Part shown: positions 1 through 64,000 of the stretch, one piece after another
Position numbering within the stretch: the first letter of the stretch is position 1
Layout of the letters: every line of letters starts with the position of its first letter
Origin: Amoebophrya sp. A120
Taxonomy: Eukaryota; Protista; Dinoflagellata
NCBI GenBank assembly: GCA_905178155.1
Contig: CAJINV010000022.1
Coordinates: 793,172-857,171 of the forward strand
Length of the DNA stretch: 64,000 bases
Reading direction: 5' to 3'
Translations under genes and position numbers: made by a program
Notes under the pieces: model-generated
The model's input: only the letters and a program-made list of their open reading frames with translations
Database searches by the model: none
What the model was told of the DNA's origin: nothing

Positions 1-257
1 AATGTAAAAATGTCTGGGTCTGGAAGGATCCGAACTTGTCATGCAGATTTTACATGGCCCGTGACGTCTGTGATGTATTCCCTGGCATCACAGATTTTCC
101 GAGTGCTTATTGATGCCTATTCCGCATGACAAATGGCCTCCCCGCGTAGCAGCAACTGGACTCCTCTTGCTGGTCATGCAATACAGATTTTTCTAGAGTC
201 TAAAGGTAGCATCACAAGTTCCAACCCTTCCAGACCCAGACATTTTTACAGTTGATA
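1..257. mobile_element. Introner/MITE family A (left end cut by window edge)
   Basis: TIR aatgtaaaaatgtctgggtctggaa ... ttccagacccagacatttttacagttgata. Confidence 0.85.
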
Positions 258-679
258 GGGATTAACCACAAAGACTACCCATCAGGAACGCTATATGGAT
301 TGTAAAAATGTCTGGGTCTGGAAGATTGCCAGGTTTGTCATGCATATTTTGAATGACCCATGATGTCTGTGATGCATGCCCTAGCATCACAGATTTTTAG
401 AGGGCTTTGTGATGCCTCTACTGCATGAGAAATGCCCTCTTCACGTAGCACAGACTGGAGTCCTTCTGCTGGTCATGCAACACAAATTTTTTTAGAATCC
501 AGAGACAGCATTACAAGTTTAGAATCTTCCAGACCCAGACATTTTTACATTTGATACGCTACCTTGTGGCGCAAATCTGAGTGTAGTATTCGAAGCAGTG
601 TCTACTTTTCGTAGAACAAGCGTAAAGCAAAAGCCGGCGAGAGGCTGCAGCGTAGACAGGAAACACGAAAGAGCAACCG
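258..679 (+). CDS. Internal exons of an unknown host gene (258-293, 562-~679) split by an introner; partial
   Basis: Removing 294-556 plus one cgcta gives the open frame GINHKDYPSGTLPCGANLSVVFEAVSTFRR...; possible GT donor at ~680. Confidence 0.4.
294..556. mobile_element. Introner family A
   Basis: TAT..ATA ends, ~30-bp TIR, direct repeat cgcta/cgcta. Confidence 0.9.
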
Positions 680-762
680 GTAACAAAAGAAAGAGAAATT
701 GATAAAGAAATAAAGCAGCTTCTCCTACTAGTGAACAGAGTAATAATATTACGCTGCTTAAT

Positions 763-797
763 ACTAGTAGGAGGTAGTAGTAGTAGTAGTAGTAGTA
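763..797. repeat. (TAG)n microsatellite
   Basis: Run of tagtagtag. Confidence 0.8.
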
Positions 798-1041
798 TTA
801 CCCAACAAAACGGGGCAAAACGATAATCAGAAGTAGATGCTATCTATTTATTATCGTTTGTAATATTGCTGCCGGAACCGCTATTTGCAGGAGTATTGCT
901 GCCGGAACCGCTATTATCGTTAGTATTTGTAGGAGTATAATATTATTATATTCCTACAAAGGCTTTCAAGTTTTCTCCTTTCACAAACCCTTCGCAGCAA
1001 GCAGCTTGATCAGCTTTCGTTTTTACAAAGCTTTCTATTCA

Positions 1042-1186
1042 GAAAAAGCTCGTCCTCCGCTCTTTTTTCGCAACAAAAAAAAGTAGTACAGTTTGTTTTA
1101 CCCTCTGTAAAAGGAAAAAGCTCGTCCTCCGCACTTTCTTCGCAACAAAAAAAAAAGTAGTACAGTTTGTTTTACCTTCTGTAAAA
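1042..1186. repeat. ~72-bp tandem duplication
   Basis: gaaaaagctcgtcctccgc...agtagtacagtttgttttacc.tctgtaaaa twice. Confidence 0.8.
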
Positions 1187-1904
1187 GTTTTAGACTTATT
1201 CAGCGTTTCTTTCAAATATAGGCCCTTTACAGCAAGACGTTTTTGCCCTTCTACCAGTTGTGTTTCATGTACGAGTCCAAAGTGGCTCTGTCATCTACTT
1301 CAAGCTGGTCTTTTTGTCAAACAAAGTAGCACTATCGTAGAACCAAAAGAAAGAAGACACAATCTTCAAACGGACTCAAGGTAAGGCACGTAAAAAATAA
1401 CAAAGAAACAGATGTAAAAACGTAGTTACAATTTTACTTTTGGCACTAAGCTCATATCATTTTCACGGTCAGCACCCACTTTTTTCAGAGACTTTGAACC
1501 CTTGACGCCGCGAGCGGGAAGGGGAAAGAAAGGTGGAAAGAAAGGGTGTATGTACCAAACACATCTGACAACTCTCGATCGCGACTACTTAGACGCACTC
1601 TATCGACGACGACTCCAGATGCTTACTCACCTCGTTGTGGCCGCGCATGCAGTTACTTGTCCTATGTACAACTTATAAATGAAGCAAGCAAACTTTTCAC
1701 ACTACTATTTCATTTTCCAGCTATAGTAGAGCAAATTTGAGCTTGCTTCTCTATCGGGTTTTGGCGAATTTCGCAGGATATCCAGTGTAGATCTTGTGAC
1801 TTTTTCCTTCCACCGACCGACGAGACAAGTCCTGTCGAAGAGTTTGAAGTGTGAGTAAAACAAAACCGTCCTTTCAGGTCGCCTTCTCACCAGTTTACGA
1901 GAGA

Positions 1905-2576
1905 TACGACAGTGTTAGAATCTCAGCCACTCATTGAGCGATTTTTCGATCCCGGAACAACACCGCGAAAAGAAACTTATGCATCTGCAGTTGTCGAAAG
2001 AAGGATTTGATTTTTTTTTTTTTTTTGTTTTTGGTTTTTTCGTTTTTCCTGTGCTGATGTGAAGACGTTGAGAGCTGTCGGAACGGTTCAATCTACATCA
2101 ATTTTTGGTCGATGCACTGCCCTACCGTGAGCTACTTTAAGCGGCAGACCTTCTTCATCTCAGCTTCGCAAAACCTCAAAACCCTATTTCGATTGTGCGA
2201 TGTTGTTTTTTGTTTCTCTGACATCAGAATTCTTTTTTGTTAGCAAACGTGAAGATTGTATTTGTAATGCGAAACAGCAACTTTTTCCAAAAATACAACC
2301 ACGTGAAAGATGGAGAGAAGACAAATAACAAAATAATAATAAAGCAAAATAGAACCGTAGAACGTTGACACTGTGTTGCTGCGGACCCAAAGATGATTTT
2401 TCGACTGCGTCGTCGATGAACATCAGTTTTTAATTTTTTCAAAAAATTGCTTTTGTCTTGCAAATTCGATGCACTTTGGCATCTTGGTACAGCAGAGCTC
2501 TTTTTTCCTCTTCGCCATCATCTTCTTTCACCACCATTACAAATTCCACACCCGGCATGTGTGGGCAGTTATGCTT
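1905..2576 (-). repeat. 3' pseudo-LTR of the Penelope-like element
   Basis: By eye identical to 9686-10353 except poly-T length (16 vs 12). Confidence 0.9.
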
Positions 2577-2697
2577 CTCGTCAAAAGTCCGTGCGTGAAT
2601 CCCCAAAGAAACCCGGGGCGGGTGGTATTTGGTTATTAAATCCCTACGATTCCGTTGGTTTTTGCTTGTTCTAGAACTCGGTCGCATGCTGCTGAAG

Positions 2698-5600
2698 CTA
2701 GAGAACGCGGTAGGCCTCGAGGAAGAAGTTGACGTAGCCGGCCCTGCTGCCCACTCCGAAGTTGGCCTCGTTCTCCCGGCCCTCGGCAGCCAGGCGGTCG
2801 TACGTCTCGTCGTTGCGGGCTTGCGGCATAAAATTGTACATACACTTCAACTCCGCCAGCGGCAGCGTGTTCAGCTTCGCCTCCGCAGTCAGGTCGTTCG
2901 AGTCCCAATCGAGGTCGTTTTGGAGATCGATTGGGATGATTGCACGCATATCCTCCTTGTTAACGAAGTCGTCGATGTGGTGGTTGCAAAAGTGCTGCTG
3001 TTGCTGCTGTTGTTGCTGCTGTGGGTTCACCGGTGGGTTGGTGGGTTTCGGGGTGGTCACCCCCGTCGAGCTGTTGGAATTTTCACACTTGTCCAACACT
3101 TTCCCCATCCTGTCCATGAGCTGCGTCATCACGGACTCTCCCTGGTCGACGCGGGAAGCGAGCTTGACCCGCTCGGTACGCTCATCGGAAATTTGTTGCT
3201 CCAGGGAATTAAACTTTTTCATCATTGCGTCCTTCAGGTCCGCAATTTCAGTGCTGTTGGTGTTGTTGGTGACGGGGTGGCTGCAGGAGGTGGTTGCGGA
3301 ATTGCAGGACGAAGAACCGGAAAGGTTGAAGTTCGGGATGGCCTTTCCCGTCGTTGCGGCAACTGCTGCCAAAATTCCGGTCTGCGTGTTCTGCATGATC
3401 TGCTCCCACTTCGCCTGGTCTTTTTTCTCCTGCTCCGCTTGTTTTTTCTCCTCTTTCCATTCCTCGTACTGGATGCGGCCATGGGCATCTTTTACTTTCT
3501 TGTAGAAGGCGTCGCTGTCGTAAAAATTATTGTTGTAGTTGCCACCGCCTTGTTGTTTGTTCTGCTTCCCGTTGCCGCTGGGGCCGCCCATCTTTTGTAA
3601 AATGGTGAGAGCGTGGATGAGGAACTGAACAGCGGGATTGTTTTTTAACTCGACAGAAGCTAGTAAATATCGCTTCAGGGTTTTGGGTGGGTAGTTGCGA
3701 AACCAGTTGGGCATCTCTCTCACCAGCTGCTGCAGTGCGTCGGCCTGCGTTCCGTTGGTTTGTACCAACCTGGTCACTCGCGCGACGAAACACGAGCGGC
3801 CATACTCAAAGTCGAACTTTGTGGGCACACGCAGGGCCGTGGGCTTTTGTGCGTTGGTGATGCGGATGCTGCCGTCACTCGTTATCTCGATCAACAGATC
3901 TAGCCAGTTGATGCGCGCAGACGACTTGTCTTCGTTTTCGAATGGAACACGGTATATCCCCCGCGTCTCCTTCGATAGACAGTCCGGGCAGAGGCTGAGG
4001 CTGATGCTCAGGACATCGTCCACGTAGCGGATGCGGATGGTGATGCTCTTGCTCTTGCGGCCGGCGCGGTGGTGGCGATCTTCATCGACACACAGGGTGA
4101 CGCTGGCGACGACTTTTGAACTATAGGCGCCGATTGGACTTCCCATGCCTTCGGGCAGTGCAAAAACTGCATCAGACCCGGTGGCGAAGTAGCGGAGGGC
4201 GCTGGTGACTTCCTCCAAAGTTCCCAACACGTCGGCCGGGCTCTTCTTGGAAAATCGTTTGACTTTGTCCCCCTTCGCGTGGTTGAGCAGATATTCGCAA
4301 TTGTCGCTGAAGACATCATGCGGAATTCGCTCGAAGAAGGACGTCGCGTCCTCGACGCTGAGCGCTACGGGTTCTTTTTGTCGTCCGCAACAGGTGCAGA
4401 CCGTTGGACTGTGCTCCGCTCCCATTTTTGCGGCCTGCTTTTTTAGGTCGCGGAACGCATCCAAAACTCGGTCCTTGGCTTTCGCTAAGTCGTTCAACTC
4501 GGAATGGTGCAGGTGGCGCTCCACCATGTCCATGACTTCCCAGTTGATATTTCGCAACCGCCTTTTGTTCGGACCTTTTACGGCCGAGACCATGGAGATT
4601 ATTTTTCTCCAGTGGTTGTGGCCCGAATCTAGCGACTTCGTGCATTTCAGTCGGCCGTCTTCAATGCACTTGGACTTTAGCGATGGGTAGAAGTAGGGCA
4701 ATTCCTTTATTGGCTGGAGCGGTATCGGCGTGGCTGTGATGCTTTTGTTGATCTTCGCCAAGATCGTGGGTCGCTCTTCTTTAATTTCAACCATATCAGC
4801 GCGCGCGGCCAGTATTAGAATGTTCCGGAACTCTTCAATTGGCGCGGTGAAGAAATTGTCCCGAGACTTGTCGTCGACGATGGGGATCACCCCGGCTGGC
4901 GCGCGGTGTTTGCAGAACCACTCGAAGTCCTTAAGTCCGTGGCCTAGGACCTCAGCGGCCTGCAGGTCGTTGGGCTGATTGCGGTTACTCTCTGCTTGCT
5001 TCCGTTTACACACTTTTTTGAGCTTTTTCAGCTGGTCGTTTACAAACGCGAGGTCAATCGCTGGTAGTGGGGCGCTCAGGACGCCGCTCGTGTTGTGTCG
5101 GATTAGCTCGTAGCGGGGTTCGCGGGGTTCCACGCCTTTCACGTGGACGCCCTTGGCTGCTTGTACGGAGGCGAGCAACATGGCCCGCAACCGCGGCCGC
5201 CGGAACCGGATGAGCGTGACCGACTTTCGTATGAACCTCTGGCACTCGTAGGACGAGCAAGACAACGCCGCGCCGAGTGCACGGCGCAACGCTGTAAGCT
5301 CGAACGGATGCCGCCAATACAACCGCACGCGCTCGCTGTTTGGGACTCCGGCCAAGTTCATGACGAACTTGGTCTTCCGTCGCACTCGCATGCGCAGCTT
5401 GTTCGAAAGGTTTTTCGAAGCAAGCCGCAGCACCTCGTACTCCGGGAATCGCATTCGGCCGCGCGCGTGGTACCGTAAAAAGACGGCATCTAGGTCATGC
5501 GGGCGCTCTCCTTTCCTAACCCTGTCCCGAATACACAGCCACTTGACTAGCAGTATATAGGAGCCGGGGTCGTAGATGTTGATGGGCGCGGTGGCATGCT

Positions 5601-5847
5601 GTTTGCTACGCAGCAGGTCATACGCCTCACTAAATGTACTCGCGCGCATTTCCTGTTGGGCCTGGTGTCGTTTCGTTTTTCTCAGCTCTAGTATGTACTT
5701 CGTGCTGACTGCGTCACTTTGCCGCAGTTGTTGTTGTTGTTGTTGGTGCTGTGTAGTCGTTGTTCTGTTACGGGACCGCCGCCTCCTCCTCTTGGCGGCT
5801 GGTCGTGGGCAGCTGGCGCTGGTGCTGTCGTTGTTGTTGGCACGCGG
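2698..5847 (-). CDS. Penelope-like reverse transcriptase with long C-terminal coiled-coil extension
   Basis: RT motifs SVEDATSFFERIPH, GMGSPIG..S, IRYVDDVL, INWLDLLI. The first ~77 aa of the track ORF (5848-6078) lie inside the inserted foldback element. Confidence 0.85.
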   Translation of the reverse strand, partial: PRANNNDSTSASCPRPAAKRRRRRSRNRTTTTQHQQQQQQLRQSDAVSTKYILELRKTKRHQAQQEMRASTFSEAYDLLRSKQHATAPINIYDPGSYILLVKWLCIRDRVRKGERPHDLDAVFLRYHARGRMRFPEYEVLRLASKNLSNKLRMRVRRKTKFVMNLAGVPNSERVRLYWRHPFELTALRRALGAALSCSSYECQRFIRKSVTLIRFRRPRLRAMLLASVQAAKGVHVKGVEPREPRYELIRHNTSGVLSAPLPAIDLAFVNDQLKKLKKVCKRKQAESNRNQPNDLQAAEVLGHGLKDFEWFCKHRAPAGVIPIVDDKSRDNFFTAPIEEFRNILILAARADMVEIKEERPTILAKINKSITATPIPLQPIKELPYFYPSLKSKCIEDGRLKCTKSLDSGHNHWRKIISMVSAVKGPNKRRLRNINWEVMDMVERHLHHSELNDLAKAKDRVLDAFRDLKKQAAKMGAEHSPTVCTCCGRQKEPVALSVEDATSFFERIPHDVFSDNCEYLLNHAKGDKVKRFSKKSPADVLGTLEEVTSALRYFATGSDAVFALPEGMGSPIGAYSSKVVASVTLCVDEDRHHRAGRKSKSITIRIRYVDDVLSISLSLCPDCLSKETRGIYRVPFENEDKSSARINWLDLLIEITSDGSIRITNAQKPTALRVPTKFDFEYGRSCFVARVTRLVQTNGTQADALQQLVREMPNWFRNYPPKTLKRYLLASVELKNNPAVQFLIHALTILQKMGGPSGNGKQNKQQGGGNYNNNFYDSDAFYKKVKDAHGRIQYEEWKEEKKQAEQEKKDQAKWEQIMQNTQTGILAAVAATTGKAIPNFNLSGSSSCNSATTSCSHPVTNNTNSTEIADLKDAMMKKFNSLEQQISDERTERVKLASRVDQGESVMTQLMDRMGKVLDKCENSNSSTGVTTPKPTNPPVNPQQQQQQQQQHFCNHHIDDFVNKEDMRAIIPIDLQNDLDWDSNDLTAEAKLNTLPLAELKCMYNFMPQARNDETYDRLAAEGRENEANFGVGSRAGYVNFFLEAYRVL

Positions 5848-6127
5848 CCAAATAAGCAGAACTCCAAGCGAAACACCTACCATTTTTTCACCTGCAACAA
5901 GTGCAACGACTTGGATTCCCATCGTGATTTGGTGAGTAGGCGGATCCCTTCGGAACACAGAAAATAGAAGAAAGCGATAGCATGAGAGGCGTTTTTGGGG
6001 TATGTGTGTTGTGTAAATTGTGAAGGAAGCTGGCCCCCTTGCTTGAATTGCGAAACACGAAAAGCGAAAAAAATGCAAAGCCTATCCCTAACATAATTAA
6101 TATACTAAGCAAAGAGAAGGGGGAGGC

Positions 6128-6485
6128 GGCTCCCGAAATGCGAAACGCGAAAAGCGAAAAAGAAAAGGGCCCCAAGACAATGAACAGAGTAAGCAGAGAA
6201 AAAGCGGAAGCGACCCACGAAAAGCGAAGCGCGAAAAGCGAAGAAAGCGACCGGGGAAATCATTAGCGAGGGAGATAGAGAGAAACGAAAGCCGCCCCCG
6301 AAATGCGAAACGCGAAAAGCGAAAAAGAAAAGGGCCCCAAGACAATGAACAGAGTAAGCAGAGAAAAAGCGGAAGCGACCCACGAAAAGCGAAGCGCGAA
6401 AAGCGAAGAAAGCGACCGGGGAAATCATTAGCGAGGGAGATAGAGAGAAACGAAAGCCGCCCCCGAAATGCGAAACGCGAAAAAC
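6128..6485. repeat. ~167-bp tandem repeat (left arm of foldback element)
   Basis: cccgaaatgcgaaacgcgaaaagcgaaaaagaaaagggccccaagacaatg... twice, plus a partial third copy. Confidence 0.85.
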
Positions 6486-7099
6486 GGGAGCAGCCGGCTG
6501 GCTTTGTTCCATCCACACGCAAACCCAGGCCAGTGCGGACCGCGGGCGCGTGCGCGAACGTTTTCAGGGGCCGGATTTTGCTCCGCGGGCGCCTCGCGGA
6601 GGGCGTCTGAAACGCATGCGGGCAAGACCGCCCCCTGCTTACTAACTTGGGCAAAAATATCACTCCTATGGGAAGCCTCCTCGCGTATGCGCCCGCTTGT
6701 CTTCAGACTTGGCTTCCTGCGTGGGCGCGCGTGCTGGAACATCTAGCGCGGCAATGGCTCAAAATCTAGGATGAGAGGATAGGGCCTAGCTACCTCTACG
6801 CAAAGAATGCGAGCGCGACTAGGACCCGGACCAATGTGCGGGGCGGATCTATACCTGTCGGAAAGATATTGAGTGGGGTATATAGCGCAAATGCATCGCG
6901 ATGTCGACACACCTACAGCACGGAGAAGACGAAGCGGGTTGAAAGCTTCTACCGCTGCTGACCGAAGCCATGCGCCGACCTTGGCCCCCCGGGGCGCAGA
7001 TGGTTTGGGTTAGCAGCGCAAGGGCCTCCGCTCATGGCCCTCCCCTTTCATCATTTCCAAGCACAACGAAGCGCAGGGGCTTGCGTGTTTCCTTCTGTT

Positions 7100-7785
7100 G
7101 GATGGTGAGAAGGCTGCGCGCGTTTACTTTCTCGAGCCACGCGCGGCCTTCTCGACCTCCTTCGATCTCGCTCAGAGAAGGGCTAGCGCTGTTGCCCTGG
7201 CCACGGTAGCGCTAACTTTGCGACGCCACCGCTTCGCTTCGAGCACGATGGCGCCCAGGGCAGGCCCCTCATCTATTGACGAGGGGCCTGCGCTCTTTTC
7301 TTTGAACCACGAGCAGGCTCTCTTCTCATCTAATTCGTTTGCGCTTTTAGATGGGGTTGCTTGCTGCGGTGGACAAGGTCGCCGGCTTCTCGTCATTTTC
7401 CCAGCGCGCTGACTCGCATGGATTTGCTTCCATTGGTGGAGAAGAACGCGCGCGCTTTCGTTCGTCGATCTCCTTCGATCTCGCTCAAAGAAGGGCTAGG
7501 CCTGTTGCCATGGGCAAGGCAGCGCTAACTTTGCGGCGCCACCGCTTTCGAGCACGATGGCGCCAAGGGCAGGCCCCTCATCTATTGACGAGGGGCCTGC
7601 GCTCTTTTCTTCGAACCACGAGCAGGCTCTCTACTCATCTAATTCGCTTGCGCTTATAGATGGGGCTGCTTGTTGCGGTGGACAAGGTCGCCCCCTTCTC
7701 GTCATTTTTCTTGCGCGCTAATTCGCGCGGATTTGCTTCCATTGGTGGAGAAGAACGCGCGCGCTTTCATTCTCGAGCCACGAGC
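7100..7785. repeat. ~310-bp imperfect tandem duplication inside foldback element
   Basis: ccttcgatctcgctca..gaagggctag...cccctcatctattgacgaggggcc at ~7160 and ~7472. Confidence 0.8.
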
Positions 7786-8712
7786 GAGCCACCAGCGCCA
7801 GCCTGATGCACTTCGTTGGCGCTGGTGGGCGGGGTTAGTTTCTTTGTTGCTATGGCCCGGATCTTCCCGCGAAGCTGCCCGCGCGGTTTTGTGCTGCCGC
7901 TCGCGCCTCGAACACGGTGGGGGGCCTGGCGCCGTCCGACGGCTCTCCGAGGCGCCCATCGCTGCGCCCTGCTACAGTGGTGCGCCAGCCGGGAAGCTTC
8001 TCGCGATATTCATGGCGTGACACACACACACACGCACACAAACAGAAGCGCCCTCGCATGAGTGCCCAACTTTTTCGCCTCCGGCCTACGCTGCAGGGTG
8101 CCAGCCCCCTCTGGGGCTGCGGCTGGTGCGACCGGCCAAGGGCCCGCCGCGCCATTTTGCAGGCGCGGCACGGGCCAAACGCTGCGACTGGGATCCATGC
8201 CTCCGCTTTCCGCGCGCTCTCCCGGCCTCTCGCCCGGCCAAAAGTAAGACCGACGGGCGGGAGGGTGGTCAGCGTCGGTCTGCTGTGCGTGGGCGTACGT
8301 GCGAGCCGCGTGCCGGGCGACAATATCAAAACCAAGAGCCAACCCCCCCGGCCCCCGGCCTCTTAGAACTGGACGCACGCGGCTCCATGCGCATAAATGC
8401 GAAAGCTCGCGTATGTTGCTAGGTAGTGCGGGGGGGAGGGGGGGCCAGCGGAACCAACGCTCAAAGCGGAGCGGCGCCAATGTCTCTACTTAGTAAGGGA
8501 CGAGGGGCCTGCCTTCTTTTCTCGCCGCTTTTCGCGCTTGGCATTCGGAGGCGCTTCCGCTTTGTTTTCTCTCTTCTTACTCTACTCACCATCATGGAAC
8601 CCGCCCCGGCCGCTTTGTTGTTTTTCGCGTTTCGCGCCTCGGAGGCACTTCCGCTGTCCCTCTTTCTACGCTACTGATTAGCCACGGCGCCGCTTTGGCA
8701 TTGGCTTGGCGC

Positions 8713-9010
8713 TTTTCGCGTTTCGCATTTCGGAGGCGCTTCCACTCTCTCTCTCTCTCCCTCTCTTCTTCCTACTCTATTAACTCTCCACGGCCCCCCT
8801 TTGGTTTTTCGCGTTTCGCATTTCGGAGGCGCTTCCACTCTCTCTCTCTCTCCCTCTCTTCTTCCTACTCTATTAACTCTCCACGGCCCCCCTTTGGTTT
8901 TTCGCGTTTCGCATTTCGGAGGCGCCTCCGCTCTCTCTTTTCTTACTCTCCTGGCTCTCTACTGCCCTCCCTTGGTTTTTCGCTTTTCGTGTTTCGCATT
9001 TCGGAAGCGC
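8713..9010. repeat. 94-bp tandem repeat (right arm, inverted relative to left arm)
   Basis: ttttcgcgtttcgcatttcggaggcgc at 8713, 8806 and 8899. Confidence 0.85.
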
Positions 9011-9070
9011 TTCCGCCTTCTCTATACTTAACTGGACAGATCTGCAATCCCTTCTAGGAAATTAGGTGAA

Positions 9071-9608
9071 TCACGGTGGTGCTCTGCTTATTTGGCCTCC
9101 TCCCTTGTTGTTGTTTCCTGCTGTTGTGTGGACGAGCGGGATCTCGGCCGCGCTGCAGTTGTGCACCTTGTTCTCCATCGTAGGTGAATACGAGGAGATC
9201 AGGTGGCTCTCTACCGCGCGCATGCTCGCGATCAGGCCGATTCGGATCACCATGAAGAACAACCGGCGGGCCCCATGGAACTTGTTTCGCTTTTTCCAGT
9301 TCTCATGGTGCTCGGTCCAGCGCTCCACCGGATGACGGAAAGTCGACCCAATGTAAAACCGCCAGGAGTTGTCGTACACGACATACACAACCAACCCCCT
9401 GCGTTTTGTCGTCCGCGTTTTTCGTGTCGGCAGCGCTGCGTTGGAGCTCCCGAAGGGTCTCCGGTTGGCGCTGTTCTGCCTCGACGAGGCGCAGGATGCG
9501 GGCGGCCTTCTTTTTTCCTGCCTCAGCGAACTGAAGCAATCGCGCGACCGCGTTGTTGGTCCATTGCAAGAACTTCGCGCGCCTCCGCGCGTTCTTGTGC
9601 TTCGCCAT
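9071..9608 (-). CDS. GIY-YIG endonuclease of the Penelope-like element (N-terminal part in a different frame)
   Basis: VVYVVY..FYIGST..R..ERW.EH..E..LI....P..EN in 9071-9394. The ATG ORF MAKHKNARRR (9608) overlaps it and needs a shift near the G5 run at ~9395-9399. Confidence 0.8.
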
Positions 9609-9685
9609 GCTGCTCGTGTCGTCGCTGTTTATGCTCGGGGCGCCGTAAGATGTATTTCAATCCCGGAAGTGCCTGCGAGCTTGTC

Positions 9686-10353
9686 TACGACAGTGTTAGA
9701 ATCTCAGCCACTCATTGAGCGATTTTTCGATCCCGGAACAACACCGCGAAAAGAAACTTATGCATCTGCAGTTGTCGAAAGAAGGATTTGATTTTTTTTT
9801 TTTGTTTTTGGTTTTTTCGTTTTTCCTGTGCTGATGTGAAGACGTTGAGAGCTGTCGGAACGGTTCAATCTACATCAATTTTTGGTCGATGCACTGCCCT
9901 ACCGTGAGCTACTTTAAGCGGCAGACCTTCTTCATCTCAGCTTCGCAAAACCTCAAAACCCTATTTCGATTGTGCGATGTTGTTTTTTGTTTCTCTGACA
10001 TCAGAATTCTTTTTTGTTAGCAAACGTGAAGATTGTATTTGTAATGCGAAACAGCAACTTTTTCCAAAAATACAACCACGTGAAAGATGGAGAGAAGACA
10101 AATAACAAAATAATAATAAAGCAAAATAGAACCGTAGAACGTTGACACTGTGTTGCTGCGGACCCAAAGATGATTTTTCGACTGCGTCGTCGATGAACAT
10201 CAGTTTTTAATTTTTTCAAAAAATTGCTTTTGTCTTGCAAATTCGATGCACTTTGGCATCTTGGTACAGCAGAGCTCTTTTTTCCTCTTCGCCATCATCT
10301 TCTTTCACCACCATTACAAATTCCACACCCGGCATGTGTGGGCAGTTATGCTT
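9686..10353 (-). repeat. 5' pseudo-LTR of the Penelope-like element
   Basis: Copy of 1905-2576. Confidence 0.9.
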
Positions 10354-10422
10354 ATTTTTGATCAGGCAAAGGAAGAACGGTTCCTCATTCTTTGGAAATT
10401 GGCACACTCCACCTCTTCTCGA

Positions 10423-10751
10423 TATCGTAAGGGAAAATCCCCCCTCCCCATATTGAAAAGGTAGATCTCAGAAAATTTGCAATGCTGATTTGCGACCTCA
10501 AATCGTCTCTGTCTTGCAAGAACGCAACTCCACAGTCTCCGCCGCATCCTGCAGGCGGTTTGTGATGCTGGTGGCCCTACAGACTAGACGTTTGCCATGC
10601 TCAGCGCCTACTTAGCCCAAAACATCTCTACTCAGTCTTGGCATGGGCCTGCAGTCCTCTCCAGCAAGATAAATCTGATAGATTTGTGTACCCAAATCCA
10701 GCATCAGAAGCCTCGTTTTGATATGGGGAGGGGGGATTTTTTCTTTTGATA
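10423..10751. mobile_element. Introner family F
   Basis: TIR tatcgtaagggaaaatccccctccccata; DR ctcga/ctcga. Confidence 0.9.
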
Positions 10752-11384
10752 CTCGACCTACAAAAGCACAAAAGGTTCGAAAAGTGTCTCTTTAAGTTTA
10801 CTGAGGGCTTTCTAGACTGTCAAGGTACCACTACTTCGCCGCACAACCTAGAAAAAGCAAGAAATAGAAGAAAAAGCTTCTACCAGGAGACTAGCCGATA
10901 GATAAAAGCTAAAGTAGTATTATTGATAGTGCAATAGCACCATCGCAGCGAGAAGAAAAACGCACCTAGAGAAGTAAGACGCACCAGCGTGATTTAATAC
11001 CGCCCTATCGGTGCAGGTGGTGGAATTTACTTTCTTGCAATAGTGCCACGAGCATTAATAGGAATGAGTACTATCTCTTTTTACGCCAACTGGTGACTAG
11101 CAGGAGCTGCTCGACTACTTCTACTCCAGCACTAAATTGTTATTTGAATTGTCTAAAAAAAGCACCGATTATAGACATCGACTTTATCTGCGCGTCGAAG
11201 TAAGAAAGATACCTCACAGCTCGGTGCGGCCTTCTGACACCAAGTGTTTCAGTTTCTACATTATACTTCTGTCCCGGGATAATTTTACATCGAGTTTGCG
11301 AAAAAACAGCGCGCACCCAGAAGCACGGTACTAGGTGAGAAAGAAGAGGCGAACACTGGCAGTGCATATTTTTGCAACGAAAAA

Positions 11385-14300
11385 ATGGCCGATCGTCGCT
11401 CCCTCCCCCTAACGCTGTCAAGCACAACATCCCCGACAATTCCGCCTTTCATCCAGCTGCTGCCAGGACATGCTATGGGGTTCTCGAGCGTGACACTCAT
11501 CTGAGCATGACAAATTATCTAGCGACCGCTGAGATTCTTAGCGGTCGTTAGATAATTTGTTATGCGAAATTACCATCAGCGTCCACACACGCATAATAAA
11601 AGCGCCTTCGCATGACAAACCTCGAAAAGACCAAAGAGCATAGAGATCTGCTCCAGGTTTGACTTTTTACTGCGAGAAGTGCAAGCGCCCTCGCCTCCTT
11701 TCACTTTTGCTATTTTTGCATCTTCAGATCACGCATTCATGTGATTAGCTGAGAATGTGTTAACGGTTGAAAATCCCATACATGCGACGCATCCTAACTA
11801 TGGCTTTTCTCCCAGTGACTGCAGACCTGCCACGGACCCCTTGTATGGCGTCCCCGGAAAAGTGGAGTCGCACCGGGACCTCTTGCGGCTGCTCAAGGAC
11901 AATACCTACAGGTCTTAGGGTGTTTACTTTACTTTTCGCTTTAGGTAGTTTTATTCAAACTTCCCTTTGGGATTTTTCTTTCTTTAGGTAGAAGTTTTCG
12001 CTTGTCTCTTTCAGCACTGGAATACTTTTATTTTTGTATGAACTCTCTGACTATACCTCCAGGACCCACCCGCGTGGGTGCATTCTGTCGGCCGTAGACG
12101 GCACGGTGCTCGAAGCCCAGGAAGGGTGGATATCAAATGCAAAAATGTCTGGGTCTGGAAGATTTCGGGATTTGTGATGCATATTTTGTATGATCCATGA
12201 TGCATGTAATGCATGATCTAGCATCACAGATTTTTAGAGGGCTCCCTAGTGCCTATTCCGCATGAGAAATTCCCTCTCCGCGTAACACAAACTGGACTCC
12301 TGTTGCTGGTCACGCAATACAGATTTTTTTGAAATTCAAAGACAGCATGACAAGTTGCAGTCTTCCAGACCCAGACATTTTTGCATTTGATACTGGAAGA
12401 AGCTGTACAATATTGCGGACGGGGAAGACCCATATCAAATGTGAAAATGTCTGGGTCTGGAAGCTTGTAATGCTGAGGGAGTTAGAATGTGGAGGCCACA
12501 AATGATGGTTTAGCATGACAAGTTTCTGAGCTCCCAAGTCTTGCCTATTCCGCATGACAAACTGCATTTTTGCATCACAGAAAAATAGGGCCTTTGGGTA
12601 ACGCTCATGACAGACTTAAGAGTCTTGCTAGCCTAGCATGACAAACCTTGCACTTTTCCAGACCCAGACATTTTTACAATCCATAACCCAAGGGGCCGGC
12701 CAATTAAGGACGTTTGCGCGGTGCAAGCAAACGGCGGCGGCCCGCAATGGGACAACGGGCTGAGGGAGTTTCTGCAAAATCCGGCGGGGGACCGATGGGA
12801 GGGTATCCTGAGTAAAAATGTACCCACACCAGAGTCAGGATGGGGATTTTGCAACACAAACCTAGGAGTTTTGTGAGTCACGCATGACAAGTTGCACTCT
12901 GCAGTGTAGTGCAGGTTAGCAAGTGCAGCCGCATCACAGATTCATCTGCTCATCCTGTTCACAGCATCACAAATTCCAAAACACGGTTGGAAGTGGCTCT
13001 CATGCGGATGCGCATTATAAGTCTTCCTGTCTTTGCAAATATGCATTACAACTCTGGTGTGGGTACGTTTTTACTCAGGATAGAGGGCGTTCCGGTGTCT
13101 ATCACATCAAACGGGGAGATCAAGACCGTCTATGTCCGCCGGCCTCTTTATGCAGGCGTCAGGTTTGAAATGGACAAAGTTGAAATGATGATTTGTCATT
13201 CATAAAATGCAAGGCATGAAGTGCCTGCCTTGCCGGAACAGCAAGTGAGGCCAATTCCGAGCCTGTTTGATGGGGTTTGAAATATATAGAGCTGCTAAAG
13301 TAGCATGACAAAAGCAGTCTTTTGTCCCCCAAACAGCATAGCACATTGGACTCCGGTCTTGAAAAACCCTAAACCCTAAATTTGTCATGCAACCCCTGAT
13401 AAGTGGGCTTTCGAGTGGTGTCGGTTGTATGCATGACAAACTATTTCAACTTTGACGATTTCGGTCCTGACACTCCCATACTTTGGTGTTCGAGCTCAAA
13501 AATGGTCCGCCGGGGCTGAACGAACAGTGGGAGATGCAAACGCTCGGTGTATTCTGAGTAAAAACGCTCCCACCCCAGAGTTGTCATGCAAATCTGCATG
13601 CCAAAAAAGTTCCCCATGCCGAACCCCATGAGAAGCATTCTCTAGTCGTGTTTGGGAATTTGGGATGCTAGAATCAGCATGATATGCATATCTGTGATGC
13701 CTTTGAACTAGCTAAACAGGATTACGCTACGAGGACAAACTTGTCATGCGAAACAACCAAAGCTGGTGGATTTGTATAAAGCAGATTTATTCGCATCTTG
13801 ACTGTAGTGTGGGTCTGACGTTTTTCCTCAGGATACGGTGATGGGGAGACTTTGCTGTTTCGGAATCAACGCGTGCTGCCAGTGGGGCACCCGAAGTTTG
13901 CGGAGGGTGCGCAGATGGCGATCAAGCTCTCGGTCCTGACCGCGCGAGACCCCTTCGGCACACAGCCACTGGATTTTTTTCTCGAGCCGTATCAAATGTA
14001 AAAATGTCTGGGTCTGGAAGAATTCATGTTTGTCATGCTTGTCTGGCATGACTCTTAAATCTGTCATGCACGTTACCCAAGAGCTCCGTTTTTCTGTGAT
14101 GCAGAAGGGCAGTTTGTCATATGCAGAATAGGTAACACCTAGGAGCTCAGAAACTTGTCATGCTGAGCCAGCATTTGTAGCCTCATCATGAGACGCCAAC
14201 CAGCATCACAAGTTTCCAGACATCCAGGGATTTTTACTTTTGATAAGCCGATCCCCAGCACGATCGCGGTGGCCAGTCCACCGCTCTGTATCCTGAGTAA

Positions 14301-16315
14301 AAACGTACCCACCCCAGAGCTGTAATGCAAATTTGCAAAGACAGGAAGACTTGTAATGCGCATCCCCATGAGAGCCATTTCCAATTGTGTTTTGGAATTT
14401 GTGATGCTGTGAACAGGATGAGCAGATGAATCTGTGACGCGGCTGCACTTGCTACCCTGCACTACACTGCATAGCGCAACTTGTCATGCGTGACTCACAA
14501 AACTCCTGGGTTTGTGTTGCAAAATCCCCATCCTGACTCTGGTGTGGGTACGTTTTCACTCAGGATACTCTACGTCGAAAATTTACTGTACCGCGAGTCC
14601 TTCTATGCATTGCAAAAGTATCATCGTACTTGTAGTAAAATTGCAATCATGCAGGACTAATCTAATCGCACTTCGCATGACAAAGAGATTTTATTTGTCA
14701 TTTTAAGCTAGTTTTTTGCAATGTAAAAATCACCACCAGTACGCTCATACTTTTTCCTTTCATACCTTCCTGTGCAATCCTATGGAATTAATCTCAAACC
14801 TTACATTATCAGCTGCTATATGACTTGTTATGCAAAATTACCGTCAAGATCTACATGATCAAGCTGCTTCGCATGACAAGTTCTACAAGAGACAAACAGC
14901 ATGGAAATCCATGCCAAATCTGTAGTGCGGCGGGTGCAACAACCTTCCCCTTTTCCTTTCGCTTCTCTTGCATATACAAATTCATGTAACAGTTGAGAAT
15001 GTAACGTGGGACGAGAACTGCATAAACGTCGACTGGCACACGGCCGTGCTGGCGAATACTATCCTCGATTTACGCCGCCAGGGCCGCTTGGTAAGTCTTC
15101 CATTTTGCTGGTTTTAGGTCGTCTTTATTTGCTGTCCCGACCGCCCCAGGTCGGTGTGAACAGAACATCTTCATGACTTTATTCGTTTTGTCTATGTGGT
15201 GGACCTTTCGTGATGTCCACCGTAATCAAGAATTCGGTTGTGATTAGCAAGACAAAGAAATAAGTGGCTAGATTCTACCGAAGCCCCCATCTTTGCCGCT
15301 AGGTTCCAGCAATAGCATCACAAATTGGCCAAAGGATCAACCTAACGATCAAAACCACCAGCAAGATCAACCAGCAAGATCAACCAGCAAGATCAACCAG
15401 CAAGATCAATCAATACATATTTGACAATCAAGAGCAGTAGCCTTTCTTCCAAGAATAGTACTTATGTTTATGTGGTGAGGTCTTCACTACGGACGCTATA
15501 GAAGTCTGGCGGATTTTATTTTGGAAACCGGTAAATAAAACACAAGAATAACATCGACAGGCGAGGGGCAATGCGATGTCGATGGTCACGCGTCCGAACG
15601 CCGGCTATCCAATGCAAAAATGTCTGGGTCTGGAACAAAGCAACTTGTCATGCTAAATCTGAATCATGTAAAAATCTGTGTTGCATGATTACCAAAAGCT
15701 GTCCACTTTTGACTTGAGCAAGAGGCAGTTTCTCATGCAGGATACGCATGATAGAACTCTCACCGAATCTGTCATGCGAGGTCCCGCATTCCAGACCTCA
15801 TGGGTCATGGAAAACCTGCATGACAAGTCTGGCATTCTTCCAGACATCCAGGGATTTTTGCAATCCATACCGGCGTCCTCGCTACAATTGCTGAAGAGGA
15901 TGCGTCGACTATGGAGAGGAAAAATCCCCCCTCCCCATATTGAAAAGGTATGTTTCCGAAAATTTGTGTTGCTGATTTGAGGGCACAAATCACATCTGTC
16001 TTGCAAGAAGACAAGGGCAGAAGCTTCCTTCCCATTGTGGAAGCGATTTGTCATGCTGTTGGGCCTAAAGGTCAGCCGTTTGCCATGCTGAGCAACTAGG
16101 CCCATACGCCCCTACCTAGCCTGGGGCTCTGGCCGCAATGCCTCTCTGCAATACAAAGCTGATTTGTGTACACAAATATAGCATCAGAAATTCCGTTTTG
16201 ATATGGAAAGGGGGGACTTTTCCTTTCGATATCGACCGTGGCGCCAGACCACGGGATGAATAGCGATTACTTCGATGATACGCCGGGCGGCAACTACAAC
16301 AGTCCAATGTACTAG
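11385..16315 (+). CDS. Host gene with PAS-like domain; 12 introners and 2 GT-AG introns (11912-12014, 15091-15560)
   Basis: Manual splicing gives one frame: MADRRSLPL...RGCILSAVDGTVLEAQEGWKKLYNIADGEDPRGRPIKDVC...LREFLQNPAGDRWEGVPVSITSNGEIKTVYVRRPLVFEL...YNSPMY*. The PAS call is by resemblance only, and the second canonical intron is less certain. Confidence 0.75.
11474..11780. mobile_element. Introner family E
   Basis: tatgggg...cccata; DR catgc/catgc. Confidence 0.85.
12131..12392. mobile_element. Introner family A
   Basis: TIR tatcaaatgcaaaaatgtctgggtctggaaga; DR gtgga/ctgga. Confidence 0.9.
12433..12684. mobile_element. Introner family A
   Basis: Family A TIR; DR accca/accca. Confidence 0.9.
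12804..13082. mobile_element. Introner family B
   Basis: TIR tatcctgagtaaaaa.gtacccacaccagag; DR gaggg/gaggg. Confidence 0.9.
13149..13480. mobile_element. Introner family C
   Basis: Imperfect TIR tatgcaggcgtcagg..gaaatggacaaagttgaaat; DR ctctt/ctttg; removal restores the frame. Confidence 0.8.
13550..13835. mobile_element. Introner family B
   Basis: tattctgagtaaaaacg...cctcaggata; DR cggtg/cggtg. Confidence 0.9.
13990..14245. mobile_element. Introner family A
   Basis: Family A TIR; DR agccg/agccg. Confidence 0.9.
14289..14567. mobile_element. Introner family B (near-identical inverted copy of 12804-13082)
   Basis: Same 279-bp length, reverse-complement internal sequence; DR ctctg/ctcta. 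Confidence 0.9.
14604..14764. mobile_element. Introner family D
   Basis: tatgcattgcaaaagtat...tttcata; DR ccttc/ccttc. Confidence 0.85.
14781..15024. mobile_element. Introner family E (degenerate)
   Basis: ttacatt.tca.ctg / cagttgagaatgtaa TIR core; DR aatcc/aacgt; removal restores the frame. Confidence 0.75.
15357..15409. repeat. 13-bp minisatellite (accagcaagatca) x4
   Basis: Direct reading. Confidence 0.85.
15606..15869. mobile_element. Introner family A
   Basis: Family A TIR; DR ccggc/ccggc. Confidence 0.9.
15910..16231. mobile_element. Introner family F
   Basis: Family F TIR; DR tcgac/tcgac. Confidence 0.9.
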
Positions 16316-16457
16316 ACGATGCACAGCAAGTCAGAAGCTGACGAGGGAAGTAGTATTAAAGCAGATATAGAACAAAAGAGAACCCGAATTAGTCCTCTAC
16401 TTCAAGAAATGTCTACTGAGCTAAGGTTACTTTCGGACAAGATCGGAGACGAGGCGA

Positions 16458-16778
16458 TATTGTAAGGAAAAATCCCCCCTCCCCATATCGAAAAGGCACG
16501 GCCCAGAAAATTTATCATGCTGATTTGTGACCTCAAATCGTCTCTGTCTTGCAAGAACGCAACCGCGCAGGCTCTGCCGCACTCTGTTGGCGGTTTGTGA
16601 TGCTGTTGGCCCTACAGACTACACGTTTGCCATGCTCAGCGCCTAGCTCAAAGCTTCCCACTTCGGGCTTAGTATAAGCCTGCCGCACTCTCCAGCAAGA
16701 CAAATCGGATTTGTGTACGCAAATCCAGCATCAGAAACTTCGTTTTGATATGGGGAGGGGGGATTTTTCCTTTTGATA
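16458..16778. mobile_element. Introner family F
   Basis: Family F TIR; DR ggcga/ggcga. Confidence 0.9.
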
Positions 16779-16839
16779 GGCGAACTGCGTGCGTCATTCA
16801 ACCTGTTTCATCCAGGAACAAAAATTTGGTTTCTTTCAT

Positions 16840-17082
16840 TATGGCCTTCTCAAATGTTACATTCTCAACTGTTGCGTGAATTGTGATGCAATTTTAGGAA
16901 AAGCTAAAGCAAAAGAAGGGAGCTTGCGCCTCTCGCATTACAAAATAATTAGCACAGATTTCAATGCTGTTTAGCCTTTCAAAAGATTGTCGTGCGCAGT
17001 AGCTTCATCGTGTGGATGCTGATGTGCATTTTGCATGACAAATCATGTGACAGTTGAGAATGTAACGCTTGAGAGCCCCATA
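16840..17082. mobile_element. Introner family E
   Basis: tatggccttctcaaatgttacattctcaactg...cagttgagaatgtaacgcttgagagccccata; DR ttcat/ttcta. Confidence 0.85.
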
Positions 17083-18940
17083 TTCTAGAACATGACTAGG
17101 CTTCCTATCTTGAAAACTGATTTCGTCCGAGGAACGCACTTTTACTTAATGATCATTTCATTTTACTTAAATGTAAAAAGCGAAATCGTTGGCACGAGAA
17201 GAAGCAGAGACGTAGATGTTCATGTTATGCAATTTTCATTTTAGTTTCTCAATGAAGTCAAGAATCAAGAAATAGCTCTAAAGGAAAAGATGAAATAATT
17301 TCATTTCCTTTAATCGAAGAAAGAGTACGTAGATAGTTAGAAATACCAGAATCGAAGAAACAATCACCAACCCGATAATCGTATTTATTATAAATGTCTA
17401 GATGATTACACACCCCAATTCTGCCTCCGAAATCTCCATGAAAGGAGGAAGAGCAACTAAATAGGGTCTCAGAATGGAGCATGAGCTCGAAGAACAACTG
17501 CTGAATAAATGAGATCGAAAATTCACACTATTTACGACGGATGTGTGCGTTTTCAACAAGGCGATGACAACCACACGAGATTGATCGTTGGATGCAAGTA
17601 TTACTCCCTTCCTACTATGTTTTTCGACCCGTCAGTTCTTAACAGCTCTCGAAACAAGAAGTCTAAACTACAAGAACTCCCCAAGTTTAAAATCGCATTT
17701 AGCAAGTTGATGTTTTAGAAAGGTTTCAAAATGAAGGAAAAAAAAACGTGACGAAAAAGAGGAAGAAAAGTGGGACCAGCAGGATTATCCTGGCTCTTGT
17801 TCCCCCGACTGCATGACAGACTGGAAGCAATTTTCGTATCGCGCCGTATTCTGTAGAACTCGGTCGTGAAGAGGGTGCTCGGTACTCATGCCGGAAATTT
17901 CTCGTGAATGTGCGCGAGTTTGACGGTACACGGTCCTATCGGTCTGACCGCAGAAAGCAGTAACTTAGTACCTTGCTCTACTTCGTGCGCACTTTCTATC
18001 TATATATTTGTTTACACTTGTTTACTCACGCGACTCTCGTTTACATGTTGCTCATGACAAGTTGCTTTTGATTTTGCCACTGAGTTTGTGCTGTGGCGCA
18101 TGTGGGCAGTTTTACCGGCAAGGAATCTGTAATGCTGAAAATCAAAAGTCCCTTCACTTTGCGATGTAAGTAACTTTGATGAACGACGACCAGTAAGAAA
18201 TTAGTGTGCTGAGATTTATTCGAGAATTTCGATATTCGCCAGCGCTGTAGACCGACGTGGTTTGGGGAGAAAAATATCATAGATTAGTGAAAAACGAAGA
18301 GTAAAAATTGTCAACCCTTAAGAGCACGGTGCGTGACGCGGGAGGTTCTGAAGACCTTTTTGACGTAGTAGCAGTACCGATAAGTCGTGAAATACGGTCG
18401 CTGAAACTCGTCTCTACTTCCGATGCTGGAAATAACGATAGCATATATTATATATTGCTGTTAGCGTAGAAAAAAATCTACTGCACGGAAATAGAATGTG
18501 AATGATCATAAATTTTAAATCAAAAAAGTTGCGTTTCCTCCAGCTTCAGTTGTCAACGTACAAATACGATTTTTTTCCCGTGTCTTATCGAATACACAAA
18601 ATTATACACAGGAAGACGACTAAGAGGAAAACTCAGTACGAATCTCTCGGTCTCGAAAAGTCGTGTCTATCCGAATAGTATAGAGAAGGATTTTGTCTTT
18701 GATTTTCATCACGGAATAGAGTGTCTATCGGGAAAGTAGTAGTAGAGAAGGATCTTCAACATCACTATCATCATGTCAAAGTCCAACGATACGGTACGCA
18801 CGGAAGCGGAGTGGCGCAAAATGGTGCAAGATGGAGCCGGTGGGCGAGGTACTACGAGTTTCTAAACAAGACTTGAGAGGGGTTTTCTTTTTGGGGTGTC
18901 ACTTCTTCAATTCGTGTTGTCTAGGAGCATCACTATCTTA

Positions 18941-19035
18941 CAGGAACAGGCACAGGATCTTCAAACATTATCTATAAGAAACAGCAACAGGAACACAGGA
19001 TCAAACATTATCTATAAGAAACAGGAACAGGATGC
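18941..19035. repeat. Short tandem repeats upstream of DVNP
   Basis: cacaggatc...aaacattatctataagaaacag twice, plus caggaa units. Confidence 0.75.
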
Positions 19036-19047
19036 AGGATTCCCCCT

Positions 19048-19416
19048 ATGAAATCTCCCAACCACCTTTCCCCAATCACCGCCCTTATTCCTTCAGGTAA
19101 CAAAATCCGGGGCACCTACCAACAGGTTTGGAACGGTACGCGCGGCCGTACTGCGAGCGGTCTTTACAAATCGGATTTGATGATGAACGCCGAGGGCAAA
19201 ATCGTCAGCAAAAAGCGTTCGAAGGCTGGGAAAAAGAAGTTCGCGGGCTGGCACAAGGCTTGCGCGAAGGCCAAGCAAAAGCTGGACGTCGGGAAAAAAG
19301 GCCGGGACTTTGTGCCTATCGGTGGAGTGAGTCGAGATGGCAAGAAGCTCCTCAAGGAGGCGAAACAGGAGTACACGAAAATCAAGGCGATGAAGGTAAA
19401 GAAGGGGAAGAAATAG
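19048..19416 (+). CDS. DVNP: Dinoflagellate/viral nucleoprotein
   Basis: GTYQQVWNGTRGRTASGLYKSDLMMNAEGKIVSKKRSKAGKK and W.KAC.KAK..L...FVPIGG....GK.L.KEAK..Y match the DVNP pattern; Lys-rich; intronless. Confidence 0.92.
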   Translation: MKSPNHLSPITALIPSGNKIRGTYQQVWNGTRGRTASGLYKSDLMMNAEGKIVSKKRSKAGKKKFAGWHKACAKAKQKLDVGKKGRDFVPIGGVSRDGKKLLKEAKQEYTKIKAMKVKKGKK

Positions 19417-19677
19417 AGGAGGTGGACGCCGTGCCTACAGTTGGCGGGAAGTAGACGGGCCGTTCGTATACGATAGCAAAAGCGATATACCGAGGAATTT
19501 TTTGAGCCACGTCGTACCCAGGGCGACTGTGTTTCAGAAAGTGTAACTCTCGGTTATTCGGTTGCGCTTGTGAGGATTAAGAGAACAAAATACGAAATCT
19601 GTAATGCAAATCTCAAAGACCTACAACAAAACATTCGGAGCTGAAAAATCTTTTTTGAAAAACATTGGAATCTTCAA

Positions 19678-19785
19678 GGAAAAACCGCATTGCAGATTGA
19701 TCCCCCCCCCATGGCAGATTGATCCCCCCCCAACCCCATGGAAAAACCGCATGGCAGATTGATTCTGAACAAACCGCATGGCAGT
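19678..19785. repeat. Short imperfect repeats (aaaccgcatggcagattgat)
   Basis: Four partial copies separated by C-runs. Confidence 0.7.
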
Positions 19786-19969
19786 TTGTTTAGAAAGTTT
19801 GAAAATGAAAGAAAAAATAAAAACGTGACGAAAAAGAAGAAGATGAAAAGTGGGACGACCATCATGCTCTTTTGTTCTTGAAAGAGGACGACAAAATTCG
19901 AACTACTACAGGTAATGCAGATGTTTAAAATGGACGAGGAACTAAGATCATTTTGGCCAACAGGAGCTC

Positions 19970-19991
19970 TCCGTAGCCATTTTAGCTCAAG
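19970..19991 (+). other. Dinoflagellate spliced-leader sequence (relict SL or SL-RNA-like)
   Basis: tccgtagccattttagctcaag is a 21/22 match to DCCGTAGCCATTTTGGCTCAAG. Confidence 0.8.
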
Positions 19992-21119
19992 TATATAAAT
20001 GTTGTATGTTGATTTTTAAATATCTAGGCTTTTTGCATTAAGATCTTCCTGCATTCTCCGCTTCTGACGCAAATCTTACGCTTATTGCACTTTCGAAAAC
20101 TTGTAAAACTTTGCATTCTGGTGAGGAATTCTCCCTTTCCTATCTCTTTCTGCACTCACCTGATTCGAAGCATGAAAATCAACCTGCTGCTGTTCAATTT
20201 CAATTTCGATTCGCTTTCGCATCACAGATCCATTTCCGGGTAAAATGCTATTGCTTTCAAGCAAGAAAAAATTATAATCAGAGTTCCGATAAGGTCGCAT
20301 TCTCAGCACTTCGACACGAAGAGAGATCGTTCTTGAAATTTCGACGTGGTCTTCCCGGCTGCAGATCCCCGCTCCGCACAAGAAAATCATAATCAAGCTC
20401 CTTCCATCACATTTTCACTTGTTTGTAAAGACGTTTGTATGATTATTTTCGAGACTAGCCGGCAACTAGATATAGTTAGGTCGTGGTATACGCTAGTTAT
20501 GCATTTCGTTTTTGCGGTGAACCGGTACCCACGGGCGCAAAACGATCGACCAAATGCTAACTAGGGGAGCACCCATTTGGTAGGCTGGGTGTAGCGCTGC
20601 TTGGTCGTAGCGCTCCAGCTTCCGCCATGTGGGACCCCGTGGGCAGAAGTATCCACACTCGCGCCGCGCCCATTTCTAGCTAGGGACTCACGTAGTCGCT
20701 TCCTTCTTCGTTCTCCAAAAAACCCTTCACAGGATGTGCTCTCTCAATTATGTTCAGTTCGCTATGCTACAGTGCTTATTTTCAAACTTCCCTTTGGGAT
20801 TTTAGTTTTCAATATAAATGTTGTATGATTTTTAAATATCTACGTTTTTGAGATCTTCGTGTACAGTTTCACAAAGGGTTTATGTTGGGCCAAGCATATG
20901 TTTATTGGGCCAACTGGCTTCTTCAACATCGCGGGCTAAGATAGCATTCGGACTCTGCATATTTTCGCACTTATCATCGAATCGCGAAGGAGTGGAATCG
21001 CAATCGTTATCGTACGGGCAGCATTAAAAATCGCATTTTCGAGCTAGAGCTAGACTATTTGGGTAACATAGGGGAGAATTAGCACTAGAGCCGGGCGAGT
21101 AACATAGCAGGGGGGAATT

Positions 21120-21282
21120 AACTCTTCGCGCCCGCGAGTTAACCGCCCGGCAGGCCGGCCGGACGGTCATTTAGCTCCCTCGCGGCTTGGACGGTAGAGG
21201 GTTTCTGGCTGGGTGCAAACAGCCCCAGAGGTGCTCGTTGTCATTGGCCGGCCGGCCAGACGCTTAACTCGCGGGCTAGAGT
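21120..21282. repeat. ~160-bp hairpin / MITE-like element
   Basis: aactct..gcccgcgagttaa ... ttaactcgcgggctagagtt, with internal ggccggccgg pair. Confidence 0.6.
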
Positions 21283-21880
21283 TGGCAGGTCATTTGACGT
21301 TACGCCGTTCTTACAAATTGGGTTCTATTTCTAAGTAAATTGAAGTTGTTTGGTGAGTGTAACGCCTATACTTTGGGAAGAAAAATAGAAGCATTGCGAA
21401 CCCGCACCTACATGCGGGCCTTTTGGGAAGAATTGCGGTGCTTGAACCTCCTCTCCATTTCGAAACTAGATCCTTCGAGCGGTGCTCCTCTTTGAATCGA
21501 GGCCCAGGGCTGTCTTGATAATATTTTCACTTCGTTCGCGCATCTCGCCTTTTTGTGGAATAGTTACGCTCGACAAACATCAACGACCCGTATTGACGAA
21601 CGATTTTTCTATAGCCCTAGCATCGATTTGTATTCCCAAAAATAGAAAAGCTCAATCTGTGCAATTGCAAACACGGGTTTGCATAATAGTTGGCCCCGGG
21701 GGCTGCTCCCGTGTTGTAAAACGTCCTCACCTCTGCCGCGGTCGCTTACAGAAGCGTCGTGTGAATAGCGATTAGGCCTGTATATTTTCACTTTCGCCTT
21801 CACCTTCGACCTGATTTAGATTACATGTCTGCAGCAGAGGCATAGTTGTTGTTTCCTTATGGCCACAGTTCAAGCTACCA

Positions 21881-22663
21881 ATGTCGAGACTTGAGGGAGG
21901 AAAGTGCTGCTTGTTCGCCTTTCTCGTGAACTCGGCGTTTGCGGTAATGGCAGTTTTCGCGTCCGGCCTCCACCAAGAAGCATCGTCGCCACACGCAGTA
22001 GCCTCCGCGACTATAAATCATGCGAATGGTGGTCGCGGTCGACGGCGTCCGCATCTGAATCGTGTCCACGGGCACCTAGACCTCCGACAATTCGCGGAAG
22101 ACGCTGCGACGCACAGCCGCCCGCAATCCCCGACGCAGAAAGGACGACTGGACCAGAACGCACAATCAAGGACGACTGGACCGGAACGAGAGGCGACGTA
22201 CAGCCGCCCGCAATCCCCGACGCACAGCAGCCCGCAATCCACAAGTCGCAGCATGGTGTTGGGATCGTTGCCGATCCACTTGACACTGCGGGACAAGAAT
22301 GGGGATAACGACTTTGAAAAACAGAGATCCCACGTGCCCCGCAAGTGGGCGGACCCAGCAACCGCGTCTGCGAATTGTGATTATTTTTATATGTTTGGAA
22401 GTGGATCGAGTTCGAGGCGAAACAGCAACGAGGACCACGTAGGGAGCGGCGCGGCACCTTCGTCGGCCTTGCTGCCGATGAGCAGAGCACCTTCCTCGCC
22501 TAGGCCTCATCCTGAAGATGCGAAACTGAGGCCGCTTAGTAGTATCCTTGTCCTGCCACATGAACCAGCGGATTTATCTTTACTTGCCCCGTTCAAATTA
22601 CCCCCAGCGTTTGGGCTTGAAGATGACTCTGAATGGCTCGACGGGCCTGGTGCTGGCGGTTGA
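21881..22663 (+). CDS. Hypothetical 260-aa Ser/Pro-rich protein with possible signal peptide
   Basis: ATG-initiated ORF, hydrophobic N-terminus, repeated SRPQSPT. Confidence 0.55.
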   Translation: MSRLEGGKCCLFAFLVNSAFAVMAVFASGLHQEASSPHAVASATINHANGGRGRRRPHLNRVHGHLDLRQFAEDAATHSRPQSPTQKGRLDQNAQSRTTGPEREATYSRPQSPTHSSPQSTSRSMVLGSLPIHLTLRDKNGDNDFEKQRSHVPRKWADPATASANCDYFYMFGSGSSSRRNSNEDHVGSGAAPSSALLPMSRAPSSPRPHPEDAKLRPLSSILVLPHEPADLSLLAPFKLPPAFGLEDDSEWLDGPGAGG

Positions 22664-22843
22664 GAAAGATTCGCCAGGACACGAAATACATTCCCGTGCG
22701 TCGGGATCTAAAGCACGACTTCTACGACAAATTAGAAACTTCGTTGTCGAAAATGACCACTGGGTGGCGTGTCTTATTCTTTTGTACAAAAATTTCCTGT
22801 AGAAGTTGATACTTTCACTATGAGCTGTGCCTATCCCAGGGTA

Positions 22844-22977
22844 CTAGTGCTTTCCTTTTCGAAAACAACTCTTTTAGAAAACCGGACACGCATACTTTCA
22901 AGCTAGGGCACTACCTAGTGCTTTCCTTTTCGAAAACATAGCTCTTTTAGAAAACCAGACAAACATACTTTTAAGCT
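22844..22977. repeat. ~71-bp tandem duplication
   Basis: ctagtgctttccttttcgaaaaca...cttttagaaaacc.gaca twice. Confidence 0.8.
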
Positions 22978-23739
22978 TCCCATCCAGCCACTATCTGTCT
23001 CCCGTAGTACAAAACTTGTCGATACCGAATTCTTTTGGGATATAAAGGGAGAACGTGTACAGTTTTTGTTTTGCCGTACCATGCCAGCCTGTGAAAGATC
23101 TAGCTTTACAAAAATAGCAATACCATGACGAATTCGCATCCACAAGCACACTGAAAGCCTAATCTAAAGATGATCATGTACAGTCAGCATATATTGAAGA
23201 CTACAGAAGTGACGCGAAGAAATCCACAAGTCGCATACATGTCCACAAGTCGCATGATGCAAAGAAATCCCCGACAGATGAACGCAAAGAAAGCTCGAGG
23301 AATACGAACGGACAAGGAAACAGCCGCCGGCGAGCGCGCTGAGCTACGGGGGGATCAACATGCGTTTTGACAGTGCGACGATTTTGAACAAGGAAAAAAA
23401 AGCGTGACGAAAAAGAAGAAGATGAAAAGTGGAACACCATCATGCTCTTTTGTTCAAAGGCCCTTGCAGTGGGACCAGCCACTCTTGTAGTGGTGAGAGA
23501 GTGAAAGTGACCAAGAAAACGACCCTCAAGCAAGTACGATGTTGACAACGACGAAAACAATCGGCGTTTTTTACGACTGCCGGGCACACTTTGGGCAGTT
23601 GCACTTAGGAAGGTCCGAGAGGAAACAAGTTCTCCTTCTTGTGGTCTCGATTCTCTTCTGAACGTTTTTTCGAATTTGTCATGCGTACTGACCTCTCCGC
23701 ACAGGCCTGCCCTCTTCAATATTTTCTTCTCTGGCGCGT

Positions 23740-26080
23740 ACGAACATGTCGAGAAAAAAAAAAATACCGTAGAAAAAATCAAAAAGCACCTAGAAAAAAT
23801 CAAACCGTGCTCCCACTGCAGAAAAAACCAGTCGGGTGCTTTGAGAAAAATCGAGAAGAATGCAAGAAAAAACTTTCTCCGCGCGCGCGCTGCGCGCGCA
23901 GCGAGGTTGTTTCTCAGCGTCTCTGCACATGGGGCGCGCCCCAACCTCCGTCTGTCGCTTGAAAAATTTTCTCCGCGCGCTGCGCGCGCGGGTTTCCTGC
24001 CTCGCCCTTCTTCTTGGCCGCCGAGTATGTGGGTGCGGTTCTTCTCCACACAATGCGCGGCCCCGCCTGGCCGCGTGGCCCGCTTGCCGCAAAAATTTTC
24101 ATTCTCCGCGCGCTGCGCGCGCAGCGAGGTTTCTTGTCAGCGCTCCCCACATTTGGGGCGCGCACCCACCTCCGTCTGCCGCTTCAAAAATTTTCTCCGC
24201 GCGCCGCGCGCGCGGCGACGTTGCTTCTTAGCGTTCCCCGCACATGGGGCGCGCCCCCCACCTTCGCCTGTCGCTTGAAAAATTCGCTCCGCGCGCTGCG
24301 CGCGCGACGAGGTTGCTTGCAAACGTTCCCAGCACGTGTGGCACGCCCCCACCCCCGTCTGCCCTTTGAAAATTTTCTCCGCGCGCCGCGCGCGCGCCGA
24401 GGTTGCTTCTCAGCATTCCCCACGCATGGGGCGCGCCCCCATCTCCGTCTGTCCCTTGAAAAATTTGCTCCGCGCGTTGCGAGCGCGGCATTGCTACCGC
24501 TGCCGTCTTCTTGGCCACGAAGTATGTCGGCCCGGATCGTCTGCACCCAATGCCGCGCGCGTCCGCTTGGTCGGTTGCGTAGCCCGCTGCTCGAAAAAAT
24601 TTCCCCCGCGCGCTGCGCGCGCGGCGAGGTTGCTTCTTAGGGTTCCCCACACATGAGACGCGCCCCCGCCTTCGTTTGTCGCCTGAAAAATTCTCTCCGC
24701 GCGCTGCGCGCGCGGCGTGGTTGCCCCTCGGCGTTCCCCACACATGTGGCGCGCCCCCGCCTTCGCCTGCCGCTTGGAAAATTTTCTCCGCGCGCTGCGC
24801 GCGCGGCGAGGTTGCTTCCCAACGTCCCCTGCACATGGGGCGCGCCCCCACCCCCGTCTGCCCTTTGAAAAATTTTCTCCGCGCGCTGCGCGGTGGCTTC
24901 TCAGCATTCCCCACGCATGGGGCGCGCCCCCGTCTCCATCTGTCGCTTGACAAATTTGCTCCGCGCGCTGCGAGCGCGGCATTGCTACCTCTACTGTCTT
25001 CTTGGCCGCGAAGTATGTCGGCTCGGCTCGTCTGCACCCAATGCCGCGCGCTTCCGCTTGGTTGGTTGCGTGGCCCGCTTTTCGGAAAAATTTTCCCCGC
25101 GCGCTGCGCGCGCGGCGAGGTTGCTTCTTAGCGTTCCCCACACATGGGGCGCGCCCCCGCCTTCGTCTGTCGCTTGAAAAATTTTCTCCGCGCGCTTCGC
25201 GCGCGCCCTTGCTGTCTCTGCCTTCTTCTTGCCCGCGAAGTGTGTCGGGTTCGTTGGCTACCCTGCGCCCAATGCGCCCGCTCCCTCGCTTGGCTGCGTT
25301 TCCCGCTTGTCGGAAAAATTTTCTCCGCGCGCAGCGCGCGCGGCGTGGTTGCCTCGCCACGCTACCCGCGCCCACCGCGCGCCCCCGCTTGCGATGTCAC
25401 TTGGGAAATTATCTCCGGGCGCTGCGCGCGCGGCTTTGTTATTTCTCTTTTCTCGGCCGCGAGGTCCGCTTTGTTTTGCACACCCAGTGCGCCCAGCCCC
25501 GCCTGGTTGCGTGGGTGGCGGGCCCGTTGGCCTGAAAGGAAAACGAACCGCGTCCGCTTGCAAGGCGAGGCCGTTTCTCAGCGTTGCCCACACATGGGGC
25601 GCGCTCCCACCTCCGTCTGGCGCTTCGCGGTGCTGGGGCTTCGCGCATCGCTTGGCGCGTGCGCGTGTGTTCGGTTTTTCCGCTTCTGGGTGGAGGTCTT
25701 TTGATTTTCCCCGGAGGTGTTTGATTTTTTCTACCGTATTTTGGAGGTTTTCGGCCGCTGGCCTCGAATGGGCGGGACGAGAAGACTTTCGAGAAAAAGC
25801 GAGAACCTCGAGAAAAAGTGAGAACTTCTCGAGTTCTTGCCATTTTCTCGCTTCTCTCGGTTTCGGACGAGTTCCATTTGATTTTTTCTACAGCTGTAGA
25901 AAAAATCAAAGCGAGGCGTTTGTTTCTTGTGGGAAAAGCCGTCGTCTTTGTGTTTTCTCGTTTGATTTTCTCTTTATATCTTTTCTCTTCTTTTTTCTCT
26001 TTTATTCTCGTTATGATTTTTTCTACCGTTTTTTGATTTTTTCTACCATCACTAGAAAAAATCAAATATTTTATGCGCGG
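23740..26080. repeat. GC-rich ~91-bp satellite array (~23865-25620) flanked by inverted gtagaaaaaatcaaa arrays; probable foldback element
   Basis: Unit gaaaaattttctccgcgcgctgcgcgcgcggcgaggttgcttc...catggggcgcgccccc, about 16 copies. aaaataccgtagaaaaaatcaaa (23761) is inverted at 25720-25742. Confidence 0.8.
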
Positions 26081-27177
26081 CGACTGGAAGAACGGCAGTA
26101 ACCCAAGTTTATTTCGTCTTGTATCGTTTTCAGTATTACAAATTTGATCGTAGTCTTGGTCCGAGTGGTTCTGGAGGTTGTTAGGTAGTGCGTTTCGAAA
26201 AAATGCGAAATGTGCTCCAAGTTGCCGCTCTAGCATTACAAACTACTACTTTTTTGCCCCTTTCCTTCTTCTTCTTTAGCGAAACACGATAAGCCGGGCA
26301 CAAACGTATTGTCCTTGTGTTTATTTCGACTTTCATCGTTTTCAGCATTACAGAATTGAGGTCAACTCCCTCTTTTGTGCTTCTCTCTTTCTTCTTTATA
26401 ACCTGATCGGCAGTTGCTCGCCTCGTTTTTTATCTTTCTGTCTGCGAAAAAAGATCGAAGTTTTTGGATATTAACCTGCGAAAAAAGATCCGGAAATACG
26501 GAGAAAATTCACCTTCAGTTGCTTAGCTTGTTTAGGCTGTGCAAAATTCCTTGTCGAGTATCAAAAAAGCCGCTCCATTTTTGAACCCAAACTGATAGTT
26601 GATTGGCACATCCGTAAGAATAAGGTGAAGCAGTGGCCAAAGCTTTCGCGGGGACTTTTAATTGTTGAAAAGCGCATGACAGACCTGTTGTTCGTCTTTT
26701 AACACGCTGCTACGAGAGACACGGGGAAAACAACAAAAAGGCTGAGAGAACTCAGAACCATTGACCTCAAGCAAGTACGATGTTGACAACGGCGAAAACA
26801 ATCAGCCGCAAGCTTGATGCCGCCTTAGTTGCAAAAAACGCTTCGAAGAAGCTTTTTGGTTGCAATATTGAACGGTGGACGTGCTACTTCTACTTGCACT
26901 TGTACTTCTTACCATAAAGAACTAGCGGCGGTTCATAAAAAAATCATACGTCGGACTGGATCCAATCCTGAACGCCGGTTTGTGGATGTACTGGTGTGTT
27001 GAGCGTAGGTTGTTTATTTTTTATCGTGTGAGGATTAAGATATTGGCTTTTTTCTCCTGGTCGCCGACACTTCCACTACTAGGCCGTCGCAACCAGGATG
27101 CAATAGAGTACATACTTTGTGTCATCTAGAAGAGGACACCCGTTTGATATTTCGTAGGGGAATAGAAGTAAACGAAG

Positions 27178-30100
27178 ATGGCGGCGTTTTTCTGGTCGTG
27201 TAGTTTCTCTGTGGTTCTGGTCACCTTCGCAACGGCCAGCAGCACGAACGTCGTTGCAATCAAAAACGCCTCGAGAACTACCACCTCATCTGCTTCACCA
27301 CCGTCCCATCTAATCCAGAATCTCGCAAGACGGTTTTTCCTATGGAGAGAAAAAAGTTTGTCACAGTCACTAACTTGCAGGTTTTGCATTACAAATTTTC
27401 TCAGCATCACAAACTTTCCTTGTATTGCAGAAACACTAGGGAAATCCAAATCCCTAATGAAGTTTGGCTGTGATGCATTTTTACGCATGACAAACAATTT
27501 TGTATTGCAGGAATGCGCATGAGTGATCGTGACGAACTTTTTTTCTTTGATATTTCCTGCCTCGTGATTATTCCGCCTCAGCGCAGCGGGAGGTGCAGGA
27601 GCTTGCTTCCCGATTGAAAAGCCGGGAACATATCAAAAGGAAAAATCCCCCCTCCCCATATTGAAAACGCAGCCTTCTGAAAATTCGTGATGCAGATTTG
27701 TGGCTACAAATCCTGACTGTGTTGCAAGAAGGCAAAGCCAGAGAGTCCGCCGTATTATGCAGGCGGTTTGTGATGCTGTTGGGCCTACAGTGCGGATATT
27801 TTTCATGCTAAGCGCCTAGGCCAAAGCCTCGCTTTTCGCACTTAGTATGGGCCTGCAGTGCTCTCCAGCAAGACATCTAGGATTTGCGTACGCAAATCCA
27901 GCATCAGAAATTCCGTTTTGATATGGGGAGGGGGGACATTTCCTTTCGATAAAACAGGATCGGGAACGACCAGCTGGCGGGGGCGAGGATGCGGGGTCTA
28001 CTTCTGCATCTGCTCCCTTGTTGCTTTCCGTATCAAGTGCAAAAATGTCTGGATCTGGAAGATGCAAGCTCTGTCATGCAGCTTTCGCATGGGCCAGAAG
28101 GTCTGGAATGTGAGCACTAGCATCACAAGTTTTGAGAAGGCCCTCTAATGCTGAATGCGCATGAGAAATACCGCCTTCTGGTAACCAGAAGTGAGGACTT
28201 TTGCTGGTCCCGCAATACAGATTTTTGTGTCGATCAGATTTAGCATGACAAACTCGGACTCTTCCAGACCCAGATGACATATTTGCATTTGATATTCCGG
28301 ACTTTCCAACAACGACTTGCTGGAACAGCGACTGTATCCTGTGCAAAAGTATCGTACTCGTAGTAATTGCAGTCATGCATTACAAATTTCTTTCTTAAGT
28401 TAAATCCGCATTACAAATTTTATTTCTCATGCTGAGGAAATTTGTATTGCAATTACTATATATTATATTCATGCGAAAAAAGAGGTAGACAGAGGGTAAA
28501 CAAGAGGTGGCCGAGAGGTCAAAAAGAGGTCAAAAGAGGTAGAAAAGAGGTCGACAGAGGTGGAGAGGTGGCGCGGGACCCCATTCGCGAGGGTCGGCGA
28601 GAGGGTGCGCGAGTATAGCCCGCCGAAGCGCTCACCCTAAAGCGCCGCCTAAGTGCCTGAGAGGGTGCAGAGAGGTCAAAAAGAGGGGGCGCGAGAGGTC
28701 GACAGAGGTGGAGAGAGGTGGCGCGAATAAGGTGCGACCTCTCGCGGACCCTCTTGGCCACCTCTCGGCCACCTCTGTTGACCTCTGCCCACGAGTATAG
28801 CCGGATTATTAGCGGGGACCCCCAAAAGAGGTCAAAAAGAGGGTCTGCGGGAGGTCTGTGAGAGGGTAAAAGCACACCTAAGCGGGCGCGAATCCCCATG
28901 GCACTCCCCGTATTTGGCATTGCAGGCCATTCGCGGACTTGTTTTGTTCGGCGCCTTTCCGCGCCACCCCCACGCGCACCCTCTCGCGCCACCCTCTCGC
29001 GCACCCCCTCGCGCAAAACCTCTCGCGCAACCCTCTCGCGCAACCCTCTCGCGCCACCCTCCCGCGCCACCCTCTCGCGCTACCCTCTTGCGCTACCCTC
29101 TCGCGCCGGGCGGCTTCTGTTCGCCCCCGGTGTTCTTTGCAGCTGCTCCCTGCGCAGAGCGCCCACAGGCGCGGGAAGCGCGCAAGTGGTCCTGCGGGTT
29201 GGCGCGGCGCAAACTCCAGTATGTTTCGTTGTGAAGGACTCCAGTATCTTTCGCTGTGCACAGGCACGTGGCGTTGTGGTCCGATCGGCAAACTGTCTTG
29301 CCCCGGCCCAACAGCCTTGCGCTCCGGCGGCAGCCGGAGCATGGCTGGTTTGTACTAGTGCGATGCTTTTGCATTTCATAGACTGGGCGAGGAACTGTTC
29401 GTGCGTGCAGGAATAGACGATAACTTCGAGCAAGGAGTGTGGGACGCGACCAGAGATTCCTCTGCTGGTGCTCCTCGTGATTCTGACGTGTATGGATTGT
29501 AAAAATGTCTGGGTCTGGAAGAATGCATGTTTGTCATGCTTGTCCGGCATGACTCTCAAATCTGTCATGCACCTTACCCAAGAGCGCCATTTTTCTGTCA
29601 ACATGCAGAAACGCAGTTTGTCATGCAGAATACGCAGCACCTAGAAGCTCAGAAACTTGTCATGCTGAGCCAGCACTTGCGGCCTCCGCATGATACGCCA
29701 CCCAGCATCACAAGTTTCCAGACCCAGACATATTTGCATTTGATAAAGCGACGACCGCACCGACGACGCCGTCCGCCGTGACATATGCAAGAAAAAAACT
29801 GTGTAAGTGTAAACTTGTGTTGCAGAAGATGCAACAGAGTTACGCCTGTCATGCCAGACAGCTATGAAATCCTCTTTTCATGTGTGTTTTCCCTTACAAA
29901 CCACACATGACAGGTTTTCTCTGTCATGTAGAGCAAATTTGTGATGCTGTTCCTCAAAGAAAGTTACACTTACACACTTTTTTTCGTGGATATGACACAG
30001 GCAACCTTCAACCAGGTGGACCTTTCCAAGAAGCAGCAGGAGGGCTCTACTGTAGTACCTTCCAACGAGCAGCCCCCTCTCGTCGACCGACCCTATTTGA

Positions 30101-31463
30101 CTCCGTTGGAGTGCTATCAAGTGCAAATATCCCTGGATGTCTGGAAGAGTAAAAACTTGTCATGCAGAATTTCTATGCCCCATGAGGTCTGAAATGCAGG
30201 ATCTAGCATGACAGATTCTACTGCAAGGTCTCTATCATGCCTGTCCTGCATGAGAAACTCCCTCTCATGGTGGGCAGATGCGGGCAACTTTTGGTGATCA
30301 CGCAAGACAGATTTTTGTGTGATCCACAGGACGCATCACAAGTTCCGCTCTCCCAGAGGACCCAGACGTATTTGCATTTGATAAGTGCCATCGCGTCGCC
30401 AAAGTTCTGCTGAACGCAATTCAGCCCGCGGGGATTATCCTGTGCAAAAGTATCGTACTCGTATTGCAATCATGCATTACAAATCTTTTTCTTAAGGTGA
30501 AGCAGCATTACAAATTTTATTTCTCATGCTGGAAAAATCTGTAATGCATTTCTACGAGTACGATGCCTTTGCAATGCATAGGGATACTGCGGGTGCTATC
30601 CTGTGTAAAAACGTCCCCACCACACACTTGTAATGCCAATCTGCATGCTGAAAATATTTCTCATGCGGAGCCCCATGAGAAGCATTTTCTAGTTGTGTTT
30701 CGGAATCGGTCATGCTCCAATCAGCATGACATGCTAGATCTGTGATGCTGCTTCACTACTAGCTGATGCTGAACAGGATTACACTACGAGGCCAATTGTC
30801 ATGCGCAACAGCCAAAGCAATTTGATTTGTCTAGCAGATTTCCCATGTTGATTATGGGGTGGGGACCACGGTTTTCAACATGATAGGTGCCGTTGCGGGC
30901 TTATCAGAACATCGCGGACCCCTTGGTGTTGAAATTCATCGCGAAGTGTATGGGCGGAGTCGTAGAGAACGCGCACCTAGTGCCGGAAACCTGTTGGTCA
31001 ACCTGCACTCTGGCGGACGTGTTTTTGAAAAGATACGCCAACCACGACATCGAATGGGGTGATTATCAAAAGGAAAAATCCCCTCTCCCCATATCGAAAA
31101 CGAAATTTGTGAAGCTGTATTTCAATACACAAATCGACTTGTAATGCTAGAAGGCCAAGCGCCGCAATTGTGGCCTCGTTTGCAGGCAATTTGTCATGCC
31201 GTTTCCCGCTTCCGGCTGCCTCCTGTCATGCTGAGGATGCAACGCTTTCCCACGCCAACCACAACTACAGTCCGCATCTTTATTTCCCTCCTAGCATGAC
31301 AAAGCTGATTTGTGGCCGCAAATCTGCATCACAGATTTCTGTTTTGATATGGGGAGGGGGGATTTTTCCTGACTATAGTGATGACGTTGTAATCCCGCAG
31401 ATGTTGGCGCAGCTTCGCGAGCACCTGCGCAGCTGGTCTCACGCCCGGGAAAACGAGAAAAGG
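27178..31463 (+). CDS. Host gene for an unknown protein with signal peptide; 10 complete introners plus an 11th interrupted one; 3' part outside the window or disrupted
   Basis: Manual splicing gives one stop-free frame: MAAFFWSCSFSVVLVTFATA...RRFFLPRDYS...LLSGLSNNDLLEQRLGEELF...PLECHRVAKVLLNAIQPAGILRVPLRAYQ...IEWGDDVVIPQML...ENEKR. Confidence 0.85.
27341..27552. mobile_element. Introner family H
   Basis: tatggagagaaaaaagtttgtcac...gtgacgaactttttttctttgata; DR tttcc/tttcc. Confidence 0.85.
27631..27951. mobile_element. Introner family F
   Basis: Family F TIR; DR gaaca/aaaca. Confidence 0.9.
28031..28294. mobile_element. Introner family A
   Basis: Family A TIR; DR ttccg/ttccg. Confidence 0.9.
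28335..29380. mobile_element. Introner family D carrying a nested ~894-bp insertion
   Basis: Left part matches 30436-30580; right TIR at 29358-29380; DR gactg/gactg. Confidence 0.85.
28459..29352. mobile_element. Nested non-coding insertion rich in gagagg/cctctc inverted motifs
   Basis: Flanked by tacta (28454-28458) and tacta (29353-29357); accctctcgcgc tandem at ~28978-29106. Confidence 0.65.
29491..29745. mobile_element. Introner family A
   Basis: Family A TIR; DR acgtg/aagcg. Confidence 0.9.
29784..29992. mobile_element. Introner family G
   Basis: tatgcaagaaaaaaactgtgtaagtgtaa...ttacacttacacactttttttcgtggata; DR tgaca/tgaca. Confidence 0.85.
30115..30383. mobile_element. Introner family A
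   Basis: Family A TIR; DR agtgc/agtgc. Confidence 0.9.
30436..30580. mobile_element. Introner family D
   Basis: tatcctgtgcaaaagtatcgtactcgta...tacgagtacgatgcctttgcaatgcata; DR gggat/gggat. Confidence 0.9.
30597..30885. mobile_element. Introner family B
   Basis: Similar to 13550-13835; DR ggtgc/ggtgc. Confidence 0.85.
31064..31377. mobile_element. Introner family F
   Basis: Family F TIR; DR gtgat/gtgat. Confidence 0.9.
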
Positions 31464-31577
31464 TATGCATTGCAAATATGTCTGGGTCTGGAAACTTGTG
31501 ATGCTGAGTTGCGTAGCATGAGGAGGCCAAAAGTGATGGCTCAGCATGACAAGTTTTCGAGCTTCTAGGTGTTGCCT
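31464..31577. mobile_element. Introner family A, left 114 bp only (interrupted)
   Basis: Collinear with 12433-12684 and the reverse of 13990-14245 up to ...ggtgttgcct, then homology stops. Confidence 0.85.
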
Positions 31578-32644
31578 TACTGGTGTAACGGACCCCCAAA
31601 ATTACGGAGGTCGAAACTTGCAATCAAGTTGCCAAAGACTTGCGCGACCCAGCACATTCGAGGTCGTGACAGCTTCAACATGAGCTGTTCTGTGACGCAC
31701 CTTTGACACCGGCCGGCTTTGCAACTAACAACAAGACGCGAAGCTGTGGCACGGTGCAACGCTTTTCGTGCCTTGACGGGCGCAATATGATTGGGCAGAG
31801 TCGCTACGTCTTAAGCTTTCTAACGGGCGCGCTCTGAGGGAGCATTTAGTTTTATTTTCTTGCTTGGCTCAGTGAGAGGAAAAAGAGGGGCGACCTTTGT
31901 TTCACTATCTTGAAGGCTGTTTCTAAGTTCTCTACTCAACAGAGACTAAAGCGCGTCTGACATCTAGGCGCCCTACGAATTCAGGCTGAATCGTAACGAC
32001 AATGCGAAGGAGAACGATACTACGATGAAGCTCTGCCAAAATTAAGTAAACCGACCTTCTTCTTTTTTCACGAAAAACCGACCGGCAGAGCAGACGAACG
32101 CGACTGCGCGACTGGTTGCACGACAAGCGCGACGACTACGAGCGCCCGCACTTGTATCCCGCCCGGGGAGGCGGCGGCGACGCGTCTCATCGTACCGAAA
32201 ACTGACGCACAGAGTACTCGACAACCAGGAGAAGACACCATATTTATGCGAAAACCGAAGCAGCATATCTTTGCTGAATGTGGTAAGGAGAAAGACCGAT
32301 GCCCCATGTCAGTGAGCGCCGACCACTCACCGAGCAGGCGCACAAGTGGCTCCACAGGTCCACTCTCCCGACAGCACCGAGCTGGCCAAAGAGCGCGATA
32401 GGAAAAAAGCGAGGCGGCCCCGGCGGGTGTTCACGAAAAACGCCCGTCGGCCGTTTTTGCTTGTCTAGCTTCTTCCTGCTGCGTCAGTCATGATTTTATG
32501 CCGTTGCGTGCATCTCAAGCGTATATTTGCGAAAGCGTCTATGTGCGTAATTTAGCGTATATGTGCGAAATTCATTTTCATTGGCCAAGTTGCGTTTTGG
32601 TTTCGAAGTCGGCACAACGTGCGCTGCGAGGCTTCCATATTTAT

Positions 32645-34540
32645 TCACAGATCGTCATCCGAGTCGTCTTCGTCTTCAGTATCAGTGTCCTCCGTCACGT
32701 TTTCCATCTCGGTGACTTCCAACGCAGCTGCCCCCAGCTCCGCGTCGTCCCACCAGCGAGCAAACTCGCAGGTAAAACCGACATAAACCACAATGTCGTA
32801 TGGTGCCGTCTTCTTCTTTCCAAGCACGGCCCGTATGTTTTCGAACCGGCTGGTGTTGTCACGGAAGGCTTGGCGCCGCACTGCCTTGAGTAAGTCCCGG
32901 AACCGCTTGTCCCACAGCCCCAGGGTCGCAGCTCCGGTAGTGTCGTCTCCGCCGTTTGCGCAGCTGAATATGAACTGCAAAAGCATCGCAATAGTATGAA
33001 TTGCGTCACAAATTCAAATTCATCCGCCAAGTACAAAAAAGCAATTTGTCATACTCCTTCGGGTAGAAAGTTGGGCGTGTCATGCATGATTGCAATTGCT
33101 ACTAGTCGATGCTTTTGCAGTGGACACTGAAAGCTCCCCAACCGTACGCCATGTTCAACGTGCGTTTTGGTCCGCGCCCGAAAGAAACGCCGCACTCCTT
33201 CCTGTAGCCCAGGTTCTTCGGCAGCCTTTCCCCTTCGTCCAAGGCGTGCTCTATCGAGTTCTGCAGGATCAAGAAGAGCTTCATCCCTGAGAAGGGTCCG
33301 CATACTTTCGTGCAGGAAAGGAAGAACTCGTGTCTGCTGACCTGTCTGCGGCGTTTTCCGTCCGTCTTCTGCAGCTTCAATACGTTGGTCTCCATTTTCG
33401 CAAAGAGGTGGTCCTGCATATACTTGACGTACGCCGCGTCCGGGTCCTCGTCCTTTTTACCTTTCTTACCCCCGGCAGGCATGTAGAATTGTTCTTTTTT
33501 GCGGTATTTCTGCACGCATCCGGGTTCAGACAAAAGACGCTTTGCTGAATGCAGCATGCGCTCGGGGTCGATTGCGTCGCCGGCGTCGCTGTGGTGTGAC
33601 AAAATAAATACGTGAGTGAGAGTGGATGCGGGGCAAGAAGCTGAAAAAACAACCACCGAAACCGAAGGCAAACGGCATTTGTATAGTCAGAAGAAGAAAT
33701 GTGCGCAGAACAGCTGATGAGCATGATTTTCACGCATAACAACGAATAGACTGTACTAGGCTGCGGCAAATGTGAAAAGTTACTACTTACCTGCCCGCCC
33801 CGTCTGCCGCTCCACTCAGATCCTTTTCAAGATCATCCAGGAACTCGTCAGATGGGCTGCGCGCAAGAACCAGCGCTGTCCTGACGCGCGTGTTCCACTC
33901 TTCCCGCGCGGAGCTGCCCTTCGTTCCTTTTACGCAGCGGCTCACGAAGTTCATTCGTTTCGACCAGGCGGCACCTGGGGGAGTTTATTTTGGTGAATTT
34001 CCAAACGTAAAGGTAAAGCTGCAACCGGACCCATATTCTGCCCCGACCTTGCCTCACTCACAAAGCGCGAGACTGTGCCAAAGGATTTACCAGCGCTGCT
34101 TTTCCTCCTTATACTGGCCGACGCCGAGAACAGCTTCAAAAATGCAAACTCTTGGTTTGTGGTAGTGGCCCCACAAAGGAAAGCACTGCACTAATTTCGA
34201 ACGCAAGCAAACGACAAAAAAGGAGATCACCACACTCACCTTTGGCCTCTTGCTTCGCTTTTTTCCTGAGCCATGTTCGCGCGATTTGGAACTTGCACTC
34301 CATTACCCCCTTCGTTATCATCTCGGACCGGGGTGGGGGAGAACCCTTCCGCCTGTGAAAGGGGTTTGCGTACCTAATCACGGTGACAGAAACGCTCTGA
34401 TCTGCCGGGGCCGGTTTGTTTGCCACTGTCTCGCCACCAAGTTCGCGAAAAAACCGGCACATTTCTTCGAGCCAGAACAGAAAAACGATCATGAACTGGG
34501 CTCTGTCTGCGGGCGCCCAGTTTTTTCCGTTCCCCGGCAT
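32645..34540 (-). CDS. Divergent aGPT-Pplase1 / 5-hmdU DNA kinase helical-domain-like protein (multi-exon)
   Basis: Ordered motifs FLFWLEEMCRFFRELGGE..IRYANPFHR, QFYMPAG, VCGPFSGMKLFLIL, VSFGRGPKRTLNMAYG, YDI..FTCEFARWW, then an acidic tail. GT-AG introns (donors ~34239, ~33790) and one introner. Confidence 0.55.
32969..33126. mobile_element. Introner family D
   Basis: tatgaactgcaaaagcatcg...cgatgcttttgcagtggaca; DR ctgaa/ctgaa; removal fuses ...GWGAFS to CANGG... in frame. Confidence 0.85.
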
Positions 34541-37158
34541 CGGTAGCAGGTGGGGGGCCGCGCGCTGATTTTGAGAGAAGCCGCTGTGAACGGAGGACGT
34601 TGGTGCAACACTGCTGCGTCTACTCGCGCTAATTATTGGAAGGCGAAGGTGGTTTTATTTCTTCGCGCAGAGACAGTCGCACGCACACCCTCGGAGACGA
34701 AGGCAGGCCCATTTGGCCAGGGTTAACGGGCGAGCATGCGAAGCAACATCTTGGATGATTGGCAACGTTTTTTAATTTGGCCGCTTCTACCTTGGACGAA
34801 TGGCCTCGGTGTGATCGTTTCTTTCTATCCTTGAAGGAACTAGATCCGACTGGCGTTCAATTATGGGTCTACTGCTGGAAAAATCGCTTGCGTCCATTCT
34901 ATCTAATACTGGCCACACACACTCCCGAGCTACGTACGCGCAAAACCTGGGGAGCCAAGCAGCGATCTCTTTGCGGCCTTGCTTTCGATTTTCTTGCGTT
35001 GGTCCTCGCTTTCGTGCGTCTGCTGATGCTTGTCACGTTCATACATAGCAGCCACCTGCCTGTCCAACGCTGAACAGAGAAAACAACGGCGGCAACCTTC
35101 GCAACGAACTGGAAGGGAGAACAACCTCTGCAGCCCTCTTCTGACTTTTTAAACATTCAAATGCAACCGCGCAAGGCGCGCGCCACCAGGGCCCAGCTTA
35201 AGAGGCGCGGAAGCCGCTCCGGCGTTGCTAGGCGGGGCTCCTGGGTGCGTGCCCGCCGGGGCGGGCGGCCACCACCGCGAGCCCAGATAGGCGCCGCCCC
35301 GCCAACGGCCAGAGCAAAAAAATGTTGGCGGCGGGCGGCGCGGGGCCGCGGCGGGGGGGGCCGATAACATGCACCACCGGCCGCCTGGGGCCAGCGCCAC
35401 AACGCGCGGCCGGGCACGCCCCCTTGGCCTGTGTGCCAAACTGCTAGCGGTGCCGGGGCACAAGCCAACTGCACACGAATGACGCGCGGACGGGTGAAGC
35501 GACACACCGGAAGGGCCGGGCCGGGGTCGCGCGCGAAGGCAGGCTGCGCAACGGGCGCAGGGAGGCCGGGGAACTAGGCGGCGGCGCCACCCGCGCCGCC
35601 AGTCTGCCCCTCGCCCTGGGCTGCGCCCGTGTTCAAGAAGGGCCTTGGGGCTATTCCGGCCCCTGCGCTCGCTGCCGGAAAGCAATGTGGATGGATGCGC
35701 GGGGCGCCCCGGCGCTGCTCCGCACCAAATAAAGCGCGCTGCGGCTTTTCCGGCAAAAAAGCCGGGCCCGCGGCGCCATCGATAAAAAAACGGGGGGCGA
35801 GCCATGCTGCGCCCGCTCCTGAGCCCACCATCAAGAGCAAGCGGGCGGCCTACCCTGCGCGCCTGTCCTCTAAAATAGCCGGTGAGGCGGGGAGCAGGGC
35901 GGGCCGCTTCCTACCTTGACAGGCACACCTGCGCGCCGAATCGAAAAAAGAAAGGTCGCGACAAACTGCCACGAAAATCCAGCCGGCATCCCCCAACCTG
36001 CGGCGGGGCCCACCGAGGCTGGGCGGCGCTGGGAAGAAACGAGGGGGGGCACACGGCGGCGGGGCCCAGGCCTCTAAAATTGCATGGCGTGCGGGGGGTC
36101 GGCAGTTTGTTTGGCGAAGGAAAGGGGGGCAACATAGGCGAGCCAAGGAGGGCACGGAAACAGGAGAGCGCCGCCGGGCAAGACTGCGCGGCACACTGAG
36201 GAAAGGGTCCTGCGGGGCGCCTTTTTCTGTCCAGACCGCAGCACCGCTTCCGCTGGTTGTGGCAATTACAACGGCGCACGAAATTACGGCAGCAGGCGCT
36301 TTGAAAAGAAAAAAAGACTAGCGCGCCCGGTAAAGAAAAAAGGCGCGCCTATCTACCTTTGCCCCAAAGCTTCGTGCCGGCGCCTGGCTAGACCAAAAAT
36401 GCCGCCGGCGCCGGCTGGATCGCCTGAACTTTTCGGCAAGCCTCTTCCGCGCGCGAGCTGCGGCGCGAACTCCACATGAGCGCGGACACCGAAATAACGG
36501 GTCAGGGGAATTCCCGCGCTGGGTGCATCGAGCAACACTTTCGTCCGATGTTCGAAACAGATGATGATGAACTTCGCAAACAGCTACTTACAACATGCCA
36601 TCAGATGAAGGATCATACTTTTCACGTGCGGGCCTTAGCGTAGGAACCCTGAAGCCGGCGGCCTGCTGGGGCAGGCCTGACACACACACCAGCCACGTTT
36701 TTTTCTTTATCTTTACTTCTACCTACTACTACTTCAGCACTCTGGTGAGCTATGTATTGCTAGCCTGGACTTGCTTGCTTGCTTGCTGAAGTCCGCGACA
36801 ATGGTACGCAGCACGCCGGGCCGCGCAACGCTTTTACGCGCCGCGACCTACTCGAGGCCACGACGCAACGCTGCGGCCACAACACTGTCCACCTGCCTCG
36901 CGTCTATCTCTAACTATACTCGAAGTTGACGTTGACGAAAGCATAATACTATCGGCACCTGTCGCGCGATTTGCTCACGTGCGTCGATAGCCATGGAGCT
37001 CACTGGGGAAGGAGTTCATGCTTTGGGGCTATACATAGCGTTCTTTTTAAGGTATGCAATACTGTTTGGAGCCAACGAGAAACTTGCGACTCGGTCGGTC
37101 TTCTATTTTTTTGGTGCCATTGATTGAACTAGAACTTGAGGAAAGGAGAATAATGTAG

Positions 37159-38254
37159 CTAGAGACTTGGAACGAAACGAGGACGGAAAGGCGCGAACCT
37201 CCGCGACCTCGTGCGACATCCCTTTTTACTGCTGGACACAATCGCTGTCCTTGCAGGGCTGGAGCTTCTTTTCGCTGCGCTCGGGCTCTGGTTCATCGCT
37301 GTTCTTGCCACTGCAGTTCCGCGAATACGGGCCAAAGCGGAAGGGGGCGTCGGCCAAACCCAAGCTCGCATGCTGCTTGCGCCCACGGTCGGCCAAACCC
37401 AAGCCGCGTCGGTTATTTCCACCGGGTCCAGAGCGTGGTAGACTGGGCGGACCGCTGGCACTGCTACTGCTTGTTCCGCCACCGCCAGAGGACGTTCCGG
37501 AGTTACCACCACTTGCTGGGCCGCTACCACCACCACCACCACCTCCGCCGCTGCCACTTCCCCCACCATGTCCTCCTCCTCCTCCTGGTGCTCCGGGGCC
37601 GCCGCCACCACCTCCGGCGGCGCGCTCCCGGGCGGCCTGCGCAACCAGGTTGTCGATGCTACCTGCTAAGTTTTCGACGTTGAAGAAATGCTCAACAGCA
37701 TGGCCCTGGTTCTGTTGCGGGACAAAATAACAGCACTTCTAGCGAGGTTGAAAGCAGCTTTGCGATTCGAGTGAGAAAAGGGGCCAAGATGCATGACAAA
37801 AGGAGCAAACATAGTAGGACAATACCACTCAGCTTGAACGCGCCATCCGTCAAACCCATCAGCTCCAGGTGCTGCCCTAACACAGCGCCAACCTGTAGAA
37901 TTTTCATTCTTCACGATCGTCACGATTGTCAAACGGAATCAATGCCAACAACGCATGCTGAAGAACTGACGGTAATAGAAATAGTTTCGGAAACGCGACA
38001 TATTTTCGAGAAGTTCGAAAGCGCAAAGCACGAATAATTCTAGTACGTAGTCGCGAAAAAATGGCAATAATTTCGAGAGTAGATGCGGCGCTATATTTAA
38101 CGCCAAGTGCGTAGACATAATACTTTTCTGCAAAGGGAATAAATAGTACTAAGCCGATGCTGTTGCGCTCTGCCTGGCGGCTGTTCCGCTGCAGTCTGCC
38201 AACCTGGTCCTTCAGGCGAGCCAACTGCTCCTCGGCCGAGCGCTGCTGTGGCAT
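37159..38254 (-). CDS. Probable multi-exon or fragmented gene with AP2-like DNA-binding domain (37666-37932)
   Basis: NENSTGWRCVR....GWRVQAEW...MHLGPFS...KAAFNLARSA resembles the AP2 pattern N.SG.RGV..W.A.I...HLG.F...AA..A; exon joins not resolved. Confidence 0.45.
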
Positions 38255-39481
38255 TTTCACTGTTCGTTCTTTAGCCTTAGTTTTTACGCCCTAGTAGAGA
38301 AAACCAGCGCCGTCAGTGTGCGCTTGATTGTTGTGCTTTCCAACCTCTCTCGCTGGCTCGCAGGGTTGGGTGGCCGTTCGAAACGCTTCTAGTGCTAGCA
38401 CCCACGTACCCAAAAACGAATCAGAAGTGGGTCTCTCGGTGGCTGACCTTTCTCAAACAAGAATAGTAACAATGTGCCGCCTGGAACGAAGAAAACAACA
38501 ACAACGTGCTGCCTGAGCCTTCGTCGAAACGCCGAACCAAAGAACACGACCACCAACGGGGCCGGGGGGCAAACACAATACCCACACACAGGCACTGCGG
38601 GCCTCTTCACTTCAAGGCGGGCGCCTGGACGAGCGCGCGAGCTCGGCTTTGACTTCAAGTAGCTGCTTTTCGTGCGTCACTCTTTAACTTCTAAACGTTT
38701 GCTTCGGTTCTTCTTCTTTTCGGGCAGCAAACAAATGCGTTTTGATTTTGCAGCGGCGTTCCTCTTTTTACAAATGAACGCCAGCTCTGGGTCCGGGGTA
38801 GTGACAGAGAGACATCGACTTTTACGCGAACCAATGGAACAAGAAGTGCCCAGCTACGATAAGTAGACGCAAACACGCTGGCTTTACTGCTTGTGCTTCA
38901 CCTGCAGGAACTTCTCTTCACTTATTAAAAGCACTGTACGGGTAAACTTCTACTTTCAACAGAACTAGAATTAAACTCTGCTGTCACTTACAAACGTCCG
39001 TGCTCGTTTCACTATGCTAAGAACCAAAGACCGGGAATTCGTGCTGAAACTAATACAAAGAACGCGCACACTGTTGGGGTGTGTCCGTAGAGGTTGAAGA
39101 CAGGTTTCGGGTTAAGATTACGTGCTAAAAAGACATACAAACTCCGCGGCGACTGCTTGCTAGTTCGAGAAGTGTAGCGCAAGAAGTGATGAGAAAGATC
39201 ATAGTCGGGAAAGCTACGTGCTCGCCCACAATCGTCCATGTTGCAGATAAAGGCACGGAGGCCCGAATTTGCACCAGCGACGAGCTTTATACCATTTTGA
39301 TTTTCTATCTAACTTTCCACGCCGCCAGCTTTGCAAGCTACTGGAAATCCAGTTTCATTTTTTGGAAGCGACGATGCTGATCCTATTGGTGGAGAAGAAG
39401 TTGAAGCGTTTCGATTTTCCTGGAGTGCTGCGGTTTGATCGCGGTAGTTACTGCGAAGACCGACTCCGTACCCAACTAGAG

Positions 39482-42400
39482 TTAACCCGCTTTGGGCTTT
39501 TTCGCGGCGTTGCCACCCGCAGCGGACCCCGTGTTGTTTCTGCGGTTGCTGGAGGAAGTGTTGTTCACGCGGCTGCTGGAAGCGGTGTTGTTCACGCGGC
39601 TGCTGGAAGAGCTGCTGGAAGCGCCCTGACCGAAGTTGACCCCCGAGGCGGTGGAAGCACTGGAGCTACTGTTTCCGCCCGCACGCACCTGATGTTCTTC
39701 TTTGGTATTCATTGAGCAAAGCATAAAGTTGGTGGCCCGCCTACACAAAGCCCAGCCGGTATTCTTGCGGCGGGCTTTCGTAAATGAGTGATGAAATTGC
39801 GCGCAGTCGGTCAGCAAGCTCTCTATTGCAAACGGATCTTTTTGAGGGTGCCCCATTACAGTCAGCGCCGCCATGCAAAGCAAACTCCGATCATATTTAA
39901 ATAATACCTTTTCGCCGGGCCCGCTTCCGACCAAAGTGGTGCGGAGGTCTACCGGAGCCGAAATCGTGGGTCGGGACACTGGCGGACCGGTGCGGATGTT
40001 GGCACCGGAGGCATTGGGGGCGTTACCTGTGTTTTATTTTGAAGAACGTTTGTAGTTGGCGTCACTGCTACTGAGCGAATCGATCTACTGAAAGCATCGA
40101 CCCACGCAAGACGTGGTGGCTAGCACGGACGGAGCATTCAAATAATGGAACGGAAGATCGAGACGATCACGAACAAAAGCACCTCCCACAGCGGGCCCAC
40201 CTTTTCCATTGCCCTTCCCGAAGGACAGGGGCTCGTCGCCGACAATGCCGCGGACGGAGACCGCGGACGCCTTCGGCTCCGCCCGGAGCGTTTCCCGCTT
40301 TGGCTTTTGCATGACCACGTGGATCAAGTCGCCCAGCGGCTTGGTGTGCACGATGTGGTAGCTGCTGAGCATCGCGGAGGCGTCGACCAATGCCTGCGCC
40401 GGCTCCATATATTCGCAGGCATCGACGCGCTGCTCGACGGCAGTAAGCTCCTGCGCGCAGTTTCGGTCCCAGTACGCTTTCAAAAATTTCACCTGAGTAT
40501 AGTGCGCCGGAAATCGTCATGCTGCTGCACATGGATGCCCTTCCCAAGAATGGGGCCCACGTCATCAGCAAATCAGCAAAAAAGTAGAAGCACTAGTATC
40601 AGCAAAAAAAGTAGTAGAACGCAATTTATCGGAAAAGCAAAAATCTTAGCACCATCGTAGTTTCCTTCAATCCAGTCACTCGGTTCTTCACCTTCATTTC
40701 AAAGTCTTCCGCTGTCACCGCGTCATTGAATTTCGCCGAGTTGAACTTGAGGATTTCCAGACGCACTAAGTGCGGCAGCAAGTCACGCTTGTCGTGGGAG
40801 TACGCCTGCTCCACCAAGAGGGCGCTTGCGCTCAAAATCTCCAGCGACTGGGTGACACAAAAATAATTTTGATGGGCGGAAACGAAGGCCTTCGTTCGAA
40901 AAATCCGCGAACCGTCGGCCACTGTTCGGAGGAATTCCAGGTGGTCACCGAGCCTGTTGATATAGTAAACAGGGGTCAACAGCTGGAAGTCAGTGGGCGG
41001 ATAAGTTGCAAACAGGAGGAATAGTAAAGGAATCAACAAGAGCGTGCATAATATAAACGGGAACTGGAAAAAACCAAACTAAAAAGAAGCTCGCATTATA
41101 TACGCCTCAACAGCAGCCCGGTCCTGCTCTTTGGCGTCCACCAGGGCGGTGGAAAGTTTCCCTATGCAGGCGGCGACCTTGTCCACTAGCAAAAGATAAT
41201 CCTCCTCGGCTATCTGGATCAGCTTTTTCAGGTATTGCACGTTCGAAGACGCGTACTTGCTTTGGGCCTCCAGGATGCCCACGGAGAGCATGAACGCGGT
41301 GGACGAGATAGCGTTGGCACTGCATTCCCGGTCCTGTTTCAATTCAACATGAAAACGCTTCAGAGTGCTTCTCACCTAACAAAACCCACAATCGCGACAA
41401 TCTACACAAATGGCAGCTACTGAACCGCGCAGAACTATCGATTTTCGACCACGAACAAAAAGTAAAACAACCCAAGGAACTATCTCACCGAGAGCGGCAC
41501 CAGCGTCGTCTTGATGGTCTCTAAACCGCGGCGGGAAACGAGCGCCCCTTCTCCGGTCTGGATGGCTTCCGGAAGGTCCGCGCGCAGGTTTGCAAACAAG
41601 CTGTTGTACTGGTTCGGCTCGCTGTTGCGAAAGAACCGCCCGAGCGCGTCCGTTGCTTCCAAAGACCCGAACAACCTCCATTTGATTTCCGGCGGCGCGG
41701 CGAGCACCTCGTTTGCAGCCACCGCCCTCCAGCGTGCCGCCACATCCGTGACCGTTCTCTCGTAGTCGAGGATATTCTGCTCCGACTCCAGGTGCTGGTT
41801 TGTGTTTCGGAACAAATATAAAAATCGAACTCAAAGAAACGGCTGGGCAGTGTGGCCCGGAATGAAATGCAAACTTGTTCGAGCAAAGATGTATTCTGGA
41901 ATAGAATCACAACTGCGCGCGTGTTTGATTGTAAACTTACCGGTCTGAGCGCGAAGTACGCCGTCCACACGTCGTTCGTGGCGACCGGTGGTTCTTTCTC
42001 GTCATCCGGCTCGTACTTCATGCGGAACGCATCGGTGAACATGTGTTTCTTCAACTCCTCCGCGGAGCGGCCCAGCACACAGATTTCAAAGCGCAACCAG
42101 CGCAGCACCGGGGATAGCATCACGTAGTCCCAAGAATTCTGCAACCTGATGTACAAAAATTCGCGGGATATCACGGCAGCAATCTAGTGTCAGGCCGTGG
42201 CCACTGAGAGATGTGTCGTTGCTACAGCATCCGGATGGGACGCACCTACACAAGAGATCAAAAAAACCGGACGCACCTACACAAGAGATCAACAAGACCT
42301 GTCTCCAAACACAAAAAAAGTACCACTCCTTCCATGCATCCAAGTCGAGATTCTTCAAATGCCCGAGAGCGACGTCGAACAAGATGTTCCCCAGCACCTT

Positions 42401-42900
42401 GACGAATGCAGTGCGAAAACTATTTAAAAACGAGGGCAGCCACAGAAGCACAAGTAGAGCACGAGCCGCAAAAATACACAGCTGCAGGCACGCAGAACAA
42501 GATCCCGCGCCGTGCAGTTCCTTGCGTAATGAACTTAGAGTCTATTAGGCTGCATGCAAACGGCTGAAAGGAGAATCAACTGCCCCCGCCCCTACCTATT
42601 TCCAAACGAGTGATAACATGGCCGCGGGGAATTCGATCGGAAAAAACTTGTGCATGTTGATTCTGTCCTGGACGGGAATCCCATTCTGTTCCTCCACCGT
42701 TGGCAGCTGGCCGACGAACCACGCGTAGAATTCGTTCTGCTGGTAGTCGGCACCCGGCAGCGGCACGGTGATGAGCTTATTCTTCACTTCGTTGTACACG
42801 CCCTCGATATCCTTCCAAACGTCCGTTTTGAAAGGGGGCACGGCCCGCTCAATCAAGGCCCGGGCCCGTTCCTGTACGTGGTTTTTGTTGTTCAAGGGGA
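39482..42900 (-). CDS. Multi-exon orphan gene (about 8 or more exons)
   Basis: Series of same-strand protein-like ORF segments (42596-42895, 42086-42451, 41521-42174, 41480-41815, 41079-41375, 40626-41039, 40085-40492, 39482-39979) separated by short AT-richer gaps with GT donors. Confidence 0.6.
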
Positions 42901-43788
42901 TAGCCTAAAACTATTCCGCGTGGGTGGCCCCTGCGTCAAGGTTTAGAAGAAATCAAACGCGCGGAACCATGATTCAAGGCGGAAGACCACGCAGAACGCC
43001 ACGGGCTGTTTGCCAAACCTGTTACGGAGTGCTAGCGCGCTCCCGCGGCCGATCTGCATCCCAGCAAACAAAGAAGTGGCGGGCGGGCGGGGCTGAGGCT
43101 GTCGGCGCAGACAACAAAATGAAAAATATAAAGCCGTGCTGCCTGCCGCCAGAAGCAGATAGGCCAGGCCGCGACCCCATCATGCCTGGTTGGTGTTATC
43201 GGGATCGGCCTGCAAGCGCGGAACCCCCACCGCCTTCGCCCAATCCATGCCCCCGCAAAGGCCGAGTCAATGCCCCCACCCGCCTAACATGGCTCCGCCC
43301 CTCGGGTGCCCAAAGTGCGGCGGCCTTGCGAAGACCTAAGAAAACCGGCGGGGGGGACAGAGGCTTGCTAGCTTCGTCCGTGCGGGGGCGCCGCGCGCCA
43401 ATGCGCCAACACAGCAGCCCCCCGCGGCTCTGGCCCCACCGTATGCTAAACGTCCGCCAGCCCGGGCGACAAGGCGGGCAGACGCGTCCCACGAAGCGCG
43501 GGCGCAATTCCGCGGGCGCAGTTTGCACACATTGCGCCGGCCCCGGCCAAGGCGGGCGGGCGCAACAGGGAGCCGGCCAACATTCACAAAACAGAATCAC
43601 GCGGGCCGCCGAGCGAAACATCCTTCCGGCTGGGGGCGCGCGGCCGAGGAAGCGGGCCGCGGCCCACCGGCTCGCTGTGCAAACCTGAACGCGCGTCGCA
43701 ACACGTGGCCCCTGCCGGGCCACTGGCCCTCCGTACTGTGGTCGGACGGGTCTTCTTCGTGTTGTTTTTCAAGTTTCATACTATTCCG

Positions 43789-46700
43789 TTTGAAATCAGA
43801 ACACGGTCTGAATTTGGACAATTGACCGTTCCAACCAAAGCGGCCTCCTCATCAGATTTAGACCGGGCGCCGATTATTTTGAAAGAGTGCGCCCTCTGCC
43901 GGTCGCTTGCGATTGTATGCGCCAAAAAAACAAGCCAGGCGCCCCTGATCAGCTGCCACGAAGCCGGCCCCGCGCGGTCGGAGCCGACAAAGCCACCGGA
44001 ACCGGTCGGTGAGAAAACCCGGCGGCGGGCCCCACGGAGCGAGAGCGCGCGCCCAGCCAGGCGGCGAAGCCTTCCACCGGTGGCAACGCTGCTCACGGAA
44101 GGACTGAGGCGCGTGCGAGGCGTTTCGCCGGCCGGCAAGGCGGGCGCGGCCCTTGTAAGAATACCGCGACCGCACCCGCTTGCGCAGATCGATTGCGCTC
44201 CTGGGTGCCTGACGCAGCCGACGGGGCCCGTCGACTTCACTCAGAATCCAGCCATCCTGCAAACGACGCCGTGGCGCGTGCTGGCCCGGGGCGATCACAA
44301 CACGCCACCCCCTCCCGCTCTCGCCGCTCAGGCCAACAAAATTTCGTCCCTGCGCAAATGCGCGAACGGAGGCTGCACTGTTTTCGCCGCTCCCCTGCCC
44401 GAAACCGAAACTGCGCCTGCTGGCCTACTAAATAGGGCCGCAGAGGCAAACTCTCAAGGAGATCACGCCGACCCTGCGGGGCCGGGCTGAGCCTGCCAGC
44501 CATACAACCGGGGCGGCCGAAATTCCGCCGCGCACCTTTCCCGCCCAGCCGGGCCGCGGCGCCAGGTTGGCCCGCACAGGCTGCAAAGCGCGGCCGCGCG
44601 CATGCTTTCGGGCTGCGGTAGCAGCAGCAGGCCGCCGCCTGCATCTGTCAGCTAGTTCCGCCCCCAGGCGCTGCCTTTTCCGATCTCGAACGCGCTTTGC
44701 ATTCTGAACGCGCCTGCTCCCGCGAGCGCAGCCGCGGAACAAGTCCGCGACAAAGCCTTTGCATTTCCTACCTGAACACACAGCCACTCATTCACGTAGA
44801 TGCCCTTCAACAAAAACGCCAGGTTGTCGTGATTATTTAAACCACGCCACAAGGAATCGATCTGGTGCGGCTTGCATATGGCGGCGGTTTGGGCTGGAGT
44901 ATTTTTTTTTTCTGATTGCCATGGAGATCGCAGAAAACGTCTATTTTGCTCATTGTCATGCACATCAAAGTGCGCGGCATGATCGTCATGCAGATCCAGC
45001 AGTGCTATTGCTCGTGGTCTGACTGGCAGAAAAGTATTGCTCTCCTTTGCGCGGCTGCTTCGCCGGCATGTGGGGAGAACTTACCGTGCTGGTATTTGCA
45101 AAAGCGGCGGACATCGATGGCCTCTTGCGACTCACCATCGGTTCGCCGCGCTGTTTCCACCAGTTGCTTTTCGCTTAAACCCTGGCTGTGCCACTGCTTG
45201 AAGACCACTTTGCAGCGCTGGTAGTTGGCGCACTCCGGGTCCGGCGTCGAGGGTCCCACAGTCGCGAGGGCTGGAGTGAGAATGAATTTTCAATAGCAGA
45301 CGCGGAGAAGTTTGGTATACACAGAGACCCAGGAGCGCTCATTTCTGTCACAAGCAAACGTCACGCAGACGACTTTGCAGCACGTAATTACGTTACCTCG
45401 GCTCACCGGCGGTGGCGTCGCCGGCTGAAAACCCGCGTCCGGAACGCACCGCGAAAGGTCTCGCGCTTTGGCCTTCGCCTTAGCTCCCTTGGGCTTAGCT
45501 TGACCGAATTCGGGGTTGAGCTTGGCCTGGACTGCCTTCCACGACAGCCCACCGCCCGTTGAACTCATATTGCAGGTGTCTGTTTGAGCTCAAAGAAGAA
45601 AGGAGCTACAGCGTGGCTATTAAATAGTGTGGCGCGACGTGTATTGCAGCCGGGCGATGAATGTGAAGCAGTTTTTCGCTCCTTATCGTTAGTGCTACTA
45701 AGCTGCACGAATACAAGTGGAAAGCTGCCAGATGGAAATCGTTTCACCACGCTGGAGAAGCCTTTAGCCATCTACCTTCACCGAGCGGACACGAAGAAAA
45801 AACGGAAAAAAAGATACTCAGTCGTTCGTTCTTCTAGAAATGGAATTCACGACGTCCGGCATTCTGATGCGCGTCCGCGCGACTGCAGCGGCAGACATCA
45901 GCTTCGTGAAAAAAAAACCGCGACGCCACTATTCAGCCAACACAGTGCTGAAAACGCCGACACCACTAACACAGGCCGGGAGGTAGGAAATTAACAACAG
46001 ATATCGCGTTCTGGACCATTGCTTTGCATCTTTCAGACCAGTGCAACCACGAAAGAGAACACCCGACGCACCTCGGCTTGAAAAATGTCTGCGCGCGCTG
46101 GTACTATGGCAGGCCCCGCCAACTATGCTAACAGCTAGGGGTGAATAGCGGTGCCGCGGCCCGTGGCTCTTCTTGCCTACAGAAAAGCCCCTCGACGGCA
46201 ACCTAGCGCGGGCACCGCATACGATTGCTTTCAAGAATTGAGACCAGCCCCACGCGACAGGGCGAGCGGCTGGCCTGATTTCACTTTCGTCCAGGTAGTA
46301 AAGGTTGGACGCCGGGATCGCGCTTGTGCGACAAAAAAAACTACTCAAAATGAGCCGGCCTTCCCGGAAATACGGGGGCAGGACACTGGTGGCCGGCGAC
46401 GCACATGCGCCGTCGTGCGCCACCCAGGGACGGGACTACCACAAACACGCTGGCGAGCTGCCAGTTGGCAGCTCGCCGGCTGCCTGGGCTCCTACCACGG
46501 CCCCGAGAGGCCCTGCGCCACCGTGAAAGTTGGCCAAGAGGCGCGAGACATGCGAGGGCCAAGCGAGGGCGCTACGGCTTGCCGGGCTACGTACCTAAAT
46601 GAATCTGGCTGCTCGGTCGGCTGCAGGGTTTTTCCCTCCCGCCGGCAGCAGGGCGGGCGCCGGCTCATGCTCCTGCGCTTTTCCCCATCCCCCGTCCCGG

Positions 46701-47557
46701 CGAAACGGGTCCCCGCCCAATACAGAAACCCTGGGTGGCCCAGCCGGGCCAAGGGTGCTAACCGGGGCTGCAAAAGCGGGGCCGGCGCCACGGGGGCGCG
46801 GCGACCCTCTGCTCCACCCCGGCCGGGGAAAGCGTTCCGGGCCGGCGGGTGGCGTGGCCAAGGGGTCGGCCTGTTCGTGCGTTGCATTTTTTCCCCGCCC
46901 TGCCCCCGTGCATCGTCCACACACTCGGCCACCGAGGTTCCGTCCGGCTGCTGCCTGCCAATGCATAGTGCGGCGGCCCGGCCGCGGGGGCATCGACGGG
47001 TCGGCGCGGGATAAGACCATGCGGGCTTCCCGCCAATGAATGGGCCGACGCAACAAGCCCACGGAAAACTGGCCCCCATCATCCCACGAGCCGACCCAAC
47101 ATGGAGGGCCGCCCGGCGGCACCTCTGCGGCCGAGCCTGGGCACATCGTGAGGCGCGGCCCCCCCGCTTCCGCGGGTGCTGGTCGCACGCATTGCGCCAG
47201 CCCCACACCGAACCGGCGCCGAAGAGCGCTGGCCAAGCAACACAAGCCACACTCACAAAACGAGATGCCCCGCCGCGGACTGCCAAACGGCGCACCCGGC
47301 TGGCCGCGCGCGGCCGACCGAAGAACCGGGCCCCGCCTGGCGCGCGGAGTGGGCCGCGGGCGGCACCGCGCCGCGGCGCAACACGTGGGTCCGGCCTGGG
47401 CACTGATCTGCCTACTGTGGGCGGCGAGGTGTGTTCTTTGTTACTAAAAATCGAAAACCTGTTGTTGAAAAATCGAAACACGCTCTAAATCCGGACAATT
47501 GACCTGTACAATCGTAAAGGCCAATTGTCCGGATTCAGGTCGTGTTTTGATTTCAAA
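43789..47557. mobile_element. 3.8-kb segment bounded by ~39-bp imperfect inverted repeats
   Basis: tttgaaatcagaacacggtctgaatttggacaattgacc vs reverse complement tttgaaatcaaaacacgacctgaatccggacaattggcc (33/39); no TSD seen. Confidence 0.55.
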
Positions 47558-48060
47558 AGCCCAACGATGAAGAAAACAATTGCGCGCACGGGCAAGCTTG
47601 TTCGGCAGTATTACATCCATGCACCACCGAGGCACGGGCAAGAAGGCCGAAAAGGACGCCGGGCCCGGTGATGCGCCAAAAAGCTCGAAGGGCCGCCCCT
47701 CCGGAGCGAGGGCGCGCGCCAAGGCGGCCGGCGAACTCTTCCGCCGGCGATGGCGACGCAACACTACTGGGGCGCGCCGCGCTAGAGCTGGCGCGTAAAG
47801 CCGTGCTCCGTCCCACGGAGCGGCCCGGCGCCTCTTGTTGCTGGAATAGCCCGGCGGCGCACCCGCCTGCGCAGCTTGGCGGCGCCCATAGCTTCGGCGG
47901 GGGCCCGCGCGCGCGGCCCCGGAGCAGCAGGAGCTGCCGGCACAAATCAAGAACGCCGCGCGCCGCCGGGGCGAGCGCCGCGCCGCGGCCGCCGGCGGGC
48001 GGCACTATCTTCGGGCGCGGCGTGCTCCAGCAAACAGCCGGGCGGCCAGGCGGGAAGCTC

Positions 48061-48800
48061 GGTCGACCATACCATGGGCGCTGGGGCGTGATACTTTTTA
48101 GCAGGGCGGGAACGCGGGCGAAAGTTTTCGCTTTCGCCATCGTGGCAACCTGCGTTCGCCATGCAAGCGGCGCTAGGGTGTGATACTTTTTACCACGGTG
48201 GCACCATGGGCGAAGAAAACTACCAAAAATCATGATTTTACCCCCCTCCCGAAGTGCGGCCGGCGCCTTCGGACGGCGCCGCCGCTTTTGCGGCTCGCAA
48301 ATCGGCTCCGTCAGCTCGTGGACAGGCCTCAGGAAGTAGCCCAAAACTGGGCACGCCCGCGGGCGGCCGGAATCGCAGCAAAAACTTGAAATAAACTTGG
48401 AATAAACTAGCAAGCCGGGTCGATGCTTGAAAGCCATCGAAAGCTAGCCCCGGTGGTATGGTGGACGGAGCCCTTCAGATTTTGGGCCAAAAACGTCGGC
48501 AGATCCAAGTTTTTTTCGCCTGCTGCCGAGATGCTTCGGCGGAGGCGACGCATTTTCGCCAGCACTTTCGCTGGGTTGCAAGTTTGAACGCCGTAGCAGC
48601 CTGGCAAAAAGTATCACAACCTAGAGCCCACGGTATGGTCGGCGCCGCTTTCATCATTTTCGGCCTCCGTGGACTCATCCTGCCAAAAAGTATCACACCC
48701 TAGAGCCGATGGTATGGTCGACGCGGGTTTTGCCTGTTTTTTTGCATCCATGATAGCACCGCGGCAAAAAGTATCACACCCTCTGGCCGATGGTGTGACA
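48061..48800. repeat. Array of AAAAAGTATCACACCC..GGTATGGTCG motifs, 2 reverse and 3 forward
   Basis: Forward copies at 48605, 48685, 48765 (80-bp period); reverse copies at ~48061-48099 and ~48172-48191. Confidence 0.8.
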
Positions 48801-49684
48801 CTTTTGATTTTCTTCATTTTCGGGACCAGTTCGAACCCGTCCAAGCACTCACGGCGCGCAAACACAGGCCACCAACCATCGCGCGTGAGCGCCCCTATGC
48901 GTATAAGCGTAGGGGGCCCGAAGCTGCTCGCTCAGGGTCGCGCGGGGCTTTGTGCATTATAAAAAGGCATCCGGGGCCCGAGAATGCGGGCCCGATGCGT
49001 CGCCTGAGCGCGCAAGCCCTCCACCTGGGGCCGCTTCGGCATCGCCAACAGGCCTCCCAAGAACCAGAACCCCGCGAGCCCGCCAAGTTCGGGCGCCCCG
49101 GCAGCCGGCGCCCGTGCAAATAAGCAGGGATTTTGAACACCCCCGCAAGCGGCGCACTCAATGGAGGCGACCCCCTCCTAAAGTATTGAAATGAAGAAGA
49201 GCCGCGGCCGTCTAGTCACAGCGCAAATTATAGTGCCGACAGTGAGCTGCCAACAACCGCATCTCCTGCGGCCTACTTGCCTGCGATCTCTTGCGCCGAT
49301 TTTTTGTATGCTCACATCATGAAACCCACAAGAAACATCGTACAAAAGGGGAAACTTCGTGCGAACGCGCGCTATTAATTGGATACATTTCGAGCACAAA
49401 CGAAAAGGAAAACTCATACGCTAGAAGATACATTCATACAACAGAGCGAAATCATACAGGCATTACCATCACTACAAGTTCAGTTACAAATGAAGATGTC
49501 TGAAATGTATAGTACATAGCGGCTTCAGTAGTAAAAAACAAAAAGAAATAGCTATAGGGAAGCGGTGATCTTACTGAGCCCGCGCCCGGGCGGATGCGCT
49601 CTTTGTTGAGTTTATCTTAATCTTTGTCGCACCAGATCCAGGGTTCTATTTCCGAAAAGCCGCAGCACCCGAGTACTGGACTCT

Positions 49685-52600
49685 TTACTTCTCGGGCCGG
49701 TAGTGCTGCTTGGTCTCCTTCTGGTGCCAGCGGGTGAAAAGCTGTGGGACCGGGCTCAGATGCTTATAGACTGCTGCATGCAGCTCCTGCAACTCCTCGT
49801 ACTGGGTCCGCTCTGGCCGCGTCCTTGGCTTGAAGGCCTCAGCTTTGGCACGCGCGGTGAGCGTGAATTCGTCAAAAGCGGTTTTGATGCGCGCCCGCTT
49901 CTCCTCCGCGGTAAGTTTTCGCACCCATTTCGGAGCATCTCCCGGCTGCTCCAGCCAGTGTAGGACTACGAACTTGGCGTATCTCATCCACCAGACCAAA
50001 AACCTTTCCCCGCGCGCCCTCGTGCTTTCGTCTCGAAAGGATTTCTGGCGCACCATTGCCTGGTCTTGCGTCCGGAGAAAATCGGAACCCGCCGGCTTCT
50101 GGAAGATGAAGTTCATGCGGCCGTAGTAGGTCCATTCCGTATCTGCAAACGCCATGAGCAGACACCCCCGCTCCCGCTTCTCCGTGTACAATTTTGCACT
50201 GCCGACAAAATCCAGCACGAAGCCGTCGATACCATCGCCCGCGATGTGCTCGCCTGTGGCCTTCTTTTCCTCGAAAACTGCCGCGCGGTGGTGCGCGATT
50301 TCTGCCGCGGACATTTGCTTCCTTGGCGAGAACCGGCTCCGCTGGCCTCCTGTTTTCTCTTCGGCGCCGTCCAAATCTGGCGCGAGGTCGTTATCACCTT
50401 CTCCCGCACCGTCTTCGGAGATATCCATCGCCAGGCGCCTTAAGCGGTTCCGCATCTTTGCCGTCATTGGTGGAGTGGCCTTGCTATTGTTTACTGCTGG
50501 ATCTGCTTTTCCTGCACCCGCGACGGGCGCTTGTGGATCCTTTAACGCAAAGTCGGATCCCCCAAGGGCTGTGCCTGCAATATGAGAGACCGCCCCGCTC
50601 ACGGCGTTAGCGACGTCTCTAGTGCTGCTCGATGCTGCTGCCCCGCGCAAAATGCCATCTGAACGTGCTACCGCTGAAGAAGTCGGTCTGTCTTCCGAGA
50701 ACGCCCACTCCGATTCGGATGATTCGACGTCAGCTTCGTCGCGCAGACCCTCTTCGGGTCTGCTTTCCCCTCCAGCCTCTGGCCGCAAATCGTCCTCGCT
50801 ACAAGAACTACAGGAAGCGCGGTCGAACTCAAGGTCCAGGTCGTCGGCCGAATCTCTGTTATCCCCCGCACCAGTCAACTCCCCAACGCGACCGTCAGTA
50901 TGCCGAGCGTGTGAGGATGAAGCTGCGTCTGCGCATTGTAGTGATGGGGCGGAAGCCGTACTCCGTCCCGGGTGTGCAGGCACTGACGATGGGCTTGCGC
51001 CTGGCTGTGCCTCCGTCGACCGATCCGCGGCGAACTTGGTCTCACTCCGGCGCTGGAGTCGCGCCGCCGCTTGTTTTGCTTCTGCTGCCCGCCTTCGTAC
51101 TTTTTTCTCGCCGCGGCGCGTTTTCAGCTGCTTTTCTTCCTTCTTTCTCGCAGCTTCTACACGGTGCGCGCGCTGGGCTGAAAGAAATTGCAGAGCGGAG
51201 CAAATGTTGAGCTTGCTCTGCATGAGGATGGCCTGCCGCAGTGTGCTGCCTTTGAAGCCTCCGCGACTTGCCACGGGGGCTCCTTCCACACCAAGGTGCG
51301 GATCGTTGGCATTCAGATCGCCGGGAAGGAGGAATGCGCCATCTTCTTGACCAGGATCTTCATCCCCGTCGGGCATGCAGTCGTCCTGCGCGTCAGACGT
51401 CGCGCTGGCAGCTTTAGCCGCAACAGCTTGTGCGGCCACGCGACCAGAGCCGGTTTTCTTTTGCCGCTTGTTCTTCCGCTCCAGCACTAGCCCGGTACTT
51501 CGTTCGTACAGAATCCGGTCGCCGTCCACGAAATGCTCGATCTGGTTGATCCGAAGAACGGAATCTGCCTGAATTTGTAGCGCCACGTCCCCCCCGCCTT
51601 CCTTCGGGGCAGTGGCGGCTCTCGCACCTGACCCGACAGCCCCGGACGCTGCTCTACTGCTGCTGGAGGCGGATGTAGAGGCTGCCGGCCGTGCTCCTCG
51701 GGTGCTGCGGCCACCAGCTGGGCAAAAGCCTTCGAGTGTGACCCAACTGAAATTCCACGTCGTTGGACACGCGAGCCGCTTGTCCCATGATGCGATGTGC
51801 CGAATAGCTGTTGTCGATTCCGCAAGCACCGCCCCGAGCACATCTACGACCTGCTCGCCTGCCTTTCCGAACTCCAGAGCTACAAAGATTCTCGGGTTTC
51901 CCAAGGTCCAGCACACGAGGTAATCCACGCCGCCGAGTGTCAAAACCAGACGTCGCGGAAGGGCAAGTGGGTCTTTTGCAGCCGCTGACCCGGCGTGCTT
52001 TTGCTGCAGGCGAAAAGCAAAACACCCGCAGGGGCTGGCAATAGTCGGACTCGGAACTCCACCACCCCGCTCGAAGCAAGAAAGAAGGGAGGGGTCCAAT
52101 ACTGGGCCGAGAGTTGCGTTTTCAGTTACCACCAGCGGCTCCTCGTGCTCCCTCACGCGCCGCACTGGTATGGAGGAAACCAACGGCGGGAGTGCCACGT
52201 CGCGAATTCCCTCCCAGAAATTCTTCTGCTCCGCTCTGTTGGAAATTTTGGCGTCAACTTCCTTCAACAACCTTTCCAACCGTGAGCGGGTTGCTTTTCG
52301 CACGAACAAGGAGTCGCCGACCGCGTCAATCCCTTCGCTCCACCACTGCTCGATGGTTGCGGGGTTCGTCTTGCCGGCCCTCCAGGCCTTCTGCGCAGCG
52401 TCTTCGGCTGTGAAAAGTTCTTTGTGTCCTCGGCAGAACGCACGGTGCAACGCTTCCGGCTTCTTCGCCGCGAACTCACGCTGATCGCGCTCCAGCTTCA
52501 GGATCTCGTCTTCCTCCGTGTCTAGTTGTTTGCACAGGGCTCGGCGGCGCTCCTCGAACTGTTCCGCCAATGCTTCCGAAGCGAAGGCGGCCTGCGCGGT

Positions 52601-55600
52601 TGCCGATACTGCGTGCTCCCCTCGCCAAGCCCTTCGGGGCCGTTGCGCATCGTGAACGAAAGTGTGATGCATCTCGTTTTTGCAGCTCGGCCATCCAATG
52701 AAAAAGTGTTTGGTGTTCTGGAAGCGAGATCTTGGCACCGCGTAGGAAATGCAAGATAACTTTTATTCAGCATGCAAAGAGAGAACCACACAAAGAGAGC
52801 ATCGAAGAGAGTGTGCTGATAGAGGAAATCGCGCGCGAGGGCGTCCGCTGCCACTAGCGTGCGAGAATAGATATCAAAACGGACACGCGCAGCGTGGCTT
52901 CCGTCGTACTGTTCGTTGGGCTTGAGGGTGAGCCATGAGACGCATGGCAAACCTCTGTGCCCTTGCTTCGTTCCAGATCCAGGCACTGTTCCAATGCACA
53001 TCGACAAGTCCCCCAGCTGCACGTGCGTCGCCATCGTGTCCAAAATCGTAACGCCTGCTGCTGGCGAAATTTTATCGCGGTCGCAAATCAAATTCACCAG
53101 GTTCCCGTTCTCCGCGAGCTGCAAGGATTTGCATACGAACTTGCGGAACAGCGCGTCGCGGTCTTTGGTAAACTCCACGAAATGCAGCCTCTTCGCGTCT
53201 TCCGCCATGCTGCTCGTCTCGGCATGCCACGCAAGGGCGAGCTGTAGATGGCCCTCAAGCTGTGCAACCCGATAAACAAACCCGGCCAGTCCTCGGAGAA
53301 TTGCAAGAATTCCTCCAATCCGGAGGGGTTCGTGAAATTTTGCGACGCCATCATCTCCCGGCGCGACGATACTGACGTCCTCCTGAAACTGCTGCAAGCC
53401 CAGTCGCTTGGCGGCAACGCGGGAAGATTCGATGAACTGCTGCTGGTTCGTCCCGTGGTGCCGCAACGTGGGAGTTGTGCTCGGGTCCCAGCTTCGCTCT
53501 TTCGTGGCGGATCGGGAATAGGTCTCCCCGGCTAAATGGTCCGCGGCGTTGCTCGTCGTCGCGGCGTATGCTGTTGCAAAATGTCGGGGCGTGCTCCGTG
53601 TTCCTTGAAAATGCACTCACGCCCATAAACCCTGAGGAGCCGTTCTCTTTACTTGTCTCGGCTCGAGGAGCTTGCTGTTGCTCCGCCGCAGAGCAACGAC
53701 CAAAAAATGAAAAGAAAACACAAGTAGCTTTCACACGAGGCACACAGGGCGGATTTCACACGACATCCTTTTCCTTGCTAATGTTTCCCCCGAGTGCCAG
53801 CCCAGCCCCGAAAATTTGCAATCCATACCACAACATGCGAAAGCACGCCGAAATCGTAGCTCGTAAGTAAACCTGAATCGTGAATGAGTCAAGATCTGCA
53901 ACGTGGGTCGTAATCCCGAAAAAGTAAACCCTTCAGGGGCGCCAAGCAATCAGCTTCGACCCTAGTGAGGAAAAAGCTGCAAGACTCTTGTTACTGGAGG
54001 AAACTATCGGACAACAACGACCCGCTCCGAAGTGGCTCAGTGGCCTCATCAATAAGTACCTGGACAAAGCGAGAATCCACTTGGCGTGTAAATTCCGGAG
54101 CCGATGTGTACGCCCTCGAGCGCGTCCGGCGCGCCACCGTTATACGCTGTTCGCAATGCCGCGAATGCGCAGGCCTGCCGGCTGCACAGCAAAATCGACC
54201 ACCACCTTGTGTCCGAAGGAGGGCTGCAGCGCGGCAAAATGGTAGCTATCGCGGCCTTCGTTGCCGGAATCATGTCCGGCGAGCCGACGTGCGGAGCCCC
54301 ATTGTGCAAGGCAAACGGCAACTCGCCGCTTTTCTCGGTGCTCCACAGACTATGGTGCTCCAGGAAATTCAGTGTGCGTGCGCGGAGGACCTCGAACGAT
54401 TCCAAGTTCTCCACCACTACGGTTGCTTCGTCGACGAGTTCGCGAACGTCTTTTATCAGACCAGGCCGGTTTTCATTCACGAGCATATTGAAGGCCCACG
54501 AGAATGCGGAGTAGAAACATCTCTTTCGCCGTTTTTTTGTGACCCCCGCGGTCGGCTTCATGTTTTCCACGTTCTCCCACTGCTGTGCTGCGGTTGGCCC
54601 TCCCGCCGGGTCCGTTTCGGTTTCTTTTTCCTCTCTCGCCTGCTGCTGCTGTGCGGGGTGGCTCGGGTCGATGAGCAACAAGCCGTCGTCGTGCAGCTCC
54701 AAGAGGTTCAGGTCTTTCGGACCCGCTGCTTCCTTTCGAAAATTGCTGCTCGATCCGGCGGCGGTGCCTGTTTCACAGAAGTTTCACGATATTCCCTTTC
54801 CCTAGTTGCTCCGCGATGTGAAGCCACTAGCGGCGACAGAGCCGCTTATATTTGAACAGGGGTTGGAACATGAGAGAAGAGGTTCCCACGCATCCAGTTA
54901 TCTGTTGCCATCAAATCAGCATCATCATCAGGGAAACAGACCTGCGCGGTGGGCGGCGGCGGAAGTACTTGCGCCGGCGATCGCCTTCGTCGAACCTCTA
55001 CCACGGCCGGCTTTTTCCTCCTTTGCCATCGCGTCGAGCCGCTCGCGGATCGCGACGGGAATCATCTTCCCCCGCAGCTCGGCCGTGCATTCTCTAGAGA
55101 GAATTTGTTGCTGGTGCTGAAATATTGCGTGAAGAGTGCCCCTAGATCACGCCCACGAAAGTGGCACCATGGCAACCGGAGCAAAGGAGCGCGGCGATGA
55201 ATGTCGCGTCTTGTGTATCTGTTCGTCCGATTCCCTGCCGACGCTGACTAGTATCAGTGGACTGGTGGCGCGAAATACTTCGGGCCACACAAGAGGACGA
55301 GGCGACAAAACCTACTAGTACGACTACCCCCGAAGACGAGAGAGACGCCCTTGCTCCGGTGGCGCATCGGCTAAGGGTCTGTCTTGCGCTTCACTATCAT
55401 AACTTCACAAAATTCACCCCAGCAAACGATAGGGTACGGGCTGAGAAGAAACCAGCTGCGAGGCTTATTCCGCTGCGAGGCACCTGTCTGCGGCTGCGCG
55501 CGGGCAGAGCTTGCTAGTAACTTTGCGCACTTTCTTGCTCATGCTATGCAAACACTGCGCAAAGAGAGCCCATGCTATGCGAGCGCGGCTGCAAGCGAGA

Positions 55601-58060
55601 GGACAAGAACCCCCACGCAGGCAGGCCGGAAGCGCCGTTCGCGCTATATACTAGGCGCGCAACGGCGCGCGGTTGGGGCTGTCTGTCTGATGGCAAAAAC
55701 AAGGCGCAAAGAGGGAGGGGCCCCAAAAGGCACGAGGGCGGGCCGCGTCGGGTCTAGGCGCCCTAGCTTCCTGGCGGCGCGGGGGGCGCCAAGCGCGACC
55801 GCGCCAAATACTTTAGCGGCCGCCCGCAGCAGCAGACAGATTTCCAGCGCTTAGACAGAGTCGAGCATGAGCTTTTGTGTCGGAATCGTTTCTTGTAAAG
55901 AGGAAAAGGCCGTCTGGCGGTCGCGCTTTTGCAGAGAAGACAAGATGTGAAAACCACAGCAAATCCTATGTACATGGAGGCCCAGCACTAGGCTGCGCGC
56001 TGCTTCACTCTATTTTTTCAGCAAGCCAACTGGCAAGCGCCTTTCTTGCTTCTGCCCATGCAAACTCCTGCGCTATTGTTTGTCTCCGAGTTTATCCTTC
56101 TAACCATTTCAAAGTGCAAAAATTTGAAAGACGCCGGCAATTCGTTCTCCGGTACACCGCCACCGGAATCCGACATGAGGTTGAACAACAGCAGGCGGTC
56201 GTCAATGCCAGACCCGAGAAGATTTGCGTCGGCGCTGTTGTCGCCGAAGAAGCGGATCCGGGGCAGCTGCATGATGTCCTGCAAGAGTGGGTGCAAGATT
56301 CCGAGCAGGCAGGCTGCTGCCTGGGCCGCCTTGAGACCCTCGGGATCGTCCTGTTGCTGGTTTTTTTTGTTTGCTGCGGACCGCTTGTTCCTCGACGGTA
56401 AAACTCGCGGAGCGGATGTTGCAATAACCCGCGGGCCGAGTTTTCTCGTCCCGGTAGCACCGCAGGCGGACGCATCCTGCACCGAGATCAGCGTCACGAG
56501 GATCTCCGCACCCTTGTCCAAGAGGACCCTGCTCCCACCATCCAGGATGGATCTTTGCTCCGCCAGTGCAAGCAACATTCCCAATTTTGTCGCGTCGAAC
56601 TCAACGCGGAGCATGGGGGTGGCGCCACGCTCCCAAGCCGCAACTATTTCTGCACGAATTCCAACCGAAACCGCTTTTGCTAGTTGCGACGCGACCCGGC
56701 GCATCTGCAGCACCCGCGCCTGTCTTTTCGGCAGTTCTTTCTGGAAGAAGGAGTTGATGAGGTTGCGAACAAGGTCTTCTCCACTTGGACCGGCAACCGC
56801 GTCGCCCGGCGTCTCCGCGTGGGCTAACTCCTCGCCCCCTGCTTCCGGAGCGGCGAGAAGAACATCACCACCCACTCCACCACCCCGGGTTCCGGATTTT
56901 TGCTGAACCGCATCTCCTGCAGCCGTGCTGCAGCCCATGGAAGAAGATGCTGCAGCCCTGCGGCTCCCCTCCAACATCCGGCGCTGCCCTTTTTCCGCAC
57001 CGCCTGCAATTCGGGCGCGGCTCCGTTTCGCCAGTTGCGTATCGCGGCGCTGCGGCTCGAGGTTGGAGTTGACTACTGTGGCGCATGGGGCGAACACACG
57101 TCTGCGGCGGGATGAGTCAAAGCACAAAAATCGGCTCTGCGTGGCTGCCAGCCGTTGCCCAGTTGTGGCCACGGCCGTCAAACGGAGGGCCACATGTCAT
57201 GCTGAAGACGAATGGGGAAGAAGCATCCTTCTCGCTTCTTAACCTTGAAATGACCTCTGCCCTAGAACGCTCGCAACTTGCCTTGCGGCGAAAACTTTGG
57301 CTCATCCCGACCTACGAATATTCGCAGTTGATATGGTGCGCGCCGTATTAATTTCGGCGGCGCGGGACTCCCGGTGCAATTTTCGCAAAACCAGCTCCTT
57401 CAGTAATCGCAGCTGGAACGCTTCGCCTTTGGTGGGTGCCGCAAATTGCGCTCCGAAGCCCCGGCCCGGCCCGTTTTCGTTTTGCGCCGCCTGGTTTCCG
57501 CCTCCTAGCGCCACCGCCTCAACTGGCTGTGGCCCGTTGTAATCGTCCCAAGTGCAGATCGTCGCGGTGCTGAAGTCGCGGGAATGCGCACCGGCTAGAA
57601 ACACGCCTTCCCGAAAGTCGTCCTCCGCCATCTTCTGGCCACGCACGCGAATGTCGCCGATGGGTCCCGTAGCTTCCGGCCAAGGCCCTCGCCCACCCGC
57701 TAGAGAGACCAAGCGGCCCGAAGAAGAAGAAGCTGCAGCTCCACTTCCCAAGCAGTTGTTCTTCGAAGAAGATGACGAAGGCACTGTGTGGGGGGCTGCG
57801 ACATGGTCAAACTCACCAAAAAAGTTTCCGGTTGGTAGCCCCGACTCCCTCCGCTCGGACATGCATGCCATGATGAACTCGGACGAAGCACCACCATCGC
57901 CAAAACCCGGGCGGAGGCCGCGCTCTTCGGCATCTCGCTCTCGGGCAACTGCAAGACGAAAGTCCTCGCGTGTGAAGATCCGGGAAGCGGCAGACGGCAG
58001 GGCCGGCACCACAGCCGCCGGGCCGGCTGCGCGTTTCTTCCGTACTTTGGTCTTCACCAT
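49685..58060 (-). CDS. Very large multi-exon hAT-like DDE transposase with long low-complexity extensions
   Basis: Collinear motifs MLRVEFDAT (~56595), EILVTLISV, IRFFGDNSADAN (~56241), RCFYSAFSWAF (~54515), PPSDTRWWSILLC (~54205), FP...FFIGWPSCKNE (~52674); exon joins not fully resolved. Confidence 0.5.
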
Positions 58061-59014
58061 CCTGCGGAGTTGAAGGACGTAGAGCTAGAAGCTCAGCTTC
58101 AGTATGATGCTGAGGTCGTGCTACTCGGCCAAACGACTGAAGAACGACTTGGATGGACTGGAGGCGAAGTCGAAAAGCAACGCATTCCACGCCAGAAAAT
58201 AACTCACAACACAGACACAAAGTCACGAAAGGGGTGTGCTCATTTGTTGCCGATCGTCATAAGCAACGTGCCGCAACTCGTAAAAAAAAAAAGCCACCAC
58301 CCGTGGGGCTGCAAGGTAGCTCAATAACCGAAATCAAACGAAGCTTGCGAAGCTCGTATCGTGCTCCGAGATCAGCGAGCGCCAAAGCTCTAGCGGCTCA
58401 GTTGCACGCGGGGCAAGGGCTCGGGCACCAACGAACAACGACGGACCGCAAAGAAAACAAAAGACCAAGTCTGAAGCATTCGCCATGGACCGGGTACGGT
58501 TTACATCATGGAAACGAATGGGGAAAGCTTTCGGGCATTCCCTAGTGCGGATTGTTTTTTGCAGTCGCTTTCATCGATGATTTTTCTGATCACCCTGCTG
58601 TGGTAACTCCTGCTACAGGCACTGGACTAAGGAGCAACGCCATCACTACTACGAAGCGCGAGAGCTACTAACTATTACTGCGCGCCTTCAAATAAGTCTT
58701 CTTCATCTAACTATTATTCATTACGGCGCCGCCTTCAAATAAGTCTTCATCTACGCGGCCAACTCAGCGTCCATGGCTGGGCAGCTGCGCGGTCGTGTCT
58801 GAATTGTGAAAGAAAGATAGACCGCAGCGCGGGTAAATCAATGCGCGTAAGCGTGCTCGCCCTACGCCTACCTTGGTGCCTCGCTGAAGGAGCGTCGTCT
58901 TCTAGCCCTTCGCGGGGCCTCACATGGCTGCAACGGTACCAAATGCAGGCCGAGCGCCACCTCTATCCCGAGCCCAAATCCACTGCAGGCCTGGTGGCTC
59001 GCGGAGCTGTGCGG

Positions 59015-61941
59015 TCAGCCCGCCTTCGCCCCCCATGCTGCAGCCGCGTTCTTCCTTCGCTGCTGAAGTCGGGAGATTGAGGCCGCTACATCTCTATCAG
59101 CCACCCTGGCCATGTGTTCCTGCTCCGCAACGCGCTGTGCTGCGCGCAAGATGGCGTTACGCTGTCGGTTCCGGATTTGCGCCTGCTGCCTGTCGGACTC
59201 CATGGCGTCCCGGTACTCTGCGACCACTGCCTTTGCGGCCTTGCTCTTCGGCTTCTTCTGTTCGGCTTGCGGTATTTCCGAGCACTTCTCCCTGGCTGTC
59301 TTTAACCGTGCCGCCGCCTGCTTCTTATCGCGCGCAGACTGTGCGCCCTCTGCTTCGGCTTGCTTGAGAAGTTTCTGGAGTTTCGCAAGATCCTCGTTTT
59401 GTTTTCGCGCGCTCGCCCGGAAACGCTCGACGCACTGCGTTAGTTCTTCGTCTTCGTTCTCCGCGGGGTCAAAGTCCTGACCACTACTACTTCGCCCTGA
59501 CGCGGATTTGGCAAGTTCGGCGCTGAGGCCATCTTCTCCGGGGCTTCCTGCACTCCGTTCTCGTCCGTTATTTCCACCCACAGGTCGCAGCTCGCTCTCC
59601 AAGTCGATCTTCCGGAACTTTGACTGCGCCTCGGCGAATTGTTGTTCCGCCTCCGCTTCAAACGGCACCAGCGAACGCGGCGGCGACGCACACAGCTCGA
59701 GGGCTGTGTCTTCCGGAATCGCGACAAGATTCGAGGGCATGCTGCGCACGCGCTTCCCCGCAGGCTTCTCAACCTTTCCGGTGCGGTTGTTCCAAGTGCT
59801 ACTGCTCTTCCCCCGGTCCCCGTCGGCGAAACCAGGTGTGTGCGGCGCTGCGGCCTGTATCACATGATAGGAACTGGCCGCGGCCCGTCCCTCCAACTTC
59901 GCCTTCGTGCCCGCCCTGCCTGAAGAGCTGCTTGCTATGCAATGCAAAAGAGGCGCACTAGTATTGTATAAATTGCATTACAAATTAACTGCGTCGTATC
60001 ATCGTCGTCGTCTATCCTGTATAAATCTACTACCTTCATACTGCTGCTTTACCTTGCGGAAGAAAAGCGCAATGCATCAATGCAATTCTTACTTATTACG
60101 AGCGCGATGCTTTTGCACTGGATACTCGCCGCTTGGTGTTTGTTGTGCGTGCTCCTGTTGTCGGAAGGTGTTGTTGCAGCTGCGGGCTGCGCAGGCCCTG
60201 GCAAAGCAGAGGGGGTGCGAGTTTCGTGCTTCGCCGCAACTGGAAGTAGCGACGTTTTGGGATCTTCGTGTTTTTCGATGGCGCCGCACTGCTGCCACTG
60301 CCTTCCGCTTCCGCCTCTTGTCCTTGCCACTGCGCCGATCGTATTGGAATGCAGGCTGGACGCAGCGTCACTTTTATCACTGGCGTCCCCGCCCAGCTCG
60401 TGCCCTGCCTTTCCTGAAGCAGCAGCTGTTCGCGAAGACGAGATAGCCGCCCCGTCGTCATTAGTGACGACGTCCGTCCCCCCACAGTACAGTGATGGCC
60501 CAGCCTCAGTCAGGCCCTGGGCTTGAGACGTGGCCGCAGGAAGATGAGGCGCGGCCGGCTTCTTGTCCGATGGAATCGCCGCTGCCTTCCCGCTGTGAGC
60601 TGCCGCCGAGACGTAGAAAGCAGGCGGCAATCGCTGCTTTTGCGGCGAAGCCACCCGTAGCACAGCAGACTGCTGTCGCGGCTGTAGTTGTAGTTGGCCA
60701 CCGGGTGCCGCGTCGTTAGTGGGCGCCGACGTTTTGCCGCGCTGCACGCTCACGTGGGCTGGCTCCGGCGGCGGTGCTGCTGTAGTTGTCTTGCCACGCT
60801 GCCGACTGCAACCGGCCCAACTGCAATGACAGTAAAACGGCCCGGCGCAGAGGCATGTCTTGCTGCGGTTCCACATGCGCTGCAACTTGCAGTACTCGTA
60901 CGCGGGGCCCTGCATTTCTGCTTCGCCAATCGCGCGTCGACCTCCTCGGTCGGGGTTTGGCCTCCTCGGTCGCTCCGTCTCTTCCTCGTCCGGGGTTCGA
61001 AGCTGCCATTTTTTTGCCGGCTCGCCAGGAGCTGCAGGAGAAAAAAGCTCGGAATGGAGGTTGCCGACCTCAAACACGCTCGTGGGAGCTAGAGCACGGC
61101 CAACGCCATATTTGCCGCCCAGAACGCCGCCCTTGCTAAACTGTTGATCCCCGTCCCGGAGAGCGACGTCTGGGCGGCCTTCAGCTGCTGGAAGCCCTGC
61201 GTTTTTGCAAAAGCGCGCCACCGCAGCGTCGGCTGCTTTCCGCATTTGTATCGAGCAGCTGACCTTTTTGGCCTCCGGCTGCTTCGCCCCGCGTTTCTTG
61301 GGCTCTGCGCACTTCTTTCTTCCAGGAGTTTCAGCTTGTTGCGAGTGGAGTGCGTCAACTTGTCCTGTTGAGGTGCAGCTATTGCTCTTCTGCGCCGCGC
61401 TGGAGCTCTGACGCCTAGACTCCTCGCGCGGGTTAAGCCGAGACGAGAAAGAAGTCGCAGACGGATTTAAAAAAGTTACTGTTGCTGACATGGTTGCCAA
61501 CTCTTTCGTCTGTTCCGGATTTAAAAAACGACCGCCGGCACCGGGGTCTGCACCTCGTCCACGATGCACTGCAATCGGCGGCGAAGGCTCCGCTGCTGTG
61601 CTGGCCGCGATTGGTGCGCCTGGTCCTCGTCCGGCCTCGGCCGACGATGGCGGGGACAGCTGGCGAACGGCCGGTAGCGCTTCTATTCCAAAAAAGAGGT
61701 GCCTCGCTGCAGAGGCGGGGAAAGCAAAGCCACCGTCGGGGCCCTCACCCGCGCATGACGGTTCCTCTCCAGCGCCAACCGCTGGCAATCCGTCTGTGTT
61801 ATTTTTAGCAAGAACGAAATTGAAAACGCCCCAGAATAAACGCCGGCCAAATTGGTTTCTAGAGAAGGGCGAGCCCCTCCTCCTCGGTCTTGGGATGGAC
61901 ATGCTGGGTCGGCCAGCTAGCACATCTAGAAGCGCGCGCAA
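59015..61941 (-). CDS. Orphan low-complexity protein (~880 aa after splicing) with Cys cluster and C-terminal coiled coil
   Basis: ORFs 60049-61941 and 59015-59947 fuse in frame (HQAAS-SSSGRAG) when 59936-60124 plus one DR is removed; CKL...CLCAGPFYCHCSWAGC. Confidence 0.65.
59936..60124. mobile_element. Introner family D
   Basis: tatgcaatgcaaaag...cgatgcttttgcactggata; DR cttgc/ctcgc. Confidence 0.85.
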
Positions 61942-62029
61942 TATGTAATAGGAATAGAGTAGCTACATCTGCCAGCGAATACACAACAAGGCGTTTTTTA
62001 ACGACCTGCCTACGCAACTTCTTAACTTG

Positions 62030-62746
62030 TTAAATTGCTTCTGCAAAGAATCGGCATACTGGCTTACCTGAAGCTAGGACCAGTCGCACCGGAGAAGTCG
62101 GCGGAGCTGCAGTTCCGTCCCGTCCTGCTGTTGTCGTTAGTAGACCGCCCCCACGATCGCGACTGCTGCTGCTGCGGGACTGTTGAGGCGCTTTTTTGTG
62201 CGGGGAGGAGAATACGCCTGTGCTAGTGCCCGACGTGCCCAACGGCTGTTCTCCGAGGCGGGCGATAACGCGGCTTGTGACTTTGCTGCCGGTCGGTGGA
62301 CGATAGAAGAGCCCCCGCGGCGATGTCTCTGGCGATTTCTGGAACCAGTTCAGCTGCCGCCTGCAGCTGTAGTCGCGCTTCATCATCCCTTCGAGCTCGG
62401 TCTTGGTGCGGACCAGGAAAGCGCTTTTCTCCTCCGGAAGAACCCAACACTCGCGAAGCCCCTTTCCCATGTTCGGACGAATATGCAGCCAGCACTGCCC
62501 GCCGCCGCCTTTGCCCCGGAAGCCGCTCTGCGCGATCGGCTTTTTTGGTAAGAGCCGGAGGACTTGGCTCTTCGCGCTTGTTGTGCTGTTCCGCCGTTCA
62601 TGGCCGTCGCGGGCCGGGCCGTCTGCACGCAGGGACGGCCGCAATTTTGACTTCGCGCTGGTGGCGGCACGTTTGTCCGACGCGCCCTTCTTGCAAGTCG
62701 CGCTTGCAGGTCTGCATCCTGCCAGCGACGGACCACGCCCGACCAT
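62030..62746 (-). CDS. Hypothetical basic protein, possibly an upstream exon of the 59015-61941 gene
   Basis: 238-aa ATG ORF on the same strand, 90 bp upstream. Confidence 0.4.
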   Translation of the reverse strand: MVGRGPSLAGCRPASATCKKGASDKRAATSAKSKLRPSLRADGPARDGHERRNSTTSAKSQVLRLLPKKPIAQSGFRGKGGGGQCWLHIRPNMGKGLRECWVLPEEKSAFLVRTKTELEGMMKRDYSCRRQLNWFQKSPETSPRGLFYRPPTGSKVTSRVIARLGEQPLGTSGTSTGVFSSPHKKAPQQSRSSSSRDRGGGLLTTTAGRDGTAAPPTSPVRLVLASGKPVCRFFAEAI

Positions 62747-64000
62747 GGTCGCTGCCCCAAAGATAACTCTTCGCCCCGATGGCGGGACCCGAGGGGACCA
62801 CGCGTCTCACCAAGAGGTAGGAAAATGAAGATCGCTGTTTCACCGCGAAGTGCCCAGCTTTCGGCTAGGCGTCTGTACTGTTGAAGAGCTCGGCGCCATG
62901 ATGCAGGAGCGGTGGTTGTTCTCGTTCGCGACCAAGATCCGCGGAGGTTGTCCTGGTACGGTCAGAAGATTAGCGGCACTCAGCAAGAAGATGCTGCGCG
63001 AACGGTCGCGCCCCCCGTATGTTTTCCTGCTCAGTGAGGCTGGTGCGCGGGTGTGCTTAAGGGTAAAAGGCGGGACCCCGTACTAGCATCCGCCGATCGA
63101 TCAGCGAAGGGCGGCGAAGATAGCAGCTACACACTGACGCTGCCAATAGATAGCTGCTAGAAGGTCAGCTCAACTCTTCTGCATTGGAGCGGAGAAATAG
63201 TTGTTAGAAGGTCTGCACTGGGGCGGGGGGTGCTCCAGTGGGCCAATAGTGTGAAGAAGTGCCCAACTGCGCAACTGCACTAAGTGGCAAGTACTGCGGC
63301 GGCCGTCCCTGTGCCGAGCGTGATCAGTAGGTCCTGCCGAGCCGTCTTGTTCGCCGCCTTGATCTGATGTTTTCCAGCTCGGCCGCGCGTCGTTGGTTGG
63401 CGAGGACGCTGGCGCCCAGATTCGCAGGCTCTGACTACCATTATTTGCACCTTTCAGCCGCAACTGCCACTAGTCCAATTACAGATGGTGTCCTACTAGC
63501 AACCTAGCTCAATTATGGTTGACGCAAAGCCGCTACTGTGCTTATCTAGTAGCGCGCGCGTCGCGTTGAAAAATCTATCTTCAAGAAAAAGGCAGACGAG
63601 CCTCAAGCGCTAGTTATTTGCAGCGCCCACCTGTCGAAAATTCCAAAGCAGAACGAACTACGGCTCTGCGTTCGGGATGACAACAAAAAAAGCGATGATC
63701 TTGAAGAACTGCGATTCGAAGCGTTCACTTGTACGGAGACTGCTCCCAAGCTGCTTTATGTGAACATGAACAAACTTTGCTGAGGAACTGCGAACCACCT
63801 CAATCCCCGGCCCTGCAAAAAAGTTGCTCGAAGGGAAAAAGGCCCGCTACATGCTTGATCGTGGCTTGGCTGAGTTCTTTGAAACATATAACACGCAACA
63901 GATCATCATCGCGCTCGCAATCTGGTCGAAAAAAGTAAGAACCCACAGAAAAGGATCGCAATCTCTTGTCTCGAATCAAGGCCAGATCTCAAGCATGGAA

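Follow-up and report, generated by a model that had tools for sequence, protein, structure and literature searches.

We find that the introners in a 64-kb stretch of the Amoebophrya sp. A120 genome (hereafter the window) are probably non-autonomous TIR transposons that are exactly removed, and that the word GCATNACA repeated inside them is a candidate double-stranded DNA site for the copying machinery rather than a splicing mark. Mobilisation at the DNA level is the likely role of the word because it changes after insertion at a roughly neutral rate, has no strand bias and is lacking from most ordinary introns. The analysis separates two signals, with the motif pointing to the double-stranded DNA level and the terminal UA to splicing. 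These bear on two questions of Farhat et al., namely what moves tens of thousands of introners when no transposase is recognised in the genome, and how splicing works without U1 or a fixed border.

Element ends and families

We catalogued 26 TAT...ATA elements across the window. Their 5-bp DR was perfect in 18/26, with one mismatch in four elements, two in three and three in one, which bears out the TAT/ATA ends and 5-bp DR of the first-pass annotation. Two further elements with perfect DRs, 11474-11780 and 32969-33126 (the latter with ACA at its right end), bring the complete elements within 10423-33126 to 26. Comparing the interiors by BLAST, we obtained 10 groups, and because these collapse to 8 TIR types, the earlier count of eight families stands.

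The wider comparison covered about 390 introner copies of 13 families from a related assembly. Terminal base counts at 700 ends gave an IR pattern of TAT, about seven variable nucleotides and then at least three A, where the TAT end was a precondition of element detection and hence not independent. DR mismatch amounted to 5-6% per site in BLAST-based copies. Insertion orientation was even (65/65 in the largest group), and we found no target preference or splice-dinucleotide preference at the insertion sites. A homologous gene (L045:5400-6054) is free of the elements. Being short, non-coding, present in many copies and bounded by TIRs and a TSD, with empty sites, the elements have the features that define MITEs.

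The A120 introners of Farhat et al. 2021 (PMC7789003) are described as having IRs of TAT, seven variable bases and an A run, DRs of 3-5 nt (5 bp in the Fig. S19 legend), a length of about 240 nt and many families, and as being removed from RNA. The window elements resemble them in TAT IR, DR, families, length and RNA removal. Its text gives no internal motif or spacing and treats the location of the borders as unknown (legend of Fig. 3), whereas here we see a phased, conserved motif and a cut after DR base 4. Judged by the published description, the elements appear to match the published introners, with the motif phasing and the fixed cut as added features.

Removal from transcripts and the splice register

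The transcript region of host gene 1 (11380-17750, plus strand; one contig per run) holds 14 introners and two GT-AG introns. All 14 introners tested were missing from transcript-type contigs (11380-17780), each minus exactly the element plus 5 nt; these contigs come from runs X4-X7 of a single study, whose kind was guessed as RNA. The removed elements are an F-like copy (11474-11780), B1 copies at 12131-12392 and 15606-15869, B2 copies at 12433-12685 and 13990-14245, C copies at 12804-13082, 13550-13835 and 14289-14567 (the first inverted relative to the last and 95% identical to it), a D copy at 13149-13480, an E-like copy at 14604-14764, A copies at 15910-16231 and 16458-16778, and F copies at 14781-15024 (old, with three DR mismatches) and 16840-17082. 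The frame over 12053-15093 is stop-free only when element plus 5 nt is taken out. The two plus-strand GT-AG introns, both missing from the transcript contigs, served as controls; 11912-12063 has no motif, and 15091-15561 (ends approximate to 1-2 nt) has one strict match.

Host gene 2 (27179-31460, plus strand) rests on the frame test, with no RNA joint seen. Its 10 introners, from the catalogue, belong to families G (27341-27552), A (27631-27951), B1 (28031-28294 and 30115-30383), E (28335-29380, with a GC-rich insert of about 0.9 kb, and 30436-30580), B2 (29491-29745), H (29784-29992), C (30597-30885) and A2 (31064-31377). Removing each element plus 5 nt leaves 302 stop-free codons, while taking 0, 3, 4 or 6 nt beyond each element leaves stops. 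A family A copy with a perfect DR lies in a non-coding context (10423-10751), and the E-like copy at 32969-33126, in a minus-strand gene, restores the frame with +5 only. Beyond 10423-33126, the catalogue holds a B1 copy (294-556), and an old E-like copy on the minus strand with one motif site (59936-60124) restores the frame with +5.

The splice register is set by the direction of the transcript and not by the orientation of the element, and the intron is N-TAT...ATA-NNNN. Five joints, all in contigs of one study, are informative through DR mismatches; two are exact and three compatible, and all are consistent with cutting after base 4 of the left DR. Both exact joints belong to the F copies, which lie in opposite orientation (14781-15024 and 16840-17082); that of the latter, 16838 to 17087, is unambiguous. 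The DR mismatches of 13149-13480 place the cut after base 3 or 4 of the DR, 14289-14567 is cut before DR base 5, and 12131-12392 has its mismatch at position 1. Codon usage gave no signal for the register (36 vs 32).

The first intron base (n = 280) was G in 98, A in 83, C in 60 and T in 39 cases; the elements do not follow a rule of GT/GC donor plus AG acceptor, and no 3′ dinucleotide preference was found. The 5′ UA looks protected, as though it belonged to a donor whose first base is free. Its changes numbered 1 vs 17 initially and 2 vs 12 after the direction calls were revised (p = 0.013, post hoc), with weaker ratios in strict subsets (1 vs 4 and 2 vs 4). An apparent protection of A at -7 (8 vs 2) was gone once the direction calls were revised (6 vs 4).

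Splicing, we propose, is likely to be a different step that takes place on the RNA and is gauged from the paired ends. The final base of the left duplication would be the first of the intron (N-UAU), and the intron would stop 4 nt beyond ATA; U and A would then occupy +2/+3, the arrangement of a spliceosomal donor whose first base is relaxed. In 32969-33126 the transcript-5′ end is TGT, and in this register a G would precede it and give a GT donor. A fixed N-UAU...AUA-N4 register would be a testable splicing rule and could re-annotate thousands of intron borders.

Fixed offsets have parallels. Euglena nonconventional introns follow the code N3-CDG...CHG-N5-6 then a purine (PMC12501133); they share with the window elements paired ends that fix the cuts at set offsets and a transposon-like origin, but the offsets here are 1 and 4 and the ends TAT/ATA. 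Non-canonical introns of Fritillaria, as summarised in a review (PMC11282704), are mostly AG-AC/AG-AT; these too combine fixed-offset paired ends with a transposon-like origin and differ in having AG-AC/AG-AT in place of TAT/ATA.

Enrichment, spacing and decay of the internal word

Searching both strands for strict GCATNACA, we counted 78 matches in the 7,607 bp of 26 elements, against 2.2 ± 1.4 expected (maximum 7 in 200 dinucleotide shuffles). The exons between elements (1,832 bp) had 0 matches and long ORFs 1 match in 9,111 bp. The motif is therefore dense in the elements and rarer in exons, as had been claimed at first reading. The accompanying claim of several sites per element holds on average, with about 5-6 sites per copy, but not for family A, whose copies have one strict match each plus GCATCAGA and GCAAGACA variants. 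The top 7-mer, GCATGAC, was found in all 10 interior groups, and the full word reaches about 12 bp, GCA(T/A)NACARRYT (8-12 letters). We found no description of the GCATNACA word in the searchable literature.

Same-orientation pairs were 31-33 bp apart in 20/79 cases, in 12/13 families (null mean 2.3, maximum 9 in 5,000 draws); the 13 families are not fully independent, since two pairs of them share TIRs. A length of 31-33 bp corresponds to three turns of B-DNA. The B1 copy at 12131-12392 has motif pairs at 43/75 and 184/215, and the C copy at 14289-14567 has six sites, all same-facing. Spacers between paired sites are mostly unrelated between families, and the first site lies 33-45 bp from each end in most families. 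The 31-33-bp pair is absent in five RNA-verified elements, and one element (14604-14764) has a single site and is removed nonetheless. A 16-bp alternating lattice is hinted at by 17-bp head-to-head pairs (7 at a loose threshold).

Divergence from the family consensus was 5.8% in the core, 23.7% in the interior and 27.1% at the N position. The core was less divergent than the interior in 13/13 families and about fourfold more conserved than the adjacent bases. A word that is common to unrelated interiors, conserved in 13 families and spaced at 31-33 bp agrees with the first-pass proposal that one trans factor reads a shared cis code.

Once an element has inserted, its core changes at a roughly neutral rate. 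The rare core changes came to 340/11,788 = 2.9% (CI 2.6-3.2). The neutral clock based on mismatched DR bases at codon positions 1-2 gave 3.6% (2.5-5.1), and that from terminal sites gave 2.7% (1.8-4.0), built on direction calls partly revised later. The C of GCA changed in just 1.0% (17/1,684), under the neutral clocks. Damaged sites per copy followed a binomial distribution with no deficit of multiply damaged copies. Core change was alike on the two transcript strands (5.9% vs 6.1%, p = 0.69), and core divergence was 6.6% in exonic copies (n = 310) and 6.1% in non-coding ones (n = 25). The near-neutral change, the lack of strand bias and the likeness of exonic and non-coding copies lend no support to the earlier suggestion that the word marks the segment for removal. 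The motif was also considered as a branch point, which was rejected for the lack of strand or 3′ bias.

Copying machinery and rival roles

In the reading that we favor, the GCATNACA word is a putative double-stranded DNA binding site of a shared transposase or helper. One protein may bind repeatedly along a single helix face and help to join the element ends; if copies with intact sites alone seed new copies, the word would stay conserved among families. The 5-bp stagger and the TA ends suggest that an integrase-type enzyme could mobilise the elements. More tentatively, one undiscovered integrase-type machine might mobilise all A120 introner families via phased GCATNACA and not via the family TIRs, with the TA end serving as +2/+3 of a U1-independent donor whose first base is free; nearly any insertion, in either orientation, would then be born a precise intron. 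The phased word could be used as a bait and as a genome-search signature for the mobilising machinery. Scanning the window together with 0.6 Mb of other loci (103/185 long ORFs), we found no transposase or long autonomous TIR element, and Farhat et al. report none from A120. Viral contigs gave 0 matches for the TIR, and their 7 matches to the pair pattern had no motif arrays nearby and were taken as chance.

It is unlikely, in our judgement, that the motif acts instead as a redundant removal signal, of which a splicing factor, or a DNA-bound co-transcriptional recruiter, would need at least one copy between the paired ends in place of the missing U1. Such a role would suit the similar distances of the first sites from the ends, the presence of at least one strict site in all 14 RNA-verified elements and the rarity of elements lacking any site at the PWM threshold (1/350 detected); U1 snRNA is also reported as undetected in these genomes. 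With about 5-6 sites per copy, the loss of a single one might escape selection, and decay of each site at the neutral rate would then be compatible with a splicing need for one copy. Against it stand the multiply damaged copies in no deficit, the symmetry of strands and ends, the equal divergence in exons and non-coding DNA and the five verified elements without a 31-33-bp pair. Moreover, 35/270 exonic elements have sites in one orientation only, so an RNA reader must accept both the word and its complement. As a general intron signal the word was rejected, being absent from 35/42 element-free GT-AG introns, a set from rough de novo prediction with borders not RNA-verified. Under lenient filtering, the lean was to UGUNAUGC in 9 introns and the other way in 3 (p = 0.15), a weak lean in the direction of a removal signal. 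The strand bias among predicted introns came mostly from introns containing elements (33/88 dropped, 7 of these on short matches that are possibly only motif).

Slightly less probable still is a host chromatin or DNA-binding protein recruited by the elements for packaging, silencing or targeting, with an indirect benefit to copying. Double-strand symmetry and helical spacing would suit any DNA-binding protein, and the word is in excess outside the families too, with 181 kb of non-coding DNA giving 66 matches vs 21.6 expected (several in 31-34-bp pairs), about three times the expected count in element-free introns and other non-coding DNA, and 22 vs 4.6 expected in the remaining window, a mild enrichment partly due to elements missed at that stage. 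However, many outside matches fall within missed or decayed elements, the density outside is about 30 times lower (0.36 vs 11.7 per kb), and transposase sites better match the end-anchored placement. Shared ancestry, duplication of an internal 32-bp unit, or RNA stems of the word with its own complement are disfavoured and quite improbable. Certain families do have TIRs and spacers in common, and folding predictions have 76% of motif bases paired (39% with another motif), vs 59% of the other interior bases. Yet the core stays constant while its neighbours and the central N diverge fourfold, the spacing is kept though spacers differ between most families, opposed sites are often unlike at N, and the TIR stem has no excess of G.U over A.C (297 vs 302; rare changes 94 vs 83). 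We give hardly any credence to excision from DNA in some life stage, as for ciliate IESs, with the motif marking the elements. It would explain the TA ends, the single DR copy left, the exact removal and the symmetric DNA-level motif, but the register tracks transcript direction, not element orientation, and single-copy contigs of runs X1 and X2 cross from exon into element, though contigs drop rare forms.

A DNA-level site for the copying machinery has precedents, as the ends of hAT, CACTA, Tn7 and Mu carry transposase-bound subterminal repeats. Lemi1 proteins bind the subterminal repeats of Emigrant MITEs (PMC1636448). The window elements resemble these MITEs in being short and non-autonomous, with TIRs and with an interior that carries repeated sites close to the ends; unlike them, they have no known cognate transposase, one word across different TIRs and a fixed 31-33-bp pairing, and they double as introns. 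The 4-5-bp TSD of Ginger2/TDD elements (PMC2836005; 5 bp in TDD-4/5) is shared by the window elements, but the termini are TGTNR there and TAT here. IS3EU/GingerRoot elements (PMC10045372) share the TA..TA termini, but their TSD is usually 6 bp against 5 bp here, where removing 6 breaks the frame. The window elements have no coding sequence tying the copies to either Ginger2/TDD or IS3EU/GingerRoot. The PMC12130899 dataset has an entry for A120 family 38 that reads 'Ginger, 5-bp TSD, TA/TA termini'.

Element ends, families and the internal motif

The window carries short inserts with TAT...ATA inverted repeats at both ends and a 5-bp direct repeat (DR) outside. We catalogued 26 of them, 18 with a perfect DR, and a looser scan added two more TAT...ATA-type elements. 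Grouping by interior BLAST gave 10 groups, which collapse to eight terminal inverted repeat (TIR) types. The first-pass annotation had proposed eight introner families with differing TIRs but shared TAT/ATA ends and 5-bp DRs, and both points held. The ends agree with those of A120 introners as described by Farhat et al. 2021 (PMC7789003), in which TAT is followed by seven variable bases and then by a run of A, with short DRs. Removing each element plus 5 nt gave stop-free frames of 214 codons over 9 elements and 302 codons over 10; no such frames arose when 0, 3, 4 or 6 nt were removed with the elements. Between the two ends of an element, TIR positions 1-3 and 11-30 are conserved, unlike positions 4-10, which often differ (18% divergence) in all families. 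The left part of a B2-type introner lies at 31465-31600 (right end not located), and gene 2 (27179-31460, plus strand) may extend past it. Roughly 0.9 kb of inserted GC-rich sequence is seemingly nested within introners at window 28484-29350 and metagenome locus L018:505-1608, hence in both assemblies. The two long elements carrying it form one similarity group, and no transposase-like ORF is apparent.

The strict motif GCATNACA matched 78 times in 26 elements versus 2.2 in shuffles, with no match in 1,832 bp of exons and a single one across long ORFs totalling 9,111 bp, bearing out the earlier impression of a dense internal motif scarcer in exons. Copy numbers were raised by scanning metagenome contigs with one TIR word, giving at least 149 partly overlapping loci (0.6 Mb); this retrieval skews TIR statistics for the two largest families. 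Among the matches listed, these loci carry the same families as the window, with identity up to 96%, and one locus (L045) holds a gene 1 homologue without the elements. End detection there found at least 323 further elements, and consensus BLAST at least 399 copies, 388 of full length (11 were dropped). Among the matches listed, elements held 11.7 motif sites per kb, against 0.36 for other non-coding DNA and 0.21 for a rough exon class. Upstream of gene 2, intergenic DNA at 26100-26370 holds three motif-like words, two of which immediately follow a pyrimidine tract that ends in AG, and a degenerate, CGCGCG-rich tandem array lies at 23900-25650.

We analyzed motif anatomy in 13 families of at least five copies (302 copies), excluding 30 smaller groups among the matches listed. 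The full word in these families is GCA(T/A)NACARRYT. Same-orientation pairs at 31-33 bp made up 20 of 79, in 12 of the 13 families, against a random-placement mean of 2.3 and maximum of 9. Spacers between paired sites are mostly unrelated across families, although two pairs of families, having common TIRs, are not independent. Each of the 13 family consensuses has its first site 33-45 bp from the left end. For repeated sites near the ends, those of hAT, CACTA, Tn7 and Mu offer a parallel. Divergence from consensus was 5.8% in the core, 27.1% at the central N and 23.7% at other interior bases. Shared ancestry alone, which fits neither this core conservation nor the excess of pairs, is disfavoured: selection acts on a spaced, double-strand-symmetric word.

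Removal from transcripts and the cut register

Transcript evidence came from four presumed-RNA runs (one study, two samples). Across 11380-17780, exons were joined in one contig per run. The 13 listed joints span 14 elements, and every joint skips the element plus 5 nt; two further joints in these contigs are GT-AG introns. In sequencing runs X1 and X2, single-copy contigs pass from the exon on into the element, and these runs thus show no joined form of the DNA, although contigs drop rare forms. Ciliate IESs are a parallel for removal at the DNA level.

Where the DR copies differ, the surviving bases reveal the cut. The joints at 14781 and 16840 retain exactly bases 1-4 of the left DR and base 5 of the right one. 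The cut falls after DR base 3 or 4 at 13149, before base 5 at 14289, and after base 1 or later at 12131. Since 14781 and 16840 are members of the same family but lie in opposite orientations, the register tracks the transcript, whichever way the element points. This makes the intron N-TAT...ATA-NNNN; the Fig. 3 legend of Farhat et al. (PMC7789003) gives the border position as unknown. A codon-usage test of the register gave no signal with 68 mismatches.

BLAST-found copies include some with an altered terminal triplet, and we compared their ends with transcript direction as judged by the local coding score. For TIR positions 1-2 we counted 1 change at the transcript 5′ end versus 17 at the mirrored 3′ end, and 0 versus 14 of 286 under stricter filtering. 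Long-ORF and neighbour evidence overturned 4 of 24 direction calls; the revised hand tally was 2 versus 12 (p = 0.013; noticed post hoc), with 6 versus 4 at position 3. The ORF-length and neighbour subsets gave 1 versus 4 of 152, 2 versus 4 of 193 and 0 versus 4 of 177, all small and not significant. In both 5′ exceptions and in the element at 32969-33126 the +1 base is G, which would give a GC or GT donor; G makes up 35% of +1 bases. Predicted canonical introns start most often with GTAT (15/48). These counts suggest that the TAT end mimics the host donor at positions +2 to +4. Folding predicted paired ends in 69 of 80 elements, and we saw no G.U excess in the TIR stem.

We predicted 88 introns between coding blocks, a rough set from which the 33 that matched elements were removed. 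This left 42 GT-AG introns, 35 of which lack the motif (7 matches in 13.0 kb versus 2.2 expected), and we rejected it as a general intron mark. A lenient filter gave 48 introns with 15 matches, 9 leaning UGUNAUGC and 3 the opposite way (p = 0.15). Separately, motif pairs 31-33 bp apart without a recognisable TIR lie in introns or non-coding DNA (metagenome loci L023:3383/3415, L058:2397/2430 and L025:11842/11873; window 44954/44986). They are possibly old introners turned ordinary introns.

Mobilisation or splicing as the source of selection

As DR copies are identical at insertion, their mismatches date it. DR mismatches at codon positions 1-2 amounted to 34/933 = 3.6% (CI 2.5-5.1). Rare changes reached 2.9% (CI 2.6-3.2) in the motif core, 3.3-3.6% at TIR positions 16-30 and 2.7% at terminal sites classed as unprotected. 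Per-copy counts of damaged sites fit a binomial. Motif change did not differ between transcript strands, nor did 310 exonic copies differ in it from 25 non-coding ones. Given this near-neutral rate, the binomial damage and the lack of strand or location differences, the word appears to be kept constant among copies that found new copies and to decay freely after insertion, as expected of a mobilisation signal.

Some observations count against this reading. Change at the C of GCA is limited to 1.0%, no RNA-verified element has lost all its motif sites, and just 1 of 350 elements, among the matches listed, has none. With 5-6 sites per copy, moreover, a need for a single one would escape these tests. 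We consider that the motif code most likely belongs to copying, and that removal is likely set by the element ends. The proposal of a common cis code read by one trans factor is supported, but these tests did not support a role in marking the segment for removal.

Novelty and related transposons

A120-type introners are a known system and the feature is real, while their cis grammar (motif, phasing and register) is apparently unpublished. The motif strings had no match in the searched supplements of PMC7789003 and PMC12130899. We found no description of motif or register in the literature searched, though subscription papers, theses, figures or unsearched files could hold one.

Searching for the mobiliser, we found no long TIR element in the window and the metagenome loci listed (0.6 Mb), no transposase family among the 103 of 185 long ORFs scanned, and nothing informative in viral contigs. 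Gozashti et al. 2025 (PMC12130899) describe TIRs together with integrase-neighbouring homology for an A120 family, which they list under Ginger and to which they assign a 5-bp TSD and TA/TA termini. TDD shares the 5-bp TSDs, but its ends are TGTNR (PMC2836005); IS3EU/GingerRoot shares the TA ends, but its TSDs are usually 6 bp (PMC10045372). The introners thus resemble these groups, and we claim no membership.

Direct repeats of about 670 bp (1905-2576 and 9686-10353) enclose two minus-strand ORFs, one of 1,127 codons (2701-6081) with no Pfam match and a GIY-YIG ORF (9074-9628; PF01541, E 4.9e-5, above the cut-off). The stretch 1905-10353 could be a Penelope-like or novel mobile element. Two introner-bearing loci (L071 and L015:581-2080) carry pieces of an RNA polymerase largest-subunit gene and a C-5 cytosine methylase ORF.

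Follow-up and report, generated by a model that had tools for sequence, protein, structure and literature searches.

Does a gene in the stretch of DNA analysed here (64,000 nucleotides; hereafter the window) encode a relative of the phage protein family PF18723, and if so, is it carried on mobile DNA in a lineage whose genomes contain 5-hydroxymethyluracil (5-hmU)? A sequence-only reading of the gene at 32645-34540 had proposed both, and had suggested that the product writes or reads a further modification on the 5-hmU of its host. The reading that we favor, to which we assign a probability of roughly 45%, is more restricted. It holds that the gene encodes a diverged, DNA-binding protein of the PF18723 fold, which is not a kinase, and that it likely sits close to the 3′ terminus of a large insertion resembling a Helitron.

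The gene itself looks real and intact, its splicing being predicted. It occupies the minus strand from 34540 to 32645, where four exons separated by three GT..AG introns yield an open frame of 425 codons. Exon 1 (34540-34240) begins with the first in-frame ATG past an upstream stop, at 34540, and contains FWLEEMCR and RYANPF, which resemble the first two blocks of the PF18723 family. It is followed by predicted intron 1 (34239-33975; 265 nt, GTGAGT..CCCCAG), by exon 2 (33974-33791), in or beside which part of an excess of about 60 residues over the phage members is located, and by predicted intron 2 (33790-33589; 202 nt, GTAAGT..CCACAG). Exon 3 (33588-33126) carries the motifs FYMPAG, GPFSG and GRGPKRTLNMAYG, the latter at 33141-33179, as well as a K-rich loop, and exon 4 (32974-32645) carries CEFARW at 32770-32753, an acidic tail and a TGA stop. 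All the motif strings that had been claimed thus lie in one spliced frame and in the order described. The donors of introns 1 and 2 are strong, with phases that agree. In all four exons, the frame of the model is the only one free of stops and also the best fit to the synonymous codon use of the long open reading frames (ORFs) in the window; GC content at the three codon positions (GC1/2/3) of the exons is 0.57/0.44/0.69, and the introns have a GC content of 0.42-0.49. As for transcripts, three RNA runs placed 2-4 reads each on the region from 30 to 38 kb and none on the gene, and the contigs of a fourth were almost confined to repeats.

The third intron leaves more choice, as seven donor/acceptor pairs are available and the frame stays open with every one of them. 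We prefer the junction 33125/32975, because the resulting intron of 151 nt then has a perfect 15-nt terminal inverted repeat (32974-32988/33107-33121), with the proviso that this predicted donor was chosen partly after the motif had been seen. When folded, the intron forms a hairpin (z -2.9, reached by 2 of 200 shuffles), and its end motif has seven matches in the window where 0.24 are expected. The repeats and the hairpin fold resemble those of the introner elements of Amoebophrya, whose repeats measure 8-20 nt and are present in some canonical introns as well (PMC7789003, in excerpt). Further copies of the end motif include those at 28342, 29361, 30443, 30561 and 60105.

With respect to the relationship to PF18723, the most favorable evidence comes from a chain of seven position-specific scoring blocks in family order (ER, FxN, AR, AY, GxF, GPG, CE). 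The spliced protein scores 20.4 bits in this test, a value reached by 6 of 1500 shuffles (P 0.015 by Gumbel fit) and by none of 72 pieces of unrelated proteins, the best of which scored 6.5. Across 12 settings that differed in splice model, profile and slack, the score was reached by 0 to 25 of 600 shuffles. True phage members that had been left out of the profile score 97-137 bits. The control set had consisted of 73 pieces before Vi01_130c was removed; this protein (L002:2432-3655, minus strand), whose annotation calls it uncharacterised, reaches 195 bits, the score of a full PF18723-type member.

As far as these comparisons go, the signal of the chain hangs on one block, GRGPKRTLNMAYG. Alone, it reaches 13.9 bits, which none of 1000 shuffles attain, and no other block, taken in family order, stands out by itself; when it is left out, 195 of 1000 shuffles reach the chain score. 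The block aligns with the family sequence GPGxxRGLNRxYG at the positions G-x-G-x-x-R-x-L-N-x-x-Y-G. The FxN block, for its part, finds its best match in exon 4, outside the family order (9 of 1000 shuffles), which indicates how easily look-alikes come about. On this weak signal, the motifs may exceed chance.

In an alignment anchored by hand, the order of seven blocks like those of the family can be kept between residue 21 and roughly residue 390, at plausible spacings of 30/30/109/64/40/86 as compared to 25/35/47/54/30/53 in a phage member. In the same hand-anchored alignment, 7 of the 14 positions that are invariant among 13 diverse members are identical in the gene (N, R, F, G, G, C, E), two are similar (F to Y, K to R) and five are lost (R, R, D, D, P). 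The best sub-threshold alignments to a diverse 17-sequence HMM place GPF in the family register for six of seven splice models (full alignments for five), and a MAFFT alignment does so for both GPF and GxG. Furthermore, a Cys-Glu-aromatic motif lies near the C-terminus, as it does in the family.

Standard methods find no significant match. A Pfam scan of the single exons returned no family at E values up to 1. Against home-built HMMs of 120, 129 and 17 members, the spliced models score between -2.4 and 1.4 bits (E 0.011-0.13, for one comparison each), the Pfam cut-off for PF18723 being 25 bits; the Pfam scan was thus run on exons and the home-built HMMs on spliced models. HHalign against the family, a comparison close to the HHpred check that the sequence-only reading had named, gives the spliced model a probability of 0.2% and single exons one of 0.2-8.5%, with the registers wrong. 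Glocal alignment to the whole profile is no better than for shuffled sequences in eight of eight settings, with 101-247 of 300 shuffles reaching the score, and no pairwise comparison with proteins of the family falls below E 1.8. Since the clade 2 transferase of phage M6, a true remote relative, also scores at noise level in both the chain and the glocal test, these two tests have low power.

Structure and wider searches for homologs yielded nothing firmer. Exon 3, the only exon modelled, gives a helical fold of low confidence (pLDDT 56) that matches nothing in BFVD (best E 0.59) or the PDB (best Z 5.3). Searches with exon 3 found no homolog among the 191 candidates drawn, at longer lengths only, from 5.8 billion proteins, and a single match, an unrelated repeat protein, among 1.84 billion representatives. 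None of 312 stretches in metagenome contigs and, for exon 1, neither of two in viral contigs was a homolog; exon 4 reached at best E 5 in phages, and exons 3 and 1 had no usable match in the ESM Atlas. DNA patterns of the motifs were absent from viral contigs and occurred at 21 metagenomic loci, none of them supported by anything past the motif. There were no long fused members of the family among 2647 candidates, no relative bridging the gene and the family in the collections searched, and no solved structure of the family by sequence search. Likewise, none of the titles and abstracts examined concerns a dinoflagellate aGPT-Pplase.

Membership in PF18723, as proposed originally, is unproven: the ordered chain of motifs is weakly above shuffles, whereas every standard profile method is without a significant match. 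We put the chance of homology at a little above one half. The link is suggestive, and the gene should not be filed as a member of the family.

The explanation that competes most seriously with ours is that the gene, like its neighbors, encodes a helical and fast-evolving orphan without relation to PF18723, and that the motifs are chance look-alikes picked afterwards; we hold it to be nearly as likely as our own reading. It accounts readily for the uniformly negative profile tests and for a signal that is held by a single block of 13 residues. Orphans are common in this setting, as no Pfam match of the 140 ORFs from 26 to 50 kb falls below E 0.026, and about 60% of Amoebophrya proteins lack an assigned function (PMC7789003, in excerpt). 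Moreover, a P near 0.004 does not hold up once thousands of families are searched. What an orphan explains less well is that ordered blocks cover the protein from end to end, and that the best of them fits the family at G-x-G-x-x-R-x-L-N-x-x-Y-G and is then followed by Cys-Glu-aromatic near the C-terminus.

If our preferred reading of a diverged PF18723-fold protein is followed further, its function has to be sought from the family, for which the accessible parts of the literature examined report no activity of any clade 1 protein. In phage M6, Pfam assigns the kinase to PF18748, the transferase to PF18724, and the ORF after the kinase, which is the clade 1 protein, to PF18723. Eukaryotic homologs of the family have already been noted in basidiomycete fungi (Lee et al. 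2018, PMC5889632, in excerpt). A clade 1 member, modelled with confidence (pLDDT 93.8), has the transferase 8Z2N as its best match (Z 11.5, rmsd 4.2, 222 residues aligned), followed by glycosylases of the Ogg/HhH type and a queuine salvage enzyme; in BFVD, it matches clade 1 proteins, and there is no kinase among the 50 structural matches listed. By this model, PF18723 is a helical family with an HhH glycosylase-like fold.

A homologous protein would thus adopt a fold of the HhH type, by which a base of the thymine type is flipped into a pocket, and this pocket would be lined by the retained Cys-Glu pair. In clade 2, the structure of a transferase of which has been reported (PMC11472151, in excerpt), the Cys is the nucleophile, and Glu-Thr at Cys-4/Cys-3 bind a metal that is needed (PMC13458397, in excerpt). 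The gene reads VGFTCE, so that, if the Cys is mapped correctly, Cys-Glu is retained and Val-Gly stand at Cys-4/Cys-3. The phage-type transfer chemistry would then have been lost, because of this Val-Gly and because several invariant Arg and Asp residues are gone. The suggestion made earlier, that with an altered consensus the protein may bind rather than catalyse, fits the loss of residues and the absence of the putative metal ligands. The most likely role would be that of a reader or a shield of 5-hmU, or of T, on the DNA of the element.

An active writer is an unlikely alternative, in which the retained Cys, as in the clade 2 transferases, attaches a group to 5-hmU or to its phosphate in the DNA of the host or of the element, and the partner enzymes are encoded elsewhere. 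The conserved Cys-Glu and the modelled proximity of the clade 1 fold to the transferase 8Z2N are consistent with it, and the marking and silencing of transposons by 5-hmU in Amphidinium (PMC11572971, in excerpt) would give an element a motive. The missing putative metal ligands and the lost invariant Arg and Asp argue against it, as does the silence on clade 1 activity in the sources mentioned above, and partners are not in sight either. The sequence-only reading had recognised no partner amino acid:DNA transferase in the window, and our Pfam scans agree for both transferase and kinase. This check, which had also been named there, found no P-loop kinase or clade 2 transferase in 140 unspliced ORFs from 26 to 50 kb, nor in 59 of the 138 ORFs listed elsewhere in the window, a scan that spliced or distant partners would escape.

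A function as 5-hmdU DNA kinase, at which HMUDK_hel, the Pfam name of PF18723, hints and which the fusion of a PF18723 domain to a kinase in SP10 (PMC5889632 Table 3, in excerpt) might suggest, is highly improbable, since known kinases are P-loop proteins, PF18723 would have an HhH-like fold, and 32645-34540 contains no Walker A motif. The statement that characterised members of the family are 5-hmdU DNA kinases does not hold, as the characterised kinases are separate P-loop proteins (PMC8989533 Table 1, in excerpt); it appears to derive from the Pfam name, given that the kinases belong to the P-loop family PF18748. In the work of Lee et al., every 5-hmdU kinase is given as a P-loop kinase and the transferases are assigned to clade 2; M6 gp54 plus gp51 sufficed there, as a mixture of lysates without gp55 still gave product (PMC8989533, in excerpt).

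The gene can be compared with the known systems. With the clade 1 proteins (M6 gp55, PhiW-14 gp72, ViI gp160 and the C-terminal domain of SP10 gp186), it shares the order of motifs, a stand-alone helical character and the hand-anchored half of the invariant residues. It differs from them in being about 130 residues longer from the first to the last block, in the five residues lost, in its spliced eukaryotic structure and acidic tail, in the absence of a significant profile match, and in having neither a kinase nor a transferase as a neighbor. Clade 2 (PF18724; PaMx11 gp46, PDB 8Z2N) is of the same fold family as clade 1, and the gene resembles it in having, close to the C-terminus, a Cys where the catalytic residue is inferred to be, whereas it has Val-Gly for Glu-Thr and no sequence match to PF18724. 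With the 5-hmdU kinases (PF18748; M6 gp54, ViI gp67/gp243), only the pathway named in the sequence-only reading is shared, since these have a P-loop fold and the gene has no Pfam match.

The second part of our question concerns the carrier. A MITE copy on the plus strand (31464-31579) is truncated, with 105 of 245 nt aligned, and is the likely target of an insertion. It is broken at 31579/31580, 1.07 kb downstream of the stop codon of the gene, and it is the only one of nine copies in the window to be broken, the eight others being of full length. Exactly at this break sits a Helitron-like 3′ end on the minus strand (31580-31612), consisting of a hairpin with a 7-bp stem, 11 nt to CCAG, and then T. 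This signature of hairpin, CCAG and T occurs seven times in the window on both strands together, once at the MITE break, with a pattern that was relaxed to CC after the site had been seen. GC content rises across the break from 0.46-0.48 to 0.57-0.58, and each of the 24 MITE ends falls to the left of 31600, with none in the following 32 kb. We consider it probable that the gene is the last ORF, in the direction of the element, of an insertion that resembles a Helitron and measures at least 32 kb, and the cargo position that had been claimed is borne out to that extent by the cut MITE, the hairpin end at the cut, the GC step and the right side free of MITEs. A deletion, a rearrangement or an assembly join would also cut the MITE. 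In the window up to 64000, neither the missing half of the MITE nor a 5′ TC end was found; the latter, like a RepHel gene, may lie farther along the contig.

Helitrons have a hairpin about 11 nt from their 3′ end and insert beside an A/T of the target, and both features have a counterpart in the window. Canonical elements have TC..CTAG ends with the hairpin before CTAG (PMC12001565, in excerpt), from which the CCAG of the window differs by one base. They are also known for the capture of genes, which the present case would resemble, and reach up to 39 kb in maize (PMC6431247, in excerpt); the insertion described here, if it is one element, measures at least 32 kb, and it differs in that the window holds no RepHel gene. 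More broadly, no Rep/helicase, transposase or recombinase was recognised in the window among the ORFs that the Pfam scans covered, and no terminal inverted or direct repeats bracketing the gene were found.

The region from 31580 to 64000 is in itself of note as a candidate giant element. It forms a GC-rich block of at least 32 kb without the MITE families that fill 1-31.5 kb, and it contains co-oriented minus-strand orphan ORFs such as that of 1025 aa at 49688-52762.

The host is a dinoflagellate, as indicated by a reading frame for DVNP on the plus strand at 19018-19413 (Pfam PF19060, E 2.3e-16), which lies outside the element; on this point the earlier assignment was right. In its short introns, its introner-like intron, its co-oriented genes and its many orphans, the window looks like an early-branching, Amoebophrya-type genome (PMC7789003, in excerpt), a resemblance that bears on lineage only. 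The abundance of 5-hmU to which the sequence-only reading appealed is documented for dinoflagellates generally (PMC11572971, in excerpt), while the accessible parts of the literature examined contain no measurement for Syndiniales or the Amoebophrya-type group. Against this background, one may imagine a Helitron-like element of more than 32 kb with a phage-derived HhH protein that recognises 5-hmU and masks or chemically alters it, so that the element would evade silencing. Such an anti-silencing system, built on the fold of base-hypermodification proteins, is a speculative extension, and we think it improbable.

If a transposon-borne member of PF18723 does exist here, it would join two questions, namely the role of clade 1 and the purpose of 5-hmU in dinoflagellates, and it would provide a protein available for testing. 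For this, the gene is a poor first candidate, because homology is unproven and its putative active site has changed. A firmer lead may be the probable giant insertion with its many orphan genes.

Several other features of the window deserve mention. On the minus strand, 39485-45571 probably holds an orphan gene of several exons, the N-terminal ones rich in Cys and His, and one of its introns contains a GC-rich insert of roughly 1.9 kb. The stretch 47470-48811 is made up of inverted repeats and nested palindromes, with a related copy at 43789-44089. At the other side of the window, a Penelope-like retroelement with identical 300-nt direct repeats extends from 2015 to 10091; it comprises an RT-like ORF of 1127 aa (2701-6081), with RT motifs recognised by eye and no Pfam match, and a separate GIY-YIG ORF (9074-9628, E 5e-5). 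This element was considered as a carrier and rejected, as it ends at 10091 and the gene lies outside it. Finally, a tandem array at 23868-25625 is GC-rich and repeats a unit of about 91 nt.
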